This document shows, one piece after another, positions 1 to 64,000 of a DNA stretch of 64,000 nucleotides; the first letter of the stretch is position 1; every line of letters starts with the position of its first letter. A program made the translations under genes and the position numbers. Below the pieces are notes generated by a model. That model did not search any database. It worked only from the letters and a program-made list of their open reading frames with translations, and was not told the origin of the DNA. The DNA is taken from the IMG/VR virus record IMGVR_UViG_3300012988_000001, positions 62,001-126,000 of that record. The stretch is one strand, 5' to 3'.

Positions 1-1030
1 TTACATGCGTTGTTCACTAGTAGATACTAAAACTATTCGTAACATTGATTTTGCAACTTACGGATATGCAGTATCTGAAACTAAGATGGATGGTCAGTAC
101 TTAAACCATACAATCATCAATAACCAATTGACCTGTACTTCCCGTAATGGTAAAGTATATGACTTCCTCGGTGCTCGTGATGAGCTAATGGCAAACCTAG
201 CACAGTCCGTACAGAAGCGTGATAATCGTTTCGGTAGCGGCGTTGTGTTCAACGGTGAATGCCTAATGATGGACGAAAGTGGACGTATTCTACCTCGCGA
301 AACTGGTAATGGTATTATCCAGAAAGCGGGCAAAGGTACTATGACACCATTTGATTCTATGCGTGTGGTATTCGTTCTATGGGATGTTCTACCTTATGAT
401 GCATTCCAAGAAGGTATTTGGGAAGTATCCCGTAAAGAGCGTCGTGAGCTATTAGAATCGGCTATTCAAGATATCGACTCTGAGTTTATTCAGATGGTTG
501 AGTACCAAAAAGTACTAAACGTTACGGAAGCATTCGAGCATAACACACTTCTAATGGAACGTGGTGAAGAGGGTTCAGTACTAAAATGTGAAAGTGCTAT
601 TTGGAAGTCTCACACATCTCCTAAGCAGTTGAAGATGAAACTCAAGATGCAACTCGACCTACGTATTGTCGGTTTCAATGAAGGTGAGAAGAAGCGTACC
701 GGGATGCTTGGTTCATTGATTCTAGAATCTGAAGATGGTCAATTGACCACAAACTGCGGTACTGGTATCAAAGAGAAAGATGCTGAGTGGACATTCAAAA
801 GTATCTGGGAAAAACGCGATGAGCTAATGGGTAAAGTTGTTACTATTGAATGTAACGAACTAACCAAAGACAAGAACTCTCTAATTCCAAAAGTGTTCCT
901 ACCTGTATTCGTGGAATTCCGTTTTGACAAAGAAACCTGCGATACGTATGAACGTATTCTAGAAATCCGTGAAAGTGCAGTAGAAGTATTTGCTCAGACT
1001 ATTTCGGAGTCACTAAAAGGTAAAAAATAA
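1..1030 (+). CDS. ATP-dependent DNA ligase, 5'-truncated by the window edge
   Basis: Motif I SETKMDG (KxDG), FNGEC, VLWD, EGSVLK, C-terminal OB domain with CGTG and FLPVFVEFRFDK; frame is open to the window start. Confidence 0.95.
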   Translation, partial: YMRCSLVDTKTIRNIDFATYGYAVSETKMDGQYLNHTIINNQLTCTSRNGKVYDFLGARDELMANLAQSVQKRDNRFGSGVVFNGECLMMDESGRILPRETGNGIIQKAGKGTMTPFDSMRVVFVLWDVLPYDAFQEGIWEVSRKERRELLESAIQDIDSEFIQMVEYQKVLNVTEAFEHNTLLMERGEEGSVLKCESAIWKSHTSPKQLKMKLKMQLDLRIVGFNEGEKKRTGMLGSLILESEDGQLTTNCGTGIKEKDAEWTFKSIWEKRDELMGKVVTIECNELTKDKNSLIPKVFLPVFVEFRFDKETCDTYERILEIRESAVEVFAQTISESLKGKK

Positions 1031-1485
1031 TGCAAGTATTCACCGTGTATATTTTCAATGAACGATTGAGAAGTGATAAAAAGCAAGGGGATTTGGCAAT
1101 CGTCGTCCCCTTTGCCATGATTGATAAGTACTCTGTTCCAATTCCCGGTTATTCTAAAATGGCTGCAATGGCAGATGCTGTGTACGGGTATGATATTGAT
1201 AAAGGTCATTTCACTACGTATAAGAATCGTCAAATCGGTTCTGGTTACAATCATAACGTACCTTTTGAGTACTTAGTAAATTCTCGTAGTATCTGGTTCA
1301 TGAATGATTACATTGGTGAAGGAATGATGCTTAACCAATTGCTTGTGGGGCAACCAACGCCCCCACAAATGTATGGTAAAAAATATTGTGAAATATCACT
1401 TGCTGGGATGAGCCATATTGAGCTATACTTGTCAGCATTGAGTGGCTACTATGGAGAAGACGATGAAATTTGCAGTGATATCTGA
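1030..1485 (+). CDS. hypothetical protein
   Basis: 151-aa ORF coupled to the ligase stop (TAATG). Confidence 0.7.
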   Translation: MQVFTVYIFNERLRSDKKQGDLAIVVPFAMIDKYSVPIPGYSKMAAMADAVYGYDIDKGHFTTYKNRQIGSGYNHNVPFEYLVNSRSIWFMNDYIGEGMMLNQLLVGQPTPPQMYGKKYCEISLAGMSHIELYLSALSGYYGEDDEICSDI

Positions 1486-2251
1486 TATTCACGGCGGGGT
1501 GGACTATCTTCATAGCGGAGACTTCAGTGATGTAGTACTAATCATTGCTGGAGACTTCGATGAAGCAAAGCGTTCCCGTTATCGGACAGAAATTGAAAAG
1601 TTGTGTGCTGTATTCAAGAATGTAGTACTAGTTCCCGGTAACCACGAGTACTATGGATCTAACATTCATAAGACTCACAAAGTACTGGAGCGTATGGATA
1701 TCGAAATCGATAACTTTATTTTTCTACAAAATAACTTTGTGTGGATTGATGATGTACTGGTTGTTGGTTCCACATTGTGGACGGACTACAACAATGATCC
1801 ATTGGTGAAGTTTGATGCTCGTATGAAGATGAATGATTACAAGCATATCCGTCATGGTACAGAATCTGAACCGTGGAAGAAAAAGCTCACAGTCGATGAC
1901 GTTGAGTTTATGCATTATGTTTCTAAGAAATATATCAAAGAAACTATTGACAGCATACGGATTCGGGTGCATAATGATATCAAGGTTGTGGTCGTCACAC
2001 ACCATGCACCAAGTTTTCAGAGTGTATCACCGAAGTACAAAAATGATTCACTAAATGCGTGTTATTGTAGTAATATGGATCAGTACATCGAAGAACTAAA
2101 GCCGAATGTTTGGATTCACGGACATGTGCACAGTAACTTCGATTACACCATTGGTGATACACGTATCATTTGTAATCCACGTGGCTATGAGTCATTCAGT
2201 GGTGCAAGTGAGAATTTTGATTACAATCCTAAATTTATTTTTGAAGTATAA
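1463..2251 (+). CDS. calcineurin-like metallophosphoesterase
   Basis: SDIHG, AGD, PGNHEYY, THHAP, HGHVH motifs; start re-assigned to ATG 1463 behind GGAG. Confidence 0.92.
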   Translation: MKFAVISDIHGGVDYLHSGDFSDVVLIIAGDFDEAKRSRYRTEIEKLCAVFKNVVLVPGNHEYYGSNIHKTHKVLERMDIEIDNFIFLQNNFVWIDDVLVVGSTLWTDYNNDPLVKFDARMKMNDYKHIRHGTESEPWKKKLTVDDVEFMHYVSKKYIKETIDSIRIRVHNDIKVVVVTHHAPSFQSVSPKYKNDSLNACYCSNMDQYIEELKPNVWIHGHVHSNFDYTIGDTRIICNPRGYESFSGASENFDYNPKFIFEV

Positions 2252-2264
2252 ACGAGGAAAACAA

Positions 2265-2942
2265 ATGAATAATACAATCGTAACACAACCACAAGCTCTA
2301 TCTATTCCTATGGTTATTGAAACTTCCCCAAATGGTGAACGTGCGTATGACCTAGGCTCCCGTCTACTTCAAGACCGTGTTATTTTCCTTGATGCTGGGT
2401 TCGATGATAATATGGCACACATCATCAAACAGTCTTTGTACTACATGGATGCACAGAGTCGTGAGCCAATCACACTATACATTACGTCGCCGGGTGGTTC
2501 TGTTCACGCAGGTCTAGGCATTGCGGATATCGTATCTATGATGAAATCCCCAATCCACACTATTGTACTAGGTATTGCGGCATCTATGGGTTGCTACATG
2601 CAGTCTACTATGGGTTCAAAAGGTATGCGTCTAGCTGGTAAACGTGCACAGATTATGGCACACCAAGTATCTTCAGGAACTCAAGGGACTCTAGCAGACC
2701 AGAAAATCTCTCTAGCTCACAGCGAACTACTAGATGAAATGCTAGCACGTGAAATCGCTGAAGCAGTAGGTGTAACTTATGAACAATACAAACAAGATAC
2801 TATTCGTGATATGTGGATGACTGCTGAACAAGCACTAAACTACGGCGAGAAAGGTTTCATTGATGGTATTATTATTGGTGACCGCAACGAAGATGGTAAA
2901 CTACTCATCGAACGTCGCGGCGGTGTGCAGGAGTACATTTAA
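2265..2942 (+). CDS. clpP: ClpP-family serine protease subunit
   Basis: SRLLQDRVIFL, YITSPGGSVHAG, catalytic AASMG (Ser), MAHQ (His), RDMWMTAEQA (Asp); RBS GAGG before ATG 2265. Confidence 0.95.
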   Translation: MNNTIVTQPQALSIPMVIETSPNGERAYDLGSRLLQDRVIFLDAGFDDNMAHIIKQSLYYMDAQSREPITLYITSPGGSVHAGLGIADIVSMMKSPIHTIVLGIAASMGCYMQSTMGSKGMRLAGKRAQIMAHQVSSGTQGTLADQKISLAHSELLDEMLAREIAEAVGVTYEQYKQDTIRDMWMTAEQALNYGEKGFIDGIIIGDRNEDGKLLIERRGGVQEYI

Positions 2943-3238
2943 TGTCGGAAAAACTACTAGTACGGGGCTTAACCGCCCCAGTTGAAGCAGAAGTTGTTAG
3001 TACTTCAGAGTTTGAAACTCTAGCGTTTGATCAAATCTCTCAAATCGCACTAGACCTTTCATTCAGCAAAGAAGCTGGTGAAGTACTAGAAGGTATGAGC
3101 GATATGCTTGAACTAATGAAAGCGATTCTTGAAGCTAAGAACATCGCACCAATGAATCTATTCACCACAGCAGAGCGTCTTCGTACAGAAGAAGGGACAT
3201 TTGCTGATAAGAAAGCAGTAAGTCAGGAGCAGGAATAA
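2942..3238 (+). CDS. hypothetical protein
   Basis: 98-aa ORF, coupled start, CTA-rich phage codon usage. Confidence 0.75.
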   Translation: MSEKLLVRGLTAPVEAEVVSTSEFETLAFDQISQIALDLSFSKEAGEVLEGMSDMLELMKAILEAKNIAPMNLFTTAERLRTEEGTFADKKAVSQEQE

Positions 3239-3684
3239 TGAGCAATACAAACCAACAGTTCAACGAAGGTTATCAGTACTTCAAACAAAACGGTGCTATG
3301 GATATGGACCTACTAAAACAACGTAGTCCACTATTCCGTAATGGTTACCGTAACGCACAGGAAGAAGCAGCACGTAAGACTGTTGGACCATTCCCTACAA
3401 CTCTATACGACATTCCTCGTCGTCCAGAGAACTACAAACCAACGTGGAACGACATTATGGCAGCTTGCCGTCGCCCACGTATGATGAAACTACAACAAGA
3501 GCATCTACAACCACTACTCGTTGAAATTGTCCGGGCTGTGGAAAAGAATTGTTCAGATTGTCATCGTTACTCTGATGTACTTAAAAAGGTTGACACCGCG
3601 TTTGATATCATGCTACAGTATGGTTATGACGAAGGTATTCTTGATGAACGTGATCTAAAACAATACGATTACGTGCCAAAATAA
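3238..3684 (+). CDS. hypothetical protein
   Basis: 148-aa ORF, coupled start, followed by terminator. Confidence 0.75.
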   Translation: MSNTNQQFNEGYQYFKQNGAMDMDLLKQRSPLFRNGYRNAQEEAARKTVGPFPTTLYDIPRRPENYKPTWNDIMAACRRPRMMKLQQEHLQPLLVEIVRAVEKNCSDCHRYSDVLKKVDTAFDIMLQYGYDEGILDERDLKQYDYVPK

Positions 3685-3690
3685 TCAATA

Positions 3691-3716
3691 AGGCCGCTTC
3701 ATGCGGCCTATCTTTT
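3691..3716 (+). terminator. intrinsic terminator
   Basis: AGGCCGC-TTCAT-GCGGCCT then ATCTTTT. Confidence 0.75.
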
Positions 3717-3726
3717 CGAGGTGTAT

Positions 3727-4248
3727 ATGAAACTAAAAAAGTTTACACAAGTTGAAACAAATGAATTAATTGCCGACCTTAACCAGTACTGGAAACTATG
3801 TGCAGAAATTACTGCCATTGCTAAATTCCGCATTGAGGAAGCGTATGCAGGGCATATACGCGATTTCAAGTGGAGTTGGAAACACCCCTTCACCTATCGT
3901 ATTAAGTCCGTAGAAGACCTTACATACAAGATTTGCGGAGGTCAATTCCGTTCAGTGTATAATCAATTTATATTTGACAAAGGCTTCACTACTTTATTAT
4001 CATGCTGGTTTGGTGATTCTGATGCTGACTATGCTTTTGTACAGCAACATTACGAAGATATTACCGTAGCAGCGGCAAAGATTGGTTATTGGAAACATGA
4101 CCATATTGGTATTTTCCATGAGCTAGTGGAAAAGTATGCCGAACATCCTCTAGTACCGGACGCAGATGACATTGAACTAATCAAAGAAGTTCGCTCACGT
4201 CTAGAGACACTTCAAACTTATTTGGATTCCTATAACAATGCAATATAA
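3727..4248 (+). CDS. hypothetical protein (first of three similar-sized tandem ORFs)
   Basis: ATG 3727 behind GAGGTG. Confidence 0.75.
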   Translation: MKLKKFTQVETNELIADLNQYWKLCAEITAIAKFRIEEAYAGHIRDFKWSWKHPFTYRIKSVEDLTYKICGGQFRSVYNQFIFDKGFTTLLSCWFGDSDADYAFVQQHYEDITVAAAKIGYWKHDHIGIFHELVEKYAEHPLVPDADDIELIKEVRSRLETLQTYLDSYNNAI

Positions 4249-4765
4249 TCTAACTGAAGAACAAAGTACTAAATTTTATAACGATCTTAAAGATGCAGTA
4301 GCCCTAATTGATGAAGTTCAAGCAGCAGCAATTATTGCATTCGAAGGTTGGTATCAAGACTATCTAAACAACCATCATAGTATCTTTGGTTTCAAACCAA
4401 TGAGTATTGAAAAGTTTGGTAAGAAGATTACTCTTACTAAACGTATTCAGATTGTTACGGATCACAATGATAAACGCTATATTGAAAACCTAGATGGATG
4501 GAGTGCTAATTTACGCCCAAAAACTATTTGTAAACTAACTGGTAATGAATACCTAGATATTCTAGGTGAAGTAAATGTAGTAAGTGCTGCATGTACTGCT
4601 TCAATGATTCGTTATCGTGAGTACAATGAATGGTCTGAAATGATCAAAAAGATGGAAACGTACATGCAAGTACCTTATACTATTGATCAGGAATGGTTGG
4701 ATGTTCTAGAAGCACTACCACGTAATATTATGTACTATGAACTAGTCATGAGGAAGGTTAAATGA
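4238..4765 (+). CDS. hypothetical protein
   Basis: 175-aa ORF overlapping the upstream stop. Confidence 0.75.
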   Translation: MQYNLTEEQSTKFYNDLKDAVALIDEVQAAAIIAFEGWYQDYLNNHHSIFGFKPMSIEKFGKKITLTKRIQIVTDHNDKRYIENLDGWSANLRPKTICKLTGNEYLDILGEVNVVSAACTASMIRYREYNEWSEMIKKMETYMQVPYTIDQEWLDVLEALPRNIMYYELVMRKVK

Positions 4766-5262
4766 TTTTAGAAACACTAACACCAAAGCAAACGGCAGTT
4801 TGGATTAAGAATCTAAACAAAGTTATTGATTTGCGTTGTGCGGTTAAAACATATCATAATGATCACTACAAGCGGAATGAAAAACTATTCAATGACAGTT
4901 ACGGTTCTTTATATAAGTCATGGCATAGTATTTCAGATTTCGGTGACGTGGACATTTGTTGGGACGGACATTATCGGGTTCCCGGTTCTATTTGGTTTGG
5001 TGTTATTAAAAAGCTACCACCAATACCAGAACGACTTTTGAACTATAAATTATTCCTACGCTTCAAGTACAAGAACACTCGTGATACAGTACTAGCACGG
5101 TTGAAGCAGAAATGGGAGCGTTACGCAACTAAACCATTCCAAATCCAAGAGGGTGACTTAGAGATGTATCAAACCCTATTCGAATGGCACAGTGAATTGA
5201 AAGCTATCCTAGTAGAAGGAGGGGTATACGATGAAGCATTCGACTTGGATGAAGATCGCTAA
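4762..5262 (+). CDS. hypothetical protein
   Basis: 166-aa ORF, RBS GAGGAAGG. Confidence 0.75.
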   Translation: MILETLTPKQTAVWIKNLNKVIDLRCAVKTYHNDHYKRNEKLFNDSYGSLYKSWHSISDFGDVDICWDGHYRVPGSIWFGVIKKLPPIPERLLNYKLFLRFKYKNTRDTVLARLKQKWERYATKPFQIQEGDLEMYQTLFEWHSELKAILVEGGVYDEAFDLDEDR

Positions 5263-5701
5263 AGCGGTTGCTGATGAAAGTAAATGCATTTCACAACATG
5301 TAGGTGCTGTGATTGTCCAGAACGACCGTATTGTGAGTACTGGCTATAATGGAACACCAGAGAAGCAGCCTAACTGCTGTGACGTGAATAAGCACTTGGT
5401 GAACGGTGGGAAATTTCAGCAATGGAATACTGAGGAAGCAAAGCTAACTCATCACCACTGGAGTCAAATGCATGAGATTCATGCTGAGATGAACGCACTA
5501 TTGTACAGTGCACCTAAAGATCGTATTGGGGCAACACTTTATAGTACTCTTCAGCCCTGCTACACTTGTTCTCTATTGATTGCTGGAAGTGGAATTACAC
5601 GTGTAATTTATGAAAATGAATATCCTCGTACTCCTAAAGAAGCAATTGCAGTACTAAAGAATGCTGGGATTACTGTTAACAAACTATCTGATTTGGAGTA
5701 A
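5231..5701 (+). CDS. dCMP deaminase
   Basis: SKCISQHVGAVIV, STGYNGTP, HAEMNA and PCYTC zinc motifs. Confidence 0.93.
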   Translation: MKHSTWMKIAKAVADESKCISQHVGAVIVQNDRIVSTGYNGTPEKQPNCCDVNKHLVNGGKFQQWNTEEAKLTHHHWSQMHEIHAEMNALLYSAPKDRIGATLYSTLQPCYTCSLLIAGSGITRVIYENEYPRTPKEAIAVLKNAGITVNKLSDLE

Positions 5702-5704
5702 TCG

Positions 5705-5989
5705 ATGAATCCAATACTTCTTCTTATCATTACATTTTGTTTCATGGGTTGTTGTGGATTCTTAGTATTCATGATGAACCATTTCATTGAACGTGGTACA
5801 CGTATTGATTTAAACCGTGGCCGACAAAACTACAAAGTACGGTTCAATCCAAAAAATAACAAATACTATCTAGCCAATGCATCAAACTTTGGTGATATTG
5901 ATGTTGTACGCTTTGGATTATTCCGGGTGTATTATAAGAGTAAGATTGATGCCGATTTCGTTATGCAGAAACTAAACGATCCATCATAA
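5705..5989 (+). CDS. small membrane protein
   Basis: N-terminal hydrophobic segment; 94 aa. Confidence 0.65.
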   Translation: MNPILLLIITFCFMGCCGFLVFMMNHFIERGTRIDLNRGRQNYKVRFNPKNNKYYLANASNFGDIDVVRFGLFRVYYKSKIDADFVMQKLNDPS

Positions 5990-6017
5990 GAAAAGGGAGC
6001 CAATGGCTCCCTTTTTT
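5990..6017. terminator. bidirectional intrinsic terminator between convergent genes
   Basis: AAAAGGGAGCC-AAT-GGCTCCCTTTTTT. Confidence 0.9.
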
Positions 6018-6030
6018 GATTTAATTTAAA

Positions 6031-6705
6031 TTATGGTGCTGCTGTTACAGTAACTGCACAAGTAGCGGTATGAGAACCATCAGTTGTGGTTACAGTAATA
6101 GTTGCTGAACCTGCACCAACGAAAGTAACAAGACCAGTACTAGAAACTGTTGCTACACCGGAAGCACTAGTTGTCCAAGTTACTGATTTATCTGTTGCAT
6201 TTGCTGGTAACACAGTAGCCGCTAGTTGTTGTGCTGCATCACCAACCACTGCTGTAAGAGTAGTAGGTAGAACTGACACACTAGTAACATTAACTACTGG
6301 TGGAACTGGAACTGAAGTTTGTGCATTAAAATCAACTACATCAACTTCTTTACCATTGGAAAGAATGATTTTGTTAGGGAAGAATTTGTATGCATATCCA
6401 AGAACATCACCTGAATCTAGGTCATATACTTTAACTGCAAATTGATTCTTAGCTAAACCATCTTCAATTTCTGATTTAGTTGCATCAAGAGCAAGATCTT
6501 TAAAATCTTTATCTTTACTAACCATTTTCATGAAGTCGTAAACAGTACTGGTATCTTCGGTAACAAGATCGAAAACACGAGTAGAACGTTGACTGATGAT
6601 AAACAAATCATCAGCGATTGCTTGTGTATCGTTATCAACTGCGGCAAAAACACTAATACCACCAACATTAAATGGTAATTCTCCAAATTTAGCTATAGGC
6701 TTCAT
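6031..6705 (-). CDS. virion surface protein with C-terminal bacterial Ig-like (Big_2) domain
   Basis: C-terminal VTSVSV...LAATVLPANATDKSVTWTTS...ATVSSTGLVT...GSATITVTT is a typical Big_2 repeat; RBS AAGGAG and TAAATA upstream. Confidence 0.85.
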   Translation of the reverse strand: MKPIAKFGELPFNVGGISVFAAVDNDTQAIADDLFIISQRSTRVFDLVTEDTSTVYDFMKMVSKDKDFKDLALDATKSEIEDGLAKNQFAVKVYDLDSGDVLGYAYKFFPNKIILSNGKEVDVVDFNAQTSVPVPPVVNVTSVSVLPTTLTAVVGDAAQQLAATVLPANATDKSVTWTTSASGVATVSSTGLVTFVGAGSATITVTTTDGSHTATCAVTVTAAP

Positions 6706-6736
6706 TGGTTTCTCCTTTATAAAAAGTACTTTAGTA

Positions 6737-6742
6737 TATTTA
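6737..6742 (-). promoter_or_regulatory. putative late promoter TAAATA
   Basis: T4 late-promoter-like core about 30 nt upstream of the Ig-domain gene; the motif is short and AT-rich. Confidence 0.5.
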
Positions 6743-6747
6743 TTATA

Positions 6748-7782
6748 TTACAGGTAGGATGCATCCAACATAACTTTAAGTTCAGTAACATCACCAGTAA
6801 CTAAATGTCTTGCAACAATAGTTCCAACAAATAAACCAGTTGGAATTTCACCCGGTGGTGGAGAGATTTCTAAGTACTGATTAAAGAATTTATAACGTTC
6901 GATATTCTGAATAGCAGTGAAATTAGAATTAACAGCACTATCAGTTATATCACGACCAAATTTATAATCTTTGAATACGTACTTACCATTAATGAATTCC
7001 AATCTCCAAGAAATATTATTATCATTAATTATACCTTGGTTATTTCCATAATAAGTCATAGTGACACCATACAGATCGGTAATTTTACCAATGAATTCAG
7101 TGGATACAATACCAATACTAAATGGTAATGTATATTCTTGATTTTTTGTTTTATCCATTTTAATAGTATAAGTACTGTCAACTGGAGCAACCACTGGATT
7201 ATACGCACCTGTTCCGTTTGGTTGCCATAACCTTGCTGCCATTGCAACTTCAATAATTCCATCCGTCGCGGTGACCATGCTTAAATTTGAATTACCGGAA
7301 CCGATCATTAATTCGTTGGGTTTACCAACTTTATGGAATGCAACTTGTGCACCATCAGGCTCAAATGTAGGAGGAACTGGAACTGGCATTGGAACATAAA
7401 AGATGCTATAATCAGGAACGAAAAACGTTATGTCGTTAGAAAGGTGGATTAGATTTGATTGTAGTTTTATGCAGTACCCAACAGTTGCACTTGTATCATC
7501 AATTGCACGTATAAAGAAAGTTCCATTGGAAATAGAAGATAGTACTTCATCATCTGTTGCAGTATTGGAAAGTACTTGTCCAGAAGTTGACATACCAGTG
7601 ATGGTTAGTTTAATATGTAGTGTGTTGGTTGCAACATCTAGTAAATCAAAACGTTTGTTAGAACGCTGCTTCACTATACGCAAATCTTTGATTGTAGTTC
7701 CATCTGTCAGTTTTGCTCCAGCAACAACCATACCAGTAACACCGAATGGCAGTTGATAACTACCCGCAATAGGTTTACCCAT
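6748..7782 (-). CDS. putative virion protein; N-terminal domain paralogous to 6031-6705
   Basis: KPIA...LPF.V.G...I..QRS...FDL shared N-terminus; RBS AAGGAG and TAAATA upstream. Confidence 0.75.
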   Translation of the reverse strand: MGKPIAGSYQLPFGVTGMVVAGAKLTDGTTIKDLRIVKQRSNKRFDLLDVATNTLHIKLTITGMSTSGQVLSNTATDDEVLSSISNGTFFIRAIDDTSATVGYCIKLQSNLIHLSNDITFFVPDYSIFYVPMPVPVPPTFEPDGAQVAFHKVGKPNELMIGSGNSNLSMVTATDGIIEVAMAARLWQPNGTGAYNPVVAPVDSTYTIKMDKTKNQEYTLPFSIGIVSTEFIGKITDLYGVTMTYYGNNQGIINDNNISWRLEFINGKYVFKDYKFGRDITDSAVNSNFTAIQNIERYKFFNQYLEISPPPGEIPTGLFVGTIVARHLVTGDVTELKVMLDASYL

Positions 7783-7814
7783 AATTTTGTCTCCTTAAAA
7801 GAGTTATATAAAAA

Positions 7815-7820
7815 TATTTA
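7815..7820 (-). promoter_or_regulatory. putative late promoter TAAATA
   Basis: Same core about 30 nt upstream of 7782. Confidence 0.5.
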
Positions 7821-7840
7821 CTAAAAAATATTGATTTCTC

Positions 7841-7870
7841 TTGACATACGCCGGGGTAAAGATCTATAAT
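7841..7870 (+). promoter_or_regulatory. sigma70-type promoter
   Basis: TTGACA-18 nt-TATAAT. Confidence 0.75.
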
Positions 7871-7920
7871 TTCACACATCGCAGAAAACTGTGGTAAAAA
7901 ATATTGCATTCAAAAATGTT

Positions 7921-7948
7921 GGGACAAACGAAAAAAATGTGATATAAT
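7921..7948 (+). promoter_or_regulatory. GGGACA-class promoter (copy 1)
   Basis: TTGGGACAAAC...TGTGA-TATAAT, 16-nt spacer. Confidence 0.8.
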
Positions 7949-7957
7949 AATGATGTA

Positions 7958-7975
7958 GACAGCGATGTAGCTGTC
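7958..7975 (+). promoter_or_regulatory. GAUGUA-loop leader hairpin (copy 1)
   Basis: GACAGC-GATGTA-GCTGTC upstream of NadM-Nudix. Confidence 0.65.
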
Positions 7976-8006
7976 GGTAATGAAATAACTAAGGAGTACT
8001 TAGAAA

Positions 8007-9116
8007 ATGAAAGAAAAAGTCTATGTTTATATTGGTCGCTTCCAAATGGCACACGTTGGTCATGAAGCAGTAATTACACACGCAGCATCTAAAGCAGACC
8101 GTCTAGTTCTACTAGTAGGTTCCGCAGATCTTGCACGTGATCCAAAAAACCCGTTCACTTTTGAAGAACGCAAATCCGTGCTAGAAGCAATGGCACAACG
8201 TATTGTTACTGAGCAATGGTCACAAGGCCGTTCAGTGAAGGTTGATATTCTACCAGTTCACGACTATACGTATAACAATACTAAGTGGTTAAAAGAAGTA
8301 CAAAACCAAGTACGTTCAGTTACTAACAGTACTGATATTACTTTGGCAGGTTGCCGTAAAGATGGCGATACCAGTACTTTCTACCTTGACTTCTTCCCGC
8401 AGTGGAAACAAGATTTTATCAATGAAGTATCAGAAGTATCACTAACCAAAGTTAGTCGTTCTAGCGGTGAAAAAACCGATTTGGGTTCTGTTGCCATCAG
8501 CAGCACTAAACTTCGTAATCAATACTTCAGTACTAAACAGGTTCCATCAGATCTCCCACAAGAAACTGCTGAGTTCCTAGAAAAGTTCAAAGTTCGTTCT
8601 CCTGAGATTCTTGACAATCTCGTGAATGAGCATAACTTCGTAGTACGTTACAAAGAACAAATGAACACACAGCTTCCTTACAACAACATTCCATTCCTAA
8701 CGGGTGATGCTCTAGTTGTATGTGCTGGTCACGTTCTACTTGTGAAGCGTCGTACTTATCCGGGTAAAGGTCTATGGGCGTTACCGGGCGGTTTCTTCGA
8801 TGCATGGGTTGATCAAACTCAAGTTGATACGGCTCTACGTGAACTAAAAGAAGAAACTAAGATTCAAGTACCTTACAAAACTCTAAAAGGTTCTATTGTG
8901 AAGGTCGATGAATTCGGTGATTTCGAGCGTTCTCTACGCTGGCGTCTAATCACCAAGTGTGCTTACATCAAACTTGATGGTTCCACACTACCAAATGTAA
9001 AAGGCAGTGATGACGCAGAGAAAGCGTTCTGGGTTCCTCTATCTGAGATTACCAAGAATCGCCACATGTTCTTTGAAGATCACTACTCAATCATTGACAC
9101 TATGATTGGTTTATAA
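8007..9116 (+). CDS. nadM: bifunctional NMN adenylyltransferase / ADP-ribose pyrophosphatase (NadM-Nudix)
   Basis: YIGRFQMAHVGH (HxGH), NPFTFEER, SSTKLR; Nudix box GGFFD...TALRELKEET; GSDDAEKAFW; FFEDH. Confidence 0.95.
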   Translation: MKEKVYVYIGRFQMAHVGHEAVITHAASKADRLVLLVGSADLARDPKNPFTFEERKSVLEAMAQRIVTEQWSQGRSVKVDILPVHDYTYNNTKWLKEVQNQVRSVTNSTDITLAGCRKDGDTSTFYLDFFPQWKQDFINEVSEVSLTKVSRSSGEKTDLGSVAISSTKLRNQYFSTKQVPSDLPQETAEFLEKFKVRSPEILDNLVNEHNFVVRYKEQMNTQLPYNNIPFLTGDALVVCAGHVLLVKRRTYPGKGLWALPGGFFDAWVDQTQVDTALRELKEETKIQVPYKTLKGSIVKVDEFGDFERSLRWRLITKCAYIKLDGSTLPNVKGSDDAEKAFWVPLSEITKNRHMFFEDHYSIIDTMIGL

Positions 9117-9117
9117 T

Positions 9118-9663
9118 ATGCTATACTGTCTCTCACGTGATATATTTGACGATTTGATGGCAGTAAAGCATCATGAACATAGCAAGTACGATGGAACAAA
9201 TGCTTGTCATTTCGTACTTGACAATCAAGCAAAAGAGTGTAAACTAGTCAGTACTTTACCGATGATCTTAGCTGCTGCAAGGCAGTTAAGGGATAAGAGG
9301 GAATGGCAAAATGCATCTCTTATAGCACGAATGTGGGTATCAACAGTGTACCCATTCTCATCCGAGGTTATTGACTTGGACTTTAAACACCAAGACATTG
9401 ACGAAGGATACTGGGAGTACTGGTATGCTAGTTTAGGAGCTAAGAAGCTCTTTATTAGTAAAGGATACTTCTCAAACGCAATTAAAGTTAACGGTGGAGT
9501 TCCCCGCTACTGTATAGACGATGGGCTATCAGTTAAGGAATATACGTTATCTGAGATTGAACAAAGTAATCAGTATTTTAAACTGAGTGCTGTCTTCCCA
9601 GCAGAACCACGAATGTTCGCAGACGACAACGCGGAATATATGATTCCTTACAACATAATCTGA
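9118..9663 (+). CDS. hypothetical protein within the NAD operon
   Basis: ORF between the two NAD genes. Confidence 0.7.
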   Translation: MLYCLSRDIFDDLMAVKHHEHSKYDGTNACHFVLDNQAKECKLVSTLPMILAAARQLRDKREWQNASLIARMWVSTVYPFSSEVIDLDFKHQDIDEGYWEYWYASLGAKKLFISKGYFSNAIKVNGGVPRYCIDDGLSVKEYTLSEIEQSNQYFKLSAVFPAEPRMFADDNAEYMIPYNII

Positions 9664-9681
9664 AAGGCGATGTAGCTTTTC
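9662..9681 (+). promoter_or_regulatory. GAUGUA-loop leader hairpin (copy 2)
   Basis: GAAAGGC-GATGTA-GCTTTTC upstream of Nampt. Confidence 0.65.
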
Positions 9682-9710
9682 TTAACACTTTATCCGAAGA
9701 GGAAACAACC

Positions 9711-11189
9711 ATGAAAAATCTAAACGTAAACTTCATTCTAAACGTAGACAGCTACAAAACCGCTCACGGTATGATGATGAAAGAAGGTGTAGTTGCACTT
9801 GAATCAAACATCATTGCTCGTAAGCCTACTCCTTATGCTACACACGTAGTCATGATGGGTATCCAAATCTACCTACAAGAATATCTTGATATTACCATTA
9901 CAACTGCTGATATCGATGAAGCTGAAGAAGAAACCGCATCTCGCGGGGATTATTTCGACCGCCCATTCTGGGAACATATCGTAGAAGTACACAAAGGTCG
10001 TGTCCCTCTACATATCCGTGCTATTCCTGAAGGTACTGTTGTACCAGTAGGTATGCCACTAGTACGCTCTATGAGTACTGATCCAGCAGTATTAGTAATT
10101 GCTAGCTACATTGAAACTCAACTTCAACGTGCTATTCAGTTCCCAACAACTGTTGCTTCTAACGCTCGCAGCATCAAGTCCTTCTTGGCTGATACAATGG
10201 AACGTCACAGTGGTCAACGCTTCGTTGATTACCATCTACACAACTTTGGTGATCGCAGTGCATCTTGCTACGAAGCAGCATGGCTAGCAGGTGTTTCACA
10301 TGCTGTAGTGTTCAGTGGTTCTGATTGCCTAATGGCAAACCGTTACATTAAACACTACTATCACACTAAGAAAAACTATCTAAGCAGTGTGATGGCAACC
10401 GAGCATAGTGCTACCTGTTCTAACTCCGACGCAGACAAACGCGACGACTTCAATATGGCCCTAAAAATGGTTCGTATTTGGGAGAAAATGTGTGATGATT
10501 ATATTGCAAAAGGTTCCGTTGGTATTCCACCAATTGTATCAATTGTAATCGATACATATGATGCATATCGCTTTGTTCGTGAGTTTATCGGTACTCGTCT
10601 AAAAGCAACTATCCAAGAGATCGCTGCTAAATGTCCGGGTGCTAAACTTGTAATGCGTCCAGACAGTGGTGACCCAACAACTATGCCTATTGAAATCCTA
10701 GAGATTCTAGCAGACAAGTTCGGTACTACTCTAAATGCTAAAGGTATGCGTGTTCTACCATCTTACATTGGCGTAATCCAAGGTGATGGTATCGAAGAAG
10801 ACTCTATCCGTGCAATCGTTGCAAACCTTGACAAACACAATCTATCCCTAGAGAACATCGTGTTTGGTATGGGCGGTAAGCTAGTACATCCACCTAAAGG
10901 TCGCGATACATACTCATTCGCCATGAAAGGTTCTGCACAACAACTATCAGAAGGTACTTGGGAAGACCTATTCAAAGACCCAATCACTGACGTTGGTAAA
11001 CGTAGCCTACGTGGTCGTGTAACTACTTACAAGTGCAAACAAAGTGGTAAAATCATGGCTGAACGTGTAGAGCTAGCAGCAGTAAATCCATTCCTAGAAG
11101 ACATGATGGTTGATGTTTATAAGGATGGCGTAATTATGAACCTAAGCACTTTCGATGAAGTTCGCGAACGTGCAAACAAAGGTCTATAA
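9711..11189 (+). CDS. nadV: nicotinamide phosphoribosyltransferase (Nampt/NadV)
   Basis: DSYK, HNFGDRS, ATEHS, VIDTYD, MRPDSGDP, IQGDG, FGMGG, KDPITDVGKRS. Confidence 0.95.
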   Translation: MKNLNVNFILNVDSYKTAHGMMMKEGVVALESNIIARKPTPYATHVVMMGIQIYLQEYLDITITTADIDEAEEETASRGDYFDRPFWEHIVEVHKGRVPLHIRAIPEGTVVPVGMPLVRSMSTDPAVLVIASYIETQLQRAIQFPTTVASNARSIKSFLADTMERHSGQRFVDYHLHNFGDRSASCYEAAWLAGVSHAVVFSGSDCLMANRYIKHYYHTKKNYLSSVMATEHSATCSNSDADKRDDFNMALKMVRIWEKMCDDYIAKGSVGIPPIVSIVIDTYDAYRFVREFIGTRLKATIQEIAAKCPGAKLVMRPDSGDPTTMPIEILEILADKFGTTLNAKGMRVLPSYIGVIQGDGIEEDSIRAIVANLDKHNLSLENIVFGMGGKLVHPPKGRDTYSFAMKGSAQQLSEGTWEDLFKDPITDVGKRSLRGRVTTYKCKQSGKIMAERVELAAVNPFLEDMMVDVYKDGVIMNLSTFDEVRERANKGL

Positions 11190-11196
11190 TCTTTTA

Positions 11197-11223
11197 GGGG
11201 AGTCTAGTACTCCCCATTTTCTT
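11197..11223 (+). terminator. intrinsic terminator of the NAD operon
   Basis: GGGGAGT-CTAGT-ACTCCCC-ATTTTCTT. Confidence 0.8.
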
Positions 11224-11234
11224 AAGAGGTTTAT

Positions 11235-11459
11235 ATGTCAGTAGCTATAATTATTATTTGTACTATACTATCCATTGCAGCATGTGCTATAATCACTCCA
11301 GTACTTGCAATCTTAGCAATGGCAACTGTATCTGCAATGGGTGGGCCAAATGTCCCTCTAGTAGTACGAGTATGTCTTTCTGCTGGTATGATTGGTGTAG
11401 GTTTGCTATCATACATCGGTATCCCTAAATTAATATTTGCACTAGGAGAACTAATATGA
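11235..11459 (+). CDS. small membrane protein
   Basis: Hydrophobic 74-aa ORF, RBS GAGG. Confidence 0.7.
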   Translation: MSVAIIIICTILSIAACAIITPVLAILAMATVSAMGGPNVPLVVRVCLSAGMIGVGLLSYIGIPKLIFALGELI

Positions 11460-12127
11460 GTTGGTCTGAACTAAAAGCAAAACTAGATAGTTATGTCATC
11501 CCACTTCATGATATGAATTGGGTTAAAGAGGAAATTCGTAAAGGTGTAATTGAAATGTCTGATTACGACCTAAACGATCCGGTTGACAAAGAAGAATATG
11601 AAAATGATACACAGTATATTGAAACGTACACTGGTATCATCATAGGTCTTCGTGATCCAGAAGAATTTGAGGGCTTCCCGTTTGGTATGAAAACTGCCGA
11701 AGGTTGGCTTGACGACCAATCTGTTATAGAGTATATTACTCAGCGTCACTGGCAAGAACTATCAGATTTCGATGTGGTAGATTGGCGTTGTATGGAAAGT
11801 TATTCCCAAATCTCATACGAAGATTATTACCAAAAGACACCAGAATTATCTCAGGTACAGCGTAATAAAGAACTAGATGCATTCTTTAGTACTCTTCTAG
11901 GTAAGTCTCTTACTGCCCCGGATGCTGTTGATGTGAAAAGTACAGCAGATTGTAAGAAATTCATCGAAGCTAATTATGGCAAGAAGGTGAAGCGTACTAA
12001 AAAACAAAAATGGGGTAACATGGAATTCCGTTTATTCCAAGATGAAGATGGTGAATATGTTTCTATTGTCAGCTATGACAACAAACTAATTTCACATTAT
12101 GGTTTCCCTTATGGTGAGGAATATTAA
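11456..12127 (+). CDS. hypothetical acidic protein
   Basis: 223-aa ORF, RBS GGAG. Confidence 0.75.
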   Translation: MSWSELKAKLDSYVIPLHDMNWVKEEIRKGVIEMSDYDLNDPVDKEEYENDTQYIETYTGIIIGLRDPEEFEGFPFGMKTAEGWLDDQSVIEYITQRHWQELSDFDVVDWRCMESYSQISYEDYYQKTPELSQVQRNKELDAFFSTLLGKSLTAPDAVDVKSTADCKKFIEANYGKKVKRTKKQKWGNMEFRLFQDEDGEYVSIVSYDNKLISHYGFPYGEEY

Positions 12128-12128
12128 A

Positions 12129-12329
12129 ATGGCTTGGTTTATCGTAATAGTAATGTGGGTTGTAGCCTTTGTATCAACATGGGTATGTACAATGGCAACA
12201 ACAATGGGCTGGACTCGCAACGGTAAGATGGATTGGAAAGGATGGTTCATGGAGTTTAAGAGTTTCCTTATCCCTCTTTGGATTGCAGCGATCACAATCT
12301 TTGTACTAGCACCTTATTGCTTCTTGTAG
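12129..12329 (+). CDS. small membrane protein
   Basis: Two hydrophobic segments; ATG 12129 behind GAGG. Confidence 0.65.
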   Translation: MAWFIVIVMWVVAFVSTWVCTMATTMGWTRNGKMDWKGWFMEFKSFLIPLWIAAITIFVLAPYCFL

Positions 12330-12386
12330 TTGATAGGAAGATTATGGGGATGTATAATCCCCTATTAATTAATCAGGAGATACCTT

Positions 12387-12629
12387 ATGTTAGCAACAGC
12401 TTTATGTACTTTTGCAATGATAATCTGGTGGTTCGGTGTTGGTCCATTTCTGATGGTATTCAACGGAATAGCACACAGTGATACAAACTGCCTCATCTCA
12501 TGGGCTAAACATGAAGGTAATAGTACTTTTAAATTACGTGTATACCAAGTACTACATTGTATTGGATACGCAGTTTGGTTAGCTGGGTTAATCGTAATTC
12601 CAGTACTTTTCAAAATCTATATGAAATAA
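12387..12629 (+). CDS. small membrane protein
   Basis: Two hydrophobic segments, RBS AGGAG. Confidence 0.65.
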   Translation: MLATALCTFAMIIWWFGVGPFLMVFNGIAHSDTNCLISWAKHEGNSTFKLRVYQVLHCIGYAVWLAGLIVIPVLFKIYMK

Positions 12630-12638
12630 GGAACACAA

Positions 12639-13232
12639 ATGACTTGTATTATCGCTTATACTAATGGGGAATCATCTTTCATCGCTGGTGACAAACTAGG
12701 TTCCAATGGTTTCACTAAATCAGTAATGGTTGAACCAAAGATTTTCGAAAAGAAATTCATCAAAGAAGATGAGAACGGTATTAACCGCACAGAAGAAACT
12801 CTTGCAATGGGTGGTACAACCTCATTCCGTATGTTGCAACTACTAGACCATAATTTGGTCCTCCCAACTCAGGAGAAAGGTACAACCACTATTCAGTACC
12901 TAGTACATAAGGTTATCCCAGAAATCCGCAAACTATTCAAAGAAGAATGGGGTTCTCGTGATAATACACAAGAAGTTGGTGGTGGTCAGTTCATTATTCT
13001 TCACGACCATGTGATTTATGAAGTACAAGAAGACTTCTCGGTACTTCAGCCTAAGACTGACATTACTTCAGTTGGTAGCGGTACTTATCATGCAATTGCT
13101 TCTATGCAAGCATTTCTAATTGCAAATGAAAGTACTGGTAATGATCTAGTGGATCACGTTACTGATATTTTCAAAATTGTTAGTGATAATGTTACGAGTG
13201 TGTCAAGTGAATACGATATCTTCACCTACTAA
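12639..13232 (+). CDS. HslV/proteasome-like Ntn-hydrolase peptidase
   Basis: N-terminal M-T-C-I-I-A (Thr nucleophile after Met removal), AGD, conserved K in EPKIF, GG, SVGSG. Confidence 0.75.
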   Translation: MTCIIAYTNGESSFIAGDKLGSNGFTKSVMVEPKIFEKKFIKEDENGINRTEETLAMGGTTSFRMLQLLDHNLVLPTQEKGTTTIQYLVHKVIPEIRKLFKEEWGSRDNTQEVGGGQFIILHDHVIYEVQEDFSVLQPKTDITSVGSGTYHAIASMQAFLIANESTGNDLVDHVTDIFKIVSDNVTSVSSEYDIFTY

Positions 13233-13620
13233 GGGCGACATTGATTATGAGCGGCGTTTAGTCGTCGCTCGACTAATCAATGAATCAATTCGTAATATAG
13301 ATAATAAGCATATTCGTTCTTTTGAAGGTGCAGCTATCAATATACGTTTTGGTCTTATGAAACCTTACATTAGTTTTCGTGGTGTGTCCTTCAGTAATGG
13401 TACTTACTCAGGTGATGGTTGTGATTTTGAATTTGGTGCAGCACAGATGACGTTCAACGTAAGTACAGATTGTCGTGTTGAACATTTTACTGCTAGATGG
13501 ATAGATTTTATGTTCATTCATCACATTCCATTTTCACACTTAAAAGACTTGATTATCATCGCAGACAACAAGGTATTTTCATACCGGGCCTGCTCAATTG
13601 AAATCAAAGACTATGATTAA
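13177..13620 (+). CDS. hypothetical protein (start uncertain)
   Basis: ORF fills the gap; true start likely downstream of 13177. Confidence 0.55.
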   Translation: MLVIMLRVCQVNTISSPTKGDIDYERRLVVARLINESIRNIDNKHIRSFEGAAINIRFGLMKPYISFRGVSFSNGTYSGDGCDFEFGAAQMTFNVSTDCRVEHFTARWIDFMFIHHIPFSHLKDLIIIADNKVFSYRACSIEIKDYD

Positions 13621-13633
13621 ATAAGGGTATAGA

Positions 13634-13849
13634 ATGACAGGAATATTGTTTGTACTTGTAGTACTACTTTGGGGAATGGGGTGTATTGTTGCATACCGTG
13701 ACCACAAGCAGGAAAAGCATTTCTTCTTCCACGGGCGTGATACTAACAAGTTTGATCGTTTCATGTGGGGCTTGATGGGAGTACTTAAGGTCTTATTTTG
13801 CCTAGCTGTATTTGGTGGCATTCTAAGGTTATATTTCATAGTAGGATAG
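13634..13849 (+). CDS. small membrane protein
   Basis: Two hydrophobic segments. Confidence 0.65.
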   Translation: MTGILFVLVVLLWGMGCIVAYRDHKQEKHFFFHGRDTNKFDRFMWGLMGVLKVLFCLAVFGGILRLYFIVG

Positions 13850-13853
13850 ATAA

Positions 13854-14300
13854 ATGGCAGGAAACGGATTTGTCGCATTGAAGCTAGATGCGACACAAGG
13901 AAAAGAAATTAATAAAATATTTAAGACAGCAGGATTAAAATGCTTGACACCCTCAAAGTATCATGTTACTGTTATGTACGACGAGTCAGATCCAGAGATC
14001 GAATTGCTAAAGAATTCAAAATCGTACACAGCAACGATCACAGGTGTCGAGCGTTTGGGGAAGAAAGGGGCTAAGTATGAAGCCATTGCCCTCATCTTGA
14101 AGTCGCCAGAAATAGAAAAACGTCATAAAGAATTAAAGAATGCAGGATTTAAGCACAAGTACCCTGATATTAAAGTTCACATGAGTATTTTGTATCAACC
14201 AAAGGAAACCGATCAAGATATCATTGAACTTATATACAAGTTAGGAGTACTACCTAAAACTTTAAAATTTGGACAGGAATATATGGGAAAAACCAAGTGA
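13854..14300 (+). CDS. 2H phosphoesterase, T4 gp57B/Acb1-like anti-CBASS nuclease candidate
   Basis: YHVTVMY and VHMSILY (HxT/HxS) with GFVALKL, LILKSPEIEKRH and QEY positions matching the Acb1 layout as recalled. Confidence 0.8.
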   Translation: MAGNGFVALKLDATQGKEINKIFKTAGLKCLTPSKYHVTVMYDESDPEIELLKNSKSYTATITGVERLGKKGAKYEAIALILKSPEIEKRHKELKNAGFKHKYPDIKVHMSILYQPKETDQDIIELIYKLGVLPKTLKFGQEYMGKTK

Positions 14301-14309
14301 GGTGAAACA

Positions 14310-15071
14310 ATGGATTTACAAAAGTTTTTAGATAACAAAGGTAACCGTCGCATACTAGTAATTAGTGGTGCTGGTCTATCAGCAGAATCTGGTATCAGTA
14401 CTTTCAGATACGACGAAGATGCGTTATGGGAAAATACCAATGTAAACCATGTTTGTAATATCGCTAACCTTTCTACGCACTACTACAAAGTTCATTCCTT
14501 TTACAATACATTACGTGTGAACTTAGGAAGCAAAGAACCAAACGCTGCTCATTATGCTATATCAGAGCTAGAAGCAATTTATGGTGATGAGAAATTCTTA
14601 CATATTACGACGAACGTAGACGATCTATATGAACGTGCTGGCGGTACTGCTATGCACCTTCATGGTAATCTCCGTGAAATTGTAGAAGGATATTCTCTCG
14701 CTGATAATGCATACAATGTAATTGATGTTGGCTATACTCCTTATATCCCTAAAGAGGATGTATTTGCTAAACCTAATATTGTAATGTTCGGGGAGTCCGA
14801 ACGTTACGTTGATGGTAAACGTATTCCATTGTATGAAGATCGCAATAAAGTACTTGCATCCTTAACGGATCTAGATATGGTAATTGTGGTTGGAACTTCT
14901 GATTTAGTAGTCCGGTGGTCTGGAATGGTTGGAATGTCACCCGCTTATACATATCACGTCAACATTCGTAAGAATGAAAATGATTGGATGTTTACTGAGA
15001 AAGTGTACAAACCAGCTACCGAGGCCATACCAACAATAATTCAAGATATAAAGTTGAGGATGGAACTATGA
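14310..15071 (+). CDS. Sir2/CobB-family NAD-dependent deacylase
   Basis: SGAGLSAESGISTFR, EPNAAH, TTNVDDLYERAG, HLHG, KPNIVMFGE, VVGTS. Confidence 0.92.
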   Translation: MDLQKFLDNKGNRRILVISGAGLSAESGISTFRYDEDALWENTNVNHVCNIANLSTHYYKVHSFYNTLRVNLGSKEPNAAHYAISELEAIYGDEKFLHITTNVDDLYERAGGTAMHLHGNLREIVEGYSLADNAYNVIDVGYTPYIPKEDVFAKPNIVMFGESERYVDGKRIPLYEDRNKVLASLTDLDMVIVVGTSDLVVRWSGMVGMSPAYTYHVNIRKNENDWMFTEKVYKPATEAIPTIIQDIKLRMEL

Positions 15072-15436
15072 GTGTAGTTATCAGGACGTATATTCTATAC
15101 GGAGCTAAAGTAGATACAAGTAATTATGATAAAAATCGCTTTGAAGATGAACAGGACTTCATCGATTACATTTATGATGTAATCAACATTGATGACTGCC
15201 CGTACAAAGTAATCTATAATGAGATGGACAATTCTTATTACTACGGTTATATTATTGACGAAGCAAGTGATTCACATTGGGATACAAAGTACTTAAGTTC
15301 TCGTACTTTCGATGAGATCATTAGTGAAGTTAGTACAGAAGTGAAAGAATCCCTTGATTGGATGTTACATATTCACTTCAACATGCGTAGCGAGACTAGC
15401 GATATTAATTTCAGAATATTGACAGTTTATTGCTAA
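15068..15436 (+). CDS. hypothetical protein
   Basis: 122-aa coupled ORF. Confidence 0.7.
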   Translation: MSVVIRTYILYGAKVDTSNYDKNRFEDEQDFIDYIYDVINIDDCPYKVIYNEMDNSYYYGYIIDEASDSHWDTKYLSSRTFDEIISEVSTEVKESLDWMLHIHFNMRSETSDINFRILTVYC

Positions 15437-15445
15437 GAAGGTAAA

Positions 15446-16003
15446 ATGGGTTATGAACAAGTTCCATTCGGTACACGTAGCCAACAAGGTGATTGTGTAT
15501 TCGTTTGGATATATGCAAAAAACTGTACACCTTACCAAAACTATCCATACAATGACATTCCTAATGTAACTCTAGTACTATCAGAGTTACGTTGGGATGG
15601 CCTAATGGGTGCAGTTGGTGGGGCAGTAGAAACAGATGATGTTTCGTTAGAAGAGGCCGTTAAACGGGAAGCGTGGGAAGAGATTCACTATGATCTACCG
15701 ATTGACAGATTAGAACCACTACAAACGTTGAAGAACCGTTATGGATCTCACAACCATAGTTTCTCACTTGAAGTATCGTATGAGGAATTATTAGAGATTC
15801 GTAACCATGCTCATTTGGGCGAGCACTTTAGTGCTGAGAACGCTGGTGTAAACTTAATGCACATTTGCCGTTACCAGAAGCCTAATAAAGTTGAATGCGG
15901 ATATAATATCCTTTTGGAACAGTATTTCGTGGGTTCTTCACGTGAAGAGTTACAGTACTTAGTAGAGTCTAAGAACTTACTCGTAAATTACACGGACAAA
16001 TAA
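15446..16003 (+). CDS. Nudix hydrolase, NUDT16-like
   Basis: LRWDGLMGAVGGAVE...SLEEAVKREAWEE Nudix box plus YEELL, H..ENAG and LLEQYFVGSSREEL resembling NUDT16 RFDGRLGFPGG...LEELL...FLENSFIGSAREQL. Confidence 0.8.
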   Translation: MGYEQVPFGTRSQQGDCVFVWIYAKNCTPYQNYPYNDIPNVTLVLSELRWDGLMGAVGGAVETDDVSLEEAVKREAWEEIHYDLPIDRLEPLQTLKNRYGSHNHSFSLEVSYEELLEIRNHAHLGEHFSAENAGVNLMHICRYQKPNKVECGYNILLEQYFVGSSREELQYLVESKNLLVNYTDK

Positions 16004-16005
16004 TC

Positions 16006-16338
16006 ATGTATAAGATGTTCCTAGATGATTTGAGGGATGCTGAGAAGTACTACCCAAATCAGGGCTTCGTCACCATGAGAACGTATTATGACGCAGTTGA
16101 ATATGTCAAGGAACATGGTGTTCCCACCTTCATCTCGTTTGATCACGATCTTGCTGACGATGCTGAAAACGAAATGACCGGATACAGTTTTGCAAAATTT
16201 ATGATTGACTTCATCATCGATAATGAGTTAGAATGTATCTTCGATTATGTAGTGCACAGTGCCAACCCAGTGGGTAAGGCGAATATTGAGTGCTATTTGT
16301 ATAATGGTTTCAAATTCATTAGGAGCAATCATGATTAA
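16006..16338 (+). CDS. cyclic-phosphate-processing receiver-like (cREC) domain protein
   Basis: MFLDDLR, ISFDHDL, TGYSFAKF, HSANPVG. Confidence 0.8.
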   Translation: MYKMFLDDLRDAEKYYPNQGFVTMRTYYDAVEYVKEHGVPTFISFDHDLADDAENEMTGYSFAKFMIDFIIDNELECIFDYVVHSANPVGKANIECYLYNGFKFIRSNHD

Positions 16339-16639
16339 ATTTTTAGTAGCAGGTATTGTAACAGCAGGTATTTGTTTCCTTGTCTCATCTTGTGATGAAC
16401 AGATCGAGAACACACGTAAAAATAACATCTATTACAATACTGCAACAGTTGTAAGTATCGGTCAATGTCGTGACAGTAAATGTGCATATTCATATAAAAC
16501 CAGCGAAGGTAGTATTGAATACGGTACATCTGAAACTCCATTGACAACAGGGCAGATTGTCTATCAGCAATGCTGGACAGAGAAGGTTAAAGGCCCACAG
16601 TGTTATGTAAACTATGAACCTTCAAAACGCAACGATTAA
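16331..16639 (+). CDS. putative lipoprotein
   Basis: MIKFLVAGIVTAGICFLVSS-C signal with lipobox-like Cys; RBS AGGAG. Confidence 0.65.
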   Translation: MIKFLVAGIVTAGICFLVSSCDEQIENTRKNNIYYNTATVVSIGQCRDSKCAYSYKTSEGSIEYGTSETPLTTGQIVYQQCWTEKVKGPQCYVNYEPSKRND

Positions 16640-16692
16640 TCGTACCTAAATACGATTGAAGGGGCAAGGAAAGCCCCAATACATAGATAAGG

Positions 16693-18147
16693 ATGTTTAT
16701 GAAAAAATATGCTCTAGACACAAACGTTTTACTAAGCGACCCATCAGCTATTCAAGCATTTGATGCCGCTAATGTAATTCTACCATTCACAGTACTAGAA
16801 GAGTTGGATTCTATTAAGAGTCGCAATGTTGACGTGAGTCGTGATGCTCGTGTTGCAATCCGCAACATCTCCGATATTCTCGAAACTGCTTCTCATGAAG
16901 AAATCTCAGATACTGGAGTGGACGTTTCTAAGGTTCACAAACATATGAACCCAGCGAGCCGTCTATTCGTTATTACTGTCGAAGAAGCTGAAGCACTAAT
17001 TCGAACTACCCAGTTTGAAGAAGAACAATTTGCTAAAGTGCAAACTCTAATTAAGAGTACTGTACCTGATGACAAAATTATTCTAGTTGCTCTAGCTACT
17101 AGTTCAGTACTTGTAACTCGTGATATTAACATGCGTATTAAAGCACTAGCATATGGTGTTGAAGTACAAGATTATCGTCACGATGTAACAATCGAAGACT
17201 CAGACCTAATCCACACAGGCCACCATGAACTAGATTTCAATCTATGGGATACGGTTGGTGATTCTGTAGTATACAGTGCTACAGCAGGTCGTCGCACTTT
17301 CCAATATATTCCAGAAGACGCTATTAAACATCTTCTACCAGATAGCCTCTGCATCGGTGATTACCTCTACGATACCGCAGACGTATTATTTGTTTACGAT
17401 GGTTATGGTCGTCGCGAAGACGTTGATCCTACTGCGATTGACGACGATACTGATTACATGGTCTTCCAAGACGTGGGTCAAGCTCGTGCACTACGTGCTA
17501 AAGTATGGGATATCAAAGCCAAAAACATTCAACAAGCAATGGCGATTAACAGTATTCTAGATCCTGAAGTACACATTACTGTACTACTTGGTTCTGCTGG
17601 TACTGGTAAAACCTTAATCACTATTGCAACAGCACTAGAACTAACCCTAGAGAAGCGTTTATATGATCGTATTATCTTCTCTAAAACTCAAGACTCGCAG
17701 TTCGAAGAGATTGGTTTCTTACCGGGTACTGAAATGGAAAAAGTAATTCCATTCTGCGGTGCTGCAATTGATGCTCTAGAGTATCTACACAAAGATGATG
17801 CTAACCCACAAGGTAGTATCGAAGAGATCATGAAACGTAACGTCATGCAGTTTAAAGCATTGAACTTCATTCGTGGTCGTAGTTTCATCAACACGATTCT
17901 AATCGTTGATGAATTCCAAAACATTACTCCTGCACAGGCCAAAACAATCTTGACACGTGCTGGTGAAAACTGTAAAGTAATCATCATGGGTAACCTAAGT
18001 CAGATTGACTCCCGCTTCATCTCTCCAGTTAACAGTGGTCTAACCTACGTTACTGAAAAGTTCAAAGATTGGGAAGGTTGTCGCGTGATTGAGCTAGAAG
18101 GTGTTGTTCGTTCAGCCCTAGCAGCTTTCGCAGAAGAAAATCTATAA
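16693..18147 (+). CDS. phoH: PIN-PhoH (PhoH2/YlaK-like) protein
   Basis: N-terminal PIN LDTNVLL...EELD...DDKII...TRDINMRIKA; P-loop GSAGTGKT, RGRSF, DEFQN, GNLSQID, RSALA. Confidence 0.92.
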   Translation: MFMKKYALDTNVLLSDPSAIQAFDAANVILPFTVLEELDSIKSRNVDVSRDARVAIRNISDILETASHEEISDTGVDVSKVHKHMNPASRLFVITVEEAEALIRTTQFEEEQFAKVQTLIKSTVPDDKIILVALATSSVLVTRDINMRIKALAYGVEVQDYRHDVTIEDSDLIHTGHHELDFNLWDTVGDSVVYSATAGRRTFQYIPEDAIKHLLPDSLCIGDYLYDTADVLFVYDGYGRREDVDPTAIDDDTDYMVFQDVGQARALRAKVWDIKAKNIQQAMAINSILDPEVHITVLLGSAGTGKTLITIATALELTLEKRLYDRIIFSKTQDSQFEEIGFLPGTEMEKVIPFCGAAIDALEYLHKDDANPQGSIEEIMKRNVMQFKALNFIRGRSFINTILIVDEFQNITPAQAKTILTRAGENCKVIIMGNLSQIDSRFISPVNSGLTYVTEKFKDWEGCRVIELEGVVRSALAAFAEENL

Positions 18148-18153
18148 TTATTT

Positions 18154-18180
18154 GGGGGCAGCTATTGCCCCCTAGCTTTT
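18154..18180 (+). terminator. intrinsic terminator
   Basis: GGGGGCA-GCTAT-TGCCCCC-TAGCTTTT. Confidence 0.65.
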
Positions 18181-18193
18181 GAAGTGATATAAT

Positions 18194-18424
18194 ATGTCTC
18201 AAGAAGTGATAGTTTTCGGTTGTCCATGCTGTGGTTCAAAAGCCCACTGGACACCGGGAAATAAAGATGTTAAAATGAATGACAGAGTTCAATGTTACGA
18301 ATGCTTCCTTGAAATGGAAGGTGATTACGAACCTCAGTCAGCAGTGAAATCGTGGAATTTTCGAGTACTCGATAATTACATTCAAGATACGGTCTACGAC
18401 ATGGACGGAAATATTATCCGATAA
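18194..18424 (+). CDS. Lar-like zinc-ribbon protein
   Basis: CPCCGS...VQCYEC...AVKSWNFR, typical of the Lar restriction-alleviation family. Confidence 0.6.
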   Translation: MSQEVIVFGCPCCGSKAHWTPGNKDVKMNDRVQCYECFLEMEGDYEPQSAVKSWNFRVLDNYIQDTVYDMDGNIIR

Positions 18425-18429
18425 ATGTT

Positions 18430-18458
18430 GGGACAAACCCGAAATAATGTGATATAAT
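18430..18458 (+). promoter_or_regulatory. GGGACA-class promoter (copy 2)
   Basis: TTGGGACAAAC-...-TGTGA-TATAAT, 17-nt spacer. Confidence 0.8.
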
Positions 18459-18470
18459 AAGAGCATAACA

Positions 18471-18881
18471 ATGACTAAGATTGAAGAGTTATATGTCGAG
18501 ATGACCAATCCAGATGCGATTAAAAAATTCGAATCAGATTATGGTATGTGTTTTTTACAGGAATCTGCAAGAATCGTATCTCATGGGTTGACATTCGGAT
18601 TGAATCACACTCTAATGTTTATACACAACTCATATGATGAAGATATGAGTGATGAAGAGTATTTAGACTTTACCGACGATTATGTATACTTTGATGATTT
18701 TGGTAAAGGAATTGAAGGATTACCATTTGATTGTACTGAAGAAGAATTCAATGCAGTTAAATTAAACAACTCTCATATCGTTTACAGTGATATGAAAGTA
18801 CTTGAAACAATGTACAAGAACTTTGAAAAGTATCTTGACATGGATGCAGTAAAACGTTATTCAAATAAGAGGAAATTATAA
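18471..18881 (+). CDS. hypothetical acidic protein
   Basis: 136-aa ORF directly after the promoter. Confidence 0.7.
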   Translation: MTKIEELYVEMTNPDAIKKFESDYGMCFLQESARIVSHGLTFGLNHTLMFIHNSYDEDMSDEEYLDFTDDYVYFDDFGKGIEGLPFDCTEEEFNAVKLNNSHIVYSDMKVLETMYKNFEKYLDMDAVKRYSNKRKL

Positions 18882-19129
18882 TGGAACAGAACAAGAAAGA
18901 AGTACAGAACAACCGCCGTGCACAAATGGACAAAGCATCTGCACTAGAGGGCTTCAAGAAGCTACGTGCTGCTGGTATCCTAACCCGTCAGCAGTTCCGC
19001 ACCATTACCTTTGACAAAGGGCTACAAGGTAGCACCAAAGGTTCCCCTCTAATCACTACCTATGAAGTGGTGAAGCAAGGCAAGAAAAAAGTGCTAGAGG
19101 TTAAAACCCAGCAATGGACTCGCACTTAA
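18881..19129 (+). CDS. small basic protein
   Basis: 82 aa, K/R-rich, RBS GAGG. Confidence 0.75.
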   Translation: MEQNKKEVQNNRRAQMDKASALEGFKKLRAAGILTRQQFRTITFDKGLQGSTKGSPLITTYEVVKQGKKKVLEVKTQQWTRT

Positions 19130-19202
19130 TAGTGCCTGTTTACGACAGCATTGATAAATAATGTTATAATAATAATAACATTTTTGACTCCATGTTGTTT
19201 TG

Positions 19203-19232
19203 AGGCCACTACTTTAGTGGCCTTTTCTTTTT
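19203..19232 (+). terminator. intrinsic terminator
   Basis: AGGCCACTA-CTT-TAGTGGCCT-TTTCTTTTT. Confidence 0.85.
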
Positions 19233-19242
19233 GGAGAATACG

Positions 19243-19947
19243 ATGGACATATCAGAAATATCCCGACGCATTCATAATTACATGATAACAAACTTCAATA
19301 GTAATGAATACGTTATCTATGGTTCGTTCGCTGAATACAAAAGCGGTTACATTGTGGAACCACAAGATATTGATATAGTGATATCAGGTTCTATCATTCA
19401 ACTTCCTGAAAACTATTCAGTACAAGTTGATGGTATCCCAATCCCACTTCAGATAAACACAATGACTAAAAAAGAGTTATTTGCTGAAGTAGAGCGTCTA
19501 GAACCAAAGTACTTGGACGTTATCTATCCAGTGTCTGGGTACGCATTATATAGTGAGATTGAAGATATTCTTGACCGCAAAACTGCACCAGAGATTCGGA
19601 GTGCTATTAGTTCTATTAGTTCTAAAGCATTCAATAAAGGCAAGAAGAAACTTATAATGGCTGATGACTATGATGAGTACTTAGGTCTTAAAAACATTTA
19701 CCACGCATTCAAGTTCGTTCACAATGCAATGCGACAGTTTGAACGTTTGCCACATTCCGATACCCAGTTCGTGAAGGACAAGGATATTATGGAAATGTAT
19801 GATATCAAACGTTTAATATTTGACACGTACTCTGGTAGTACTGGAACACTAGAAGAACGTTGGAAAACCCTTGACACCATTATCAAACCTCTATATAATA
19901 CCTACATGACGCAATTTCGTAAGGTATTTCCAAAGGAGATTAAATAA
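19243..19947 (+). CDS. pol-beta superfamily nucleotidyltransferase
   Basis: YVIYGS...PQDIDIVI (GS/DxD) motif and helical C-terminus KNIYHAFK. Confidence 0.65.
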   Translation: MDISEISRRIHNYMITNFNSNEYVIYGSFAEYKSGYIVEPQDIDIVISGSIIQLPENYSVQVDGIPIPLQINTMTKKELFAEVERLEPKYLDVIYPVSGYALYSEIEDILDRKTAPEIRSAISSISSKAFNKGKKKLIMADDYDEYLGLKNIYHAFKFVHNAMRQFERLPHSDTQFVKDKDIMEMYDIKRLIFDTYSGSTGTLEERWKTLDTIIKPLYNTYMTQFRKVFPKEIK

Positions 19948-20084
19948 TGGCAGATACGATTGTGGGTTTTATTGTTTTCATATGTGAGCTACTAACAGCT
20001 AACAGGAAGACAGCCCCATATGCTTTAGTACTGATGGTATTAATACTAATCGGTGCAACTGTATTTTGTTTCATTGGAGCATAA
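19947..20084 (+). CDS. 45-aa membrane peptide (below the ORF-track cutoff)
   Basis: MADTIVGFIVFICELL...LVLMVLILIGATVFCFIGA; coupled TAATG start, RBS AAGGAG. Confidence 0.65.
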   Translation: MADTIVGFIVFICELLTANRKTAPYALVLMVLILIGATVFCFIGA

Positions 20085-20150
20085 ATGAAAAAGAATTATA
20101 AAGGACGCATGACTTTCCATTAAGGTACTTTAACTTAATAGGAGAAACAT

Positions 20151-20714
20151 ATGTTTTTTGACCAAACTTTCGTGATCTACCACGACTCAGGAAAAACTGA
20201 GATTGTAGATGATTTATACACTTACGTTTATACATCTGGTGGTATCCAGAATTTTCATAGTCGTATGAAATTCAACTTGGGTCCATACAAGAAAGCAGAT
20301 GACTCAATGTACGGTTACAGAAGCTGGTGGTATAGCCGTCCAATTTCTGACAATCACATCGGTTTCTACTTGTATACCGAAAGTGGTTTGATGATTTCAC
20401 CAGACTTACTATTCGCGGAGTACAACAAAAAGTACAATGAAGGTCGCAACTGGTACATCTACCGCAGCCGTTACTACTGGACTCGTCCAATGACTACTGC
20501 TGGTAACAAACATACCACTCGTCGCGATAAACGTCCATTAAACCAGCAAGCTCGCCGCATGGCAGCAGGTGTGGTAAAAGAGGATGGGGAACCACCATTC
20601 CGTGGTGCTCGCTCCCACAAGGAGCTACGTACACATTGGGATGATATTTCTGTAAGAAGAAGCTGTTCTTGGAAGAACTGCACTAAACGTAAAAAACAAT
20701 ACAAAGGGAGCTAA
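20151..20714 (+). CDS. hypothetical phage protein with basic C-terminus
   Basis: 187 aa, RBS AGGAG. Confidence 0.75.
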   Translation: MFFDQTFVIYHDSGKTEIVDDLYTYVYTSGGIQNFHSRMKFNLGPYKKADDSMYGYRSWWYSRPISDNHIGFYLYTESGLMISPDLLFAEYNKKYNEGRNWYIYRSRYYWTRPMTTAGNKHTTRRDKRPLNQQARRMAAGVVKEDGEPPFRGARSHKELRTHWDDISVRRSCSWKNCTKRKKQYKGS

Positions 20715-20731
20715 ATGCTCCCTATTTTTTT
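20705..20731 (+). terminator. intrinsic terminator
   Basis: AGGGAGC-TAAAT-GCTCCCT-ATTTTTTT. Confidence 0.8.
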
Positions 20732-20743
20732 GAGGGTATAAAA

Positions 20744-21091
20744 ATGACTAAACAAATTCGCCACCGTTCAGTATTGTCTCTGCAACTAGAAGATTGTACA
20801 CTGGATGAAATGCTAAAACACTTAAATGAATGTAAAGAGAAACACCCTGACGTAGAGCTACTCATTAGCTACGAAGGGGAGTACATGGAATATAATGGGC
20901 CTGATCAGATGCAGATTCACTACTACAGTGAAGAAACTGACGCAGAGTACAACACTCGTCTTGATTACGAAACTGCAAAGCAAACCGATAAAGAACTAAA
21001 AGAGATGGATCGCCTCTTGAGTTATAAGAAGTTAAATCCTAATAACCAACAACGACTAGACGAACTATTGGAGAAATATCACAATGGATAA
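20744..21091 (+). CDS. hypothetical protein
   Basis: 115 aa, RBS GAGGG. Confidence 0.7.
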   Translation: MTKQIRHRSVLSLQLEDCTLDEMLKHLNECKEKHPDVELLISYEGEYMEYNGPDQMQIHYYSEETDAEYNTRLDYETAKQTDKELKEMDRLLSYKKLNPNNQQRLDELLEKYHNG

Positions 21092-21929
21092 GGAAAAAAT
21101 TCTTTACCACGCTAAACATAATAATGGTTTCACTATCCGGGCGTGTGAGTATCAAGGTAAGTGGACTGAACATTTGGACTACCTAATTCATCATAAGATG
21201 CTTAATTGGGTAACTAGTGGACTATGGAGTGAGTACGAGTCATGTGGTCAAACCGATCTATATGACCAAGCTATTCATGAGTACAAGATTACTCCTGATG
21301 GTGAAGTACTACTATCATTGTATCGCCTTGCTTATGCACACAAGAATCATCTAAACGAAGAGAAACATCTTCGTCGTATTGATGAATTCTATCATTTACT
21401 TGAAGTCTGTGGAAAAGAATCACAGTTCTTTGAGAAACACCTAACAAAGAATCAAAAGAAAGCACTTGAGTACGCTCGTAATGTTCGTGAGTTGCCAAAA
21501 ATCGATGAATCTATCCAAGAACCAGTTCTAAGCCCATATAATATCGTTCCCCACGATGAATGGGTTAAAATGGAAAAACCAATGAGGATTGCCAAGATTG
21601 ATTTGGATGAGCCAGTACTAAAATCTATGTTCAATATGAGTGTAGGTCTAGGTTCAAAAAACTCTGATGAATACCGTACTGAGAACTATGTTTTACGTAA
21701 AACGAATGAAGAACTAGGAGAAATGACTTTAGAGATGAACATCGCTGATGGTCTATCCTATAAAGAAGCTGGTAAAGACGGGGTGAAGGGCGAAGCAGTT
21801 GACCTAGCAATTTGTGCTATGGATATGTTCGCATTACAATGTCCTATGATGACTCCTGAAGAGATAGAGCGTGAATTCCTTACGTACATGCTTGTTAAAC
21901 TTAACAAATGGCGTGATACTTTAAAATAA
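21084..21929 (+). CDS. protein with C-terminal MazG-like NTP pyrophosphohydrolase domain
   Basis: KTNEELGEM...GEAVDLAICAMD matches the EExxE...ExxD pattern. Confidence 0.65.
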   Translation: MDKEKILYHAKHNNGFTIRACEYQGKWTEHLDYLIHHKMLNWVTSGLWSEYESCGQTDLYDQAIHEYKITPDGEVLLSLYRLAYAHKNHLNEEKHLRRIDEFYHLLEVCGKESQFFEKHLTKNQKKALEYARNVRELPKIDESIQEPVLSPYNIVPHDEWVKMEKPMRIAKIDLDEPVLKSMFNMSVGLGSKNSDEYRTENYVLRKTNEELGEMTLEMNIADGLSYKEAGKDGVKGEAVDLAICAMDMFALQCPMMTPEEIEREFLTYMLVKLNKWRDTLK

Positions 21930-21932
21930 AAG

Positions 21933-21966
21933 TTGACAGGGGAGTGTAGATTTGCTATACTCCCTT
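21933..21966 (+). promoter_or_regulatory. sigma70 promoter interlocked with a hairpin
   Basis: TTGACA-17-TATACT; GGGAGTGTAG/CTATACTCCC stem overlaps the spacer and -10. Confidence 0.75.
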
Positions 21967-21991
21967 CATACCAAACAAACGGAGAAACAAC

Positions 21992-22489
21992 ATGAAAATT
22001 TTGCTCGCGGTAGACGCATCTGGTTCTTTCACTGACAACGATCAATGGCATCATCTTAAGAAGATTGTTAACGAAACGGTATATGCTCTGTCAAAGACAG
22101 CAGAAGTTCAGATCGTTAAAGTTACTACCAAACTACACTTCTGTTCTCTCGAAGAATTCAACGAAGGTTGGAACTGTGCAGTGGGGGATGGTGGTGGTTT
22201 GGTTGAAGACCTATTAAATGGTCTTGAGTACGACAAAGTACATTTCATCACTGACGGCTTTGTTAATCTCAAAGCATTCGATGATTATGTTTCAGTTATG
22301 ATTCTCGAAGACCCAGCATATGTTAAAGATCCGAACCCAATCGTGGACTTCAAATGTGCTGTATGTGGTAAAGAGCCTAATCTACATCAGGCACAAGATA
22401 AGTTCTGCCCGGAAGGTAAAGGGTACTTCCACAGTACTAACAAATTCCGTCCAGATCCTAATCAACCAATTCGTCGCTTCACTATCTAA
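21992..22489 (+). CDS. small vWA-like protein with C-terminal CxxC
   Basis: LLAVDASGSF (DxSxS MIDAS), FITDG, CAVCG. Confidence 0.65.
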   Translation: MKILLAVDASGSFTDNDQWHHLKKIVNETVYALSKTAEVQIVKVTTKLHFCSLEEFNEGWNCAVGDGGGLVEDLLNGLEYDKVHFITDGFVNLKAFDDYVSVMILEDPAYVKDPNPIVDFKCAVCGKEPNLHQAQDKFCPEGKGYFHSTNKFRPDPNQPIRRFTI

Positions 22490-22498
22490 GGGTAATAT

Positions 22499-23608
22499 AT
22501 GTCTAAATTAGTAAATGCAAGTCCAGAAGAAATTCGCGAGTACTTTAAAGGTCATGGTGTTCGCTGGGTTGAAACGTTCAATAACAATAACGTTCCTGAT
22601 GAAATCATTATGGAATTCAAAGATCGCATCTTCCGTGGTGATAGTTTTTCTCGTGCAGATGCAATCATTAATATGATGGTTGCAAACAATCGTCAGATGC
22701 CAAAAGAACTATTTGATATCATTGATGCGAAGTTTGGCAGTATTCGCTTCTATCACATTGATAAGGTGTACGATTTCGTTGGGTATCTAATGGGTTTACC
22801 TGTTGAACAGGTAGCTCGCCAAAGCTATCATGCGTGTACTACACTAGAACGTGTACCAAACGTACCACTAGAGTTTGTTGAAATGGTTCTTGGGCTTGAA
22901 TCTGATTCGCGTATGAAGCATGATGCAGTAGATAAGATGTTATCCAAACCAGAACATCCTATTCTACCAGAAGTCTATGATTATCTCGTTGAGTACTTAA
23001 AAACTCATTACCATCCGTATTACCTAAATGCACGGTCATACGAAGCTGGTAACATTGAAGTGCAATTGTTTACAGTTGAAGAATACATTTCACTTGTATC
23101 ACCACATCGTATCATTTCATTCTTTGATTATGGTCACGTATTATTTGATAGTGAGAGTATTTTAAAATCAGCATATAACACACCAACTGTTATTCAACTA
23201 GTGGTTGATAAAATAAACGAAATGATTGATGATGGTAAAGCTCGTCCACTATCTAACAGTGACTGGGTTATTACCAAAACATTGATTAAAGATCATCCAG
23301 ATTTTGAAAAAATTCGTGATGCGTTTACTTCACAACGTGAATTGTATTCGCGTAATGAACTAGTTTGGGATGATGTTGACAAACATATCGAATCTGGTAA
23401 AATGGAATCTGAAGTACTAGAAGCTGTACTTCTACGCCTAGATGCACCTTTGTGGTTCACTGATAAGTATCAAAGTAAAATTCTACAAATTATGACTCGT
23501 TTCCAAATGGAAAATAATGTTCATAATAATGTTCTTGAATCATTTGGTCGTGCGTTCAATCATCTTCATGAACCACTAGATCCGTGGAATGTAATCCGTC
23601 CCTACTAA
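22499..23608 (+). CDS. hypothetical helical protein
   Basis: 369-aa ORF, RBS AAGGG. Confidence 0.8.
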   Translation: MSKLVNASPEEIREYFKGHGVRWVETFNNNNVPDEIIMEFKDRIFRGDSFSRADAIINMMVANNRQMPKELFDIIDAKFGSIRFYHIDKVYDFVGYLMGLPVEQVARQSYHACTTLERVPNVPLEFVEMVLGLESDSRMKHDAVDKMLSKPEHPILPEVYDYLVEYLKTHYHPYYLNARSYEAGNIEVQLFTVEEYISLVSPHRIISFFDYGHVLFDSESILKSAYNTPTVIQLVVDKINEMIDDGKARPLSNSDWVITKTLIKDHPDFEKIRDAFTSQRELYSRNELVWDDVDKHIESGKMESEVLEAVLLRLDAPLWFTDKYQSKILQIMTRFQMENNVHNNVLESFGRAFNHLHEPLDPWNVIRPY

Positions 23609-23746
23609 AAAATACGAAAAGTACTAAGCCGTGCTTCTGGCAAAATCCAGTATAAGTCCGTACCGCACAGCGAATTTGTTGATATCCCTACTCAAGCGAT
23701 ACTACCAATCAACAGGCGAAGTACTTTTCCCTTTAAGGATAAATTT
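23609..23746 (+). other. structured, in-frame open intergenic spacer
   Basis: GAAAAGTACT 23616-23625 pairs AGTACTTTTC 23720-23729; inner helices; 46 sense codons in frame with both flanking genes. Confidence 0.5.
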
Positions 23747-23965
23747 ATGAAAGCAAAAGAATTAGCCAAGTTTCTAATGGAACATCCAGAAGCAGAAGTT
23801 GTGATGGATGAGTATGCAGGTCTACATTTCACAGTTGATGTAAACGTTGCAGTACTACACACTAAAGGTACACACCTCCCGGATTTTCACAATTCTGGAA
23901 CAAACTCTATTCAAGACAATGGCAAATGCAAAGTAGATGTTGTACACTTAGGGAGGACAGGTTGA
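23747..23965 (+). CDS. hypothetical protein, MKAxxLA...P.AEV family
   Basis: 72 aa, RBS AAGGA. Confidence 0.7.
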   Translation: MKAKELAKFLMEHPEAEVVMDEYAGLHFTVDVNVAVLHTKGTHLPDFHNSGTNSIQDNGKCKVDVVHLGRTG

Positions 23966-24594
23966 ACGCATGTGACAAGTACTATTGGATTATCGATCAT
24001 CCAGCTTTCATCAATAAAGGTTTCGTAAAAGTAGAACTCGATGTTGATCCACATATGGTATGTCCAACAACCAACCGTATCGAAGATTTCTCCCGTCTAA
24101 ACACCAAGCACCGTCTATGGGTAGAGTTAATGGTTCCATATTTCGATACGGACATAAATGAATGGCGGCACTCGCATGATTACACGTGTGACACTGGTGG
24201 TGACACATGGGAAGAGATGATCGAGAGTCTCTATTCTTTAGTTCTGAACAAATACGGTTCATACACCGACGATGATGTTGCTAAGAAAAACTTCGAAGTA
24301 CATGGTATTCGTATACACAGGCAGACTGTAAAATCGAAGACTCGAAGACTAAATGTTCGCTGGAATTTAAATCAACCCAAATGGAGTGATGACATTCTCA
24401 AAGAACATTACATCGAAACCATTCAGGAAGAGGTGAAAGAAGTTCAAGGTACGATTTTAGCCTTGACAGAATATCGGAAGACGTGTAATATATCCGAATA
24501 CGCAGACGTGGATGCCGAAATGGAAAAAATGCAATTCATTCTATTCGAACAGCAACTATCACTTCAAACAGGAATCGACTTGGTGAGGAAATGA
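23962..24594 (+). CDS. hypothetical protein
   Basis: TTG start behind GGGAGG. Confidence 0.7.
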   Translation: MNACDKYYWIIDHPAFINKGFVKVELDVDPHMVCPTTNRIEDFSRLNTKHRLWVELMVPYFDTDINEWRHSHDYTCDTGGDTWEEMIESLYSLVLNKYGSYTDDDVAKKNFEVHGIRIHRQTVKSKTRRLNVRWNLNQPKWSDDILKEHYIETIQEEVKEVQGTILALTEYRKTCNISEYADVDAEMEKMQFILFEQQLSLQTGIDLVRK

Positions 24595-24965
24595 CAGATA
24601 TTCAGAAATTAGTACAAGTACTGAACAATATGCCTAAACTGGAGCAGGATGGAGATCGTCGTCGTTTTCGCGTCATCGCACGTGCTCTGGATAAAAAAGG
24701 ACGTGTATTAGCTACTCGTACTAATTCCTATACCATGTCACATCCAGTACAGAAACACTTCGCTGTTCTGGCTGGGCGTCCTGAAGCAATCTTTGTACAC
24801 GCTGAAATCGCCACTCTAATCGCTTGTAAGGCTGCAAATAAAAATGTGCACACTTTGTTGATTGCACGTGTTAATACCGCTGGTGAGCCGATTAAGGCCG
24901 CTCCTTGCGAGATTTGCAGCATAGCTATCCAGAAGTTTGGCGTTAAAGAAATCATTCATACATAA
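24591..24965 (+). CDS. zinc-dependent deaminase (CDA/dCMP/TadA superfamily)
   Basis: HAEIA and APCEIC zinc motifs. Confidence 0.85.
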   Translation: MTDIQKLVQVLNNMPKLEQDGDRRRFRVIARALDKKGRVLATRTNSYTMSHPVQKHFAVLAGRPEAIFVHAEIATLIACKAANKNVHTLLIARVNTAGEPIKAAPCEICSIAIQKFGVKEIIHT

Positions 24966-24975
24966 GGAATCTACA

Positions 24976-26214
24976 ATGAATAATGCACTAGCAGAACTAA
25001 TCAATCGTGGTTTAATCAAACAGAGTACAGATATTGCTGTACTGGACAAGATGATGAATGAGAACAAAGCTATCTATTGTGGCTTCGATCCTACTGCTGA
25101 TTCCCTACACGTTGGCTCTCTTCTGCCTCTTACAGTGATGAAGGTTCTACGTAAGCATGGTGTCCGGGTAATCGCCCTTGTTGGTGGTGCAACTGGTCGT
25201 ATTGGCGATCCTAGCTTCAAAGCTCAGGAACGTAACATGCTGGATGAAAGTACAGTTGAACGTAATATTGAAGGTATTACTAAGGTAATCCATCAAGTAC
25301 TCGGTGACGATGTTAAAGTAGTGAACAACTACAACTGGGTCAAGGATATCTCTATGCTTGAGTTCCTACGTGTGTACGGCAAGTGCTTTACTGTGAATAA
25401 CATGGTAAACAAAGAGTCAGTACGCCAACGTATCGAACGTCCAGATCAGGGTATCTCTTTCACTGAATTCTCTTACCCAATCCTACAGGGTCTTGATTTT
25501 GAACATCTGTTCGAAATGCACGACTGTACCATGCAAATGGGCGGTTCTGACCAATGGGGCAATATGGTAGCTGGTATGGAAGTAATTCATAAGCTACAGG
25601 GTAATGACAAAGAATGTGGTGTCTTTACTCTTCCATTACTAACCAAAGACGATGGAACCAAGTTTGGTAAGTCTGAAAGTGGTGCAGTATGGTTGAGTGC
25701 TGATAAGACTTCCCCATTCGAAATGTTCCAGTTCTGGAAGAATCTTACTGACGCAGAGACTGTTAAAATGTTCCAGTACTTCAAACCTCTTGGTGGCTCA
25801 GTTGAAGACTTTGAAGTACGTATGAATAACAATCCAACTAAAGTGAAGACTATGTTTGCTTTGAGTATGGTCGAGTTGATTCATGGTGAACGTACCGCTT
25901 GTGACGTAATGGATCTCGCATACGCACTATTTGAAGGTAAGTTTAGCTTTGAAACTGATGAACTAGAAAAATTCATCGGTGCTGGGCTTGAAGAGTGTGA
26001 ATGGACTACTAACCTAGTTGAAACGCTAGTTAGTTCTGGTCTAGCTACTTCACGTAAGATGGCACGTGAGTTCATCAAAAACAATGCAGTAAAAGTAAAT
26101 GGCGAAGTCGTTGGTGAAGATTTCGATGTAGAGTCTATCTTGGCTATTCCATCTGAACTATTCCTACTCCAGCGTGGTCGCAAGAATTTTGTGGTAATCC
26201 GCATAGGAGAGTAA
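24976..26214 (+). CDS. tyrS: tyrosyl-tRNA synthetase
   Basis: YCGFDPTADSLHVGS (HIGH), GRIGDPS, QMGGSDQWGN, KFGKS (KMSKS), C-terminal S4 domain SRKMAREFIKNNAVKVNG. Confidence 0.97.
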   Translation: MNNALAELINRGLIKQSTDIAVLDKMMNENKAIYCGFDPTADSLHVGSLLPLTVMKVLRKHGVRVIALVGGATGRIGDPSFKAQERNMLDESTVERNIEGITKVIHQVLGDDVKVVNNYNWVKDISMLEFLRVYGKCFTVNNMVNKESVRQRIERPDQGISFTEFSYPILQGLDFEHLFEMHDCTMQMGGSDQWGNMVAGMEVIHKLQGNDKECGVFTLPLLTKDDGTKFGKSESGAVWLSADKTSPFEMFQFWKNLTDAETVKMFQYFKPLGGSVEDFEVRMNNNPTKVKTMFALSMVELIHGERTACDVMDLAYALFEGKFSFETDELEKFIGAGLEECEWTTNLVETLVSSGLATSRKMAREFIKNNAVKVNGEVVGEDFDVESILAIPSELFLLQRGRKNFVVIRIGE

Positions 26215-27267
26215 ATGTTATTAGCAGATCTACTAAAAGAAGTAAAGTACGGAAATAGTAAGAAAGGTGTCAAGTACGCAGAAGAAATTGCTACTGATGT
26301 TCAAAATTTCATTGATGTTAGTACAGCGTTACTTGACACTTCCAAAGCACTAGGAAGTACTAAACGTTCAGAACTATCATCTGTTATTTCAGAACTAACT
26401 GATAAGTTCAATGAAAAACTAAGTGCTAAAGATAAAGATGTTAACTATTTGGAATTCAAACCAGTTGATGTTATCAATAAAGTTGAATACAGTACGTATG
26501 GTTCCAGCTTTTCCAAATATGCAAATGACAGTAAAGTATTGAAATCTGCACGTACTGATGTTAAAGGAATTCTCGACGTGGCTGAAAAGCTAGGTCTACT
26601 TGTAATTCCACATCAGTACGTAAAGTTTGAATTAGTGAAGAATGAAACAATTTATACAGAAAAATATGGACGGTGTAATGTACACCACGCATACACCAAT
26701 TTCATCAAACAATGTGAAAAGAACAATCTTAATGCATGGTTGGTATGTCCGATTCAGTACTACGATATTGAACGTCATGCTAAAGACCTATCATATGATT
26801 TCTTCATTCCTTCAGCTATCAGCCAAGCCTTTACTTCAATTAAAATCATTCTACCTATGCTAATTGGTATGATTGACCAGATTGAATCACTAAAGAATAA
26901 GGTAGATAATATCGGCAGTCAACTGGAGAACATGAGAAGTACTTTGAAAGCTCAACAGCAACAAATTGACCGTCTAGAAGCTGAATTAGTCAAAGAACGT
27001 CAACGCCGTGTTGAAGAAGCTATTCGGGTGCGGGAATTAGAAGCTAAGGTTGCTGAACAACGTGCACAGATTCAATGGTCTACATTTGATCCAATTCAAA
27101 TTGCAATCCCATCTTCAGTGAAGGATATCAATTCATATGACGGTAACGCAGTTTTGGGCGTTGCATGGGGTCCAGAAGTTGATGATGTACTTGTCGAGTT
27201 ACTAGGTATGTCTCGTCAAGAAACACGTAAAGATTTCGTCAGTAATCAATTTACGAGGTTCTACTAA
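26215..27267 (+). CDS. hypothetical protein with coiled coil
   Basis: 350 aa; heptad-rich segment near the C-terminus. Confidence 0.8.
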   Translation: MLLADLLKEVKYGNSKKGVKYAEEIATDVQNFIDVSTALLDTSKALGSTKRSELSSVISELTDKFNEKLSAKDKDVNYLEFKPVDVINKVEYSTYGSSFSKYANDSKVLKSARTDVKGILDVAEKLGLLVIPHQYVKFELVKNETIYTEKYGRCNVHHAYTNFIKQCEKNNLNAWLVCPIQYYDIERHAKDLSYDFFIPSAISQAFTSIKIILPMLIGMIDQIESLKNKVDNIGSQLENMRSTLKAQQQQIDRLEAELVKERQRRVEEAIRVRELEAKVAEQRAQIQWSTFDPIQIAIPSSVKDINSYDGNAVLGVAWGPEVDDVLVELLGMSRQETRKDFVSNQFTRFY

Positions 27268-27268
27268 T

Positions 27269-27712
27269 ATGAAACTTGATTTGAATGATATAGTTGGTAG
27301 TTACAAGTATGTAGGTCAAAAGATCTGGATTTGTGACTACCGCAAAGAATTAGATAAGAAAGCTATTCGCAACGTAAAACCAACTGAAGTGTATGTTGCT
27401 GGTCCAAAAGATTTTGAAGCTCAAGGTCTTGAACCACGCATTTATTACAGCCAAGTTGGTTTTGCAAAGCTCAATAAGAAGGGTGAACCTCTCCTTAAAC
27501 AGCTAATTCCACCATTTGACACTACGGGTCACCGTTGGTACACTGGTGTTGGTGTTGAAGCATATGACAACGAAAATGAATGTATTGATGCTTACAATGC
27601 TCAAGTACAGGTAGTCGTTGCAAAGTACGAAGCACGTATTCAAGTTGCTATGCAACATCTAGTTCAAGAGATGCAAGAGATTAAAAACCTCACAGTTGCA
27701 CGTAAGGAGTAA
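27269..27712 (+). CDS. hypothetical protein, paralog of 27717-28085
   Basis: NVKPTEV and AYDNENECIDAYN. Confidence 0.75.
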   Translation: MKLDLNDIVGSYKYVGQKIWICDYRKELDKKAIRNVKPTEVYVAGPKDFEAQGLEPRIYYSQVGFAKLNKKGEPLLKQLIPPFDTTGHRWYTGVGVEAYDNENECIDAYNAQVQVVVAKYEARIQVAMQHLVQEMQEIKNLTVARKE

Positions 27713-27716
27713 TTCA

Positions 27717-28085
27717 GTGGAACACGGTCCATTATTGAATTTCATCATGAAAGAAGTGGGTGAAGGTACTGAATTCTGGGTTAGTGGTTATGCTAACCCA
27801 ATGTTACGGAACACCCCAAAAACAAACGTTAAACCAACAAAAGTTACGATGACTCGTAATCCAAAAGAAAGACCTTACCGGGTAGGAGTTTATAACTCTG
27901 ACAAAAAGTGTGAGTTCTTTTTAGCGGAAGATGCTAAAGGGAAAATCATATCTGCTAATCCTGACGTTTATGTGTATGATACCGAAGAAGAGGCAATTAC
28001 AGGATATAATGACGGTATTGAACTAATCATCCATAGTTACAATATGCGTATCATGAAAGTAATGGGGAACAAAATTGCAAACTAA
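27717..28085 (+). CDS. hypothetical protein, paralog of 27269-27712
   Basis: NVKPTKV and VYDTEEEAITGYN; GTG start behind AAGGAG. Confidence 0.75.
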   Translation: MEHGPLLNFIMKEVGEGTEFWVSGYANPMLRNTPKTNVKPTKVTMTRNPKERPYRVGVYNSDKKCEFFLAEDAKGKIISANPDVYVYDTEEEAITGYNDGIELIIHSYNMRIMKVMGNKIAN

Positions 28086-28629
28086 AATTATCAATTTAGT
28101 CGGCGGTCCTTGCTGTGGTAAAAGTACTACAGCAGCAGGTCTATTCGCCGCCATGAAACTAAAAACAGAGCAAAAAGTAGAGATTGTTACCGAAGTAATC
28201 AAAGATTATGTCTATGATGAAAACAAAGGGGCAATGCACGACCAGATCCTAATTACTGCTCAACAAAACCACAGACTACGCCGTTTGAATGGGAAAGTGG
28301 ATTTCGTTATTAGTGATGCTTCCCTACTAAATGCTGTGATTTATAACGAATTCTACAAGGATTCTAATAATCTCAGTACTCGATTGTCAATTGATCTCTA
28401 TAACGAGTACGATGACAATTTAGTATTCTTGCTACCTCGCAAGCCACAATATGACCAATATGGTCGTACTCAAACTCTAGAAGAAGCACAAGAGCTAGAT
28501 CGTCTATTTGTTGACAAATTGATTGATTTAGACGTGGATTACTTCGATATGCGACAGTATACACATGAAGTAATGCCAGAGAAAATTCTTCAGATTCTCA
28601 GTAATGTTTACGGATTTGGGATCAAATAA
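28075..28629 (+). CDS. NadR-kinase-like/AAA_28 P-loop nucleotide kinase
   Basis: INLVGGPCCGKST, ISDASLL, YDQYGRTQ. Confidence 0.75.
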   Translation: MQTKIINLVGGPCCGKSTTAAGLFAAMKLKTEQKVEIVTEVIKDYVYDENKGAMHDQILITAQQNHRLRRLNGKVDFVISDASLLNAVIYNEFYKDSNNLSTRLSIDLYNEYDDNLVFLLPRKPQYDQYGRTQTLEEAQELDRLFVDKLIDLDVDYFDMRQYTHEVMPEKILQILSNVYGFGIK

Positions 28630-28630
28630 T

Positions 28631-28813
28631 ATGAAAACTACATTCCACAAAGAATATGATGGCGAAAGTATTTGCGATGTGGCTCGCGACATAATGGAGT
28701 CATTCGACGACCGTTTTAACCCGGAAGTGAAAGATATTCCAGTTGATGAGAATTTTATTCAAGAAGGGCGTTTCATCGTTACGGTACAGTGGACTCCTTA
28801 CGAGGACGAATAA
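28631..28813 (+). CDS. hypothetical protein
   Basis: 60-aa ORF. Confidence 0.6.
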   Translation: MKTTFHKEYDGESICDVARDIMESFDDRFNPEVKDIPVDENFIQEGRFIVTVQWTPYEDE

Positions 28814-29259
28814 TGTTACAACAAGAATGCAATAACATAAAAGTTAATCCATTCTACATGGATCGCAACGCAAGCGACTTTTTAGGGTTTTTGCCAGTAC
28901 TTGACCATGAAGAGAACAGTTATTACACTGTTGAAAATATTCATCCAGAAAAGAACTACGAACGTGTTTCACCAGTATTTGGTGAGTACAACACCGATGT
29001 TAGAACTGAGAAGGAATGGTGGTACGAACAGGAACAATTACCCAAAGGAAGCCGGGAAGTGCACGTTTTAGACCATGAATTCTATCGTGGTGAGGTGTTG
29101 GAGCGTATTGCTCGTTGCCCTTACTGCGTGTGGTTTGTGGGCTGTGATGACGGTGACAAGTTCATGCGGTTCGAGAGTAAAGAAGCAGCCCTAGAGTTCT
29201 TCAAATACATCGATTTCTACGACGAAATTGATGCACATCCCCTTTGCCAGTACTGGTAA
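28813..29259 (+). CDS. hypothetical protein
   Basis: Coupled TAATG start, followed by terminator. Confidence 0.7.
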   Translation: MLQQECNNIKVNPFYMDRNASDFLGFLPVLDHEENSYYTVENIHPEKNYERVSPVFGEYNTDVRTEKEWWYEQEQLPKGSREVHVLDHEFYRGEVLERIARCPYCVWFVGCDDGDKFMRFESKEAALEFFKYIDFYDEIDAHPLCQYW

Positions 29260-29260
29260 T

Positions 29261-29285
29261 AAAAGCACCCATCGGGTGCTTTTTG
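29261..29285 (+). terminator. intrinsic terminator
   Basis: AAAAGCACCC-ATC-GGGTGCTTTTT. Confidence 0.88.
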
Positions 29286-29318
29286 TGTTTCTAATGCATT
29301 GAAATATGTGACATTTTA

Positions 29319-29332
29319 TTGATCTAGGTCAA
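29319..29332. promoter_or_regulatory. FNR box upstream of nrdDG
   Basis: TTGAT-CTAG-GTCAA, 9/10 to TTGAT-N4-ATCAA, abutting the -35 element. Confidence 0.7.
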
Positions 29333-29361
29333 GGGACAAAACGGGTTTTGGGTGATATAAT
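29333..29361 (+). promoter_or_regulatory. GGGACA-class promoter (copy 3), nrdDG
   Basis: GGGACA-17-TATAAT with TG extension. Confidence 0.8.
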
Positions 29362-29408
29362 AATGGGGTACTATCTAAATAAATCACCACAATGACACGG
29401 AGAGTCTA

Positions 29409-31217
29409 ATGAAAAAAGATAATTTATACAATGACGTAACTAGTTTTTTAAATCAAAGCAACCAAGATTTGCTAAATGAAAACGCCAATAAAGATGCAAA
29501 GATAGTCAACACACACCGAGATTTATTAGCTGGTATCCTTTCCAAACACTATGCTGAAGAAGTTATTGCAGAAGATTTAATGCAATGGCATAATGATGGA
29601 TATGGACATATTCATGATCTAGATTACTATATTAGTCCATTAACCAACTGCTGTTTAGTTAATTATGAAGATATGTTAGCTAACGGTTTTAAAATTGGTA
29701 ACGCACAAGTTGGTTCCCCAAATAGTATTGGCGTGGCAAGTACAATACTAACACAAATAGTACTAGCAGTTTCAGCATCACAATACGGTGGTCAATCCCT
29801 ACCACACATTGATCGTGGTTTGGAACCATATGTAGAGAAATCCTATCAAAAACTATTACAACAACAAAAAGAATTTAATCTTAGCGATGAGTATGTTGAG
29901 TATGCATTACGTAAAGAAGTTTATGATGCAATGCAAGCGTTGTTGTATCAAGTGAATACAATCACATCAAGTAATGGGCAAACACCATTCGTCACTATTA
30001 GCTTAGGATTGAGTACTTCTAAGTTCGGTAAAATGATTACTGAATCATACTTGGATGTTCATGAAAAAGGATTAGGAATAGACGGTGCTACACCCGTATT
30101 TCCTAAAGTTGTGTTCTTCCTTCAGGAAGGTATCAATATGAGTACTGAAGATTGTAACTACGATTTAAAACAAAAAGCACTACAATGTGCAGCTAAACGT
30201 ATATATCCCGACTTTGTTTCAGTTCCATTAAACTTGAAAGTAACCAAGAGTACTTCAGAAGCTGTTACTCCTATGGGTTGCCGATCCTTCCTATCCAACT
30301 GGGTTGATGAGAATGGTTCGGAACGTTACAACGGACGCTTTAACTTAGGAGTGGTGAGTATCAATCTTCCATTATTAGCCCTTGAATCGACCTCTGACGG
30401 AGATTTCTTTGCTAAGGTAGACCAGCATATGCAAATGGCATATCGTGCTCAGATGAACCGTGTAGAGCGTTTAAAGAGCATGAAAGCGAAGCAGAACCCT
30501 ATTCTTTTCACTGAAGGAGTTCTTGCACGTTTAGACCCAGAAGATACTATAGAACAGCTATTTTACGATGGGTATGCAAGTATTAGTATTGGATTTGTAG
30601 GTTTAGCAGAATGTTCAGAAATACTCAAAGGTAATGTTGATAAAACGTTCTGTAAGTCTATTCTATCATATATGAAATCTAAGTGTGAAGATTTCAGAGT
30701 GAAGAGTAGATTATCCTTTAGTTTATATGGAACACCAGCAGAGAGTCTTTGCTACAAGTTTGCACGTTCAATTGAGAAGAAATACCCTTCAGTACTAAAA
30801 CGTGATTATATCACTAACTCATTCCACCAGCCAGTATGGATTGAAAGTTCTCCACTAGAGAAATGGAATTATGAAGAAGGTTTTGCATTCTTGAGTAATG
30901 GTGGAAATATTAGTTATGTTGAGACACCAAACCTTAAAAATAATATAGCAGCCTTAGAAGCATTGGTCAATTATGCATATGAACGTGTACCGTACTTTGG
31001 TATTAACCAACCAGTAGATAAATGTTATGAATGTAATTTCGAAGGTGAGTTTGCTGTAGATCGTGATGGTTTCCATTGCCCTAACTGCAATAATAGAAAT
31101 GATAAATCAATGTCGGTTATCCGTAGAGTATCTGGTTATCTTGGAAACCCAACTTCCAGAGGATTTAACAAGGGCAAACAACAAGAATGTGTTGAAAGGA
31201 CAAAACATACAAAATGA
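29409..31217 (+). CDS. nrdD: anaerobic (class III) ribonucleotide reductase, no N-terminal ATP cone
   Basis: HIHDLDY, TNCCL, GQTPF, FPKVVF, TPMGCRS, NLGVVSINL, YGTPAESL, CYEC/CPNC, RRVSGYL glycyl-radical motif. Confidence 0.97.
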   Translation: MKKDNLYNDVTSFLNQSNQDLLNENANKDAKIVNTHRDLLAGILSKHYAEEVIAEDLMQWHNDGYGHIHDLDYYISPLTNCCLVNYEDMLANGFKIGNAQVGSPNSIGVASTILTQIVLAVSASQYGGQSLPHIDRGLEPYVEKSYQKLLQQQKEFNLSDEYVEYALRKEVYDAMQALLYQVNTITSSNGQTPFVTISLGLSTSKFGKMITESYLDVHEKGLGIDGATPVFPKVVFFLQEGINMSTEDCNYDLKQKALQCAAKRIYPDFVSVPLNLKVTKSTSEAVTPMGCRSFLSNWVDENGSERYNGRFNLGVVSINLPLLALESTSDGDFFAKVDQHMQMAYRAQMNRVERLKSMKAKQNPILFTEGVLARLDPEDTIEQLFYDGYASISIGFVGLAECSEILKGNVDKTFCKSILSYMKSKCEDFRVKSRLSFSLYGTPAESLCYKFARSIEKKYPSVLKRDYITNSFHQPVWIESSPLEKWNYEEGFAFLSNGGNISYVETPNLKNNIAALEALVNYAYERVPYFGINQPVDKCYECNFEGEFAVDRDGFHCPNCNNRNDKSMSVIRRVSGYLGNPTSRGFNKGKQQECVERTKHTK

Positions 31218-31684
31218 ATTACCAAACAATAATTAAAGATGATTTAGTTAACGGGGAGGGCATACGTTGCTCTCTTTTTGTTTCTGGTTGTAGTCACGGT
31301 TGCGTTGGATGTTTCAATGAAAGTGCATGGGACTATAGATCAGGTTCAGAATATACCAAAGAAACTGAACAAATAATTCTAAATGAATTAAACAAGAAGT
31401 ACGTAAGTGGATTAACTTTATTAGGTGGAGATCCACTAATGAAGAAAAATATAGATGTAGTACTTAACCTTTGTAGAACAGTTAAAGAAAAATATCCAGA
31501 TAAGAATATTTGGTGTTGGACCGGATACACATTAGACGAAGTTCAATCAAATCATGCGAAAGACATATTGAAATACGTTGATGTATTAGTGGATGGGAAA
31601 TTTGAAGAGTCCCAAAAAGATTTAACATTACCGCATCGTGGTTCCCGAAACCAGAGAGTACTCAAACGTGGAATAGACTACTAA
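31214..31684 (+). CDS. nrdG: anaerobic RNR activating enzyme
   Basis: NGEGIRCSLFVSGCSHGCVGC (CxxxCxxC), LGGDPL, VLVDGKF, RGSRNQR. Confidence 0.97.
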   Translation: MNYQTIIKDDLVNGEGIRCSLFVSGCSHGCVGCFNESAWDYRSGSEYTKETEQIILNELNKKYVSGLTLLGGDPLMKKNIDVVLNLCRTVKEKYPDKNIWCWTGYTLDEVQSNHAKDILKYVDVLVDGKFEESQKDLTLPHRGSRNQRVLKRGIDY

Positions 31685-31705
31685 GCACCCTATGGGTGCT
31701 TTTTT
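31683..31705 (+). terminator. intrinsic terminator of nrdDG
   Basis: AAGCACCC-TAT-GGGTGCTTTTTT. Confidence 0.88.
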
Positions 31706-31715
31706 CGTTTATGAA

Positions 31716-31721
31716 TAAATA
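31716..31721 (+). promoter_or_regulatory. putative late promoter TAAATA
   Basis: About 30 nt upstream of the tail-gene trio, right after a terminator. Confidence 0.55.
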
Positions 31722-31752
31722 TAACAAGGATACCTTTAACTAAGGATATAAA

Positions 31753-34458
31753 ATGACTAAAAAGATATATGGCGGGATGGATGTTAAAAACAATCTAACC
31801 GCACAGGGTAACCGTACAGTACAAAGTATTGACGGAACAGCACTATTCGATAGTAATGGTAATATGTTACTTGATGGTTACACTCAACAAGAAATTAATG
31901 AAATCGTGGGGGTTCTCCCACTATCACACTATGGTACACATAACTATCTCCCTGCTGGTGTAAGTGGTGATTTCGTTGGTGCATCAGAAAACCCAAATTA
32001 CAGAAGAGTAAAAAACTTCATTGAAGATGATGGTACTTTTGTAGCATTACGTTCTGGGTCTAATGGTTCTACTATTGGACTATATTATTCGTACTTAACT
32101 GATATATTGAATAAAACCAATATTAGTACAACATCTGTCAATACAAATAAACAATATGCACCCGGATTTATCCCATCAGGAAGAAAAGTAGTTTCATGTG
32201 TTAGTACTGATGACAAAGTTTTATGCGGTCGAGTTACACTAGCAAACTCAGAAACTGTAGATAATTCTTTATTTTACACTTCCATGATGAATGGTACATT
32301 GGATGATTCACAACATACTGGTTTTATGATCAATGCAAGCACTGTACTTCCTGATGGTGGAGAACTAATTTATTGTATGCGTTTAAATGATGGCTCAATA
32401 TTGTATTTTGGATTGATTTCAGATGCAACACATTTTGATCTATCATTAGTTCAAGTAGTTTTCAATCAAAGTGCTGGTACATTTACGTCATCAAGAATAA
32501 CTGGTTTTAACGGATCGGTTTTCTATCCAATGACAAATACGAATAATATTAAAATTGCAGGTACTCGTTTAAGCTCGACCACTGCCGCACAACCATACCT
32601 TCTAACGGACCCGGCATTAGTTTCTGCTGAACCATTTATGGTTACGTATGATGTATTTGCAGTACAAGATACATCTGGTTCAATTCGTGTTCGTATAAAC
32701 GGAGACTGTTATGTTGCAACAACAACAGATAACATACGTCCACAACATGGATTTAGTTTTGTATTCAATCCAACTTCTAAAGTTGTTGCTTTGGATTCTG
32801 GATATGCACCAAGTGGGGCAGCACCAATGGTGTGTACTGTAACTTCAGGTGTACCTACGGTTACTGGAAATGTAATAACAACGGATGCATTTTATATTCA
32901 CCAAAGTACTGGTAATATCGGATGTGCATATTATTATACCAACTTGAATACCGCAATTTGCGTATATACTCGTAATTTACAATTACCACCAATTATTCAA
33001 ATTTGTAGATATAATACAAATATAACACCGTATCAAATGCAAAACTTTAAGCAATACACTGCCAATATTGAATCTGTCCAGACTGGCCTTTTAATTCAAT
33101 CTTTTGGGTCTATTATTGGTTCATATATTACCGGTACTGAATTGTTAACAAATACTAGTACTAAACAACTTTCAACTCAGGCCGATGGTAATATTGCAAA
33201 TAGTTATGCAATACATGGTTCTGCACCAACATTCTCATTCAAATCGGTAGATTTAGGAACAGTAAATGGATATCAACCAACAGTTCAACGTGCAGAGATA
33301 CCAAATAATAATTCATACAAAATGTTTATGACAACTGTTGATGGTTCAACTGTAACAGCAAATGGTGGCATTTTCGTTCAAGGTGTGCGTGAAAGTACTG
33401 CATTAACTTACAATGCTCAAGGTGGTGGAACTGGAACTATTACAGTTGATTCAACAGCATTGTTGAATTTCAAAAATTCCGAAGTTGCAAAGATGACATT
33501 TACAACTATATCACCAACAGCAAGTAAAGATTGTACATTATACGTACCTAGACAAAGTGACATGCCAGCGTTTGCTATCATAAGTACAGTAAACACCTCA
33601 TTACAATACGTTTATCGTTTAGTTGAAGTTAGTGTTAACACTAGAACTGGCAACATTACTACTATTACGTTTAATAGATTAGTACAGGAAGATGTTCGAA
33701 ATGCTAATCACTATGCTAATGTTCAGGCTAGTATTAGAAATTCTAGTACAGGTGTTACAATTTATAATGGTGGAACATTCTATTTTGTTGCTGGTGCAGA
33801 TCCAATGGTACGCCAAACAATCGGTAATGATTTAGGATTTTATTTCCGAGGTATTGTTAACAAAACCACTTCACAGTTTACACGTCTAGATGTTGATTAT
33901 ACATATACATCATATTCATCATCGTTGCAGCCGTTTGCATTACCGGGACAAGGTTTCGGAATATTACAGCAACAGGATTTAGCATGTAAGATGGTTTTCC
34001 GTTCGTATGGTACTACGATTGCTGATTATGATGCATGGACGGCGGTTGGTTCTCCAATCAACTTAGTATCTCAAGATGTTGCTGAAGGATTCATTGTTTA
34101 TTTCACAGAACCAACTCCAGTTATGTTAAGTGGTAAATCATTTACATTACCAGTTACTAGTATAGATTTAACAACTGTCACTGCATCCCCAGCTAATAAA
34201 ACATTTTATGTTTATGTACAAATGGTACAAGGTATTGCACGTTATACTATTAGTGAATCTGTAATTGCTGAAACTGGGACAACTGCATATAATCTATTCT
34301 GGATTGGAACAATACAAACCAATGCAACACAGATTACAAATATTAATGTACTAAAACGTTCAAGACTTGATATATTTGGTGAATCGTTAACTGCTGCGGG
34401 ATCATCATTCCCAGTAAGTTATGGAACACCAGCAGGTACTGGAACAATTAGTTGGTAA
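31753..34458 (+). CDS. putative tail fibre/baseplate structural protein (901 aa)
   Basis: T/S/N/G-rich beta-strand composition; N- and C-termini paralogous to the next two genes. Confidence 0.75.
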   Translation: MTKKIYGGMDVKNNLTAQGNRTVQSIDGTALFDSNGNMLLDGYTQQEINEIVGVLPLSHYGTHNYLPAGVSGDFVGASENPNYRRVKNFIEDDGTFVALRSGSNGSTIGLYYSYLTDILNKTNISTTSVNTNKQYAPGFIPSGRKVVSCVSTDDKVLCGRVTLANSETVDNSLFYTSMMNGTLDDSQHTGFMINASTVLPDGGELIYCMRLNDGSILYFGLISDATHFDLSLVQVVFNQSAGTFTSSRITGFNGSVFYPMTNTNNIKIAGTRLSSTTAAQPYLLTDPALVSAEPFMVTYDVFAVQDTSGSIRVRINGDCYVATTTDNIRPQHGFSFVFNPTSKVVALDSGYAPSGAAPMVCTVTSGVPTVTGNVITTDAFYIHQSTGNIGCAYYYTNLNTAICVYTRNLQLPPIIQICRYNTNITPYQMQNFKQYTANIESVQTGLLIQSFGSIIGSYITGTELLTNTSTKQLSTQADGNIANSYAIHGSAPTFSFKSVDLGTVNGYQPTVQRAEIPNNNSYKMFMTTVDGSTVTANGGIFVQGVRESTALTYNAQGGGTGTITVDSTALLNFKNSEVAKMTFTTISPTASKDCTLYVPRQSDMPAFAIISTVNTSLQYVYRLVEVSVNTRTGNITTITFNRLVQEDVRNANHYANVQASIRNSSTGVTIYNGGTFYFVAGADPMVRQTIGNDLGFYFRGIVNKTTSQFTRLDVDYTYTSYSSSLQPFALPGQGFGILQQQDLACKMVFRSYGTTIADYDAWTAVGSPINLVSQDVAEGFIVYFTEPTPVMLSGKSFTLPVTSIDLTTVTASPANKTFYVYVQMVQGIARYTISESVIAETGTTAYNLFWIGTIQTNATQITNINVLKRSRLDIFGESLTAAGSSFPVSYGTPAGTGTISW

Positions 34459-34467
34459 GGATAAAAC

Positions 34468-35040
34468 ATGTCATATAAAATTTATGCTGATGTAAATGCA
34501 GCAAGAAATATTGTTGTTCAAGGAAAGAACACAGGTGTTTCAATTACTCAATCAGATGGTACAGTATATAATACGAACAGTGCAGGGGCCATAACGGTCC
34601 CTCTAGCTGATGAGGATTTTACTAATGCGATCATAAAAGATTTTCCACTTTCACAGTACGGAAACCCTTATAGTCCTGCGTTAAATATAACAGTGTCTGG
34701 ATTGAACTTAGTGTTTAACTCAAGTATTCCTCTTTTCATGGGTGGATTATATCTTATGGTTCCAACACAAACATTAACATTGGGTGCTAATAGTACATAT
34801 AATATATACGTACAAACTATTCAAGGTGTCCCATCATATAAATTTAGCCTAAGTGAAGAACCTGAAACTAGTGTTAATATGTTTATTGGGAAAGCAGTTA
34901 CAAACGCATCAACAATAACATCTAATACAATTACTATTGTTTCTCGTTTTAGTATGTATCGTGCTAGTACTACACAAAGGGGTGGTTCATTCCCTGTAAG
35001 TACTGGTCACCCTTCACAAACAGGTTCAATAGGCTGGTAA
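34468..35040 (+). CDS. short paralog of the flanking tail proteins (190 aa)
   Basis: Contains only the shared N-terminal (PLSQYG) and C-terminal (GGSFPVSTGHPSQTG) modules. Confidence 0.75.
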   Translation: MSYKIYADVNAARNIVVQGKNTGVSITQSDGTVYNTNSAGAITVPLADEDFTNAIIKDFPLSQYGNPYSPALNITVSGLNLVFNSSIPLFMGGLYLMVPTQTLTLGANSTYNIYVQTIQGVPSYKFSLSEEPETSVNMFIGKAVTNASTITSNTITIVSRFSMYRASTTQRGGSFPVSTGHPSQTGSIGW

Positions 35041-35049
35041 GGATAAAAC

Positions 35050-37785
35050 ATGTCAAAGAAAATATTTGGTTCTGCTGAAATTAAAGGGAACCTTCAAATT
35101 AATGGAAAGTACGCTATGCGTACCTTCAACGGTATTGCACCAGATGCAAATACTGGCGATGTAAATTATCCCTTCTATCGAAAAGCAGAAGTTGATACAA
35201 TTTTGGGAATGCTACCTGTATCTCGTATCGGGACTATGGACTACTTACCTATAAACGTAAGTGGTTCATTTATTGGTGCATCAAACTATTCATATGTAAA
35301 ATATGTTCAACCTATCATCGTAGAAGATGATGGAACGGCTGTGTATCTTCGTTCTGGTACAAATGGTAGTACATATGGCTATTATTACACTTATGTGAGA
35401 AATATCAGATCTGTATCCAGTTTACAACAAAGTGACGTTGTTACAACCAACACTGAATATAGACCTGCATTTTTTACTGCTAATCAATTAATAAGCCAAT
35501 TCTATGCATCTAATGCATATGAAGTATTATTCTATCAAACAACTGGTGGTACATCGGGTGATACTTATGTACTTGCAATGACAAATAGTACATTGAACCA
35601 AGTATCACATCAATCTGCACAATTTGCATTGAGTACATTTACGAATTTCGATCCAATAAATGCATCAGTTGTTGGTTCGAATATATTCATATGGGGTAAA
35701 GATACAACTGTTACTGATAACGCATATGCGTTAGTACTATACACTGTCCCGGTTGCAAGTATTCGTGCAGGTAATATAAATTCAATGACTAGAGTTACTG
35801 GATATAATGGAAAAACAGTGCGTAATACTACATATACTAATAGTACAAATATTAGAATATGGGATATGTTCAGCAGCTATAGTTCATCCGATCCAGCACT
35901 TTATACAATAAACAATAATGTTAATTATGTTGAAAACTGGCAAAATTTAGAAAAGTACAATATATATTGCGTACCTAATAGTAATAATACATTAGTTCGC
36001 GTTGCAATGTGGTTTAGTACACGTGCTTTGACTAATACTAGTGTTACTAACATGTTAGGTAGTGGATTTAGTTTTACATATAATATCAGTACTAAAACTA
36101 TAACTTACGACCAAACCGTAGGGAATACGATTTCCATTTCTGCTGATGCTGGTGGTACTAATTTTACACGTGTAGATCCATATCAAATAGATACTGTTAA
36201 CATAACAGGTTATGGTTTATCGTTGGGTAACACAGGTAGTGTATGTCAAACTGAAGATGGATTTTTGGTTAGTAATAAATCAAGATGGTCATCATCTCCA
36301 TCATATGGTTTATCTATCGCAAGAGTTACCCCAACCAATACTTATGATTCATGGAATTTGGTTAATAGAACTGCTTCACGACAATCAGCCAATATCGATC
36401 CAGTGTTCGGTTCTGCAATTGGTGAAAACTTATTAGGTGTTAGATTCTTAACTAAAACCAAATTGGTTCTAGCATGTGCAGGTACTGAATCAGGATCTAC
36501 ATCATCATATAATTCATATAGTACAACTACACTAGGAAGTACTAGAACTTACACATATAATTCACTACAGCATGGAACATTAACTGGTTATGCACCACAA
36601 ACTAGGTCAATCTTAGGCGATGGAGCAAATACAGATCAATACACAGCTATGATTTCATTAATAGAAGCAAATGGAGATGTTAGTTCTTATGCGTCATCAT
36701 TCGTAGAAGGTTACGACAAACCAGTACAAGGAAAATACAATACCAGTACTGGTGTATTTGACGGAACGTATACGATGACTGATACTGTTATGCAAAATAT
36801 AAAAAATGCTATCATATCTAGTGCTGGTTTAACCGGATTAACTAAAAGTTTAATAACGATATTTTATGTTCCTGATTCTACATTTGGTAATTCCATTGCA
36901 GTTGTTAAATCACAAAGTAATTCAAACGTCGGTTCAATAGTAACTGCTGAAGTATCTTTGACGTTGAGTTCCAATGCAATTACTGGCGGTAGTGTTATTA
37001 GTACAAATATAAGTACTGGATATAATAATGTTACAGGTGTTGACTCTGGTAGAACTGCACGTAGATTTAATGGGTTAACAATTGCTAAATTTAGTGGTTT
37101 TAACTACATTGGAGTTAGTAGTATTCATTGCTTCAATGTTCCAGCTAATACAACATGGTATTGTTTTATTGGTAAAATAAAAAGTGGTACTATCCAAAGT
37201 GGTCGCACATTACAACAATCATATGTTCAAAGTGGGGCTTTCGAACCGGGTGTGCTTCCGGGAGTTGGTTTTGGAATTTATGATCATACATGGAGTGATG
37301 TTGCAACCAAATCCGTATTTGGATTGTATGGCACATCTGAAGCACAAATGGATGGTTTGATTGCAAATACAGGTTCTGTTATCGATAGAATTGTAGTGGC
37401 ATCACAAGAGGTTCCACAAGGATTTAACGTGTATATAACACAAGAAGTCCCAGTGTTTTTAGGTGGAATATTTGACAAAATAGCCCCAGTGTCGTATAAT
37501 CTAACATCAATACAGGCAAACCCAGCAAACACTACATTTTATCTGTATGTTCAGATGGACAGGGCTACAAGAACAGCATCTTATGTTATTTCTACTAGCC
37601 TCATCACGGAGTCCTTGACGACTTGTTATATTGGTAGTATAGTTACTGGAGCAACCAGCATTGATACGATCACAACAGAAAAGGTGACTCGTTTCCAAAC
37701 ATTCAGACCAAGTGTTACTAAACGTGGTTCTGCGATACCTGCTAGTACTGGTGTCCCTTCAGGAACTGGTACACGCTGGCATTAA
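35050..37785 (+). CDS. putative tail fibre/baseplate structural protein (911 aa)
   Basis: Colinear with 31753-34458 (EDDGT..LRSG.NGS..G.YY.Y; SQ.V..GF.VY.T). Confidence 0.75.
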   Translation: MSKKIFGSAEIKGNLQINGKYAMRTFNGIAPDANTGDVNYPFYRKAEVDTILGMLPVSRIGTMDYLPINVSGSFIGASNYSYVKYVQPIIVEDDGTAVYLRSGTNGSTYGYYYTYVRNIRSVSSLQQSDVVTTNTEYRPAFFTANQLISQFYASNAYEVLFYQTTGGTSGDTYVLAMTNSTLNQVSHQSAQFALSTFTNFDPINASVVGSNIFIWGKDTTVTDNAYALVLYTVPVASIRAGNINSMTRVTGYNGKTVRNTTYTNSTNIRIWDMFSSYSSSDPALYTINNNVNYVENWQNLEKYNIYCVPNSNNTLVRVAMWFSTRALTNTSVTNMLGSGFSFTYNISTKTITYDQTVGNTISISADAGGTNFTRVDPYQIDTVNITGYGLSLGNTGSVCQTEDGFLVSNKSRWSSSPSYGLSIARVTPTNTYDSWNLVNRTASRQSANIDPVFGSAIGENLLGVRFLTKTKLVLACAGTESGSTSSYNSYSTTTLGSTRTYTYNSLQHGTLTGYAPQTRSILGDGANTDQYTAMISLIEANGDVSSYASSFVEGYDKPVQGKYNTSTGVFDGTYTMTDTVMQNIKNAIISSAGLTGLTKSLITIFYVPDSTFGNSIAVVKSQSNSNVGSIVTAEVSLTLSSNAITGGSVISTNISTGYNNVTGVDSGRTARRFNGLTIAKFSGFNYIGVSSIHCFNVPANTTWYCFIGKIKSGTIQSGRTLQQSYVQSGAFEPGVLPGVGFGIYDHTWSDVATKSVFGLYGTSEAQMDGLIANTGSVIDRIVVASQEVPQGFNVYITQEVPVFLGGIFDKIAPVSYNLTSIQANPANTTFYLYVQMDRATRTASYVISTSLITESLTTCYIGSIVTGATSIDTITTEKVTRFQTFRPSVTKRGSAIPASTGVPSGTGTRWH

Positions 37786-37792
37786 AATAATT

Positions 37793-37823
37793 TGAGGTTG
37801 TCTATTGACAGCCTCATTTTTTT
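37793..37823 (+). terminator. intrinsic terminator of the tail operon
   Basis: TGAGGTTGTC-TATT-GACAGCCTCA-TTTTTTT. Confidence 0.88.
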
Positions 37824-37833
37824 CGTCTATAAT
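37805..37833 (+). promoter_or_regulatory. sigma70 promoter embedded in the terminator
   Basis: TTGACA-17-TATAAT. Confidence 0.85.
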
Positions 37834-37853
37834 TTCGGAAAAAGGAGGACACT

Positions 37854-38417
37854 ATGGGTCTAAACAGATTTAAAGCATTGGCGAAGAAGCCACCAATTGA
37901 AACCATTCCTGAAGATGAAGAGTGTCAACTATACACATTAATGTGTGTAAAAAGTGCATCTATGCTACACAAATTCGTCAAGAAGTACGGAGATGATGGA
38001 CGTAGGGTTCTTTTAGAAGTTAAGTACAAACTAAGTAATTGTCCACTTACCTATGGTATGATTCGTGACATTGTTCAAGATTCAAGTAATTGGGTAGTTG
38101 AAAAACCAGCCGGATTTAGTAGCGTTCATTACCGTATAGAAGACAAGCGTAACCATACGGGATTTACTCTTTTCAATCATAGTAAGGGTATAGATCGCGG
38201 TTCGATATACGATAAAGAACGTAAGATATACTCTAAGTTCGAAACTGAACGCATTAAATTGTACTATCGCTCAGAACACGAATTGTTCTGCGATAATGAA
38301 AAGGTTATAGTAGCGAAGGTTCTCTGGACATACACTGAAATGTTAAAGAATCTAGAAGAACTAAAACGTCAACAGAAAATCATGAAAGATTCTGATAAAC
38401 TACGGGGATTATATTAA
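37854..38417 (+). CDS. hypothetical protein (tandem family, 1 of 3)
   Basis: RBS AGGAGG. Confidence 0.75.
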   Translation: MGLNRFKALAKKPPIETIPEDEECQLYTLMCVKSASMLHKFVKKYGDDGRRVLLEVKYKLSNCPLTYGMIRDIVQDSSNWVVEKPAGFSSVHYRIEDKRNHTGFTLFNHSKGIDRGSIYDKERKIYSKFETERIKLYYRSEHELFCDNEKVIVAKVLWTYTEMLKNLEELKRQQKIMKDSDKLRGLY

Positions 38418-39073
38418 TGTCATCATTGTTTGTTATTCCAAATTTGATTTATTCTGGTAATCCATTCCTACTGAAACGTCTTCATGAAGTTGTTGGTGAA
38501 CAAAACAAAGATTTAGCTCGCAAGACTGTTATGAACGTTAAGTACTGGTACGCTTCTATGCCAGATGAATGCAAAAAGGTTCTACACACTCTAATCGACA
38601 ATAATACCTTTACCATTCGTCAAGGTACGTTCCTTCGTGTTTCCCCATCAGAAGCATACAAGCGTGGGTTACACGCACAGCGTTCTTACGATGTTACTGA
38701 TGTTCGTGGTGTTGGTGGGATTCGTCGGGCTGGTGGTATAATTGGTGTTAAATCAAACGAAGCTCGTAGCTACTCCGAAGCTATGGAACGTGCTGACTTA
38801 TTTTCTGTTTCCTGTGGTGATGGTGATGAGTTCTCATTGATTGACACGAAGAATGATTTCGTATTCCGTGTTACTACTAAAACGATTGCATTGATCGATA
38901 AGGTTGGTAATGACATTGTAGTACTAAATGATAACGACAAACACGCTCTAATCATTTATGGTGCTATCCGTGGAATCCAGAAAGTAAAAGAGAATATGGA
39001 TGCATGGGAGAAACTACGGTTCCAAGAATCCCTCAAAGATAAAATCTTAGAGGTGTACAATGATAAAGAATAG
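38417..39073 (+). CDS. hypothetical protein (tandem family, 2 of 3)
   Basis: Coupled start. Confidence 0.75.
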   Translation: MSSLFVIPNLIYSGNPFLLKRLHEVVGEQNKDLARKTVMNVKYWYASMPDECKKVLHTLIDNNTFTIRQGTFLRVSPSEAYKRGLHAQRSYDVTDVRGVGGIRRAGGIIGVKSNEARSYSEAMERADLFSVSCGDGDEFSLIDTKNDFVFRVTTKTIALIDKVGNDIVVLNDNDKHALIIYGAIRGIQKVKENMDAWEKLRFQESLKDKILEVYNDKE

Positions 39074-39566
39074 GAAGCGTCACGAGTACGATGATTATTT
39101 TTACGGTCTAGTACTTGCAAAGAGTAAAGCATTAGTTCGCTTTGTGAATGAACACACGGCTGGTAGTGATTATGCTCGCAAACAGATTCTTCTTGCGAAG
39201 TATGAACTCAGTAAGCTACATCCGGTTTTACGTGGTTTCTTCATTCGTGCTCTGCACACACCTAATTCGTTCAAATTGAGTGAGAATACTTATCTAACAA
39301 GTTCTCGTGATATTGGTGTTATGTGGGAGATTGAAGACCACAAATCTCCCTATGGGAGTCTTCAGTACAAAATCCAAGACAAGAAAATTATGATGGAATA
39401 TGGACGCTTTAGCTTGACAAGCGAACCACAAGACGTTATGATATACAAAAGTGTGTTCAAGGCATTGAAGGTAAAGAAACAGAATGCAGATGCAATCGAC
39501 TTCAACATCCAGAAACGCCAACAAATTGCAGAATACATGAAGAATTACGGAAATGAATATCCATGA
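39060..39566 (+). CDS. hypothetical protein (tandem family, 3 of 3)
   Basis: RBS GAGGTG. Confidence 0.75.
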   Translation: MIKNRKRHEYDDYFYGLVLAKSKALVRFVNEHTAGSDYARKQILLAKYELSKLHPVLRGFFIRALHTPNSFKLSENTYLTSSRDIGVMWEIEDHKSPYGSLQYKIQDKKIMMEYGRFSLTSEPQDVMIYKSVFKALKVKKQNADAIDFNIQKRQQIAEYMKNYGNEYP

Positions 39567-39871
39567 AATACATAACCCCAGTACTCGTCAATCGTCACAA
39601 AGGCGAGTTTGATATCTATATCGGACGGGGTTCCAAATGGGGCAACCCATTCCCTGAAGATAAAGCAAAGGGGCATACAAGACAGATTGTAGTAGAGATG
39701 TATAGAGACTACCTATACACCGGATTAGAGAATGGGACATTTGAAATAGATGATTTCCTTGAACTATCCGGTTTACGCATAGGTTGTTCTTGTGCACCTT
39801 TAGTATGCCACGGTGACGTAATAATTGAAGTTTTCAATACAATAGTTGAGATGCTAAATGACGCAGAATGA
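39563..39871 (+). CDS. DUF4326-family protein
   Basis: VNRH...DIYIGRGSKWGNPF...LGC.CAP..CHGD pattern. Confidence 0.85.
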   Translation: MKYITPVLVNRHKGEFDIYIGRGSKWGNPFPEDKAKGHTRQIVVEMYRDYLYTGLENGTFEIDDFLELSGLRIGCSCAPLVCHGDVIIEVFNTIVEMLNDAE

Positions 39872-40247
39872 TGTGTATAAACTAATTCGTAGTATGAAGA
39901 CCTGTAATAAGGTCTACGAAGAAGATACATTTTATTCCATCAATGACAAGCACATCTTACAATTTGAATACTGTGTGACAGATGATAGTTGTATTAACTT
40001 TGTCTGTCCTAAAGATGAAAATGGTGATTTCATACTAATTGAGATCACTGAAAGCGGAATTGACTTTACTAAGGTAGGTAAAGGAGGTTCGTCATATTCC
40101 GTTGTGGATTTAAGTACTGAAGATAATTTCTTCCAAACTAGTACAGTCATGGACTTAGGATTTACCTACGATGAACTATATGAGATTCGGATGAACTTTT
40201 TAAAGTACTACAACGGTCTACTTGGTGGAATGACTATTTTTATATAA
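39858..40247 (+). CDS. hypothetical protein, FFQxSTV family
   Basis: C-terminal EDNFFQTSTVMD. Confidence 0.7.
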   Translation: MTQNDVYKLIRSMKTCNKVYEEDTFYSINDKHILQFEYCVTDDSCINFVCPKDENGDFILIEITESGIDFTKVGKGGSSYSVVDLSTEDNFFQTSTVMDLGFTYDELYEIRMNFLKYYNGLLGGMTIFI

Positions 40248-40256
40248 GGAGTTACA

Positions 40257-41504
40257 ATGAGTGATGATCACTTAAAAGGCCAGATCGTAAAACACTACGC
40301 TGGTTCCCACGCTTACGGTACGAGTACTCCAGAAAGTGATGTTGACTTTCGAGGTATTTTCCTTGCCGAAAAGAAATTTGTCCTTACCCCGTTCTTTAAC
40401 GTTAGAGAAGTAAATGACCCAAATGAAGAAGATACCAAATTCTTCGAACTAAGTCATTTTATGGAACTATGCGTTGACGCTAACCCAAACATCCTAGAAA
40501 CTCTATGGGTAGATGAACAAGATATCGTCCAACGAAATGAAATGTATGACCATTTACGTTCATACCGGGACGACCTATTGAGTACTAAGATTGCTTATAC
40601 TTACACTGGTTATGCACACAACCAAGCTACTCGTATGAAAAACCATCATGGGTGGATGGCGAAAGAGCAGGTTGCGGAACGCAGACTACGTGAAATCTAT
40701 GAAAAATATCCGTGCAAACAAGTAATTGATTGGATGTATTCTTACTTCCCTCATTACGTTGTTGACCGCATTGATACTTCTGCTGGTCAGAATGTATATG
40801 TAAAAGGTCTAATTGACTTCGATAAGTTCCTTCGCGATAGCTCACTTCAGCTTATCAGTACTACCTCGTTATCACAGCACCACTTCGTGCGTTTAGTGCA
40901 TAACTACTTACCACAGAAAGTACTTGATCGTGATTTCAACCTATTGAATTACAACCACGGCTATGAACTAATTCACTACGGTGATAACATCTTTGCTATT
41001 ATCCAAAACGAAGATACTAAGACTATTGGTGGTCATGGTGAAATTGTTTGGGATAGTAAGAAAGAGCGTACACCTGAAGAATTAAAAGTAATTCCTTCTC
41101 TAATTGTCAAATTCAACAAGAAAGAGTTTGAAGAACTAAACGAAAATCGCAAGCATTACCACGAATGGAAGAAGAACCGTAACACTAAACGTTCGGAACT
41201 AGAATCCCTAAATGGTTATGATACAAAACACGCTATGCATGTAGTTCGTCTACTACGCACTGCCGAAGAAGCATTAGAAACTGGTGTAGTTAATGTACGC
41301 CGTCCTGATGCAAAAGAACTTCTTGAGATCCGTAATGGTGCATGGAGTTATGATGAGATGTTGGCGTACTTCGAAGCGAAGGACAAATACATCAAAGAAG
41401 TAGCGGTGAAAAATTCATCCCTCCGCAAACGTGCTGACATTAAAGTAGCCGCAAAAGTGATGGAAGAGTTATATGAAATGTATTGGTATAAAGGTAATAA
41501 GTAA
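40257..41504 (+). CDS. RlaP/NrdC.11-type pol-beta nucleotidyltransferase
   Basis: AGSHAYGTSTPESDVDFRGIF, ANPNILETLW, KHAMHVVRLL, ELLEIRNGAW. Confidence 0.88.
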   Translation: MSDDHLKGQIVKHYAGSHAYGTSTPESDVDFRGIFLAEKKFVLTPFFNVREVNDPNEEDTKFFELSHFMELCVDANPNILETLWVDEQDIVQRNEMYDHLRSYRDDLLSTKIAYTYTGYAHNQATRMKNHHGWMAKEQVAERRLREIYEKYPCKQVIDWMYSYFPHYVVDRIDTSAGQNVYVKGLIDFDKFLRDSSLQLISTTSLSQHHFVRLVHNYLPQKVLDRDFNLLNYNHGYELIHYGDNIFAIIQNEDTKTIGGHGEIVWDSKKERTPEELKVIPSLIVKFNKKEFEELNENRKHYHEWKKNRNTKRSELESLNGYDTKHAMHVVRLLRTAEEALETGVVNVRRPDAKELLEIRNGAWSYDEMLAYFEAKDKYIKEVAVKNSSLRKRADIKVAAKVMEELYEMYWYKGNK

Positions 41505-41959
41505 TGAACAAGTTTGAAGAATATAAAATGCATCTAGAAGCTATTAAATCTCTAGTCAAATCTGATGGGGAAGCAATGGTTAAAGGTTTCTTTGAAACCC
41601 TATTTGCAGAGAACAAAGACCTTGATATGGTACTTGTGTATGGTTATACACCGGGCTTTAATGACGGTGAACCATGTACACATAGTCAATACTCAAATTT
41701 TGATGGTGAAGAGATTAATGGCACTGTTGATCTATGGGATATTGTGGATATCGATGAAGATGAAGATGATTGGGAAGAAGCATTAGAGAATATCAATAGT
41801 AAATTATCCCGTGATAATATGCAGAAGATTGAATATGCAATTGATAAGATTGATGATCTTCTAGAGCGTGTTTATGACACAAATTTCTATATCTTGGCTC
41901 GACGTATAGAAGATGGTACTATTGTTCTAACTGTTGGAGAATATGATTGTGGCTACTAA
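41504..41959 (+). CDS. hypothetical acidic protein, paralog of the next gene
   Basis: GYTPGFNDGEPCTH...YDCGY. Confidence 0.75.
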   Translation: MNKFEEYKMHLEAIKSLVKSDGEAMVKGFFETLFAENKDLDMVLVYGYTPGFNDGEPCTHSQYSNFDGEEINGTVDLWDIVDIDEDEDDWEEALENINSKLSRDNMQKIEYAIDKIDDLLERVYDTNFYILARRIEDGTIVLTVGEYDCGY

Positions 41960-42419
41960 TTTCGCAAAACTACTAAAAGATATTGGTTCTAAACGTGATA
42001 CCCAAATTGAACTACTACACGAGGGTGCACGTGAACACGCAGTACAACTCCTAGAGCAGTTCTTTGCTGATCTATTCTCCGAGAACCCAAAACTAACTCA
42101 CGTATTCTGTACTGGCTTTACTCCTTCGTGGAATGATGGCGAAGAATGTTTCCATGACACTCGTACTTATATCCACAATGATCTACAAGGTTGGAGTGAA
42201 ATGGCTGAGTTCCTAGAGTGCAATCTAGGATGGGATGTTGATTACGACGATCCAAGCGAAGAACTACTAGCAGTTAACGCTGATCTATCAGCTAGTGAAT
42301 GTCGTGATATCGATGACCTAATCCCTATTGATGCCATGTCCGAAGCATTAGGTACTGATTGGCTAATCATCGCAACACGTGATGGTGTTGAACTACAGAA
42401 GTACGAGTGTGGATACTAA
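41934..42419 (+). CDS. hypothetical acidic protein, paralog of the previous gene (start approximate)
   Basis: GFTPSWNDGEECFH...YECGY. Confidence 0.75.
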   Translation: MENMIVATNFAKLLKDIGSKRDTQIELLHEGAREHAVQLLEQFFADLFSENPKLTHVFCTGFTPSWNDGEECFHDTRTYIHNDLQGWSEMAEFLECNLGWDVDYDDPSEELLAVNADLSASECRDIDDLIPIDAMSEALGTDWLIIATRDGVELQKYECGY

Positions 42420-42444
42420 TCTAAATCCAAAGGGAAGTATACAA

Positions 42445-42966
42445 ATGTGTGTGTTTCATCATGAAGCACCACAACATAGAATCCCGGATTTAGTACTAAA
42501 ATATGAAAAACCTTCTAAAGTACTAGAACAGTGCGATGAATCTCTTAAACCACTAATCGAAAAGATGCTAAAAGTAATGGTGCATGTTGACGATAGAGAG
42601 TGTGTGATTGATTACAAAGTACGTACTTTAAAAGCTGGTGATACTGGTAGTGGGATTTACGGGTATCACCTTGATTGCTGTAATGATATATGGGATGATT
42701 TTGAGCCTGAAACACATCTCATTTACAGCACAGTTGTTGGTACTAAATTTTTGCTTGACCCAATCGACATAACTGGGTATAATTCTGTTCAAGAAGTATT
42801 AGCTAATACTGAATCGATGGAATACAATGCTCCAGTAGAATGGGTCCATCAGTACACAAGTAAGGTTCTTCACAGTTGTCCAATTGTAGAAGAAGATTGT
42901 CAACGTATATTAATCCGCGTAACTGCGGGTTTCAAAGATAGGATAAAACATGCAAAGCGTAAATGA
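42445..42966 (+). CDS. 2OG-Fe(II) oxygenase-like protein
   Basis: YHLD (HxD) ... LHSC (distal His) ... RILIRV (Arg) spacing typical of the double-stranded beta-helix oxygenases. Confidence 0.55.
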   Translation: MCVFHHEAPQHRIPDLVLKYEKPSKVLEQCDESLKPLIEKMLKVMVHVDDRECVIDYKVRTLKAGDTGSGIYGYHLDCCNDIWDDFEPETHLIYSTVVGTKFLLDPIDITGYNSVQEVLANTESMEYNAPVEWVHQYTSKVLHSCPIVEEDCQRILIRVTAGFKDRIKHAKRK

Positions 42967-43375
42967 TCTAATTGAAGCACTAATGGAAATCTATTTTGAC
43001 GAAGAAAACACAGCAGAACGCTATAAAATCTTTGCAGAAGTTGAAAAAGCGATGAATGAAGCTCGTGCTGTTACTGTTGAGCAGATCGAAAATCTAGAAG
43101 AGTTTCGTGCTCAATTTTCATTTCCATCAATTGAAGAAAAAGACGCTAAAGTACTAGCTAAAATGTCGGTTGCAGTTGCAGAAGCTGCTTTACTTGATGA
43201 AGTGATTTTGACTCGTGAAACTACGATCCAAGATATTTCAGAGATGGGAGATATTGATTCTCTCGACATGGTAGAACTTACAATGATGTTTGAAGAAATC
43301 CTAAACATTGATATTGAACAAGCCCCACCGGAGCCTGAAACAACTATCGGTGATCTACTTGACATGCGTAGTTAA
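42950..43375 (+). CDS. acyl carrier protein-like protein with N-terminal extension
   Basis: GDIDSLDMVELTMMFEE...TTIGDLLD matches ACP GADSLDTVELVMALEE...TTV; phosphopantetheine Ser intact. Confidence 0.85.
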   Translation: MQSVNDLIEALMEIYFDEENTAERYKIFAEVEKAMNEARAVTVEQIENLEEFRAQFSFPSIEEKDAKVLAKMSVAVAEAALLDEVILTRETTIQDISEMGDIDSLDMVELTMMFEEILNIDIEQAPPEPETTIGDLLDMRS

Positions 43376-43381
43376 AAAATT

Positions 43382-43406
43382 AACCCAGCCTTGTGCTGGG
43401 TTTTTT
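43382..43406 (+). terminator. intrinsic terminator
   Basis: AACCCAGC-CTTGT-GCTGGGTTTTTT. Confidence 0.88.
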
Positions 43407-43417
43407 CATATCCATCC

Positions 43418-43423
43418 TAAATA
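43418..43423 (+). promoter_or_regulatory. putative late promoter TAAATA for the spanins
   Basis: Immediately after a terminator and about 28 nt before the i-spanin start. Confidence 0.55.
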
Positions 43424-43450
43424 ATTATACGTAAACTAATGGAGGGAAAT

Positions 43451-43804
43451 ATGAATTTCGAGTTTATTAGAAAATTCTGGAAACCAATAGCAGTACTTAT
43501 TATTGTTATTTGTTCATTCTTTGGTGGTATTAAAACTCATATTGTATATGAGGGATATAAAGAAAACCTAGAAGCCAGAATAGAGAAAAAGTTCGATAAG
43601 GGAATTGCCGAAATGCAAGCACAAGGTGCTAAGAATTTGGTAGATTCACAAGAACTACTTAAGAAAAATAAGGCTGAAATCATTGAGAAAGAAGTCCCAG
43701 TAATTGTTGAGAAAAAGGTATATAAAAACCCATCTCTCGATCAAGACGGTGTGGATGTTCTTAAAAAACTCAAAGAAGAATCAGCCAAAAAGAGGACTAA
43801 CTAA
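43451..43804 (+). CDS. i-spanin (Rz-like)
   Basis: N-terminal TM segment then charged helical periplasmic domain; adjacent to a lipoprotein gene. Confidence 0.8.
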   Translation: MNFEFIRKFWKPIAVLIIVICSFFGGIKTHIVYEGYKENLEARIEKKFDKGIAEMQAQGAKNLVDSQELLKKNKAEIIEKEVPVIVEKKVYKNPSLDQDGVDVLKKLKEESAKKRTN

Positions 43805-44136
43805 TGCGTAAAATTATGCTTGCAATCGTAGCAGGTTTCATGTTATTATTCACTCTTACTGGTTGTGCTCCTAAAGTTGAAGTAAAACCTATCATAGTAC
43901 AAGAAGTCCTTCTCAAGAAATGTACCTCTGACACTCCAGTGCCAGAAATCCCAGCACGTGATGCTGATGGTAAAATAATGCTTGACGAAGAAGGTAAACA
44001 GTTGTATGATGGTAAGGAAACGATGAGAGTACTCATTAAGTGGGATGATATCTACACTGATTGTGCAATGACACATGATGCATTAGTAGATGTTATAAGA
44101 AAACTTCAAGAAGCGAATAAAATCGAAACCAAATAG
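43804..44136 (+). CDS. o-spanin (Rz1-like lipoprotein)
   Basis: Signal peptide with lipobox LTG-C, Pro-rich mature part, late Cys and H..L motif. Confidence 0.82.
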   Translation: MRKIMLAIVAGFMLLFTLTGCAPKVEVKPIIVQEVLLKKCTSDTPVPEIPARDADGKIMLDEEGKQLYDGKETMRVLIKWDDIYTDCAMTHDALVDVIRKLQEANKIETK

Positions 44137-44145
44137 AGGTGATTT

Positions 44146-44790
44146 ATGCTGGGTTATAAAGTAAAGACTGCGTTACCATTAGATGTTATGAAAACTCTTA
44201 AAACTTCTGGTCCTATGACCAGTGCTGAAATTGACGGTGTTAAGTTTAACTATTTCCCAGAAAAAGTTGCTACTTTTTTAAAGAATACTAAATGCATTTG
44301 TTGTGGTATTGAAGCACACGAAGTACGTTTGGAGGAAGGTAAAGGTACTCATGCTATCTTTGGTATGATGCACCTGAACGTATACGCAAGGGCTGAAACA
44401 ACATGGGGTGAGTACTGGGAACTTATGACAGTTGACCATAACATTCTCAAATCACTAGGTGGGCCAGATGTTGAATCAAACTTCAACACCATGTGCCGTA
44501 AGTGTAACCAGCTTCGTGGTTCTCGTTACCCGAATCTTGAAGACTTCCTAGCTCGTTACAAAGAGCATGGTCAGTCCTTGATCACAAGTCGTGCAACGTC
44601 CCTACACCATTACCGTTTGCGTAAGCGTGAAGAGGGTTCAGAAGAGTATCAGGCAATCGTGAAGCATCGCAATGAGATGCGTGAAGCCAAGGTTGCAGAT
44701 TATCTCAGCGGCCTATGTGCGAGCCATGTAGGGGCTTATAACCGTCATAACAAGGCGTTGAAAAAAGCCTTGACAGCCGAAACAAAATAA
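44146..44790 (+). CDS. HNH endonuclease
   Basis: CICCG ... TVDHNILKSLGG...NFNTMCRKCNQLRG. Confidence 0.85.
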   Translation: MLGYKVKTALPLDVMKTLKTSGPMTSAEIDGVKFNYFPEKVATFLKNTKCICCGIEAHEVRLEEGKGTHAIFGMMHLNVYARAETTWGEYWELMTVDHNILKSLGGPDVESNFNTMCRKCNQLRGSRYPNLEDFLARYKEHGQSLITSRATSLHHYRLRKREEGSEEYQAIVKHRNEMREAKVADYLSGLCASHVGAYNRHNKALKKALTAETK

Positions 44791-44798
44791 CCTACACT
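44770..44798 (+). promoter_or_regulatory. sigma70 promoter in the 3' end of the HNH gene
   Basis: TTGACA-17-TACACT. Confidence 0.7.
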
Positions 44799-44800
44799 GA

Positions 44801-44827
44801 AGGAGTCCAACTTGGACTCCTTTTTTT
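44801..44827 (+). terminator. intrinsic terminator
   Basis: AGGAGTCCAA-C-TTGGACTCCTTTTTTT. Confidence 0.88.
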
Positions 44828-44840
44828 ATTGGAAAAAAAC

Positions 44841-45221
44841 ATGAAATGGCTTAGAAAAATATTTGGAGAAAAGAACGTGAGTACTAAATGGTTTTCACAA
44901 GATATAATGAAGCAATTGGCTTATAGTTATGGTACAGTTACTGATTACGGTGAGTGGAATGAAAAGACAGAAGAGTTTGCCCCGGATACCGTTCTAGAAG
45001 TGATTCACAATGAGCAATGCGATTCGACCCGATGGAATAGCGTTCACGATCTAGTTTTTGTTGACAAGTCTACTGGTGTGACGTATCATACACGGTATGA
45101 ACAGGGTCTTACCGAATCACAAATGCTCGAACCTTTTTATTATGATAAAGAGGGTGTTGAATGTGATATTGTTGAGACATGGGAAGAACAAATTACAGTA
45201 CTTAGGTGGAAACAGAAATAA
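44841..45221 (+). CDS. hypothetical protein
   Basis: ATG 44841. Confidence 0.7.
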   Translation: MKWLRKIFGEKNVSTKWFSQDIMKQLAYSYGTVTDYGEWNEKTEEFAPDTVLEVIHNEQCDSTRWNSVHDLVFVDKSTGVTYHTRYEQGLTESQMLEPFYYDKEGVECDIVETWEEQITVLRWKQK

Positions 45222-45610
45222 TGATTAAAGATATCGATTTTTCAGGACTTGAATTTGTTAGTGCAGTAAAGAACATTACTGACATGTACGATGAAAAGAG
45301 TGTGATGTGTACTATTACTTTTTTAAAAGAAGAAGATAGTATTGCTGATAAAACTGGAATTGAAGAATTGGTAGCTCGCCTCGCACTGGAAGAGAATAAA
45401 AAGTACATTAAATTGTCGTATACTTATACTATGGTAGAAAATGAGATTGATACGGAACGCCCTGTGAAGGTACTTTTCTCAGGTATAAATAAACCATACA
45501 GAAAAACCTCCCGGTGCACCGAGGACAGTACTGATCTGTTAGAGGACATTAAATTCATCGATATGATGTTTGAACGTTCCCCTAAAGAGTTGAAACGTAC
45601 CTATCTCTAA
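45221..45610 (+). CDS. hypothetical protein
   Basis: Coupled TAATG start. Confidence 0.7.
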   Translation: MIKDIDFSGLEFVSAVKNITDMYDEKSVMCTITFLKEEDSIADKTGIEELVARLALEENKKYIKLSYTYTMVENEIDTERPVKVLFSGINKPYRKTSRCTEDSTDLLEDIKFIDMMFERSPKELKRTYL

Positions 45611-45614
45611 ACTT

Positions 45615-45643
45615 GGGACAAACGGGTTTTTTTGTGATATAAT
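45615..45643 (+). promoter_or_regulatory. GGGACA-class promoter (copy 4) driving the ncRNA
   Basis: TTGGGACAAACGGG...TGTGA-TATAAT, 17-nt spacer. Confidence 0.82.
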
Positions 45644-45649
45644 ATAGTT

Positions 45650-46135
45650 GAGGAATATCCTCAGTGTATAACCAATCCTGAATGACATGCGAAAGCGTGA
45701 GATTTTGAACCTGATCCTATCGAAAAGTAGATGGCAGTTGAGTAGTTCATTCAGTACGATGTGCAAAAGAAACCCGTCAGAAATAAAGCGTAAGTGTTTG
45801 TCAAATCCAACGAGACAGTAAATCACACGCATCACGGCAATGCGGCACAATAAATGCAGTCATCAGACTTGAACTGCACTAGATAGACATATGAGGCATA
45901 CTCACCCAGTCAAAGGGAGTCTCTTTACGGAGAGACAACAGTATTTGTTGCTGAATTAGCGAGTACTGTATGCGTGTGAGGAACACGACCGTTGTATGCG
46001 ACTGTAGTAGATGGAAACCGGACAACCCGCCATCGTTACTTTTATTTCAAATGGATACCTGTATCCAAAATTTGAGTAAATCTACAAATTCAGATTGGTT
46101 ATACTACCAGTGTCAGGTTTATCCTGATTTTTTTT
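45650..46135 (+). ncRNA. putative large structured non-coding RNA (~480 nt), family unassigned
   Basis: No plausible ORF; own promoter and terminator; 17-bp helix 45666-45683/46088-46104; GAAA and UACG tetraloop hairpins; 10-bp helix 45823-45832/45970-45979; many further stems. Confidence 0.8.
46113..46135 (+). terminator. intrinsic terminator of the ncRNA
   Basis: TCAGG-TTTAT-CCTGA-T8. Confidence 0.7.
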
Positions 46136-46308
46136 CGTCCCTCCCTTGTGGGGGGATGGAATTGGATCTCAAACCGTGTCAAATTTAATTAAAGTCAAAA
46201 CAAACAGTAGTTTGAATTAGTACGATTCATAACGAACGATAGTGAGTTATAGAAGAGTACTAATTCTTAGACAATCGAAGATTGGCTAATCACAAATAAG
46301 GAATTATC

Positions 46309-46899
46309 ATGAAGTCACATGACCTAGCTAGAAAATTATTATCTTTACCAGATTTGGAGGTTTATACTGAATTACAGTATCTAGGAAATCCAAATTGGGA
46401 GTTTAAAACAGAAAAACTCGAAGGTGATATCAAAATCACTCCTACTGGATTATTCCTAGAAACAGGAAAGTTCTATGTAAAAGGGCATTCAGATAAAAGC
46501 CCAAATGACGAACCAGTTATTGGGAGTTACTTAGTGTTCTTCAATGACGGAGTGATACTTAAGGATAGATCAGATGAGCGTCGAGTAGTGACACCAACAG
46601 TTAAATCCCTAAGTACTGGTGAAAGTCGTACTCATGAGTATGGTTCCTATAATATGGAAATCCATGACAACTATAAAGTATTCCATCGTTCACATGATGC
46701 AAATGTAGTACTGGTTACTAATAAAGAAACTTATGAAGCTAACCCACTATACAAAAACGATGATCCTAATTTTGAACATCGTTATGTGGATGACATTGAT
46801 TATGTCAAAGTACTTGTTGCGTATGACCCTGATACTTGGTATCCTACCTATCAACACATGACCTATTGGGATGCAGTGAACTATGGAAAAAGTTTATGA
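46309..46899 (+). CDS. hypothetical protein, paralog of 48335-48871
   Basis: MKSHDLARKLL..PDLEVY; DYVKVLV; RBS AAGGA. Confidence 0.75.
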   Translation: MKSHDLARKLLSLPDLEVYTELQYLGNPNWEFKTEKLEGDIKITPTGLFLETGKFYVKGHSDKSPNDEPVIGSYLVFFNDGVILKDRSDERRVVTPTVKSLSTGESRTHEYGSYNMEIHDNYKVFHRSHDANVVLVTNKETYEANPLYKNDDPNFEHRYVDDIDYVKVLVAYDPDTWYPTYQHMTYWDAVNYGKSL

Positions 46900-47281
46900 T
46901 TTAACAGATGAGAGTGATTACTTTTATAAGCTATTGAATCTTTATACTGAATTCCTTTACTCAAATAATAATAATTCATTTGTAACATCATCAATGGTTT
47001 TGCAGTGTAATGAAGTACTTAATTTTTGTACTAAGATCGCAGAGAGTGGAGTGAATGTTTATATTATAGGATTCCCACGCCAAGTACAAGTACTTCGCCG
47101 CCCTGATACTCTTTTCTTCTTGGAACGATGGTCGGATTTTTTGGATATTAGTGATTTAGAACATGCCTTAGCTATTACAGTAGTTAATAGAAACGAATAT
47201 GATCATCATAAGATAAATGATACTTTCACTCATATACAAAAAAATTTTGAATCATTTTGTTCTATACTCATTCATAACTAA
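46883..47281 (+). CDS. hypothetical protein
   Basis: 132-aa ORF. Confidence 0.65.
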   Translation: MEKVYDLTDESDYFYKLLNLYTEFLYSNNNNSFVTSSMVLQCNEVLNFCTKIAESGVNVYIIGFPRQVQVLRRPDTLFFLERWSDFLDISDLEHALAITVVNRNEYDHHKINDTFTHIQKNFESFCSILIHN

Positions 47282-47314
47282 ATACCACTAGAATAACTCT
47301 ATGAGGATTTAATT

Positions 47315-47755
47315 ATGGACGAATATGAAGATATGCGTAGCATGATGGACTATGTAGATAGTACTGAACAAACTGATGATTCTGATATTGCGTTACTAAC
47401 GTTTGTAGACAACAGTTTATTTTTACCATCACTAGGGCATCATTGGCACTTACAATGTCGCTACTATTCAAAGCACATGGAACTTGACGAGTTCTATAAA
47501 GAATTACCAGAATTTGTTGATACTTTCGTTGAAGGTTTAATGAATTCCAGAGGCCCACTACCAATTGGTATGGACACAGACTATTGCTTCCTTCCATTGG
47601 ATAAAGCAGTAGAAACACTTGAGTCATATGTGGCTCAAGCCAAATATATCCACCAGCTATTAGAATCACAAGAAGATTATGGTTCAGTTAATAGCTTAGA
47701 AGATATCATATCGTTTGTAGAAGGGACACTCTATAAACTTAAGTACTTACAATAA
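47315..47755 (+). CDS. Dps/ferritin-like four-helix protein
   Basis: HHWHL...SKHMELDEFY..L.E..D...E ferroxidase-like pattern; TLYKLKYL C-terminus; TAAATA at 47279-47284 upstream. Confidence 0.7.
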   Translation: MDEYEDMRSMMDYVDSTEQTDDSDIALLTFVDNSLFLPSLGHHWHLQCRYYSKHMELDEFYKELPEFVDTFVEGLMNSRGPLPIGMDTDYCFLPLDKAVETLESYVAQAKYIHQLLESQEDYGSVNSLEDIISFVEGTLYKLKYLQ

Positions 47756-47758
47756 TAC

Positions 47759-47786
47759 AGGGACGCTTTTTGCGTCCTTTTCTTTT
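47759..47786 (+). terminator. intrinsic terminator
   Basis: GGACGC-TTTTT-GCGTCC-TTTTCTTTT. Confidence 0.75.
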
Positions 47787-47796
47787 GGGGGTTAAA

Positions 47797-47991
47797 ATGA
47801 CGTTTGAAGATTTATATTCAGTAGTAGAAGAAGTTGAGTTAGAACAGAAGTACATTTTCATTGTTTATAACTATAAGCAAATTGGTATCGATGTACTTGA
47901 TTATGAAACCGAAGAAACTATTGATGGTCAGATGTTTGATACAATCGAAGAGGCCATTGAATTTGTTAAAGAACATGAGGGTAGTTTATGA
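47797..47991 (+). CDS. hypothetical acidic protein
   Basis: 64-aa ORF. Confidence 0.65.
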   Translation: MTFEDLYSVVEEVELEQKYIFIVYNYKQIGIDVLDYETEETIDGQMFDTIEEAIEFVKEHEGSL

Positions 47992-48335
47992 GTGAACAAA
48001 GAGTAACATACGGTTTAGCAGCAATTATTGAAGAAGGTTGTCATTACGATAGTGATGCACGTGAAGATATGTATGATGATCTAGAAGAAGATCACATGCG
48101 TCTAAATTACGATGGTGATCTAGTGTATCTAGAAGCATTTGATGGTGATCCGTGGGATGCAGAAGTTATCTGGGGAATCGGGGAATTTGGCTCTAAAGAC
48201 AAGTTCGTTGCATTGTGCCAGAAGCATGGCGTTCAGATTGAAGAAGACACCATTGACGTGTTCTACGCGAACTGGTATGATGGTTGTGATCCACCAATGT
48301 CAGTATTGACAGCAAAAGAATGGAGAGATCGTTAA
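47988..48335 (+). CDS. hypothetical acidic protein
   Basis: 115 aa, RBS GAGGG. Confidence 0.7.
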   Translation: MSEQRVTYGLAAIIEEGCHYDSDAREDMYDDLEEDHMRLNYDGDLVYLEAFDGDPWDAEVIWGIGEFGSKDKFVALCQKHGVQIEEDTIDVFYANWYDGCDPPMSVLTAKEWRDR

Positions 48336-48871
48336 TGAAAGCAAAAGATTTAGCAGCTTTGCTGCTACAAACCCCGGACGCAGAAGTGTATATTGAAGAC
48401 TACCATTGTCCTGATTTTGACGATGGTTACCATTACACAAATGGAACTACTGGTATTACTCGTACCCCGGACGGTGTTTTTATCGATATTTGTAGTATTG
48501 ATAAGTATCCTAAAGCACCATCAGATAAACCACGCATCGGAACTATCGCTATTATGATGAAAGATGGAAAGTGGTTTAAACTTCGTATGGATGAACACGA
48601 TATTTCAGTACTTGCACAATATGCGGATAGTGGTTATATCTGTAACTACATCAGTTGGCATGATGATTATTATGTCCTTTGTCCAACTGATTTTGAAGAT
48701 GGATGGGTACAAGAAACTATCGCCAAAACTGGCAGTACTCACTATACCCCGGATGAAGTTGATTACGTTAAAATCCTAGTTGGTTTAAACGATGCTGATT
48801 GGAGTCCAATTTATATTCAACTATCATTTGATGAAGCTATCAAATATGCATTGGAGAAACAAAATGGCTAA
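48335..48871 (+). CDS. hypothetical protein, paralog of 46309-46899
   Basis: MKAKDLAALLL..PDAEVY; DYVKILV. Confidence 0.75.
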   Translation: MKAKDLAALLLQTPDAEVYIEDYHCPDFDDGYHYTNGTTGITRTPDGVFIDICSIDKYPKAPSDKPRIGTIAIMMKDGKWFKLRMDEHDISVLAQYADSGYICNYISWHDDYYVLCPTDFEDGWVQETIAKTGSTHYTPDEVDYVKILVGLNDADWSPIYIQLSFDEAIKYALEKQNG

Positions 48872-49226
48872 GTGTCCAGCAGCAAAAATCGTAGTAGGAT
48901 TAGTGGTATCGGATTGGGTCAATATTGACCTATCCAAATACCTTGAGGATTGGGAAGATAGCGATTGTGGTTGGAGTCCAGAAGAACCAGTATGGCAAAT
49001 GTACGAACTCCACGAAGTGAAGTTAGGTCTTGCAATTCTAAACCCACCGGAGTATGATGGATTTGAAGATGACGTAGTTATTGGTGTGGAAGTACTAGAG
49101 GTTTATAGTCAACCTGCTGAACTAGATATCCCAGAACTACTTGTAAAAATTGATGAAGCCAAAGCTAAGTTTAAAGAGTTCTTTGGTTTTGATGGAAAAG
49201 TTTATTGGGCGGGAGATTATTACTAA
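48864..49226 (+). CDS. hypothetical acidic protein
   Basis: RBS GGAG. Confidence 0.7.
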   Translation: MAKCPAAKIVVGLVVSDWVNIDLSKYLEDWEDSDCGWSPEEPVWQMYELHEVKLGLAILNPPEYDGFEDDVVIGVEVLEVYSQPAELDIPELLVKIDEAKAKFKEFFGFDGKVYWAGDYY

Positions 49227-49504
49227 TGCCAAAAGTTATTATCGCAGCAATCCTAGAAAATTTCAGTACTGCATCAGATTTCGTTATTGATGATACTACC
49301 GTAGTAGAAAGTATTGATGAAATGAATACCTATATTCGTGACAATCGTGATGAATCAATGGGCGTAGTATTTGAATTCTTTTTCACCACTGATCCAGAAA
49401 TTAATTATGGTAGTGGCATTGAAGCACAAATGGATGCAATGGTGGATGCAACACCGATATCTTATCAAACTGCTCTATTGACTTTATGCAGTACTGGTGT
49501 ATAA
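49226..49504 (+). CDS. hypothetical acidic protein
   Basis: Coupled start. Confidence 0.65.
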   Translation: MPKVIIAAILENFSTASDFVIDDTTVVESIDEMNTYIRDNRDESMGVVFEFFFTTDPEINYGSGIEAQMDAMVDATPISYQTALLTLCSTGV

Positions 49505-49506
49505 AA

Positions 49507-49986
49507 ATGTATACAGTAATCTTTTTACGGGAACGCTCACAGGAACAGTATAATGGTGCTATCCATGTTGAGTGTTTCGAAACTGAGAAAGAAGTTCGCA
49601 ATTTCATTCGATTCAAAACCTTCTCACAAGAACGTTCTGATAGTGATGCGAACCGATATTTTGGGGACCGTCACTACTACGGCGACTACGGCTTTTTAGT
49701 ACTAAAGGACGGAGAGACTGTTTACAATTCCAACTTTGATTGTTCGATGGATGAAGTAGAGGTTCCAGTATGGTCAGATAACAGAATTGATTGTTATGAA
49801 GACCGTGCAGCGGGTGTAAATCAGAATGCTCGGTTGAATGGAATATTCCATGCATTAGAGAAAGTAGAAAAAGAATACAATGAATCTCTTCAGTCATATC
49901 GCGAAGAGGTTAAAAAACAAGCAGAAATTGCTAAAGAAAAAGCCTTACTTAAGACTCTTCTTGAAAAGTATCCTGATATGAAATAA
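49507..49986 (+). CDS. hypothetical protein
   Basis: C-terminal coiled coil. Confidence 0.7.
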   Translation: MYTVIFLRERSQEQYNGAIHVECFETEKEVRNFIRFKTFSQERSDSDANRYFGDRHYYGDYGFLVLKDGETVYNSNFDCSMDEVEVPVWSDNRIDCYEDRAAGVNQNARLNGIFHALEKVEKEYNESLQSYREEVKKQAEIAKEKALLKTLLEKYPDMK

Positions 49987-50002
49987 TGAGGTAAATACAC
50001 AT

Positions 50003-50374
50003 ATGGCTAGGGGTTATTGGAGTAAACGGGGTCACACTCTTAATGGGTTGAATCCGAATACACGAATTACTAAAACCGATAAAGATGGAAATCTTATTGA
50101 CCTACCGAGTATGTCTCTTACGCAGTATTGGGAGATAAGAAAATTACCTTTTGGTTCTGTACGGAGACAAGCGATTGTCCAGTTGTTACAGACTGGATAT
50201 TTAATTCCTGTAAATGGTATTGGGTGCATTCAATTGAATGCTGACAAAGACTTACAGAAATTGCTTAAAGAAAATAAAATTGAAATCTACAATGAGAGAA
50301 GTAGTAGTCATTTCAAAAGAACTATAGTAAGGTATAAGCATGGAAGCGAAAGACGTAAGCGGAAAAGAAATTAA
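50003..50374 (+). CDS. hypothetical basic protein
   Basis: RBS GAGGT. Confidence 0.7.
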   Translation: MARGYWSKRGHTLNGLNPNTRITKTDKDGNLIDLPSMSLTQYWEIRKLPFGSVRRQAIVQLLQTGYLIPVNGIGCIQLNADKDLQKLLKENKIEIYNERSSSHFKRTIVRYKHGSERRKRKRN

Positions 50375-50540
50375 AATTGATGATATCGTGGCATTTGGTC
50401 ATGACAACGGTAGCACACTAATGAGGGGTAAAATCTACAAAGTTACCCAGAAAAAAGTGTGGATGCACCCTATTATTAAGGGCGTTGTCGGAGACACTAC
50501 TTATTGCCGCGATCATGATCGCGTCAGTAAGGTCGATTAA
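50340..50540 (+). CDS. small hypothetical protein (SH3-like beta pattern)
   Basis: D.SGKEIKIDDIVAF...GKIYKVT.KKV. Confidence 0.6.
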   Translation: MEAKDVSGKEIKIDDIVAFGHDNGSTLMRGKIYKVTQKKVWMHPIIKGVVGDTTYCRDHDRVSKVD

Positions 50541-50725
50541 TGTCTGAAGATGAAATAAAAGAACTAATCAAGAAAGAAATTCTTGAGAACATGTGTGTTT
50601 CTGTTAGTATAACAGCAGAACCATACTCAAATAACGAGTACTTCAACGTAAACGTAGATATCGAATACGATGGAGAAAAACTCAATAGTTACGGTGATAG
50701 TATTCGTATCCCGGACAACAACTAA
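50540..50725 (+). CDS. hypothetical protein
   Basis: 61 aa, coupled. Confidence 0.6.
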   Translation: MSEDEIKELIKKEILENMCVSVSITAEPYSNNEYFNVNVDIEYDGEKLNSYGDSIRIPDNN

Positions 50726-50737
50726 TAGGAGTCAATT

Positions 50738-50962
50738 ATGACTGATATTATTACAAAAATTGCACGTGATGTTGCAAACACTGTTTGGACAGGTGTACAA
50801 GACGTGTTTAGTAGTGCTGGTGGTGCGTTAGTTGCCATCGTCGTTGCTATCATTCTTAGTATCTTCCCAGTGTGGATTCTTTGTGTCGCTGCTGTAGCAC
50901 TTTTTGTTGGAATTCTTTACACCCAATACAAAGAAACGCTTGACACCGAATCCGAAGAATGA
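50738..50962 (+). CDS. small membrane protein
   Basis: Long hydrophobic core, RBS AGGAG. Confidence 0.7.
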   Translation: MTDIITKIARDVANTVWTGVQDVFSSAGGALVAIVVAIILSIFPVWILCVAAVALFVGILYTQYKETLDTESEE

Positions 50963-50968
50963 GATAAT
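50940..50968 (+). promoter_or_regulatory. sigma70 promoter abutting a terminator
   Basis: TTGACA-17-GATAAT with TG extension. Confidence 0.65.
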
Positions 50969-50998
50969 AAGCCCCTACGTAACACTAGGGGCTTTTTT
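50969..50998 (+). terminator. intrinsic terminator
   Basis: AAGCCCCTA...TAGGGGCTTTTTT. Confidence 0.88.
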
Positions 50999-51012
50999 AT
51001 TGGAGAAAAATC

Positions 51013-51453
51013 ATGCTTACTATTATGAACATTATTTCGTTAGCAATATTCTTGGTTCCGGCAGCATATTACGATTGGTTGGGTGAAACTATCCAATATA
51101 AGCTAGTAAACTTTGGTGAAGTGAATGATCAGTATGATCGTGAACTACTACTTGCAATTGCATTAGTACAGGCAGGTAAAGGTCAAGCTGAATTTAGTAC
51201 TGAAGGATTTATTCGTATTAGTACCGAAGATTCTAGTTTTACCATCTATGCACAAGATTACCGTAATGAAATGTTTGGTGTATGTTATCGTTATCAGAAA
51301 AATAACTACAGTCAACGTCGTGAAGGTATTCTATCGTTGAATACTCGTAAGTACTTACGTGAGTTCAAGGAACAACATTTGGGTATTCGTGATCCAAGTA
51401 GTATCCAAAAATCATTATTCAATTTCAAGAAAGAAAAGGTAACAATTCAATGA
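51013..51453 (+). CDS. hypothetical protein with N-terminal membrane anchor
   Basis: RBS GGAG. Confidence 0.7.
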   Translation: MLTIMNIISLAIFLVPAAYYDWLGETIQYKLVNFGEVNDQYDRELLLAIALVQAGKGQAEFSTEGFIRISTEDSSFTIYAQDYRNEMFGVCYRYQKNNYSQRREGILSLNTRKYLREFKEQHLGIRDPSSIQKSLFNFKKEKVTIQ

Positions 51454-51788
51454 GTTTTGTACAAGTAAACGAAGTAGAAACATTTTACGCTAACATTCAC
51501 GTGGCTGGCGATTACGATGTAGCACGTGCTGCGTGTCGTGAAATTGCGTATGGATTTGGCTTCTGCTTCCAGTTACATAAAGTAGATTACATCTACACTG
51601 GTGGTGAGGAAACTGGTCTATTGATTCGTGTAATTAACTATCCACGTTTCCCTCGCAGTCCAGAAGAGATCACGCGGCCAACAGTAGAGTTTGCTAAAAT
51701 TATCGCTGATAAATTATGCCAAAAGAGCTTTACAGTCGAAACGAAGACTGATACAATGTACTTCGAAAGCGACAAGCATACCAAATAA
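51450..51788 (+). CDS. conserved phage hypothetical protein
   Basis: YIYTGGEETG...INYPRFP. Confidence 0.7.
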   Translation: MSFVQVNEVETFYANIHVAGDYDVARAACREIAYGFGFCFQLHKVDYIYTGGEETGLLIRVINYPRFPRSPEEITRPTVEFAKIIADKLCQKSFTVETKTDTMYFESDKHTK

Positions 51789-51796
51789 GGGGTAAT

Positions 51797-52399
51797 ATGT
51801 TAATCACGATTGCATCATATGTTGCGACCGCAGTTCTACCATTCGCAACATACATTGGATATAAACACTATATCAATCGCAATATACCAAAAGTACTTGC
51901 GAAGCCACCAGAACCTTCTGAGGCTGAAGTGGTAGAACTACCAACATCTGGTTTATCGGTGATTGAATACAATATCCCGGAAGAGACAGAAGAAGAGTAC
52001 TTGAAACGCCTGAAGTTCATTCATAGTGAAGCATGGCAGGAGTACCAAAATTACTATAAATCTCGTAAACTACTTGAAGCCCCAGATCGTTTCGTAAACT
52101 TGCTTCTTTTGAAGCTACGCAATGGTGAAGTATCTATGGAGTGTCGCCAGCATACAATGAATTTCTCTGATGGTACTGAAATTTGGATTGCAAACAAGTA
52201 CTACGGTTATGGAAACGTATATGAATGTAAACGTCCCGGCATCAAATTTGATTCCAGTGATGGTCGCCTATCTCCATATACTTTCATGACGATTGTGGAC
52301 TTGAATATGGAACGCACTAACTTCGCAGAGTGGAAACAACACCATGACGATTACTCTCGCCGCCGGGTAAAGGGCATTAAAGCCCTATTGAGAAAGTAA
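51797..52399 (+). CDS. hypothetical protein with N-terminal membrane anchor
   Basis: 200 aa. Confidence 0.7.
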   Translation: MLITIASYVATAVLPFATYIGYKHYINRNIPKVLAKPPEPSEAEVVELPTSGLSVIEYNIPEETEEEYLKRLKFIHSEAWQEYQNYYKSRKLLEAPDRFVNLLLLKLRNGEVSMECRQHTMNFSDGTEIWIANKYYGYGNVYECKRPGIKFDSSDGRLSPYTFMTIVDLNMERTNFAEWKQHHDDYSRRRVKGIKALLRK

Positions 52400-52926
52400 T
52401 GGATAAGTCATTATATTATAAAATAATTGAAGTACTGTACCAGTTCATGGATCTTGAAGTTCAAAACAACTTAATTTGGGGACATCCAAAAGAGTACAGT
52501 ACTCAATTATTCAAAGAATGTGGTTATGAGATTACGGATTGGTCGTGGTACGATGGGCCAATTGTAACTCTAAAATGTACTGAACATCCCCAACTAAGTG
52601 TTAATTACGCAGCATGTGCAAATTCCTATTGCATTGTGAGTGAAGAACCGGTAGAATATATAAATGTTCAGGTTGAGGAAGTTCCTAAACTTGCTTCGGA
52701 ACAAAAACGTTCTGAGTATGATTTCAGGAATATTCAAGTCAAGCAACAATTGGCTGAATCTAAAAATGGTGAATATGACAAACTTGTTGATTTTGTCGGA
52801 TCATATGAATTTGATTGTTTTGTACTAAAATTGCATGAATGGAAAAATTCATTTGACAAGTCAAAAGATTACGATTATGCTATTACTATCTACTTAGGAA
52901 AGGAGGTTGATCTTGGACAAGTTTAA
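52399..52926 (+). CDS. hypothetical protein
   Basis: 175 aa, coupled. Confidence 0.7.
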   Translation: MDKSLYYKIIEVLYQFMDLEVQNNLIWGHPKEYSTQLFKECGYEITDWSWYDGPIVTLKCTEHPQLSVNYAACANSYCIVSEEPVEYINVQVEEVPKLASEQKRSEYDFRNIQVKQQLAESKNGEYDKLVDFVGSYEFDCFVLKLHEWKNSFDKSKDYDYAITIYLGKEVDLGQV

Positions 52927-53074
52927 AGATGTACCGAAGTACATGTTTGCAGCAATTCTTGCTGGTGTTGGTGCTTACGGTTTTATTAACAGTCTTGAGA
53001 ACTGGCAGATATGGTTAATTATTTCAGTACTATACCTTGGAATATCTAAGGGTTGGGAAACGGTGATGAATTAA
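52913..53074 (+). CDS. 53-aa membrane peptide (below the ORF-track cutoff)
   Basis: TTG start behind AGGAGG; MDKFKDVPKYMFAAILAGVGAYG...WLIISVLYLGISKGWETVMN. Confidence 0.65.
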   Translation: MDKFKDVPKYMFAAILAGVGAYGFINSLENWQIWLIISVLYLGISKGWETVMN

Positions 53075-53463
53075 TGGCAACTTCTAAACGTTCACGTAAA
53101 CGTAAAGTAGCTACTTACTTTACAAAATTTGTCGGTGCTGGAACATTTGGTCGTCAATGGTTTTACTTACGCTTAATTCACAAAAATGACTTAAATGGTT
53201 TATTTGAGCGTGAGTTGAGGACGAAACGTATGCGTAACAAATGTATTGAATACCTTGACTTTGAGGCAATTTCACCAATGTTACACCGCTGGTCTGTACC
53301 AGTTGTACATACGAATCCATGTAAGAAAAGTCGTATCAAAAAGCATTGTGATTCTTACCGGATGATGAAAGCTGAAGAAATACCATCACCAGATGGAAAA
53401 TATTCTTATACTGAAGATGAATTGATGAATCTATACCTTTCTAACGGTGGCGAGGATGAATAG
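53074..53463 (+). CDS. hypothetical basic protein
   Basis: Coupled TAATG start MATSKRSRKRK. Confidence 0.7.
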   Translation: MATSKRSRKRKVATYFTKFVGAGTFGRQWFYLRLIHKNDLNGLFERELRTKRMRNKCIEYLDFEAISPMLHRWSVPVVHTNPCKKSRIKKHCDSYRMMKAEEIPSPDGKYSYTEDELMNLYLSNGGEDE

Positions 53464-53710
53464 AGTACATCAAACTAGATTGAAGTGCTTTTTGAATCCT
53501 AAACTCAGGGCAATTCAATTCTGGACTGATGAACCATATGTAGTCGCTTCACGATTTGATAACGGTGTGTTCATAACTTACGTAATAACTCGTGTGAAGT
53601 ATGATAAGAAAACCATTTACAATAACGATTTAGTACTAACTAAAATTGAAGTACATAAACCGTTCTATAAAACTATTAAACACATTTGGAGAAAATTATG
53701 GCAGAACTAG
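53456..53710 (+). CDS. hypothetical protein
   Basis: 84 aa. Confidence 0.6.
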   Translation: MNRVHQTRLKCFLNPKLRAIQFWTDEPYVVASRFDNGVFITYVITRVKYDKKTIYNNDLVLTKIEVHKPFYKTIKHIWRKLWQN

Positions 53711-54954
53711 TAACTGAAGGTCGTAAACTTGTAACTATCCGTAAAATCAATGCGATTGATGCGATTGAGGGTGCTGACCTGATCGTAAAAGCAACCGTAG
53801 ATGGTTGGGAAGTAATCGTGAAAAAAGGTGAATTCGAAGTTGGTGATTTCTGTGTATTCTTCGAAATCGATTCCTTCCTACCAGTACAGACACAACAATT
53901 CGCATTCCTAGCTGGCAGCGGTACTAAACTCGATGAGAAAGAAGTAGAGCGTTTCCGTCTACGTACCAAGAAACTACGCGGTGTTGTCTCTCAGGGTCTA
54001 GCACTACCTGTATCTATGTTCGAAGCAGAACTAGAAGCAATTGATGAAGCTGCGGGTAATCACCCTGATTCTTATAGCCTAGCTATTCGTGATCAGCTAC
54101 TAGCACAGCTAGAAGATTCTCGTGAGGGTATTGAACAATTCCTACACGTAACTAAGTACGAACGTCCTGATGAGCGTAATGGCGGTACTGGTCTAGGTAA
54201 ATGTAAAGCGGCTGGTAACTTCCCTATCGTTATTCCTAAGACTGACGAAGACCGTATCCAGAACGTAATGGGTAAGTACATCCAGACTATGAAGGGTGTT
54301 GGTTTCCGTAAGTCTCTAAAACTAGATGGCTCTAGCCAAACTATTGCTTTCATGAGCAACCCAGATTACTACGTTGAGAAGGTTGATGATGAAGTACGTG
54401 CATGGAACGAAGAAACTCAAGAACTAGAAATCGTTGAAGTTAAACCGTATCCATTCCAGTGGGAAGATGGTCAGATTTCTATCTGCTCTCGTAACCTAGC
54501 ACTAAAATTCGATCCCGAATCTCACTTCTGGAAAGCAGCACTAAAAGATGATATCCCAGCACGTCTAAAAGAGTACTGTGTAGCTCATGATCGCCAGCTA
54601 GCTATCCAAGGTGAAGTAATGGGTCCGGGCATTCAGGGTAACCGTGAAGAACTAGAAGATTACCAGTTCTACGCATTCCGTATCTGGGACATTGACAACC
54701 GTTGCTTCCTTGATGACGGCGATTTCTTAACTCTTTGTGCACTACTAGGAGTAACTACAGTACCACAAGGTGATATTGTATACTTCTTCGATGAATATAC
54801 TTCTATCAAAGAAGCGGTAGAATCTGCTGACCATGCATCTATCAAACACAAGATCGCAGAAGGTGATGTATACAAGAGTGTTACTAAAGTGAATGGCGTA
54901 ACTGTGCACTTTAAAGTGATTAACAATAAATTCTTGCTAAAATGTGAGGACTAA
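53698..54954 (+). CDS. RNA ligase, DRB0094/Rnl5 family
   Basis: N-terminal OB module RKLVTIRKI..I..I.GAD...VDGW..IVKKGEF...VFFEIDS; motif I KLDGSS, QGEVMGPGIQGN, FYAFRIWD, EGDVYK, FKVINNKFLLK. Confidence 0.92.
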   Translation: MAELVTEGRKLVTIRKINAIDAIEGADLIVKATVDGWEVIVKKGEFEVGDFCVFFEIDSFLPVQTQQFAFLAGSGTKLDEKEVERFRLRTKKLRGVVSQGLALPVSMFEAELEAIDEAAGNHPDSYSLAIRDQLLAQLEDSREGIEQFLHVTKYERPDERNGGTGLGKCKAAGNFPIVIPKTDEDRIQNVMGKYIQTMKGVGFRKSLKLDGSSQTIAFMSNPDYYVEKVDDEVRAWNEETQELEIVEVKPYPFQWEDGQISICSRNLALKFDPESHFWKAALKDDIPARLKEYCVAHDRQLAIQGEVMGPGIQGNREELEDYQFYAFRIWDIDNRCFLDDGDFLTLCALLGVTTVPQGDIVYFFDEYTSIKEAVESADHASIKHKIAEGDVYKSVTKVNGVTVHFKVINNKFLLKCED

Positions 54955-54955
54955 T

Positions 54956-55453
54956 ATGCAATACACGTTGAAATCTTACTTTTGTAAGTACAAGATTAAT
55001 GCTCAGGAATTTACTGATATTGAGCTTGAAGCTATTTTGAGTTTGTGTAATAGTTCTGGTATTGAAAATAGTTTTTATACGGCCCAATCATTCCGTAATG
55101 CAGAATTTCATTATTTGACAGCCGTCGATCATGGTGATAAAGTTGCAAAATGTTCACAACATAATACTAAACGTGTAAATGTATCACGTGAGCAAGTGAT
55201 TGATGATTTAAAACTTTATGAAAAAAGTTCGGTTTTTATCAAACAGTCAACGACGGAAACTGATTCTCTAGTAGTATCTGTTTATAGTAGTGGTCACCCA
55301 CACTATTTTACTTATGCTTTTGACTTCAACACAAAAGTAACATACTGTTTAGTAGGAAATCAGTTCTGGGTACGTGCATCACAGAATTTCACTGAAAAGG
55401 AAATATTTAATATGCTTACGATTCAACAAGATGTTGAAATCGTTGTAAACTAA
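54956..55453 (+). CDS. hypothetical protein
   Basis: 165 aa. Confidence 0.65.
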   Translation: MQYTLKSYFCKYKINAQEFTDIELEAILSLCNSSGIENSFYTAQSFRNAEFHYLTAVDHGDKVAKCSQHNTKRVNVSREQVIDDLKLYEKSSVFIKQSTTETDSLVVSVYSSGHPHYFTYAFDFNTKVTYCLVGNQFWVRASQNFTEKEIFNMLTIQQDVEIVVN

Positions 55454-55460
55454 AAAATAT

Positions 55461-55499
55461 GCAGTTTGTTTCAAAAACTTGGGACAAACTGCTTTTTTT
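55461..55499 (+). terminator. intrinsic terminator containing the -35 of the next promoter
   Basis: GCAGTTTGTTTCAA-AAAC-TTGGGACAAACTGC-TTTTTTT. Confidence 0.8.
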
Positions 55500-55509
55500 G
55501 TGCTATAAT
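55481..55509 (+). promoter_or_regulatory. GGGACA-class promoter (copy 5)
   Basis: GGGACA-17-TATAAT, TGTGC before the -10. Confidence 0.8.
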
Positions 55510-55571
55510 TAAGTTATTAAGAAATGAGTCAACACTCAAACCAAATTATCCATTTCTGAGAGGTAGAAAAT

Positions 55572-57106
55572 ATATGTCATTCAAACAAGCAGTTATCAAC
55601 GAAACCACCGCAGCAACCGACAACGTAGCTTTCACGGCTAACGGTGCAGTCTCAAACGCAAGCTCCCTCAACTTCCTAGTTGATCTATTTGCGATTCTAG
55701 GTGCAGTTCGTGGTAAAGATTTCTCTACCTTTGAGAATCTATTCGAACAAGCATATTCCATGAACCGTAAGCTAACGCTTCAAATGGTTCTATGGGTACG
55801 TGATGTTCGCGGTGGTGCAGGTGAGCGTGAAACCACACGTCAAATCCTTCGTCACCTAGAAGCAAACCATCAACAGGATCTAGTAGAACTAATCCCAGTA
55901 CTCGCAGAGTATGGTCGTTGGGATGATCTTCTAATTTTCACTAACGATAATGTGAAGAACTTTGCTTATGCAACTATTTCTGCTAATCTAAAAGCTGGTA
56001 ACGCACTATGTGCTAAATGGATGCCTCGCGTCTATAAGCTCAAAAAAGGTGCTGATGGTACAGTGAACAAAGAATCGGTTGCAAACCAGAACCGTATTGC
56101 GAACAATCAAATTGCTCGTGAGCTAATGCAAGTGATGGGTCTAAACGAACGTCAGTACCGCAAACTACTAGCTTCTCTAAGCACTACGGTTGAACAAAAC
56201 ATGTGTGCTAAAGATTGGTCTAGTATTGAGTACTCTCATGTTCCATCTGTAGCAATGAACCGCTACCGTGCTGCTTTCATGCGTAACGACGAAACTCGTT
56301 TCACTGAATTCGGTAACAAGGTAGAAGCTGGTGAAGTTAAGGTTAATGCTTCGGCACTATTCCCTTACGATGTAACCACTAAGTTCAAGTACGGTCAATC
56401 CGACAAGGTTTTTGTTGGTCAGTGGGATGCTCTACCAGACTACTTAAACGGTGCTTCAATCCTACCAATGTGTGATACCAGTGGTTCGATGGAATGTCCA
56501 GCAGGTGCATCAGGCTCCCTAACTTGTATGGATGTAGCGGTTTCTCTAAGCCTCTATATTTCTGACAAGCAGAAAGGTGCGTTCAAGGACGTGTTCTTGA
56601 ACTTCAGCGAGTCTCCCAACTTGTTCGTACTTAAGGGTAAGAACATCGAAGAGAAGTATCGCGACCTCTGCAAGTACAAGGGTGGTGCGTACTGGGGTGG
56701 TTCTACTGATATCGGTAAGGCTTTCCACCACATCCTAAAAACTGCTGTGAAGCAGAACGTGCAACAACAGGATATGCCTGAATATCTACTAATCTTTAGC
56801 GATATGGAGTTCGACTCTACATATGCTTGGGGTGGTGTAGAGAACAACGGTAACTGGGATGTAACTGCTTATGAGTATGCTAAACAGCTATACGCTCAGA
56901 ACGGTTATGAACTACCTAAAGTTATCTTCTGGAACCTAAATGGTCGTCCGGGTAACAACCCTGTCACGATCCACGATACTGGCACTGCTATGGTATCTGG
57001 TTTCAGTCCAGCAATCCTAACTGCAATCCTAGCTGGTGAGCAAGTAGATCCTGTATCTATCATGCTAGCAGCAATTGATAAGCCTCGCTATCAAGTGATT
57101 GCATAA
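55572..57106 (+). CDS. Ro60/TROVE-like HEAT-repeat plus vWA protein (DUF2828 type)
   Basis: RDVRGGAGER, YGRWDDLL, CAKWMPR, IEYSHVPSVAM, MIDAS CDTSGSM, IFSDMEFD, FWNL; ATG 55572 behind GAGGT. Confidence 0.82.
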
Positions 57107-57113
57107 GATTACC

Positions 57114-57141
57114 GCCCCACACTTAGTGGGGCTTCTCATTT
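57114..57141 (+). terminator. intrinsic terminator
   Basis: GCCCCAC-ACTTA-GTGGGGC-TTCTCATTT. Confidence 0.7.
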
Positions 57142-57153
57142 CAAGGACTAAAT

Positions 57154-57294
57154 ATGAAACAAGTACGCAATTTCCTCTTTGCCTCTTATTTGAACTTTCG
57201 AGTATCTACGGCAATCAATCCTGTACTAACTACTTTACTCGCTGCTGTGAGTGTGGTATTCTTATATTCTGTGTTGAAAATATTCGGACTATAA
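57154..57294 (+). CDS. 46-aa membrane peptide (below the ORF-track cutoff)
   Basis: RBS AAGGA; MKQVRNFLF...VLTTLLAAVSVVFLYSVLKIFGL. Confidence 0.6.
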   Translation: MKQVRNFLFASYLNFRVSTAINPVLTTLLAAVSVVFLYSVLKIFGL

Positions 57295-57297
57295 GAG

Positions 57298-57714
57298 ATG
57301 AAAGAATACATTGAGATCGAAGGTATCATACGATACGACCCTCCCAGACATGGGATGAAACGGAACACGAACTACTGGTGTATTCTAGAATTACCTGAAG
57401 ATTTAGTTAAGTACTACCAGTACTTCGTAAAGACTGATTTACATATTCCCATCGCAGACCCTTCTTGGGGAGCACACGTCAGTATTGTACGTGGTGAGAC
57501 ACCACCTAATCCTGAAGTGTGGAAAAAGTACGATGGAAAGAAAGTAAAGATAAAATACTATCCTTACATTCATGTGAAGAAAGATCCGAAGAAAGAAGGA
57601 TTGTACTGTTTTATTGATTTTGAAGTCCCGTTCTTTCGTCAGATACGAAAAGAGCTAGGACTAGAATGTAAATATACTTTCCATTTTACTATTGGAAGAA
57701 CGCACTATGATTAG
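57298..57714 (+). CDS. 2H phosphoesterase (second copy)
   Basis: AHVSIV and FHFTIG (HxS/HxT). Confidence 0.75.
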   Translation: MKEYIEIEGIIRYDPPRHGMKRNTNYWCILELPEDLVKYYQYFVKTDLHIPIADPSWGAHVSIVRGETPPNPEVWKKYDGKKVKIKYYPYIHVKKDPKKEGLYCFIDFEVPFFRQIRKELGLECKYTFHFTIGRTHYD

Positions 57715-58297
57715 TAAAGACGTATTTTGTATTTTATATCATGGGATGCCAATTGAAGGATTCTCTTCTGCGTCCGGGCATCCCATTTTTACCAGTAATG
57801 ATAAGTTCATCCCAAATTACTCATTCAGTAGCTACGAAAGTGCTAGAGATAGTTTAACTTATATGATACAATCATTACTTGACCAGAATCATGACAGTAC
57901 TGACATGAGCTTAGTCAGCATCGGAAATATCCGAATGGAATGTAGAGAATTTACTCACATTTCTGCGTATGATGAAGCCTTGATGAACATCATGAAAAAC
58001 CAGTATAATAATCCTGCGATGATTGATCGTTATGTAGGAAAGATTATACATTTGTGTGTACGTAAGGGATTCAAAAAAACTCTCCCCCAAATGCACCAAC
58101 AATTACTCAATGACCCACAATTTGTAGAGTTACTTGATAAACATGTTCCTTTCTTTGTTCGACAGAATATTGAAAGATTCATGGATGTAGGAATTAGTGC
58201 TTGCAATGAAGAAGAGATTGCTGCTATAATTCTTACAACAGACGATGAGCTATTAAAAGTGATTCGTATAGATTCATTAAACAATGTTTCGAATTAA
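57707..58297 (+). CDS. hypothetical protein
   Basis: 196 aa. Confidence 0.65.
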   Translation: MISKDVFCILYHGMPIEGFSSASGHPIFTSNDKFIPNYSFSSYESARDSLTYMIQSLLDQNHDSTDMSLVSIGNIRMECREFTHISAYDEALMNIMKNQYNNPAMIDRYVGKIIHLCVRKGFKKTLPQMHQQLLNDPQFVELLDKHVPFFVRQNIERFMDVGISACNEEEIAAIILTTDDELLKVIRIDSLNNVSN

Positions 58298-58396
58298 CTC
58301 TTAGAGTTAAAGTAGAAAGTCCAACGAGGCTTTGTGCAAACACGGCCTCACTGTAGTCCCGTTTGTCAAGGTTTCCAAAACAAAAAGGAGAAATCA

Positions 58397-59317
58397 GTGA
58401 AAGCGATCCAAAAACTGAAAACTTTACTTTTAGTAGGTTTTCTGTTAGCGGTAGCTGCTATTGGATTTATTGGTTATAAACACAATGATCGTACACCGTC
58501 ATCAAATTTAGGTGTACAACAAGTTATTCAAATTCAAAAGCAACCGCCCGTAACGTCATTGCCAGTTCAATTAGCAACTGTCAAAGGAACTAAGACGGAA
58601 AGCAGAAAGCAGTATGTTGTCCAGAAGGGTGACACATTTTGGGTCATAGCCCAAAAAACTAAACCAATGAATGTTGAGATGTATCCGTACATTGATGTAT
58701 TCAAACAAATCAATGGTAGTATTAAAGTACTAAACGTTGATAAGCCTGTACACTTACCAAATGAGAATGATTTGAAGTCTGTTATTCTTCCAGATGTAAC
58801 ACTACATTTCGATCATCTTGACGACGAACTGATAGAGTTCATCAAACAGTCTGAAGGTTCTAAAGAACTTCAATCTGTTTTAAAAAGAAAATTACTTGGT
58901 GGAAAAGTCGGTCCATCATATAAAAATTCAAAGTTCTATCCATATAAAGATATGAAAGGTAACTATACTATTGGTTATGGTCATTATCTAGGAAAGAAAG
59001 AATCCGACGCAAATAAGTACAAAAATGGTATTACTGAGTATCAAGCGAAGAAAATACTAAAAGCTGATATGAAGCGTACTTATGATGACTTCACGTTACT
59101 ACTGCAACGTAAAAACGCAGTAAACCTTACGAAAGACCAGCAACGTATTTTATACGATATGGCTTATTCAATGGGTGTTGACAAACTTGATAAGTTTACA
59201 CGTCTATGGAAAGCTGTACAGCATGGTAATGATCGTAAATTCAAAAAAGAAATTGAAGGTTCTTTATGGTTCAAGCAAGTTGGGAACCGTGCTGAAATCC
59301 TTCTAAGTTCCCTATAA
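58397..59317 (+). CDS. membrane-anchored LysM plus T4-type lysozyme
   Basis: GTG start behind AAGGAG; N-terminal hydrophobic helix; LysM YVVQKGDTFWVIA; lysozyme SEG...YKD.KG.YTIGYGH...MAYSMG...SLWFKQVGNRA. Confidence 0.85.
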   Translation: MKAIQKLKTLLLVGFLLAVAAIGFIGYKHNDRTPSSNLGVQQVIQIQKQPPVTSLPVQLATVKGTKTESRKQYVVQKGDTFWVIAQKTKPMNVEMYPYIDVFKQINGSIKVLNVDKPVHLPNENDLKSVILPDVTLHFDHLDDELIEFIKQSEGSKELQSVLKRKLLGGKVGPSYKNSKFYPYKDMKGNYTIGYGHYLGKKESDANKYKNGITEYQAKKILKADMKRTYDDFTLLLQRKNAVNLTKDQQRILYDMAYSMGVDKLDKFTRLWKAVQHGNDRKFKKEIEGSLWFKQVGNRAEILLSSL

Positions 59318-59327
59318 GGAGTTGTGT

Positions 59328-59648
59328 ATGATTACTATTCAAGGTATCAATGTAGAAGTAACCGATGCTATTAAAGAGCACATTGAACATAATGTAGGTA
59401 AACTTTCTAAGTACAACACTAAAAACGATCTCAACATCAAAGTAAATTTGAAGGTTGAAACTAAAGATACTTTTGACGTAGATGTTATTGTTGAAGGTAA
59501 AAACATTTCTGGTGGTGCTGTTAGTGATGACATGTACACTGCTATTACCATGTCATTTGAAAATGTGGAAACTATTCTAGCTCGTCGTAAGGGCAAAGAA
59601 CTTTCCAAACGTCATGAAAAAATTCAGTTGACAGACGCAGAAGAATAA
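59328..59648 (+). CDS. hpf: ribosome hibernation promoting factor (HPF/RaiA family)
   Basis: ITIQGINVEVTDAIKEHI...KL.KY...SDDMYTAI......L.RRKGK. Confidence 0.85.
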   Translation: MITIQGINVEVTDAIKEHIEHNVGKLSKYNTKNDLNIKVNLKVETKDTFDVDVIVEGKNISGGAVSDDMYTAITMSFENVETILARRKGKELSKRHEKIQLTDAEE

Positions 59649-59657
59649 TGATATACT
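59628..59657 (+). promoter_or_regulatory. sigma70 promoter abutting a terminator
   Basis: TTGACA-18-TATACT with TG extension. Confidence 0.65.
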
Positions 59658-59685
59658 AAGGACATTCCACGGAGTGTCCTTTTTT
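59658..59685 (+). terminator. intrinsic terminator
   Basis: AAGGACATTCC-AC-GGAGTGTCCTTTTTT. Confidence 0.85.
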
Positions 59686-59699
59686 ATTTGGAGGGGAAC

Positions 59700-60107
59700 A
59701 TGGCAGTAGAAAGAATTAGAAAATTATTTGCAATTGACGAAATACCAGTAATTAATGGTTGGATATTAATTGCAGAACGTGAACAATATCGCGTTGATAC
59801 AAAAAGTCGTAATATCTATCATGAATTGTACTATTCTGATGCCGATATACTTAACATTCGTTATAGTGATACTGGTATTACTATTACTTCGTATAATTTT
59901 CGTGAAAATCTTACAACCATGAAGTTTGAATGGAAACTGCACGAAATGATGGACGAGGCAGAATATTTCCAGCTTTGTACGGTTGACGACACCTTTGGTA
60001 TAGAGTATACTGATTACCTTGAAATGTTAAAACAGTACTCCAGAATCATGACATGGGTACGAGAAAACATGGTTTCGAAAGAACCACCACGCCCATTCAT
60101 ATTCTAA
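59700..60107 (+). CDS. hypothetical protein, FFQxSTV family
   Basis: EAEYFQLCTVDD. Confidence 0.7.
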   Translation: MAVERIRKLFAIDEIPVINGWILIAEREQYRVDTKSRNIYHELYYSDADILNIRYSDTGITITSYNFRENLTTMKFEWKLHEMMDEAEYFQLCTVDDTFGIEYTDYLEMLKQYSRIMTWVRENMVSKEPPRPFIF

Positions 60108-60116
60108 GGAGAACGA

Positions 60117-60521
60117 ATGATCGACGAATTAGTTAAAGTACTGGATAATGTGACCAATAATGGGTTGGCAACACTCATCAGTGCAGAATCTGAGTGGTTA
60201 AAACTTTCTGAAATGACTGAACTCAACTACAATACAAATTCATGCCGTTTGGTAGCTAATATCATTACATCTGACGATCATGCAAATGCAGTGACATTAT
60301 GCCTTTACAAAGATATGTTTCGTATGGTCCGTTACACTGGCATCGATCCAGCTAATAATACATGTAAAGATTTGAAGAATACTAAAATTCGAATAGACAT
60401 TGGTTCTGAGGAAGAATTCTTTCAAGAATCAACAGTTGAAGATTTTAACGGATTAGTGTATGATGAATATCATGTAATACAACAAATCATAAGTGTAATG
60501 ACAAAATATCTATGGAGCTAA
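60117..60521 (+). CDS. hypothetical protein, FFQxSTV family
   Basis: EEEFFQESTVED. Confidence 0.7.
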   Translation: MIDELVKVLDNVTNNGLATLISAESEWLKLSEMTELNYNTNSCRLVANIITSDDHANAVTLCLYKDMFRMVRYTGIDPANNTCKDLKNTKIRIDIGSEEEFFQESTVEDFNGLVYDEYHVIQQIISVMTKYLWS

Positions 60522-60522
60522 T

Positions 60523-60699
60523 ATGATAGCAGTCTTAGAAGAAGATTGGGGTGTGAGTGACAGTGATTGCTACCCTCCACGTGACAAATACGGCTGGCGT
60601 GATTATGGTGTAGATAATGACGAAGCGGAAGAACAAGCAAAACTAGATCAAGAGAACAAAGAGAAACGCTCTTGGTGGGAAAAATTCTGGGGGTCATAA
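60523..60699 (+). CDS. 58-aa acidic protein ending WWEKFWGS (below the ORF-track cutoff)
   Basis: ATG 60523 behind GGAG; stop coupled to the next start. Confidence 0.7.
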   Translation: MIAVLEEDWGVSDSDCYPPRDKYGWRDYGVDNDEAEEQAKLDQENKEKRSWWEKFWGS

Positions 60700-60926
60700 T
60701 GGCATCTTTCGATTCAGCTATGGAAATGATGAAAGAAGTAGAAAAAATGCGGAGTGAGTTGGGTGTTGCACCACATTCATTGGCAGATGACGTTGTGACC
60801 ACTTTTTGTAAAGAAAAACGTGAACAAAGTAATGAAGTCACCGTAAGAGAAATTGTAAATGCTTACGTGAATGAACAAAAAACCCGTCCAACTAATCCCG
60901 CATGGGATAAATTCTGGGAGTCATAA
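60699..60926 (+). CDS. small protein ending AWDKFWES
   Basis: Coupled TAATG start. Confidence 0.7.
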   Translation: MASFDSAMEMMKEVEKMRSELGVAPHSLADDVVTTFCKEKREQSNEVTVREIVNAYVNEQKTRPTNPAWDKFWES

Positions 60927-60930
60927 AAAA

Positions 60931-61107
60931 ATGTCTATATCATTTGATGAATTACTTGACCTCATGGATGATGTTGAAGAATTAAACAATGAGGGTCGTT
61001 TACCGACCCATTTGGAAACACACGATTCAGTTGCTGAATTGTTTATTAAGCATTATGGATCAAAGAAATTAGACCGTTCCGAATGGAACTATTTTTGGGA
61101 GAACTAA
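60931..61107 (+). CDS. small acidic protein ending EWNYFWEN
   Basis: ATG 60931 behind GGGAG. Confidence 0.7.
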   Translation: MSISFDELLDLMDDVEELNNEGRLPTHLETHDSVAELFIKHYGSKKLDRSEWNYFWEN

Positions 61108-61108
61108 G

Positions 61109-62233
61109 ATGAAAAAATATATCGTCGGTGGTTTTGTACGTGATAAACTACTTGGCCTAAAACCAAAAGACAAAGACTACGTACTTGTAGGAGCCAAACA
61201 GCGTGATATTGATTATCTAACGTCCCAAGGCTACAAACAAGTAGGTGCTGACTTCCCTGTATACTTATCTCCAGCAGGTGATGAGTATGCTCTTGCACGT
61301 GTTGAGCGTAAGACGGGTAACGGATATAAAGGTTTTACTGTAGATACCGAAGGTGTAACTCTTGAACAAGATCTATTCCGTCGAGATCTCACTATCAACG
61401 CCATTGCCTACGATCCAGTATTCCAAAAACATATCGACCCATATGGTGGTAAGTCCGATCTACAGAATAAAGTACTACGTCATGTTAGTCCTCACTTTGC
61501 TGAAGACCCACTACGTATCCTACGTCTAGCTCGCTTTGCTGCTCGTTATAGCGATTTCACTATTCATAGCAGTACTGAAGAACTAGTACTCAACATGGTA
61601 AAAGAAGGTATGATTGACCATCTTACCCCGGAACGTGTATATGTAGAATTCGAAAAAGCTCTATCCGAGAATAATCCAAGTATTTTCTTCAAGAACCTAC
61701 GTAAATGGGGTGCTCTAGAACGCCTCCTACCGGGTTTGGAAGCCTTTAATAAGGCAGATGGGGAAATGCTCGATAAAATCACACAGACCAGCACAGAGGC
61801 TTACACGAACGATTTTCAGTGGTCTTTCCTACTATCCATGAGTCGTGGTGTAGTATCTAAAGATTATGCTATTGGTCAATTGAAACTACCTGCACAAGCA
61901 GTGAAGTTCTTCAAGTTTGTTACTGCTAACTTTGAAGAGATCAAGCTATTCAGGAAGAAAACACCTGAACAGATGGTTGAAATGCTAACTAAACTAAATA
62001 TCCACAACAACGGTGGTGAGGAATTCTTGTACAAAGTACTTGAGTACTTCAACATTCAGCGTGATACGGATGGTGAGCTAGAAGACCTAATTGTGAAAGT
62101 GTACGATAAATTTGAAGGCACTGTGATTGGTGATATTGACCAGATGTTGAAAGACGGAACTTTAGAGCCTAAAGAAATCCGTGCATATGTGTCGAATCTT
62201 CGCACAACTGAAGTTGCGAAAATGTTCTCATAA
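61109..62233 (+). CDS. cca: class II tRNA nucleotidyltransferase (CCA-adding), no HD domain
   Basis: YIVGGFVRD.LLG...KDKDY, EYALAR.E.K, DLFRRDLTINA, F.EDPLRILR.ARF, LTPERV..E. Confidence 0.93.
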   Translation: MKKYIVGGFVRDKLLGLKPKDKDYVLVGAKQRDIDYLTSQGYKQVGADFPVYLSPAGDEYALARVERKTGNGYKGFTVDTEGVTLEQDLFRRDLTINAIAYDPVFQKHIDPYGGKSDLQNKVLRHVSPHFAEDPLRILRLARFAARYSDFTIHSSTEELVLNMVKEGMIDHLTPERVYVEFEKALSENNPSIFFKNLRKWGALERLLPGLEAFNKADGEMLDKITQTSTEAYTNDFQWSFLLSMSRGVVSKDYAIGQLKLPAQAVKFFKFVTANFEEIKLFRKKTPEQMVEMLTKLNIHNNGGEEFLYKVLEYFNIQRDTDGELEDLIVKVYDKFEGTVIGDIDQMLKDGTLEPKEIRAYVSNLRTTEVAKMFS

Positions 62234-62237
62234 ATTT

Positions 62238-62266
62238 GGGACAAAAAAGTAAAAATGTGATATACT
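62238..62266 (+). promoter_or_regulatory. GGGACA-class promoter (copy 6)
   Basis: TTGGGACAAA-...-TGTGA-TATACT, 17-nt spacer. Confidence 0.78.
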
Positions 62267-62297
62267 ATAGGTATCTGATGATTATTGAGATGAAATT

Positions 62298-62741
62298 ATG
62301 CGATATACTTGCGGAATAATATTTTATCGTGATGGTCAGATACTTATAGGACATACAACCGGACAAGATCATTGGGACTTACCTAAAGGTAAAACTGAAG
62401 GTGAAGAAACATATAAAGAAGCGGCTGTTCGGGAGTGTTATGAAGAAACTGGTTTTGAGATATCCGAGAAGGATTTACTTTTTATTGGTGATGTATCATA
62501 CCGAAAAGGAAAAAGACTTATATTGTTTTTCTATACCGCTAGATATAAGCCTGAACCTAGTGAATTGAAATGTATCAGTACTTACACTAATAAGTACGGA
62601 CAGACTAAACCAGAATTGGATAAGTTTAGATACATTGATGTTGAGGACTGTGAATTGTATTTGACTAAACGAATGTGTAGCAGTATTGTCAAAGCTGTTA
62701 AACAATTCCAGAAAAATAAAGGAAAAGAGAATGGAAGTTAA
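62298..62741 (+). CDS. Nudix hydrolase
   Basis: WDLPKG..EG.ET..EAAVRECYEETG. Confidence 0.9.
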   Translation: MRYTCGIIFYRDGQILIGHTTGQDHWDLPKGKTEGEETYKEAAVRECYEETGFEISEKDLLFIGDVSYRKGKRLILFFYTARYKPEPSELKCISTYTNKYGQTKPELDKFRYIDVEDCELYLTKRMCSSIVKAVKQFQKNKGKENGS

Positions 62742-63003
62742 AATCTACGGACGCCTAACTGGTTGCCCTTATTGCACAAATGCGAAAGCAGTTTGTGAAC
62801 AAAATAAATTCGATATGGAATTCATTGATATGGTTTCCACTGGTATGACTAAAGATGATCTATGTGAAATCGTAGGTAAGCCAGTAAGCACTGTTCCACA
62901 AATCTTTGTTGATGGTGAATATGTTGGTGGTTACACTGAATTCGTTGCTCACCTCCGCTCTCTAAACGAGAAGAAAAAAGAAGATGACACAGACGATCAA
63001 TGA
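62731..63003 (+). CDS. glutaredoxin
   Basis: CPYC, TVPQIFVDGEYVGG. Confidence 0.93.
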   Translation: MEVKIYGRLTGCPYCTNAKAVCEQNKFDMEFIDMVSTGMTKDDLCEIVGKPVSTVPQIFVDGEYVGGYTEFVAHLRSLNEKKKEDDTDDQ

Positions 63004-63232
63004 TTTTCATGCACAGTGTAAAGCACGTGCTGAAGAGTTAGCCAAACGATTGGGGGTAGATTTTCAACCTCTAGATGTAAACTCTATTGAAACTGCTGCA
63101 CGGAAACGTATGGCAGCACTCATGAAATATCGTGAGCGAAAAGAAGAGTATGATTCTCTTCTTGAAACAGTTTTCAAAGTACTAAGTCCAACGGAAGTGG
63201 TTGAAATTCTACGAAATACCCGTAATAAATAA
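62984..63232 (+). CDS. hypothetical protein
   Basis: 82 aa. Confidence 0.65.
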   Translation: MTQTINDFHAQCKARAEELAKRLGVDFQPLDVNSIETAARKRMAALMKYRERKEEYDSLLETVFKVLSPTEVVEILRNTRNK

Positions 63233-63279
63233 TTATGAAGGAACAATCCTTCATGTTATAAAATTTTGGGAGAAATACT

Positions 63280-63522
63280 ATGATTAGTTTTCGTGATAAA
63301 TTAGCTCAAGGCATTTTCGAATGCAAACCAACAGTTGCTGACATTCCAAAGAAATCAGCATTTTTAGGAACAATTACAGAAGATGGTTTCTGTGATTATG
63401 ATGTACCTGAAGATACTTGGTATCTAAGTAAATCAACTGAACGTAGCAATCGCCTCCACAAAAGTACAATAGCCAGAAAACACCGCAAGGAAATGAAACG
63501 AATTCGTTTTGGTTCCGAATAA
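63280..63522 (+). CDS. hypothetical protein
   Basis: 80 aa, RBS GGGAG. Confidence 0.65.
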   Translation: MISFRDKLAQGIFECKPTVADIPKKSAFLGTITEDGFCDYDVPEDTWYLSKSTERSNRLHKSTIARKHRKEMKRIRFGSE

Positions 63523-63528
63523 TAATTT

Positions 63529-63556
63529 AAAGGACTCTATATAAGAGTCCTTTTTT
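63529..63556 (+). terminator. intrinsic terminator
   Basis: AAAGGACTCT-ATATA-AGAGTCCTTTTTT. Confidence 0.88.
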
Positions 63557-63570
63557 CATCCGAGGTAACA

Positions 63571-64000
63571 ATGGGCGTAATAGAACATATTGGTAATCTT
63601 TTTGAAAGATACAGTGATGGTTTTTCTCCTGACCATCTTCATATCATTGTACATGGGTGCAATGCACAAGGTCGTATGGGTTCAGGGTTTGCGAAAGAAT
63701 TACGCGAACGTTACCCGGATGCATACACAACTTACAACGATGCCTACAAGTTCGCCGGACTTAAGCTAGGCTCTACGATTTACCACATAGTCGATGATAA
63801 TTTAGTGATTGCAAACGCTATCACACAGGAGTATTATGGCTATGACGGTGAGAAATATGTTAGCTATGATGCTATCGATACCGTCTTTAAAGACATGAAT
63901 GAGTTTATAGCTCAAACTGGACGGATGACGCACCTCCACTTCCCCCGCCTTGGGGCAGATCTTGGTGGTGGTAATTGGACAGTGATAAAGAATATCATTG
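63571..64000 (+). CDS. macrodomain (ADP-ribose processing) protein, 3'-truncated by the window edge
   Basis: GNLF...IVHGCNAQGRMGSGFAKEL...ANAITQ...YD.I...FPRLGADLGGGNW; absent from the ORF track because it lacks a stop. Confidence 0.9.
   Translation, partial: MGVIEHIGNLFERYSDGFSPDHLHIIVHGCNAQGRMGSGFAKELRERYPDAYTTYNDAYKFAGLKLGSTIYHIVDDNLVIANAITQEYYGYDGEKYVSYDAIDTVFKDMNEFIAQTGRMTHLHFPRLGADLGGGNWTVIKNII

What the first reader, a model, noticed from the sequence alone, without database searches (positions are those of the whole stretch)
1..64000. Palindrome AGTACT is strongly over-represented
Seen: by eye I count 18 copies in the first 6 kb (96, 511, 577, 1127, 1268, 1534, 1624, 1647, 1681, 2999, 3082, 3275, 3785, 4265, 5088, 5336, 5543, 5650), against about 2 expected from base composition (assuming about 63 percent AT). 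It falls in all three reading frames (CAG-TAC-TTA, AAA-GTA-CTA, AGT-ACT) and in intergenic DNA (6725, 11206, 23620, 23720), so the GTA-CTA codon pair alone does not explain it. Established: HIP1 in cyanobacteria is a hyper-abundant palindrome tied to methyltransferase specificity. Inference: a genome-wide mark for a phage modification, packaging, nucleoid or recombination factor.
Basis: partly seen in the sequence, partly recalled or inferred. Interest (0 to 1): 0.7.

Follow-up and report, generated by a model that had tools for sequence, protein, structure and literature searches.

The report
Hyper-abundant AGTACT palindrome in jumbo phages
The six-letter palindrome AGTACT is the commonest six-letter word in this 366 kb jumbo phage and its enterobacterial relatives, kept by selection as a dense, evenly spread mark on the DNA whose reader protein is unknown and which I found described nowhere.

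Summary
AGTACT occurs 156 times in the window (21 expected) and 910 times in the 366 kb genome, where it is the most frequent hexamer. Codon effects do not explain it. A synonymous-codon shuffle gives 210±12 copies in genes against 745 observed. All three frames and non-coding DNA are enriched, and 53% of Ser-Thr dipeptides are spelled AGT-ACT. Flank preferences are two-fold symmetric (TTnC-AGTACT-GnAA) in every frame, so duplex DNA is what is recognised. Sites are kept at orthologous positions twice as often as neighbouring hexamers and are spaced more evenly than chance. The trait belongs to one clade of enterobacterial Rak2-like jumbo phages (850-1072 copies per genome in five genera). It is absent from sister lineages and from unrelated phages of the same hosts, and it coincides with total loss of GCGC and enrichment of Chi. 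A host DNA sample has about 50-fold fewer sites per kb. Best reading: a selected recognition site for an unidentified clade-specific protein, marking phage DNA as self. Candidates are a Dam-family methyltransferase and two HNH endonucleases, among 95 clade-specific proteins. The nearest analogue is cyanobacterial HIP1. I found no earlier description.

The parts
1..64000 (.). 156 dispersed copies of AGTACT, about 1 per 410 bp, in all three reading frames and between genes
   Evidence: The whole genome has 910 copies and AGTACT is the top-ranked hexamer.
6725..6730 (.). Intergenic AGTACT between two minus-strand genes (6031-6705 and 6748-7782)
11197..11215 (+). Terminator-like hairpin GGGGAGT-CTAGT-ACTCCCC followed by a T-run, built around the AGTACT at 11206-11211, just after the gene ending at 11189
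   Evidence: Sequence context printed. The hairpin is read from the sequence and was not folded.
23620..23725 (.). Two intergenic AGTACT copies (23620-23625 and 23720-23725) between the genes 22499-23608 and 23926-24594
29239..29264 (.). Example of the extended symmetric form: TTGC-CAGTACTG-GTAA
   Evidence: The genome-wide flank preference is TTnC-AGTACT-GnAA.
44146..44790 (+). HNH endonuclease gene (214 aa), conserved in all AGTACT-rich genera and not detected in the outgroups. It is a candidate sequence-specific enzyme, with no evidence yet that it reads AGTACT.
   Evidence: AF2 model with pLDDT 83; no structural match in the PDB.
43439..45610 (+). Run of four consecutive clade-specific genes (121 aa, 110 aa, the HNH protein, and a DUF7325 protein)

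Best explanation
AGTACT, in its extended weakly specified form TTnC-AGTACT-GnAA, is a selected recognition site on duplex DNA. It acts as a sequence-encoded identity mark of one clade of enterobacterial Rak2-like jumbo phages. Shown: selection keeps about 850-1070 copies per genome, one per 350-400 bp, spread more evenly than chance. Sites sit in any reading frame at the cost of synonymous and even amino-acid choices, and they are densest in the early region. Inferred: a two-fold symmetric (dimeric) protein reads the site, probably one of the roughly 95 proteins restricted to this clade. The complete purge of GCGC (6.8 per kb in the host sample) and the enrichment of Chi fit the same picture of a genome written to be treated differently from host DNA by DNA-processing enzymes. 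It could modify, protect, compact or load onto the DNA, or attenuate a nuclease.
For: Enrichment is robust to codon-aware nulls. 53% of S-T dipeptides are spelled AGT-ACT (15% expected), and S-T and V-L dipeptides are themselves in excess. Flank preferences, corrected for codon phase, are dyad-symmetric in all frames and in non-coding DNA; GAGTACTC is the rarest flank pair in all five genomes. Orthologous retention is 47% against 24% for phase-matched flanking hexamers (Munch) and 41% against 18% (PBECO4). One-mismatch variants are mostly enriched rather than depleted, as expected for decayed selected sites. Spacing is regular: in this genome CV is 0.83 against 1.00, and 84 genes lack a site against 110 expected (0 of 2000 null draws). 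The neighbouring-gap ratio exceeds a density-preserving null in all five genomes, significantly in four. Copy number is nearly constant across five genera whose GC ranges from about 28% to 38%. The trait is clade-restricted: relatives with capsid identity of 87% or more have 323 copies against 62 expected and GCGC 0 against 214, while those at 63-68% have 163 against 212 and GCGC 1235 against 1315. Outgroups and unrelated phages of the same hosts are all below the TCATGA control. The host sample has 0.05 per kb against 2.5 per kb in the phage. The AGTACT-dense zone coincides with the Chi cluster in all five genomes.
Against: No reader protein has been identified. The methyltransferase's specificity is unknown, and a 47%-identical homologue in an unrelated phage is not accompanied by enrichment. 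The HNH model matches no solved structure, and no TetR or ParB proteins are present. The clade represents one evolutionary origin, so every co-occurrence (GCGC loss, Chi, methyltransferase, HNH) counts as a single event. Conservation and regular spacing argue for selection but do not exclude a strong, site-directed repair bias combined with weak selection. More than half of the sites turn over between genera, so individual positions are dispensable. Two stretches of native DNA (genome 18371-22273 and 24209-27526) carry no site at all and remain unexplained. The host density comes from one 40 kb sample of E. coli K-12.
Confidence: 0.5

Rival explanations
1. A HIP1-type motif tied to methylation. 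The clade-specific Dam-family N6-adenine methyltransferase (genome 42014-42550) methylates AGTACT or its GTAC core. The abundance is then created or maintained by a methylation-dependent process, either a repair bias or a methyl-directed function. One such function could be switching the early promoters whose -35 and extended -10 elements overlap AGTACT.
For: This is the only DNA methyltransferase detected in the genome. It is present in all six AGTACT-rich genomes checked and absent from PA5oct, Atu_ph07, XacN1 and T4. It scores below the equivalog cut-off of GATC-type phage Dam enzymes, so it is divergent. About 18 early promoters carry AGTAC fused to TTGCA, and six of them carry a second copy fused to TG-TATAAT. 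Outer-position variants of the motif are the most enriched, as reported for HIP1 (PMC4390886). The RaK2 paper mentions unpublished restriction data suggesting DNA modification (PMC3622015).
Against: Specificity is untested, and characterised members of this family are GATC enzymes (my own knowledge). GGTACC (0 copies) and CGTACG (1 copy) are purged, which argues against blanket protection of GTAC. An unrelated phage with a 47%-identical enzyme has no AGTACT or GTAC excess. The enzyme is one of 95 clade-specific proteins. No transition neighbour is depleted, as a Vsr-type repair bias would predict (AGTATT 1.3, AATACT 0.98). Methylation would permit abundance but does not by itself explain it.
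Confidence: 0.2
2. An orientation-independent, Chi-like attenuation signal. A helicase-nuclease that degrades DNA during infection, encoded by the phage or the host, is switched off or modified on meeting AGTACT. Because the word is a palindrome it reads the same on both strands and works from either direction. Site-poor host DNA is destroyed and phage DNA is spared.
For: Selection favours coverage and regular spacing rather than fixed positions. There is a roughly 50-fold density contrast with the host DNA sample. The highest density lies in the early region, where canonical Chi is also clustered, in all five genomes. Canonical Chi is 17-fold enriched in this genome, so the phage already uses this kind of signal. 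Restriction patterns of the relative fEgEco12 match in-silico predictions, which suggests largely unmodified DNA in that phage (PMC13070987).
Against: No such nuclease has been identified. Dyad-symmetric flanks fit double-strand recognition by a dimer at least as well as single-strand recognition. No known Chi-type site is a palindrome. Physical genome ends were not determined for this contig.
Confidence: 0.15
3. Nucleation sites for a structural DNA-organising protein. A phage nucleoid or packaging protein binds every few hundred base pairs to compact or order the 350 kb genome.
For: Spacing is regular with a deficit of pairs closer than 50 bp in all five genomes. Copy number per genome is constant. 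The site is symmetric over about 14 bp. HIP1 has been proposed to act in nucleoid structure on similar statistical grounds (PMC5861425).
Against: There is no helical phasing. No HU, ParB or TetR-type candidate was found among the families tested. Other jumbo phages of similar size lack any such motif.
Confidence: 0.12
4. A neutral by-product of a context-specific mutational or repair bias peculiar to this clade's replication and repair enzymes, with no function for the site itself.
For: The trait is clade-wide and genome-wide, as a property of the replication machinery would be. Losses are mostly G2 to A and C5 to T transitions, so mutation pressure is visible at the site.
Against: A bias should give Poisson-like spacing, but spacing is regular. 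One-mismatch neighbours are enriched, not drained. Sites are conserved twice as well as phase-matched neighbours. Two native stretches of 3-4 kb have zero sites. Flank preferences extend symmetrically to four bases either side.
Confidence: 0.08
5. Binding sites for a host protein, specifically the enterobacterial nucleoid-occlusion factor SlmA. Binding would block cell division during the long infection.
For: By my own knowledge SlmA occurs in Enterobacterales and not in Pseudomonas, Xanthomonas or Agrobacterium, which would match the host distribution of the trait.
Against: The full 12-mer occurs 0 times. G at -1 and C at +1 are the least favoured flanks in all five genomes (GAGTACTC 2-16 copies). 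There is no preference for T at -2 or A at +2. Unrelated phages of the same hosts under-represent AGTACT.
Confidence: 0.03
6. A codon-pair or dipeptide preference (GTA-CTA, AGT-ACT) acting on translation.
For: Codon usage does favour AGT, ACT, GTA and CTA.
Against: A synonymous shuffle recovers only 28% of the sites. All three frames are enriched, non-coding DNA is denser than coding DNA, and flanks are symmetric although 91% of genes lie on one strand.
Confidence: 0.01

Closest known systems
HIP1 (GCGATCGC), the highly iterated palindrome of cyanobacteria
   Same: A short palindrome that is among the commonest words of the genome. It occurs in all frames and between genes, about once per gene. 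It is conserved at orthologous positions beyond background, outer-position variants are the commonest deviations, and its function is still unsettled (PMC4390886, PMC5861425).
   Different: AGTACT is 6 bp and AT-rich, against 8 bp and GC-rich for HIP1. It occurs in a virus, not a cell. Enrichment is 7-10 fold, against 15-300 fold. HIP1 has methyltransferases of demonstrated cognate specificity; here one candidate exists with unknown specificity. Here the trait is coupled to total loss of another word (GCGC) and to Chi enrichment.
Chi (GCTGGTGG), the over-represented RecBCD-attenuating site of enterobacteria
   Same: A short word enriched in 'self' DNA relative to foreign DNA, where density rather than position matters. 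This phage itself carries 57 copies against about 3.4 expected.
   Different: Chi is asymmetric and depends on orientation, and its reader is known. AGTACT is a palindrome about 16 times more frequent than Chi in this genome, and no reader is known.
DNA uptake sequences (DUS/USS) of Neisseria and Pasteurellaceae
   Same: Hyper-abundant short words dispersed through genes, which mark DNA as self for a dedicated protein (my own knowledge).
   Different: They are 9-12 bp, not palindromic, and read by a competence receptor during uptake. There is no equivalent process in a lytic phage.
ScaI-type restriction-modification target (AGTACT)
   Same: The same hexamer.
   Different: Targets of restriction are normally avoided, as some 25 other 6-bp palindromes are in this genome. 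Neither a ScaI-family nuclease nor an N4-cytosine methyltransferase was detected.

Membership tests
HIP-type hyper-abundant palindrome | A short palindrome many-fold over-represented and among the commonest words of the genome | tested here: met
   AGTACT is the top-ranked hexamer in five whole genomes, with O/E 7.5-8.9.
HIP-type hyper-abundant palindrome | Present in all reading frames and in non-coding DNA, and not explained by codon usage | tested here: met
HIP-type hyper-abundant palindrome | Sites conserved between related genomes more than background (the criterion of PMC5861425) | tested here: met
   47% against 24% (Munch) and 41% against 18% (PBECO4), using phase-matched flanking hexamers as control
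HIP-type hyper-abundant palindrome | A methyltransferase of cognate specificity encoded in the same genome (the criterion of PMC4390886) | tested here: inconclusive
   One Dam-family enzyme is present and clade-restricted, but its specificity is unknown. A 47%-identical homologue elsewhere occurs without enrichment. No raw long reads were available to call modification.
HIP-type hyper-abundant palindrome | One-letter deviations biased to the outer positions | tested here: met
   Variants at positions 1 and 6 have O/E 1.8-2.7, against 0.45-1.9 at inner positions. Between genomes, however, the least conserved positions are G2 and C5.
HIP-type hyper-abundant palindrome | Long-range (10-90 kb) periodicity along the chromosome | not tested
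   Only short-range regularity was tested.
Chi-type nuclease-attenuating site | Enriched in own DNA relative to the DNA it must be told apart from | tested here: met
   2.5 per kb in the phage against 0.05 per kb in a 40 kb E. coli sample. CAGTACTG is 0.25 per kb in the phage against 0.017 per kb in the whole K-12 chromosome.
Chi-type nuclease-attenuating site | Recognised by a translocating helicase-nuclease whose activity it changes | not testable with these tools
   This needs biochemistry.
Restriction-modification target (ScaI type) | Cognate endonuclease and methyltransferase encoded together | tested here: not met
   RE_ScaI (PF09569), N6_N4_Mtase (PF01555) and the C5 methylase family (PF00145) were not detected. 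The RE_ScaI search had no positive control.
SlmA-binding site | The 12-bp palindrome GTGAGTACTCAC, or close to it (consensus from my own knowledge) | tested here: not met
   There are 0 copies, GAGTACTC is the least favoured flank pair in all five genomes, and there is no preference at positions -2/+2.

The most novel reading that the evidence does not exclude
The clade writes a two-word self/non-self code into its DNA. GCGC, abundant in host DNA, is purged to zero so that a phage nuclease can shred the host chromosome. The palindrome AGTACT, rare in host DNA, is planted every ~400 bp as an orientation-independent 'self' signal, a palindromic phage analogue of Chi. It would be read by a clade-specific enzyme, such as one of the conserved HNH proteins or a helicase-nuclease, possibly tuned by the Dam-family methyltransferase.
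Probability: 0.12. Interest if true: 0.9.

Novelty: new variant of a known kind. Interest (0 to 1): 0.75.

Why it matters
Hyper-abundant words maintained by selection are known from cells (HIP1, Chi, uptake sequences) but not, as far as I could find, from a virus. Here the effect is strong enough to reshape protein sequences. It is shared by five genera of well-studied phages, some considered for therapy (RaK2, PBECO4/121Q, GAP32, Munch, BF), and it switches on at one node of their tree together with complete loss of GCGC. That gives a tractable system for asking what such motifs are for. These phages grow on laboratory E. coli, Salmonella and Klebsiella. The site is cut by a commercial enzyme (ScaI), which gives an immediate modification test, and the list of candidate readers is finite at about 95 clade-specific proteins. 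If the motif is a self mark, it would reveal a new way in which an apparently unmodified phage genome distinguishes itself from host DNA. It would also matter for engineering or recoding these phages, and it is a simple sequence signature for recognising members of the clade in metagenomes.

Tried and rejected
1. Order-4 Markov and dicodon-preserving nulls are partly circular for a 6-mer. I used a synonymous shuffle, a codon permutation and an analytic dicodon-Markov expectation for the three-codon frames instead. An Euler shuffle over the codon alphabet timed out.
2. Vsr-type repair signature: the transition neighbours AGTATT and AATACT are not depleted.
3. Promoter explanation: a class of about 18 early promoters carries the motif, but this accounts for only about 30 of 910 copies. 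Other sigma70-like promoters lack it, and the metagene profile is flat.
4. A scan of the viral collection for clusters of three sites found unrelated contigs. All of these were periodic coding repeats, so they were false positives.
5. Sequencing runs: only assembled contigs are held and no raw long reads, so modification could not be called. Read laying was not used because it lacked power.
6. RaK2's second methyltransferase (gp194, C5 type) has no counterpart in this genome, so it cannot explain a clade-wide trait.
7. ScaI-family and HinP1I-family nucleases were not detected (weak negatives).
8. TetR (SlmA-like) and ParB families are absent from all ingroup and outgroup genomes.
10. The HNH model searched against the PDB gave no significant match.
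11. GCGC converting to GTAC by double deamination: the numbers are far too small. GCGC expectation is 483, against a GTAC excess of about 1500, and the intermediates GTGC and GCAC are only 1.2-1.4 fold enriched.
12. Five literature searches found no description of the motif in these phages.

Full report
**What is there**

All 18 listed positions in the first 6 kb are AGTACT, and the window has 156 copies against 21.0 expected from composition. The window is bases 62001-126000 of a single 366,160 bp contig with 38% GC. This is a Rak2/121Q/Munch-like jumbo phage. Its nearest listed relatives, Salmonella phages Munch and PHA46 and Klebsiella phage fENko-Kae01, are about 77% identical in DNA, and its major capsid protein is 99% identical to that of Salmonella phage 7t3. 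Genome-wide there are 910 copies against 120.6 expected. AGTACT is the most frequent of all 4096 hexamers, and GTAC is the most over-represented tetramer at 2.18 fold.

**Is it more than composition and codons?**

O/E falls from 7.5 (order 0) to 4.3 (order 2), 2.3 (order 3) and 1.1 (order 4). The order-4 value is circular, because the pentamers AGTAC and GTACT contain the signal. I called 474 long ORFs covering 86% of the genome, 91% of them on one strand.

- Shuffling synonymous codons within each gene leaves 210±12 sites against 745 observed (z=44). Permuting codons leaves 134.
In the two frames spanning three codons, a dicodon-Markov expectation gives 101 and 155 against 161 and 257 observed.
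- Density outside called genes (3.3 per kb) exceeds that inside (2.35 per kb).
- The pressure reaches the proteins. 53% of Ser-Thr dipeptides are spelled AGT-ACT (15% expected). Ser-Thr occurs 618 times against 444 expected and 442 for Thr-Ser. Val-Leu behaves the same way.

**The DNA duplex is what is read**

After correcting for codon phase, flank preferences are mirror-symmetric. C at -1 pairs with G at +1 (1.7 and 1.5 fold). T at -3 pairs with A at +3 (1.4 fold), with C and G depleted to 0.55. T at -4 pairs with A at +4. The same pattern appears in each reading frame and in non-coding DNA, even though nearly all genes lie on one strand. The extended site is therefore about TTnC-AGTACT-GnAA. 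CAGTACTG is 20.8-fold enriched. GAGTACTC is the rarest flank pair in all five whole genomes examined. This is what a two-fold symmetric protein on duplex DNA would produce, and it argues against a translational or mRNA-level cause.

**Selection**

Three lines of evidence point to selection.

- In alignments with Munch (75% identity), 44 of 94 sites are AGTACT at the orthologous position (47%), against 23.6% for 552 flanking hexamers shifted by multiples of three. With PBECO4 the figures are 41% against 18%. More than half the sites still turn over, so density matters more than position. Losses are mainly G2 to A and C5 to T.
- One-mismatch variants are mostly enriched, especially at the outer positions. 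They look like decayed sites rather than a drained source pool, and there is no Vsr-like depletion of transition neighbours.
- Sites are spread more evenly than chance. The null draws sites at random from all AGTACT and one-mismatch positions. In the central 310 kb, spacing CV is 0.83 against 1.00, the variance/mean of 1-kb bins is 0.70 against 1.01, and 84 genes lack a site against 110 expected. None of 2000 draws reached these three observed values. Pairs closer than 20 bp number 16 against 30.

Whole-genome CV is not below 1 in every relative, because density differs by region. A statistic that tolerates slowly varying density, the mean ratio of neighbouring gaps, exceeds a null that preserves 10-kb density in all five genomes, significantly in four. 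Gaps under 50 bp are depleted in all five. There is no helical phasing.

**Where along the genome**

The metagene profile is flat except for a dip at start and stop codons. Enrichment is 12-17 fold in the roughly 40 kb early region at the contig ends, 5.7 fold in the structural module and about 8 fold elsewhere. Part of the early-region excess comes from about 18 sigma70-type promoters of the form AGTAC-TTGCA(T/A)...TATAAT. Six of these carry a second AGTACT 20 bp downstream, fused to the extended -10 element. Promoters of the TTGACA type lack the motif. Promoters explain about 30 of the 910 copies. One of them, at 11206, forms the centre of a terminator-like hairpin.

**Phylogenetic distribution**

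Whole-record counts of AGTACT, with the equal-composition palindrome TCATGA as control:

| Group | AGTACT / TCATGA |
|---|---|
| AGTACT-rich clade | GAP32 1011/169, Munch 850/149, PBECO4 891/135, RaK2 937/142, Serratia phage BF 1072/152, this genome 910/166 |
| Outgroup relatives | PA5oct 15/40, Atu_ph07 25/82, XacN1 0/127, T4 29/51 |
| Unrelated phages of the same hosts | T5 23/40, T7 4/13, rV5 16/49, FelixO1 20/31, N4 13/28, SPN3US 0/51 |

Among 80 metagenomic relatives recovered with the capsid protein, the 11 with at least 87% identity have 323 sites against 62 expected and GCGC 0 against 214. The 69 with 63-68% identity have 163 against 212 and GCGC 1235 against 1315. A scan of the viral collection for clusters of three sites returned unrelated contigs, but all were periodic coding repeats. 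The trait is therefore derived, restricted to one clade and not a general effect of the host. Its copy number is nearly constant across genomes whose GC ranges from about 28% to 38%.

**Companion features**

GCGC is absent from all five whole genomes (215-483 expected), and 13 six-base palindromes are absent from all five. Canonical Chi occurs 57 times here (about 3.4 expected). It is enriched across the clade and clustered in the same 20-30 kb zone where AGTACT is densest. CCWGG is nearly absent here (3 against 298) but not in PBECO4, RaK2 or GAP32. A 40 kb sample of E. coli K-12 has 0.05 AGTACT per kb and 6.8 GCGC per kb, against 2.5 and 0 in the phage. These genomes look heavily written at the word level with respect to host DNA-processing enzymes, and AGTACT is the one word written in rather than out.

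**Who reads it?**

The only DNA methyltransferase detected is a 178-aa Dam-family (PF05869) enzyme at genome 42014-42550. It is translationally coupled to a cytidylyltransferase-like gene, and the pair is conserved in RaK2, PBECO4, Munch and BF. The family is present in GAP32 and absent from PA5oct, Atu_ph07, XacN1 and T4. The enzyme scores below the equivalog cut-off for phage GATC-type enzymes.

Three facts weaken its case. It is one of 95 proteins conserved in four ingroup genera and undetectable in two outgroups. An unrelated 176 kb marine phage contig with a 47%-identical homologue shows no AGTACT or GTAC excess. And GGTACC and CGTACG are purged, which argues against general protection of GTAC.

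Pfam annotation of 58 of the 95 clade-specific proteins found few nucleic-acid enzymes:

- two HNH endonucleases (window 44146-44790 and genome 334179-335156);
- an endonuclease VII;
- a sigma70-family factor with regions 2 and 3 only.

Homologues of the window's HNH protein exist only in this clade. A confident model (pLDDT 83) has no match among solved structures. No ScaI-type, HinP1I-type, TetR or ParB proteins were found. The available sequencing runs are assembled contigs only. The reader protein therefore remains unidentified.

**Interpretation**

The best-supported statement is that AGTACT is a selected, dyad-symmetric recognition site kept at a dense and even coverage, a sequence-encoded identity mark of this clade. 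The likely reader is a clade-specific protein. What it does after binding is open. The leading possibilities are methylation with a methyl-directed function (the HIP1 model), attenuation of a nuclease in the manner of Chi but independent of orientation, and nucleation of a DNA-organising protein. A purely mutational origin fits poorly with the regular spacing, the enriched neighbours and the symmetric flanks. The host SlmA idea fails on the flanks. Codon-pair bias is refuted.

**Unexplained**

Two stretches of native DNA, genome 18371-22273 and 24209-27526, carry no AGTACT. They are arrays of 150-230 aa ORFs and contain none of the otherwise purged words. The second is rich in AGTACA (11 copies) and AGTATT (8 copies). 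Equivalent arrays in relatives have normal density.

**Novelty**

Searches of the held literature found the HIP1 papers (PMC4390886, PMC5861425) and genome papers on these phages (PMC5259590, PMC3622015, PMC13070987, PMC7824862), but no mention of this motif. I rate it a new variant of a known kind: a HIP-like motif in a virus, coupled to word-level purging.

Noticed in passing
whole window and whole genome: The tetramer GCGC is completely absent (0 against 483 expected in the genome, 0 against 83 in the window). It is also absent from the whole genomes of PBECO4, RaK2, BF and GAP32 and from 11 close metagenomic relatives. It is at normal levels in sister lineages and at 6.8 per kb in an E. 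coli sample. The loss switches on at the same node as the AGTACT enrichment. No HinP1I-type nuclease was found.
   Followed up: partly
window 20323, 36148, 38729, 50816 (+ strand); 30824, 47650 (- strand); genome-wide: Chi (GCTGGTGG) is about 17-fold enriched, with 36 + 21 copies against 1.9 + 1.5 expected. It is clustered in the early region (12 plus-strand copies in genome 1-18 kb). Chi is enriched in all five genera and in T5, but not in PA5oct, T4, rV5, FelixO1 or SPN3US.
   Followed up: partly
whole genome: About 25 six-base palindromes are entirely absent, including HindIII, PstI, PvuII, KpnI, BamHI, SalI, XhoI, SacI, SphI and StuI sites. Thirteen are absent from all five ingroup genomes. 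CCWGG is nearly absent here (3 against 298) but not in PBECO4, RaK2 or GAP32, so that purge is specific to this lineage.
   Followed up: partly
outside the window: genome 300-17,650 and 365,650: A class of about 18 near-identical early promoters, aaAGTAC-TTGCA(T/A)-N-(AGTAC)TG-TATAAT-g.tttgca. Six have two AGTACT copies exactly 20 bp apart, overlapping the -35 and extended -10 elements. Related words such as AGTACTTGCA also recur in BF and GAP32.
   Followed up: partly
outside the window: genome 18371-22273 and 24209-27526: The two longest AGTACT-free stretches (3.9 and 3.3 kb) lie in arrays of 150-230 aa ORFs, some of them paralogous. The DNA is native, since it contains none of the ~18 purged sites expected from composition. 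The second stretch has AGTACA 11 times and AGTATT 8 times. Relatives show normal density in equivalent arrays. Unexplained.
   Followed up: partly
window 43439-45610: Four consecutive genes conserved in all AGTACT-rich genera and undetectable in PA5oct and XacN1. They include a 214-aa HNH endonuclease (44146-44790) with a beta-rich N-terminal domain and a long C-terminal helical hairpin that matches no solved structure, and a DUF7325 protein (45221-45610).
   Followed up: partly
window 11197-11215: A terminator-like hairpin (GGGGAGT / ACTCCCC followed by a T-run) has AGTACT spanning its loop and 3' arm, immediately after the gene ending at 11189.
   Followed up: no
outside the window: genome 326002-326745, 243249-243755, 243765-244316, 262666-263808, 12305-12556: The clade-specific core also includes a sigma70-family factor with regions 2 and 3 but no detected region 4, a full-length IF3 homologue, a ClpS-like adaptor, a TelA-family protein and a ParE-like toxin domain protein.
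   Followed up: no
window 14310-16003: Sir2-family and Nudt16-like Nudix genes are clade-specific. They sit in a genome with a nicotinamide phosphoribosyltransferase and an adenylyltransferase nearby (as annotated in relatives), which suggests an extensive NAD-related module.
   Followed up: no
loci L295-L314 (Xanthomonas phage XacN1) and L137 (marine phage contig): Other large phages show their own total purges. XacN1 has GATC 0 against 1502 expected, CCWGG 0 against 771 and AGTACT 0. The marine contig L137 has CGCG 0 and GGCC 0 in 20 kb.
   Followed up: no
locus L134:6709-7602 (RaK2 gp194): RaK2 carries a C5-cytosine methyltransferase with no counterpart in this genome, so methyltransferase content varies within the clade.
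   Followed up: yes

What the first reader, a model, noticed from the sequence alone, without database searches (positions are those of the whole stretch)
7915..62270. Six-copy promoter class with GGGACA in place of TTGACA and an extended -10
Seen: (TT)GGGACAAA...GTG(A/C)TATA(A/C)T at 7921, 18430, 29333, 45615, 55481 and 62238, with 16-17 nt spacers, always intergenic and pointing into an operon (NAD salvage, nrdDG, the ncRNA, Ro-like protein, Nudix/glutaredoxin). Canonical TTGACA promoters occur separately at 7841, 21933, 37805, 44770, 50940 and 59628. A reverse copy of GACAAACGGG sits at 58358-58367 before the lysozyme. Inference: a distinct temporal class read by sigma70 with a phage co-activator (analogous to T4 MotA/AsiA middle promoters) or by a phage sigma factor.
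Basis: partly seen in the sequence, partly recalled or inferred. Interest (0 to 1): 0.6.

Follow-up and report, generated by a model that had tools for sequence, protein, structure and literature searches.

The report
Phage sigma-factor middle promoter class
A 366-kb jumbo phage carries 35 near-identical promoters (six in this window) whose odd -35 box TGGGACA is most likely read by the phage's own sigma factor rather than the host's; they sit in front of DNA-metabolism genes, tRNAs, small RNAs and the late sigma factor. Related phages were already known to have such promoters, but the link to the sigma factor is newly supported here.

Summary
All six sites exist as described. They belong to a genome-wide set of 35 sites with consensus cTTGGGACAAA-N9-TGTG(A/C)TATAATA. 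All 35 lie on the gene strand, none on the other strand, and none appear in shuffles. GGGACA sits 17 bp (32 of 35 sites) or 16 bp from TATAAT, which is the -35 position.

The window is part of a RaK2/121Q-like jumbo phage whose nearest relatives are Salmonella phage Munch and Klebsiella phage fENko-Kae01. The genome has no MotA or AsiA homologue. It does encode a 322-aa sigma-70-family factor behind a TTGACC/TATTAT promoter.

Across seven related genomes the same promoters sit before the same orthologous genes, but the -35 box differs by lineage:
- GGGACA in this phage, Munch and 121Q
- GGGAT(A/G) in Hallingskeid
- G(A/G)AAC(G/A) in GAP32 and Yen9-04
- TGAACA in RaK2

These changes track substitutions at the phage sigma residues that align with sigma-70 R584, E585, R588 and Q589. 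The TTGACA promoters do not vary between lineages.

The class precedes nrdDG, NAD salvage, ssb, primase, topoisomerase, four tRNAs, five paralogous structured ncRNAs and the gp55-like late sigma. This fits a middle step in a sigma cascade. Timing and sigma dependence were not measured.

Phages CBB and GAP32 were already reported to have 'divergent RpoD-like' promoters, so this is a new member of a known kind.

The parts
7920..7948 (+). Class-B promoter 1: TGGGACA box, 16-bp spacer, TGTGA-TATAAT. It sits 80 bp downstream of a TTGACA promoter in the same divergent intergenic region and points into the NAD-salvage genes (8007-9116, 9711-11189).
   Evidence: (46.3 bits); the same promoter stands before the orthologue in Munch, Hallingskeid, GAP32 and Yen9-04, each with its lineage's box
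18429..18458 (+). Class-B promoter 2, 17-bp spacer, before a 136-aa ORF of unknown function (18471-18881).
   Evidence: (44.1 bits); an orthologous promoter is present in Hallingskeid
29332..29361 (+). Class-B promoter 3 (aGGGACA, GGTGA-TATAAT), before nrdD (29409-31217) and nrdG (31214-31684). It is the weakest of the six.
   Evidence: (25.4 bits); conserved in Munch
45614..45643 (+). Class-B promoter 4, driving an ORF-free structured RNA.
   Evidence: 43.6 bits; an orthologous promoter lies at the same distance in Munch, GAP32 and Hallingskeid
45710..45919 (+). Core of a structured ncRNA. It is one of five paralogues in the genome, and each paralogue sits behind a class-B promoter.
   Evidence: 24 of 40 predicted pairs show compensatory changes in 29 copies; no Rfam match; blastn finds it only in RaK2-like jumbo phages
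55480..55509 (+). Class-B promoter 5 (TGTGC-TATAAT), before the DUF2828/DUF7788 protein. The likely start is the ATG at 55574; the frame ends at 57106.
   Evidence: (41.9 bits); orthologous promoters in Munch, GAP32 and Yen9-04
62237..62266 (+). Class-B promoter 6 (-10 is TATACT), before the Nudix gene (62298-62741).
   Evidence: (39.2 bits); orthologous promoters in Munch and 121Q
7841..7870 (+). Host-type (class A) promoter: TTGACA, 18-bp spacer, TATAAT. It lies in tandem upstream of class-B promoter 1.
21933..21961 (+). Class A promoter: TTGACA, 17-bp spacer, TATACT.
37805..37833 (+). Class A promoter: TTGACA, 17-bp spacer, TATAAT.
44770..44798 (+). Class A promoter: TTGACA, 17-bp spacer, TACACT. 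A hairpin, a T-run and a ribosome-binding site follow directly.
50940..50968 (+). Class A promoter: TTGACA, 17-bp spacer, GATAAT. A hairpin, a T-run and a ribosome-binding site follow directly.
59628..59657 (+). Class A promoter: TTGACA, 18-bp spacer, TATACT. A hairpin, a T-run and a ribosome-binding site follow directly.

Best explanation
The GGGACA sites are promoters read by host core RNA polymerase carrying the phage's own sigma-70-family factor. That factor is a 322-aa protein encoded outside the window, at genome 325777-326745.

Proposed sequence of events:
1. Host sigma-70 first reads the TTGACA-type promoters. One of them (TTGACC, 17-bp spacer, TATTAT) precedes the phage sigma gene.
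2. The new sigma binds core polymerase. Its region 2/3 reads TGTG(A/C)TATAAT. Its divergent C-terminal helix-turn-helix reads TGGGACA at -35, through R296, T297, H300 and R301, which are the equivalents of sigma-70 R584, E585, R588 and Q589.
3. This turns on about 35 transcription units: nucleotide and DNA metabolism, NAD salvage, tRNAs, five structured ncRNAs and the gp55-like late sigma gene.
4. The late sigma then serves (A/G)TAAATA late promoters.

Shown here: the motif, its statistics, position and gene context; the presence and relatives of the sigma gene; and the co-variation across lineages. Inferred: that this sigma binds the box, the residue-to-base assignments, and the timing.
For: 1. 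Motif. There are 35 sites on the gene strand, none on the other strand and none in shuffles. The spacer is 17 bp at 32 sites and 16 bp at 3, which is sigma-type -35/-10 geometry.

2. Sigma gene. Pfam finds Sigma70_r2 (E 7e-14) and r3 (E 3e-9). NCBIfam RpoD/RpoS models align over residues 56-280. The closest solved structures are SigA, RpoD and RpoS. A host-type promoter lies upstream of the gene.

3. Lineage-specific box. The top hexamer at the -35 position of TATAAT is GGGACA in this phage and Munch, GGGACA in 121Q, TGGGAT in Hallingskeid, TGAAAC in GAP32, TG(A/G)AAC in Yen9-04, BF and XbC2, and TGAACA in RaK2. TTGACA is a top hexamer in all of them.

4. Orthology-anchored comparison. Sites were chosen only for TGnTATAAT at the same distance from orthologous start codons. 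This gives the same lineage consensus in 8-30 promoters per genome. Promoter-specific oddities are kept across lineages while the lineage shift is laid over them: GGGATG, GGAATG and TGAATG before one gene, GAGACA before topoisomerase II.

5. Sigma recognition helix. At the four positions the residues are R-T-H-R (this phage, Munch), R-S-H-R (121Q), H-S-H-R (Hallingskeid, C-31 to T), K-A-S-R (GAP32, XbC2, Yen9-04, BF, CBB; GG to AA or GA) and R-G-H-Y (RaK2; G-35 to T, G-33 to A). The variable residues follow an i, i+1, i+4, i+5 pattern, one face of a helix.

6. Agreement with sigma-70 genetics. In sigma-70, R584 reads -31 and E585/R588 read -33 (PMC2613000). The box changes fall on those positions.

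7. Independence. The sigma tree puts the three box changes on three separate branches. 121Q and RaK2 are sisters (99/100) but differ in both box and helix.

8. Structure model. AlphaFold with a 12-sequence alignment gives helix 275-280, a short hairpin, then helix 296-316, with block-mean pLDDT about 68-84 across residues 241-320.

9. Gene content is that of a middle class and includes the late sigma gene (phrog_12791, E 5.5e-148).

10. Precedent. CBB and GAP32 have 'divergent RpoD-like' promoters before DNA-synthesis genes and before the gp55-like gene (PMC5259590).
Against: - There is no transcript, start-site or binding data for this phage or any relative. No infection RNA-seq was found, and the raw RNA runs held no reads of the stretch.
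- Pfam does not detect region 4. Profile alignment to RpoD stops at the first helix of the helix-turn-helix because of an 8-10-residue insertion in the turn. The residue equivalences therefore rest on helix register, hydrophobic pattern and a medium-confidence model.
- Only about five lineages and three co-changes are available, so chance or another co-evolving factor is not excluded.
- RaK2 keeps H at the 588 position although its box has A at -33.
- GGGACA keeps 4 of 6 sigma-70 consensus bases, and 27 of 35 sites have TGnTATAAT. Host sigma-70 could probably fire many of them unaided.
- Eight sites carry TGTCC instead of TGTG(A/C), which this model does not explain.
Confidence: 0.7

Rival explanations
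1. Sigma appropriation. Host sigma-70 stays on the polymerase and reads the -10 element. An unrecognised phage activator, functionally like T4 MotA with AsiA, binds the GGGACAAA box and replaces the region 4 contact.
For: The box lacks the TT of TTGACA while the -10 is a perfect sigma-70 element. T4 is the precedent (established knowledge). Most genes of this phage have no assigned function, so an unknown factor could exist. GAP32, XbC2 and CBB carry an HTH regulator next to the sigma gene.
Against: MotA_activ, MotCF and AsiA give no match at E<=10. The box sits at -35 with 16-17 bp spacing, not centred at -30. The lineage changes in the box fall at -31 and -33/-34 and coincide with changes at the matching residues of the phage sigma. 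This model would have to treat that as coincidence, and it leaves the conserved phage sigma without a promoter class.
Confidence: 0.12
2. These are ordinary host sigma-70 promoters of the extended -10 type with a partial -35 (GACA). They are active from the start of infection. The conserved flanks reflect descent from a duplicated cassette or a secondary role such as shut-off.
For: GGGACA matches 4 of 6 bases of TTGACA, 27 of 35 sites have TGnTATAAT, and an A-rich stretch lies upstream. Promoter 1 stands in tandem with a TTGACA promoter.
Against: The relatives' recorded hosts are mostly Enterobacterales, whose sigma-70 region 4.2 I take to be conserved (established knowledge, not tested here). 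Yet the box differs by phage lineage, and in GAP32-type phages it matches sigma-70 consensus at only 2-3 of 6 positions, while TTGACA promoters in the same genomes do not drift. Positions that sigma-70 does not read are near-invariant: GG at -35/-34 and AAA at -29 to -27. The spacers between sites are unrelated in sequence, so recent duplication is excluded.
Confidence: 0.1
3. The box is one half of an operator for a dimeric phage regulator that binds the inverted repeat GGACA(AAA)...(TTT)TGTCC between -35 and -10.
For: Eight of 35 sites carry TGTCC, giving 5-8-bp inverted arms with the box. Their Munch counterparts have TGTGA, so the change arose repeatedly in this lineage.
Against: The other 27 sites lack the second arm. 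The arm centres are 17 bp apart and so not on one face of the helix. Every other lineage has the class without the repeat.
Confidence: 0.05

Closest known systems
'Divergent RpoD-like' promoters of Pectobacterium phage CBB and Cronobacter phage GAP32 (Buttimer et al. 2017, PMC5259590; Abbasifar et al. 2014 as cited there)
   Same: Same phage clade, with sigma proteins 42-45% identical. The architecture is the same: a sigma-70-like -10 with a non-TTGACA -35. The positions are the same, before DNA-synthesis genes and the gp55-like sigma gene. Each coexists with TTGACA early promoters and ATAAATA late motifs.
   Different: The -35 box is TGAAACG there and TGGGACA here. Those papers did not assign the class to the phage sigma. 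The box/sigma co-variation and the ncRNA targets are shown here.
Phage-encoded sigma cascades: Bacillus phage SPO1 gp28 (middle) and gp33/34 (late); T4 gp55 (late). From established knowledge.
   Same: A phage sigma made from host-read early promoters redirects host core polymerase to a phage-specific promoter class. That class includes the gene for the next sigma.
   Different: This sigma keeps regions 2, 3 and a region-4-like domain, and a near-consensus sigma-70 -10. Only the -35 specificity is changed. SPO1 gp28 promoters differ at both elements. No sequence relation to gp28 was tested.
T4 MotA/AsiA-dependent middle promoters (sigma appropriation)
   Same: Middle-class gene content, a sigma-70-type -10, and a phage-specific upstream box replacing the -35.
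   Different: No MotA or AsiA homologue. The box sequence is different. The box lies at -35 with 17-bp spacing rather than centred at -30.
Sigma-70 extended -10 (TGnTATAAT) promoters
   Same: 27 of 35 sites carry TG at -15/-14 and a perfect or near-perfect -10.
   Different: Such promoters do not need or conserve a -35. Here the -35 box is the most conserved part and is specific to the phage lineage.

Membership tests
Phage-sigma-dependent promoter class of RaK2-like jumbo phages ('divergent RpoD-like' promoters of CBB and GAP32) | Sigma-70-like -10 (TATAAT, mostly with TG upstream) plus a conserved non-TTGACA box at -35 with 16-18 bp spacing, in many copies on the gene strand | tested here: met
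   35 sites, all on the + strand; spacer 17 bp at 32 sites and 16 bp at 3; none in shuffles
Phage-sigma-dependent promoter class of RaK2-like jumbo phages ('divergent RpoD-like' promoters of CBB and GAP32) | Located before DNA/nucleotide-metabolism genes and the gp55-like late sigma gene, at positions shared with relatives | tested here: met
   Downstream genes include nrdDG, NAD salvage, ssb, primase, topoisomerase II, exonucleases and the late sigma. Orthologous promoters are found in 6 relatives.
Phage-sigma-dependent promoter class of RaK2-like jumbo phages ('divergent RpoD-like' promoters of CBB and GAP32) | The genome encodes the clade's sigma-70-family factor | tested here: met
   P0001, 322 aa, with Pfam r2 and r3. 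It is 84% identical to the Munch and fENko-Kae01 sigma, 42-45% to GAP32 and CBB, 37% to 121Q and 31% to RaK2.
Phage-sigma-dependent promoter class of RaK2-like jumbo phages ('divergent RpoD-like' promoters of CBB and GAP32) | The phage sigma, not sigma-70, directs initiation at these sites | not testable with these tools
   Only indirect support: box and recognition helix change together on three branches. No transcript or binding data.
T4-type MotA/AsiA middle promoters | MotA activator (MotA_activ and MotCF domains) encoded by the phage | tested here: not met
   No match at E<=10 in six-frame searches of the whole genome
T4-type MotA/AsiA middle promoters | AsiA anti-sigma/co-activator encoded by the phage | tested here: not met
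   No match at E<=10
T4-type MotA/AsiA middle promoters | MotA box (TGCTTtA core) centred at about -30, 11-13 bp from the -10 | tested here: not met
   The box is TGGGACA(AA) at -36 to -27, and its hexamer lies 16-17 bp from TATAAT
Sigma-70 family, groups 1-3 (for the phage sigma itself) | Region 2 and region 3 domains | tested here: met
   Pfam PF04542 at 51.9 bits and PF04539 at 37.4 bits, both over their cut-offs. hhalign to RpoD residues 375-578 gives probability 99.2%.
Sigma-70 family, groups 1-3 (for the phage sigma itself) | Region 4.2 helix-turn-helix that reads the -35 element | tested here: inconclusive
   Pfam r4 is not detected. Profile alignment ends in the first HTH helix. The AlphaFold model shows helix 275-280, a hairpin insertion, then helix 296-316 at block-mean pLDDT 68-84 across residues 241-320.
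Sigma-70 family, groups 1-3 (for the phage sigma itself) | Group 1/2 signature YATWWIRQ in region 2.3 | tested here: not met
   The sequence reads YASTAIRQ, so both tryptophans are absent. It is therefore not a primary-type sigma.

The most novel reading that the evidence does not exclude
RaK2-like jumbo phages hold a natural series of matched sigma/-35 pairs (GGGACA, GGGATA, GAAACG, TGAACA). In each, one to three substitutions on one face of the recognition helix re-aim an otherwise sigma-70-like factor. That factor's regulon includes a previously undescribed family of five paralogous structured RNAs per genome as well as the late sigma. This would give ready-made orthogonal sigma/promoter sets and a direct test of the region 4.2 recognition code.
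Probability: 0.5. Interest if true: 0.6.

Novelty: new member of a known kind. Interest (0 to 1): 0.45.

Why it matters
It assigns a reader, and a place in a three-step cascade (host sigma, then phage sigma, then gp55-like sigma), to a promoter class so far only listed in genome papers of RaK2-like jumbo phages. These phages are being considered for therapy against Klebsiella, Salmonella and E. coli.

The differences between lineages amount to a natural specificity-swap experiment for the -35/region 4.2 contact. They suggest simple mutants to test, for example R296H tested with the GGGACA and GGGATA boxes.

The motif also gives annotators a way to find operon starts and unannotated RNA genes in these poorly annotated 350-kb genomes.

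Tried and rejected
- Transcript evidence. The run search found DNA holders and doubtful metagenomic 'RNA' contigs only. Laying reads gave zero reads from the two raw RNA runs. Contigs cannot show starts.
- Aligning region 4.2 to RpoD by profile comparison. The alignment stops before the recognition helix, both for the whole protein and for the C-terminal domain alone.
- Single-sequence AlphaFold gave mean pLDDT 37.5 and was unusable. The 12-sequence model is only medium quality, with mean pLDDT 63.5. Foldseek confirms a sigma fold but gives no residue equivalences.
- Pfam region 4 search of the genome found nothing.
- MotA and AsiA searches found nothing.
- Literature searches for the motif (GGGACAAA or GGGACA with phage terms) found nothing relevant in the open-access library. 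The fENko-Kae01 paper does not discuss promoters. The sigma in its virion proteome is the 281-aa late sigma, not this one.
- Rfam search for the ncRNA gave no family.
- My first weight matrix used the wrong spacer, was built from 3 seeds, and was discarded.
- A crude 'intergenic' count based on longest ORFs under-counted intergenic sites. It was replaced by a read-through-frame test.
- The reverse 10-mer at 58358 was rejected as part of the class.

Full report
**1. What the window is**

The window is bases 62001-126000 of a single 366,160-bp virus record with direct terminal repeats and 38.2% G+C. Its nrdD region is 80% identical to Klebsiella phage fENko-Kae01 and Salmonella phages Munch and 7t3, and 72-75% identical to the 121Q and Yen9-04 groups. 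It is therefore a new species-level member of the RaK2/121Q-like jumbo myoviruses. The best DNA holder among public runs is a soil metagenome. The host is not known. The closest relatives infect Salmonella and Klebsiella.

**2. Check of the observation**

Each is followed by (T)GTG(A/C) and TATAAT or TATACT.

The 8-mer alone is only mildly enriched: 6 copies against a shuffle mean of 1.95. The full two-block motif is not a chance event. A weight matrix built from the box and the -10 block, allowing spacers of 16-18 bp, finds 35 distinct sites of at least 20 bits on the + strand of the genome. It finds none on the - strand and none in block-shuffled genomes.

The consensus is aaaacTTGGGACAAA, about nine free bases, then (a/t)TGTG(A/C)TATAATA. 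GGGACA lies 17 bp from TATAAT at 32 sites and 16 bp at 3, so it occupies the -35 hexamer position. Variants are GAGACA (3), GGGATG (2) and GGGACG (1).

For 31 of the 35 sites no reading frame is open for at least 120 nt on both sides, against 64% of random positions that do have one. A start codon with a Shine-Dalgarno sequence, a tRNA or an ORF-free RNA follows.

'Ro-like' is a DUF2828/DUF7788 protein with no TROVE hit. The six TTGACA promoters are present as listed.

Two details needed correction:
- Eight of the 35 sites have TGTCC instead of TGTG(A/C), so they lack the TG of an extended -10.
- The reverse 10-mer at 58358 has no promoter context.

**3. Promoter classes in the genome**

Counting hexamers 16-18 bp upstream of every TATAAT gives three recurrent -35 words on the gene strand:
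- GGGACA, 28 times
- TTGACA, 24 times
- CTTGCA, 18 times

The third word belongs to a long, very conserved element: AAAAAGTACTTGCA, a spacer, then (A)CTGTATAATGTTT. Twenty copies were found, 17 of them in the first 20 kb. It is shared with Munch, 121Q, GAP32 and Hallingskeid, and is probably the strongest immediate-early promoter.

Genes on the - strand include structural blocks. They have no class-B promoter and often carry (A/G)TAAATA upstream: 21 of 42 against 45 of 378 + strand genes. This is like the T4-type late motif reported for CBB.

**4. The candidate reader**

The genome has no MotA or AsiA domain. It has one sigma-70-family gene (P0001, 322 aa):
- Pfam regions 2 and 3 are both over their cut-offs.
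- RpoD and RpoS models align through region 4.1.
- The best solved relatives are SigA, RpoD and RpoS.
- Region 4 is too divergent for Pfam.
- The gene lies behind TTGACC, 17 bp, TATTAT.

Homologues occur in every RaK2-like phage examined, at 84% down to 31% identity.

**5. The comparative test**

I fetched six relatives whole: Munch, 121Q, RaK2, GAP32, Yen9-04 and Hallingskeid. I pattern-searched two more, XbC2 and BF.

Each has TTGACA promoters and a second class with TGnTATAAT and a lineage-specific box:

| Phage | Box | Copies |
|---|---|---|
| Munch | TGGGACA | 26 |
| 121Q | GGGACA | 12 |
| Hallingskeid | TTTTTGGGAT(A/G) | 18 (plus 5 TGAGAT and 4 TGGGAC) |
| GAP32, XbC2 | TG(A/G)AACG | 28-33 |
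| Yen9-04, BF | TG(A/G)AAC(A/G) | 35 in BF |
| RaK2 | TTGAACAAAA | about 8-17 |

These copies lie on the gene strand, and reversed-pattern controls give 0 or 1.

To avoid choosing sites by their box, I took the first gene after each of this phage's class-B promoters and found its orthologue by tblastn. I then kept any TGnTATAAT at a similar distance from the orthologous start. The same lineage consensus came out, from 8-30 promoters per genome.

Individual promoters keep their own quirks while shifting with the lineage. One gene has GGGATG here and in Munch, GGGATA in 121Q and Hallingskeid, GGAATG in GAP32 and Yen9-04, and TGAATG in RaK2.

**6. Co-variation with the sigma**

In the last helix of the phage sigmas the first seven residues vary only at positions i, i+1, i+4 and i+5. 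By helix register and hydrophobic pattern these correspond to sigma-70 R584, E585, R588 and Q589.

| Phages | Residues at 584 / 585 / 588 / 589 | Box change relative to GGGACA |
|---|---|---|
| This phage, Munch | R T H R | none |
| 121Q | R S H R | none |
| Hallingskeid | H S H R | C to T at the fifth box position |
| GAP32, XbC2, Yen9-04, BF, CBB | K A S R | GG to AA or GA at the second and third positions |
| RaK2 | R G H Y | first position G to T, third position G to A |

In sigma-70, R584 reads -31, the fifth hexamer position, and E585/R588 read -33, the third (PMC2613000). The changes in box and protein therefore fall on matching positions.

A maximum-likelihood tree of the sigmas places the three changes on separate branches, and 121Q and RaK2 are sisters.

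An AlphaFold model with 12 homologues gives a helix-turn-helix-like end: helix 275-280, a short beta hairpin, then helix 296-316, with block-mean pLDDT 68-84 across residues 241-320. Profile alignment could not bridge the hairpin insertion. The residue equivalences are therefore an inference, not a result.

**7. What the class controls**

Downstream of the 35 promoters are:
- NAD salvage, nrdDG, a Nudix protein and the DUF2828 protein, all in the window
- single-strand DNA-binding protein (two tandem promoters), primase, two exonucleases, topoisomerase II large subunit, a Lon-like protease and an ATPase
- the gp55-like late sigma (phrog_12791, E 5.5e-148)
- four tRNA genes
- five ORF-free RNAs (section 8)

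This is middle-class content and it places the late sigma under class-B control. That agrees with CBB, where the gp55-like gene follows a 'divergent RpoD-like' promoter.

**8. A by-product: a structured RNA family**

The 320-nt leader after window 45615 is one of five paralogous RNAs in the genome. Each lies 40-90 nt after a class-B promoter.

A profile of the five finds 5 copies in each of Munch, Hallingskeid, GAP32 and Yen9-04, 4 in 121Q and 3 weak ones in RaK2. A TGnTATAAT with the lineage's own box was found upstream of 26 of the 30 full-length copies; three of the other four carry the box with a TGTCC-type -10.

RNAalifold on 29 copies predicts 40 pairs, 24 of them with compensatory double changes, including long-range helices. 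Rfam has no match. By blastn the element is confined to 62 RaK2-like phage records and is mostly unannotated. Its function is unknown.

**9. Verdict**

The phage sigma alternative is favoured (about 0.7). The MotA/AsiA-like alternative is not supported.
- Timing and direct recognition remain untested.
- The kind was already reported for CBB and GAP32 with a different box. New here are the GGGACA version, the co-variation that ties the class to the phage sigma, and the ncRNA targets.

Noticed in passing
window 45644-45970 (core 45710-45919); genome 40920-41119, 187904-188091, 269320-269478, 332473-332633: A family of five paralogous structured ncRNAs (core of about 160-210 nt). Each lies behind a class-B promoter, and the family is conserved in 3-5 copies in every RaK2-like phage examined. 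24 of 40 predicted pairs show compensatory changes. There is no Rfam match. In public records the element is mostly unannotated or called a hypothetical protein.
   Followed up: partly
genome 1-20000 (17 copies) plus 3 elsewhere; none in the window: A third promoter-like class. It is a long conserved element: AAAAAGTACTTGCA, a spacer, (A)CTGTATAATGTTT, then a G-rich leader. It has 20 copies here and is shared with Munch, 121Q, GAP32 and Hallingskeid. It is probably the immediate-early promoter set at the genome end.
   Followed up: partly
window 44770-44850, 50940-51015, 59628-59690; also upstream of the sigma gene (L001:1180-1266): Several TTGACA promoters are followed within about 10 nt of the -10 by a G+C hairpin and a T-run, then the ribosome-binding site. 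The terminator of the upstream unit thus lies inside the 5' end of the next transcript. From memory this resembles the promoter-stem-loop cassettes of T4-type phages. Three class-B promoters (genome 40819, 201931, 332397) show the same layout.
   Followed up: no
genome 187835, 214742, 276748, 305406, 311751, 318655, 332397, 362376 (none in the window): Eight class-B promoters have TGTCC instead of TGTG(A/C) before TATAAT. This removes the TG of the extended -10 and creates a 5-8-bp inverted repeat with the GGGACA(AAA) box. In the cases checked, the Munch counterparts have TGTGA, so the GA-to-CC change recurred in this lineage. It is unexplained.
   Followed up: partly
genome 160174/160218, 187789/187835, 239521/239587, 362316/362376: These are divergent intergenic regions. 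Each holds a class-B promoter on the + strand back to back with a (A/G)TAAATA late-like motif serving the - strand gene.
   Followed up: no
window 7841-7948: A TTGACA promoter and a class-B promoter lie in tandem, 80 bp apart, before the NAD-salvage genes. This suggests expression in two phases.
   Followed up: no
window 58358-58367: The reverse copy of GACAAACGGG is present. On the - strand it reads TTGACAAACGGG with no -10 element at the right distance, and the weight matrix scores nothing there. I take it for chance.
   Followed up: yes
genome 325777-326745 (P0001): The phage sigma lacks the tryptophan pair of region 2.3 (YASTAIRQ instead of YATWWIRQ). It also has an 8-10-residue hairpin inserted in the turn of its C-terminal helix-turn-helix. 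Both features are conserved across the clade.
   Followed up: partly
No TROVE domain was detected, so a link to the ncRNA family is speculation.
   Followed up: no

What the first reader, a model, noticed from the sequence alone, without database searches (positions are those of the whole stretch)
7958..9681. Identical GAUGUA-loop hairpin with covarying stems ahead of both NAD+ salvage genes
Seen: GACAGC-GATGTA-GCTGTC (7958-7975) precedes NadM-Nudix and GAAAGGC-GATGTA-GCTTTTC (9662-9681) precedes Nampt, each about 30 nt upstream of the start codon. The loop and the two closing pairs are identical while the rest of the stem differs but still pairs. I did not notice this hairpin before any other gene in the window. 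Inference: a shared cis-element (RNA-binding protein site, processing site or part of a ligand sensor) co-regulating the two NAD genes.
Basis: partly seen in the sequence, partly recalled or inferred. Interest (0 to 1): 0.68.

Follow-up and report, generated by a model that had tools for sequence, protein, structure and literature searches.

The report
Shared RNA leader on phage NAD genes
Both NAD+-rebuilding enzymes of this 366-kb jumbo phage carry the same small RNA hairpin about 30 nt before their start codons. The hairpin is kept, with compensating stem changes, in every relative examined and found before no other gene, so it is a real, apparently undescribed control element for a pathway phages use against NAD+-depleting bacterial immunity.

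Summary
Hairpins GACAGC-GATGTA-GCTGTC (7958-7975) and GAAAGGC-GATGTA-GCTTTTC (9662-9681) end 31 and 29 nt before the ATGs of NadM-Nudix (8007) and Nampt (9711). The window comes from a Rak2-like jumbo phage, and the two genes form the NARP2 NAD+ reconstitution pathway.

- **Conservation:** in about 15 distinct related genomes both leaders keep a hairpin (P1) at the same place, ending 25-31 nt before the AUG.
- **Covariation:** six of seven stem pairs show compensatory changes. G.U wobbles fit only the sense RNA. The loop stays G-N(1-2)-G-N-A.
- **Second hairpin:** P2 shows the Shine-Dalgarno sequence in its loop (CTAAG-GAGTA-CTTAG, 7989-8003). In most relatives its 15-mer stands before both genes and nowhere else in the genome.
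- **Specificity:** a covariance model finds exactly two strong hits per genome, always these two leaders.
- **Other lineages:** BcepSauron and IME-SM1 have differently sequenced but likewise matched, genome-unique leaders on the same gene pair.
- **Known families:** no Rfam family matches, and the papers searched do not mention the element.

The most likely function is a sense-strand RNA operator that sets or regulates translation of both enzymes through a shared factor. The mechanism is inferred, not shown. Rivals are a passive matched expression module, a small riboswitch, and a processing or antitermination site.

The parts
7841..7870 (+). Consensus sigma-70-type promoter-like site (TTGACA-18-TATAAT), the upstream one of two tandem promoters before nadM
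   Evidence: 12 of 12 matches. It belongs to the genome's class-1 promoter set. Not mapped experimentally.
7919..7948 (+). Class-2 phage promoter-like site (TTGGGACAAA ... TGTGATATAAT, extended -10). The predicted transcript start is around 7953-7957.
   Evidence: about 30 copies of this class in the genome. It is conserved before nadM in relatives. It corresponds to the 'divergent RpoD-like promoter' described for CBB and GAP32 (PMC5259590).
7952..7957 (+). Linear copy of GATGTA directly 5' of P1 in the nadM leader
   Evidence: It is also present in phage 7t3; L062 has AATGTA at the same place. Its meaning is unknown.
7958..7975 (+). P1 hairpin of the nadM leader: 6-bp stem, loop GATGTA, closing pair C-G
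   Evidence: Orthologues and covariation.
7989..8003 (+). P2 hairpin of the nadM leader: CTAAG-GAGTA-CTTAG, with the Shine-Dalgarno sequence (AAGGAG, 7991-7996) lying mostly in the loop
   Evidence: the only such site before a gene in this genome; the one other match to the loose pattern, genome 269470, has no start codon behind it. (in the minimum-energy fold). In relatives the 15-mer CTAAGGGAGTCTTAG occurs only before nadM and nampt.
8007..9116 (+). NadM-type NMN adenylyltransferase fused to a Nudix (ADP-ribose pyrophosphatase-type) domain
9118..9663 (+). Conserved-in-place but fast-evolving ORF of unknown function (181 aa) with no leader hairpin of its own. Its stop codon TGA (9661-9663) overlaps the first bases of P1(nampt).
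   Evidence: The AlphaFold model was unusable (pLDDT 43).
9662..9681 (+). P1 hairpin of the nampt leader: 7-bp stem with one G.U, loop GATGTA, closing pair C-G
   Evidence: Orthologues and covariation.
9693..9703 (+). Shine-Dalgarno region of nampt (GAAGAGGA) with only a weak 3-bp P2-like fold (TCC-GAAGA-GGA). The canonical P2 palindrome is absent in this clade.
9711..11189 (+). Nicotinamide phosphoribosyltransferase (Nampt)
11197..11225 (+). Intrinsic terminator-like hairpin plus T-run that closes the nadM / ORF / nampt unit
   Evidence: No terminator lies between the three genes in this window.

Best explanation
The two hairpins belong to a conserved two-part mRNA leader that is private to the phage's two NAD+-salvage (NARP2) genes. 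P1 is a 5-8-bp sense-strand RNA hairpin. Its stem is free to vary, while four features are fixed: the 3' closing G, the first loop G, a loop G three positions from the loop's end, and the last loop A (loop G-N(1-2)-G-N-A). P1 always ends 25-31 nt before the AUG. P2 is a short hairpin that displays the Shine-Dalgarno sequence in its loop. I propose that P1, probably together with P2, is a translational operator: a common trans-acting factor, most simply a phage-encoded RNA-binding protein, reads the P1 loop at the 5' edge of the ribosome-binding region. In this way it would set or feedback-regulate translation initiation of both enzymes in step. Shown here: the RNA structure, its sense-strand nature, its conservation, its fixed distance to the AUG, and its restriction to these two genes. 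Inferred: that it acts on translation, and that a protein rather than a ligand or a nuclease reads it.
For: 1. Both leaders carry P1 in about 15 distinct Rak2-like genomes whose Nampt proteins have diverged to about 53% identity.
2. Six of seven P1 pairs show double compensatory changes. No shuffle out of 500 reaches the observed covariation, and slid-partner controls collapse. RNAalifold independently predicts P1 and P2 and nothing else.
3. Wobbles occur only as G.U on the + strand: the closing pair is C-G in 17 sequences and U.G in 9. They would be A.C mismatches on the other strand, so the structure is sense RNA and not a duplex-DNA operator. In RaK2 and Muenster the P2 arms are swapped (CTTAG...CTAAG). 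That preserves a hairpin but not a dimer's DNA half-sites.
4. A variable stem with a fixed loop is the signature of hairpins read by proteins.
5. Specificity: covariance model R1 gives exactly two hits above 30 bits in the phage's own genome and in five relatives, with the next best at or below 20.7 bits. Four contigs not used in training also give exactly two hits each. The P2 15-mer occurs exactly twice per genome in five relatives. In IMG/VR, 17 of its 20 sites precede NadM or Nampt.
6. In this window no promoter or terminator separates nadM, the middle ORF and nampt, and the middle ORF has no such leader. A second copy inside one transcript makes sense for gene-by-gene translational control, not for transcriptional control.
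7. What is conserved is the distance to the AUG (25-31 nt), not the distance to any promoter.
8. The same design recurs with different sequences in other lineages. In BcepSauron, CCGTAGTA + GC-AAGA-GC hairpin + GCAAC-AGGA-GTTGC occurs exactly twice in 262 kb. In IME-SM1, GAAGGAGTTTC occurs exactly twice in 159 kb. In both phages the sites lie before NadM and Nampt.
9. Lineage-specific loop types tend to appear in both leaders of one genome: EJP2 has GCGAA and GCGGA, Hallingskeid has GTGGA and GTGTA. This would be expected if one co-evolving reader recognises both.
Against: - No trans-acting factor is identified. The genome has no RegA, RegB or CsrA homologue, and the neighbouring middle ORF could not be characterised. 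That ORF is also missing from the RaK2 group, which keeps the leaders.
- P1 lies 10-14 nt upstream of the Shine-Dalgarno sequence and does not overlap it, so steric repression is plausible but not obvious.
- Hairpins with the Shine-Dalgarno sequence in the loop are common in this genome (86 cases), so P2 as a structure type is not special; only its sequence is.
- P2 shows almost no covariation within the Rak2-like clade.
- XaC1 nadM has a different loop (ATTTT), and Vibrio phage 2.275.O keeps P2 but has a terminator-like hairpin in place of P1. The loop is therefore not indispensable.
- The loop concordance within genomes may reflect one shared ancestry event.
- There are no expression or start-site data; the public runs were contigs only.
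Confidence: 0.42

Rival explanations
1. Passive matched expression module. P1 is a stable protective or insulating hairpin (at the 5' end for nadM, and at the end created by processing or by a second promoter for nampt). P2 is an optimised ribosome-binding site. Both genes carry the same module so that the two enzymes are made in a fixed ratio, and no dedicated trans-factor or signal is involved. The loop would be conserved because it folds into an unusually stable GNRA-like shape.
For: - P1 begins about 3-5 nt after the predicted start of the class-2 promoter for nadM. In Mimasvirus and Eneladusvirus relatives an extended -10-like TGGTATAAA lies 9-11 nt before P1(nampt), and a terminator follows nadM.
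- The pentaloop variants fit G-N-R-N-A, and the first G and last A are invariant, which is compatible with a sheared G.A, GNRA-like fold (my own knowledge).
- Hairpins with the Shine-Dalgarno sequence in the loop are a common design here.
- NARP2 overexpression is reported as toxic or costly (10.1101/2024.02.11.579819), so tight stoichiometric tuning is plausible.
Against: - In this window P1(nampt) is internal to a three-gene transcript with no promoter upstream.
- Other genes served by the same promoter class carry no such hairpin.
- A merely stable loop would not need lineage-specific sequence kept in step between the two leaders, nor a 15-16-nt P2 sequence identical across phages with about 50% protein divergence and unique in each genome.
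Confidence: 0.25
2. Minimal riboswitch. P1 and P2, perhaps through a loop-helix or loop-loop contact, directly bind an NAD-pathway metabolite (NAD+, NMN, ADP-ribose, nicotinamide or PRPP) and change access to the Shine-Dalgarno sequence. The phage would then make the enzymes when NAD+ falls.
For: - The element is strictly restricted to NAD genes across several phage lineages.
- The layout of two small hairpins with conserved loops and a variable linker resembles the guanidine-II class (my own knowledge).
- The second hairpin holds the Shine-Dalgarno sequence.
Against: - No match to any Rfam family, including both NAD+ riboswitch classes, even at E up to 10.
- There is no conserved internal loop or junction, and no pseudoknot or alternative pairing was seen in the leaders or predicted in the consensus fold, though that method cannot predict pseudoknots.
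- The linker is not conserved.
- The two loops are not complementary.
- P2 is missing from nampt in this very window and its clade.
- The BcepSauron and IME-SM1 versions share the design but not the putative ligand-contacting nucleotides. That is unusual for a ligand pocket.
Confidence: 0.12
3. Processing or antitermination signal. P1 is either the recognition site of an endoribonuclease that cuts the polycistronic RNA into separately stable messages, or a boxB-like site that loads an antiterminator so that RNA polymerase reads through the terminators behind nadM and nampt.
For: - The pentaloops fit the G-N-R-N-A pattern of lambda boxB (the boxB pattern is my own knowledge).
- Relatives have an intrinsic terminator directly after nadM with no promoter before the middle ORF, so some read-through is needed.
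- P1(nampt) sits exactly at the gene boundary.
Against: - No boxA-like sequence lies near either hairpin (chance level).
- This window has no terminator between the genes yet keeps both hairpins.
- The fixed distance is to the AUG, not to terminators.
- Antitermination would not explain restriction to two genes among hundreds, nor P2.
- No RegB-type nuclease is encoded.
Confidence: 0.1
4. Chance resemblance, or a leftover of a local duplication with no function.
For: The shared 10-mer alone has P of about 0.03, and about 39 other hairpin cores recur on the + strand of this genome.
Against: - Conservation at both sites in all relatives, with compensatory stem changes.
- Exactly two model hits per genome.
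- Analogous pairs in two further lineages.
Confidence: 0.01

Closest known systems
Phage translational operators read by proteins (MS2 coat-protein operator; T4/RB69 gp43 and RegA operators)
   Same: A small 5'-leader hairpin whose loop is fixed while the stem covaries. It lies next to the ribosome-binding site and is specific to one or a few genes.
   Different: No cognate protein is known here. P1 lies 10-14 nt upstream of the Shine-Dalgarno sequence rather than over the Shine-Dalgarno sequence or the AUG. The loop sequence is unrelated. The same operator serves two metabolic genes. No RegA homologue is encoded.
Lambda-type nut site (boxB hairpin with a GNRNA pentaloop bound by N)
   Same: A short hairpin near the start of a transcript with a G...A-framed loop. 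The pentaloop variants (GTGTA, GTGGA, GCGAA, GCGGA) fit G-N-R-N-A, and terminators lie downstream in relatives.
   Different: Most loops are hexaloops. There is no boxA. The element is tied to the AUG distance and to two genes only. No N-like protein was identified. Membership is not supported.
NAD+ riboswitches class I (nadA motif) and class II (pnuC motif)
   Same: Cis-regulatory RNAs in the leaders of NAD-metabolism genes. Class II also involves the Shine-Dalgarno region.
   Different: No covariance-model match, even at permissive thresholds. The element is much simpler, with no internal bulges or pseudoknot. It occurs in phages of Proteobacteria rather than in Acidobacteria or Streptococcus.
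Guanidine-II (mini-ykkC) riboswitch
   Same: Two small hairpins with conserved loops, joined by a variable linker just before the start codon.
   Different: The loops are not ACGR, they differ from each other, and they are not self-complementary. No ligand is known.
Structures that present the Shine-Dalgarno sequence or enhance translation in T4 genes 25 and 38, and 5'-terminal stabiliser hairpins (ompA, T4 gene 32)
   Same: P2 places the Shine-Dalgarno sequence in a hairpin loop. P1(nadM) sits at the predicted 5' end of its mRNA.
   Different: Those elements are gene-individual and lack a conserved loop shared between two genes. P1(nampt) is internal in this window.

Membership tests
NAD+-I riboswitch (nadA motif, Rfam) | Match to the family covariance model (tandem stem / internal-bulge domains) | tested here: not met
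   cmscan of window 7850-9800 at E up to 10, and of four relatives' loci at E up to 5, found no NAD riboswitch hit.
NAD+-II riboswitch (pnuC motif, Rfam) | Match to the family model; a pseudoknot that sequesters the Shine-Dalgarno sequence | tested here: not met
   No hit. The consensus fold shows only two plain hairpins with the Shine-Dalgarno sequence in a loop. Pseudoknots are not predicted by that tool, but inspection found no conserved complementary segment.
Lambda-type nut site | boxB hairpin with a GNRA-like G-N-R-N-A pentaloop | tested here: inconclusive
   Four of the eight G...A-framed loop types are pentaloops that fit G-N-R-N-A. The other four are hexaloops (GATGTA, GTTGTA, GAAGTA, GTAGTA) and would need a second extruded base.
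Lambda-type nut site | boxA element a few nt upstream of boxB | tested here: not met
   No boxA-like sequence lies next to either hairpin, and the window-wide count is at chance level. For nadM there is no room between the predicted transcript start and P1.
Lambda-type nut site | An N-like arginine-rich antiterminator protein that binds the loop | not testable with these tools
   Such peptides are too short and too diverse for family searches, and no binding assay is available.
Protein-read translational operator hairpins (MS2 / gp43 / RegA type) | Conserved loop with a covarying stem, on the sense RNA | tested here: met
   Six of seven pairs covary. The closing G and loop positions G1, G-3 and A-1 are kept in all leaders but one (XaC1 nadM has loop ATTTT). 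G.U wobbles fit only the + strand.
Protein-read translational operator hairpins (MS2 / gp43 / RegA type) | Overlap with the ribosome-binding site | tested here: inconclusive
   P1 ends 25-31 nt before the AUG. By textbook ribosome footprints (my own knowledge) that is at the 5' edge of the ribosome-protected region, but it does not cover the Shine-Dalgarno sequence or the AUG.
Protein-read translational operator hairpins (MS2 / gp43 / RegA type) | A cognate repressor protein that binds the hairpin and lowers translation | not testable with these tools
   No RegA, RegB or CsrA homologue is encoded. Candidates (NadM-Nudix, Nampt, the middle ORF, a host factor) are untested.
CsrA/RsmA binding sites | GGA in the loop of each of two hairpins, one at the Shine-Dalgarno sequence | tested here: not met
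   The P2 loop contains GGA, but the P1 loop does so in only two of eight loop types (GTGGA, GCGGA).
Guanidine-II (mini-ykkC) riboswitch | Two hairpins that both have ACGR tetraloops | tested here: not met
   The loops are G-N(1-2)-G-N-A and GGAGT. No Rfam hit.
5'-terminal mRNA stabiliser hairpin | The hairpin lies within a few nt of the transcript's 5' end | tested here: inconclusive
   This is predicted for nadM. It does not hold for nampt in this window, where no promoter is found and the hairpin is internal to the operon. Transcript starts are not mapped.

The most novel reading that the evidence does not exclude
The leader is a metabolite-responsive switch dedicated to phage counter-defence. 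Either the naked P1/P2 RNA, or one of the pathway enzymes moonlighting as an RNA-binding protein, would couple translation of both NARP2 enzymes to the cell's NAD+, ADP-ribose or NMN state. The Nudix-domain NadM is one candidate: a Nudix protein, CFIm25, is known to read UGUA, and most P1 loops contain UGUA or AGUA (my own knowledge). The phage would then raise NAD+ rebuilding exactly when a host defence system starts to deplete NAD+. Such a switch would have evolved in parallel, with different sequences, in at least three jumbo or large phage lineages.
Probability: 0.15. Interest if true: 0.9.

Novelty: new variant of a known kind. Interest (0 to 1): 0.63.

Why it matters
Nampt plus NadM-Nudix is the NARP2 pathway, by which phages rebuild NAD+ and escape NAD+-depleting defences such as Thoeris, SIR2-HerA and DSR. 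The paper that defined NARP2 notes that it consumes PRPP, raises NAD+ even without a defence system, and was toxic to clone (10.1101/2024.02.11.579819). Control of its dosage is therefore likely to matter.

Neither that paper, which has no occurrence of riboswitch, promoter, hairpin or UTR, nor the CBB genome paper (PMC5259590) describes any regulatory element for these genes.

A compact RNA leader of about 55 nt that is well supported by covariation, private to this gene pair, and echoed by differently sequenced matched leaders in two other lineages gives three things:
- a concrete handle on how phages regulate a counter-defence pathway;
- a candidate new RNA family for Rfam;
- a portable module for co-expressing two enzymes.

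Tried and rejected
- **Duplex-DNA operator for a dimeric repressor.** Rejected. The arms vary freely while the loop is fixed, the G.U wobbles would be A.C on the other strand, and the P2 arms are swapped in RaK2 and Muenster.
- **Terminator or attenuator.** Rejected. No consistent T-run follows P1.
- **Pseudoknots** between the P1 loop and the 5' flank, the linker or P2. No conserved complementarity was found. The one neat case (ACATC before P1 with loop GATGT in SNUABM12) is absent elsewhere and would leave no linker nucleotides between the stems, which I judge sterically implausible.
- **Kissing of the two identical loops.** At best four weak pairs, and none with GTTGTA.
- **P2 as an NAD-specific structure class.** Rejected. 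There are 86 hairpins with the Shine-Dalgarno sequence in the loop in this genome. Only the P2 sequence is gene-specific.
- **Antisense or trans RNA partner in the genome.** None was found; the P2 palindrome matches only itself.
- **Rfam.** No family matched.
- **RegB, CsrA and RegA homologues.** None is encoded.
- **Middle ORF as the trans-factor.**
  - It has no Pfam or PHROG hit.
  - The Atlas gave only a weak hint of 'RNA ligase' (0.83, below a reliable score).
  - It diverges fast.
  - The RaK2 group lacks this ORF at that place but keeps the leaders.
- **Public reads.** Only assembled contigs were available, so there is no information on transcript starts, ends or levels. Near-identical strains show no variants inside P1 or P2. 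One metatranscriptome contig spans 9573-9723, which does not prove transcription.
- **boxA search.** At chance level.
- **KVP40-like phages (ValKK3, TCU-VP04) and RB16.** Their nampt leaders do not carry this element; RB16 has only a generic hairpin with the Shine-Dalgarno sequence in the loop.
- **Marginal model hits** at window 55422-55461 and genome 1303-1360 (about 20 bits). These are not convincing hairpin leaders.
Full report
**What is there.** GACAGC-GATGTA-GCTGTC occupies 7958-7975, and 31 nt lie between it and the ATG at 8007. GAAAGGC-GATGTA-GCTTTTC occupies 9662-9681 and has seven pairs, one of them G.U; 29 nt lie between it and the ATG at 9711. The downstream genes are a NadM-type adenylyltransferase fused to a Nudix domain, and Nampt. 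The window lies at 62001-126000 of a single 366,160-bp phage genome. The closest records are Rak2-like jumbo phages: Salmonella phages 7t3 and Munch at about 81% DNA identity, then phages of Erwinia, Yersinia, Serratia, Cronobacter, Pectobacterium, Xanthomonas, Escherichia and Klebsiella. Nampt plus NadM-Nudix is the NARP2 NAD+ reconstitution pathway, which phages use against NAD+-depleting defence systems (10.1101/2024.02.11.579819).

**Is it more than chance within this genome?** The shared core GCGATGTAGC occurs exactly twice on both strands of the whole genome, both times here. A first-order Markov model expects 0.25, so P(>=2) is about 0.03. Only six C-G-closed hairpins with a GNNGTA loop and at least 5 bp exist genome-wide, and only these two lie in a leader. 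Recurring hairpin cores are not rare in this genome, however: about 39 others recur on the + strand, many of them UUCG terminators. The coincidence alone would be only suggestive. The comparative data decide the matter.

**Relatives.** I fetched the orthologous loci of 14 named relatives, 12 of them distinct at these leaders, and of several uncultivated viral genomes. I then read both leaders in each.
- Every genome has a hairpin before both genes at the same place, ending 25-31 nt before the AUG.
- The stems differ widely: GACAGC, GCCGAT, GCCGCT, CCAAC, CAAGGC, CAAAGC, CAAGGT, AGAGAGT, GAAAGGC, GAAAAGT, GAAAGC, AAGAAC, GTAGC, AGAGAAC. All of them pair.
- The loops are GATGTA, GTTGTA, GAAGTA, GTAGTA, GTGTA, GTGGA, GCGAA and GCGGA, which gives the pattern G-N(1-2)-G-N-A.
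- The 3' closing base is always G, and its partner is C or U.
- The only departure is XaC1 nadM, which keeps a hairpin but has the loop ATTTT.

**Covariation.**
- On a MAFFT alignment, six of seven P1 pairs show changes on both sides. No shuffle out of 500 reaches the observed covariation score, and sliding the partners by one to three columns roughly halves pairing or worse.
- The same holds for 32 model-aligned leaders. That alignment leans towards the model's structure, as the tool warns.
- RNAalifold on leaders extended 20 nt into the coding region predicts P1, a second hairpin P2, and nothing else.
- Wobbles appear only as G.U on the + strand. The closing pair is C-G in 17 sequences and U.G in 9. 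On the opposite strand these would be A.C mismatches.
- The structure is therefore an RNA hairpin on the sense transcript, not a DNA operator or an antisense RNA.

**The second hairpin, P2.** In the window's nadM leader, CTAAG-GAGTA-CTTAG (7989-8003) holds most of the Shine-Dalgarno sequence in its loop. It is the only such site before a gene in this genome. In most relatives the sequence (A)CTAAG-GGAGT-CTTAG stands before both genes.
- With up to one mismatch it occurs exactly twice per genome of about 355 kb in five relatives, always before nadM and nampt.
- Across 2.9 million IMG/VR contigs the 16-mer has 20 sites. Seventeen directly precede NadM or Nampt homologues and all of those also carry P1. 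The other three look like chance matches.
- RaK2 and Muenster nadM have the arms swapped (CTTAG-GGAGTA-CTAAG). That is a compensatory flip which keeps a hairpin.
- In the window's clade, and in Hallingskeid and EJP2, the nampt leader lacks the palindrome and has a weaker variant (ACC-AAAGA-GGT; in the window TCC-GAAGA-GGA).
- Hairpins with the Shine-Dalgarno sequence in the loop are common in this genome as a structure type (86 cases). P2 is special for its sequence and its pairing with P1, not for its shape.

**Specificity.** Covariance model R1, built from 22 leaders, finds exactly two hits above 30 bits in the phage's own genome and in each of five relatives' complete genomes. The next best hit scores at most 20.7 bits, with E above 0.25. 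Four contigs not used for training (L062, L064, L066, L068) each give exactly two hits at the expected places. No other gene carries the element, including the other genes served by the same promoter class.

**Transcript context.** The genome has two sigma-70-like promoter classes.
- Class 1 is a consensus TTGACA-N17-TATAAT followed by ACATCA.
- Class 2 has about 30 copies of TTGGGACAAA...TGTGATATAAT. It corresponds to the 'divergent RpoD-like promoter' reported for CBB and GAP32 (PMC5259590).
- nadM has one promoter of each class in tandem (7841-7870 and 7919-7948). P1 begins about 3-5 nt after the predicted start of the second. This is a prediction, not a mapped start.
- In this window no promoter or terminator separates nadM, the middle ORF (9118-9663) and nampt. 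The unit ends at a terminator at 11197-11215. P1(nampt) is therefore internal to a three-gene message, and it overlaps the stop codon of the middle ORF.
- In Mimasvirus and Eneladusvirus relatives a terminator follows nadM, and an extended -10-like TGGTATAAA lies 9-11 nt before P1(nampt).

What stays constant across these architectures is the distance to the AUG. The middle ORF never has the leader. This points to gene-by-gene action at the translation-initiation region rather than at transcription initiation.

**Other lineages.**
- Burkholderia phage BcepSauron (Nampt about 33% identical) has the same gene order. Both of its leaders share CCGTAGTA, a hairpin with a fixed GC-AAGA-GC core and different outer stems, and a Shine-Dalgarno-in-loop hairpin GCAAC-AGGA-GTTGC. 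Each composite occurs exactly twice in its 262-kb genome.
- In Stenotrophomonas phage IME-SM1 both genes share GAAGGAGTTTC inside hairpins GGAA-GGAGT-TTCC and GAGAA-GGAGT-TTCTC. This sequence occurs exactly twice in 159 kb.
- Vibrio phage 2.275.O keeps the Rak2-type P2 verbatim before nampt but has a terminator-like hairpin where P1 would be.
- KVP40-like phages do not carry the element, and RB16 has only a generic Shine-Dalgarno-in-loop hairpin.

Matched leaders private to this gene pair are therefore a recurring theme, realised with different sequences.

**Mechanism.** The data establish a conserved sense-strand RNA structure whose loop is under sequence selection, at a fixed distance from the start codon, private to two functionally linked genes.
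- **Preferred reading (confidence about 0.4).** I favour a translational operator read by a shared trans-acting factor. A fixed loop on a free stem is typical of protein-read hairpins. A second copy inside one transcript makes sense only for per-gene control. Unusual loop types tend to occur in both leaders of the same genome (EJP2, Hallingskeid), as expected if one co-evolving reader recognises both. That last pattern may, however, reflect a single ancestral event.
- **What is missing.** No reader is identified. RegA, RegB and CsrA homologues are absent. The fast-evolving middle ORF could not be characterised, and it is missing at that place in the RaK2 group, which keeps the leaders.
- **Passive matched expression module (0.25).** This cannot be excluded. 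It fits the predicted 5'-terminal position of P1(nadM) and the G...A-framed, possibly GNRA-like loop.
- **Riboswitch (0.12).** This is attractive because of the NAD restriction, but it is weakened by the absence of any conserved pocket-like feature, by the loss of P2 at nampt in this clade, and by the different sequences in other lineages.
- **Processing or boxB-like antitermination (0.1).** This fits some details, namely the G-N-R-N-A pentaloops and the terminator after nadM in relatives. It does not fit the lack of boxA, the AUG-anchored spacing or the gene restriction.

**Comparison with known families.** No Rfam family matches the window or relatives at permissive thresholds. Membership in the nadA and pnuC NAD+ riboswitch classes, in guanidine-II and in CsrA sites was tested and not met. 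For nut/boxB the boxA feature is not met, the loop feature is inconclusive, and an N-like protein could not be tested. The element works most like a phage translational operator, but it cannot be filed in any named family. The NARP2 paper and the CBB genome paper do not mention it. These literature searches cover only the open-access library held here.

**Verdict.** It is a new RNA motif of a known general kind. The mechanism remains to be tested at the bench.

Noticed in passing
window 7919-7948 and about 30 other sites in the genome (for example genome 38056, 80428, 107613, 139615, 160216): A repeated phage promoter class, TTGGGACAAA-N-TGTGATATAAT. It matches the 'divergent RpoD-like promoter' (-35 TGAAACG) reported for CBB and GAP32. 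A separate class is TTGACA-N17-TATAAT followed by a conserved ACATCA around the predicted start.
   Followed up: partly
window 9118-9663: The ORF between nadM and nampt keeps its place in most Rak2-like phages but evolves very fast: 53% identity to 7t3, against 92% for Nampt, and it is barely detectable in the Mimasvirus and Eneladusvirus relatives. It has no Pfam or PHROG match, and the AlphaFold model was unusable. In RaK2 and Muenster a homing endonuclease sits there instead; in RCIP0023 nothing does.
   Followed up: partly
L004-L010 (relatives), directly after the nadM stop codon: Mimasvirus and Eneladusvirus relatives and XaC1 have an intrinsic terminator (for example GGAGTAC-TTCG-GTACTCC-ATTTT) between nadM and the middle ORF, with no promoter before that ORF. 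The window, 7t3, Hallingskeid and EJP2 lack it. The operon architecture therefore differs between clades while the leaders persist.
   Followed up: partly
L004:2726-2743, L005:2529-2544, L008:2475-2490, L010:3195-3209: A further covarying hairpin lies over the stop codon of the middle ORF, 8-15 nt before P1(nampt): TTTGGT-ATAA-ACCAAA, TTGGC-ATAAT-GCCAA, ATGGC-ATAA-GCCAT. It doubles as an extended -10-like TGGTATAAA. Muenster has an unrelated hairpin (ATTATTAC-ACAGA-GTAATAAT) at the same place.
   Followed up: no
L002 (Klebsiella phage fENko-Kae01 annotation): The record's notes say that both the adenylyltransferase and the phosphoribosyltransferase were 'identified with LC-MS/MS analysis'. This suggests very high expression or association with particles.
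   Followed up: no
genome 107613 and 201929 (outside the window): Other class-2 promoters are followed at once by different hairpins. One of them (genome 201929) looks like a terminator or attenuator with a T-run. Leader hairpins of other kinds may therefore regulate other genes.
   Followed up: no
genome 33789-33806 (outside the window): This is the only other GATGTA-loop hairpin with a C-G closing pair (GGTTTC-GATGTA-GAAATT). No ribosome-binding site or start codon follows, so it is probably chance.
   Followed up: partly
window 55422-55461: The best non-NAD hit of the covariance model scores 20.7 bits (E about 0.14-0.27). It lies just upstream of another class-2 promoter and is not a convincing hairpin leader.
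   Followed up: partly
many + strand sites genome-wide: Seven hairpins share the core GA-CTTCGG-TC, and several more carry C(TTCG)G tetraloops. These look like a family of UUCG-loop terminators.
   Followed up: no
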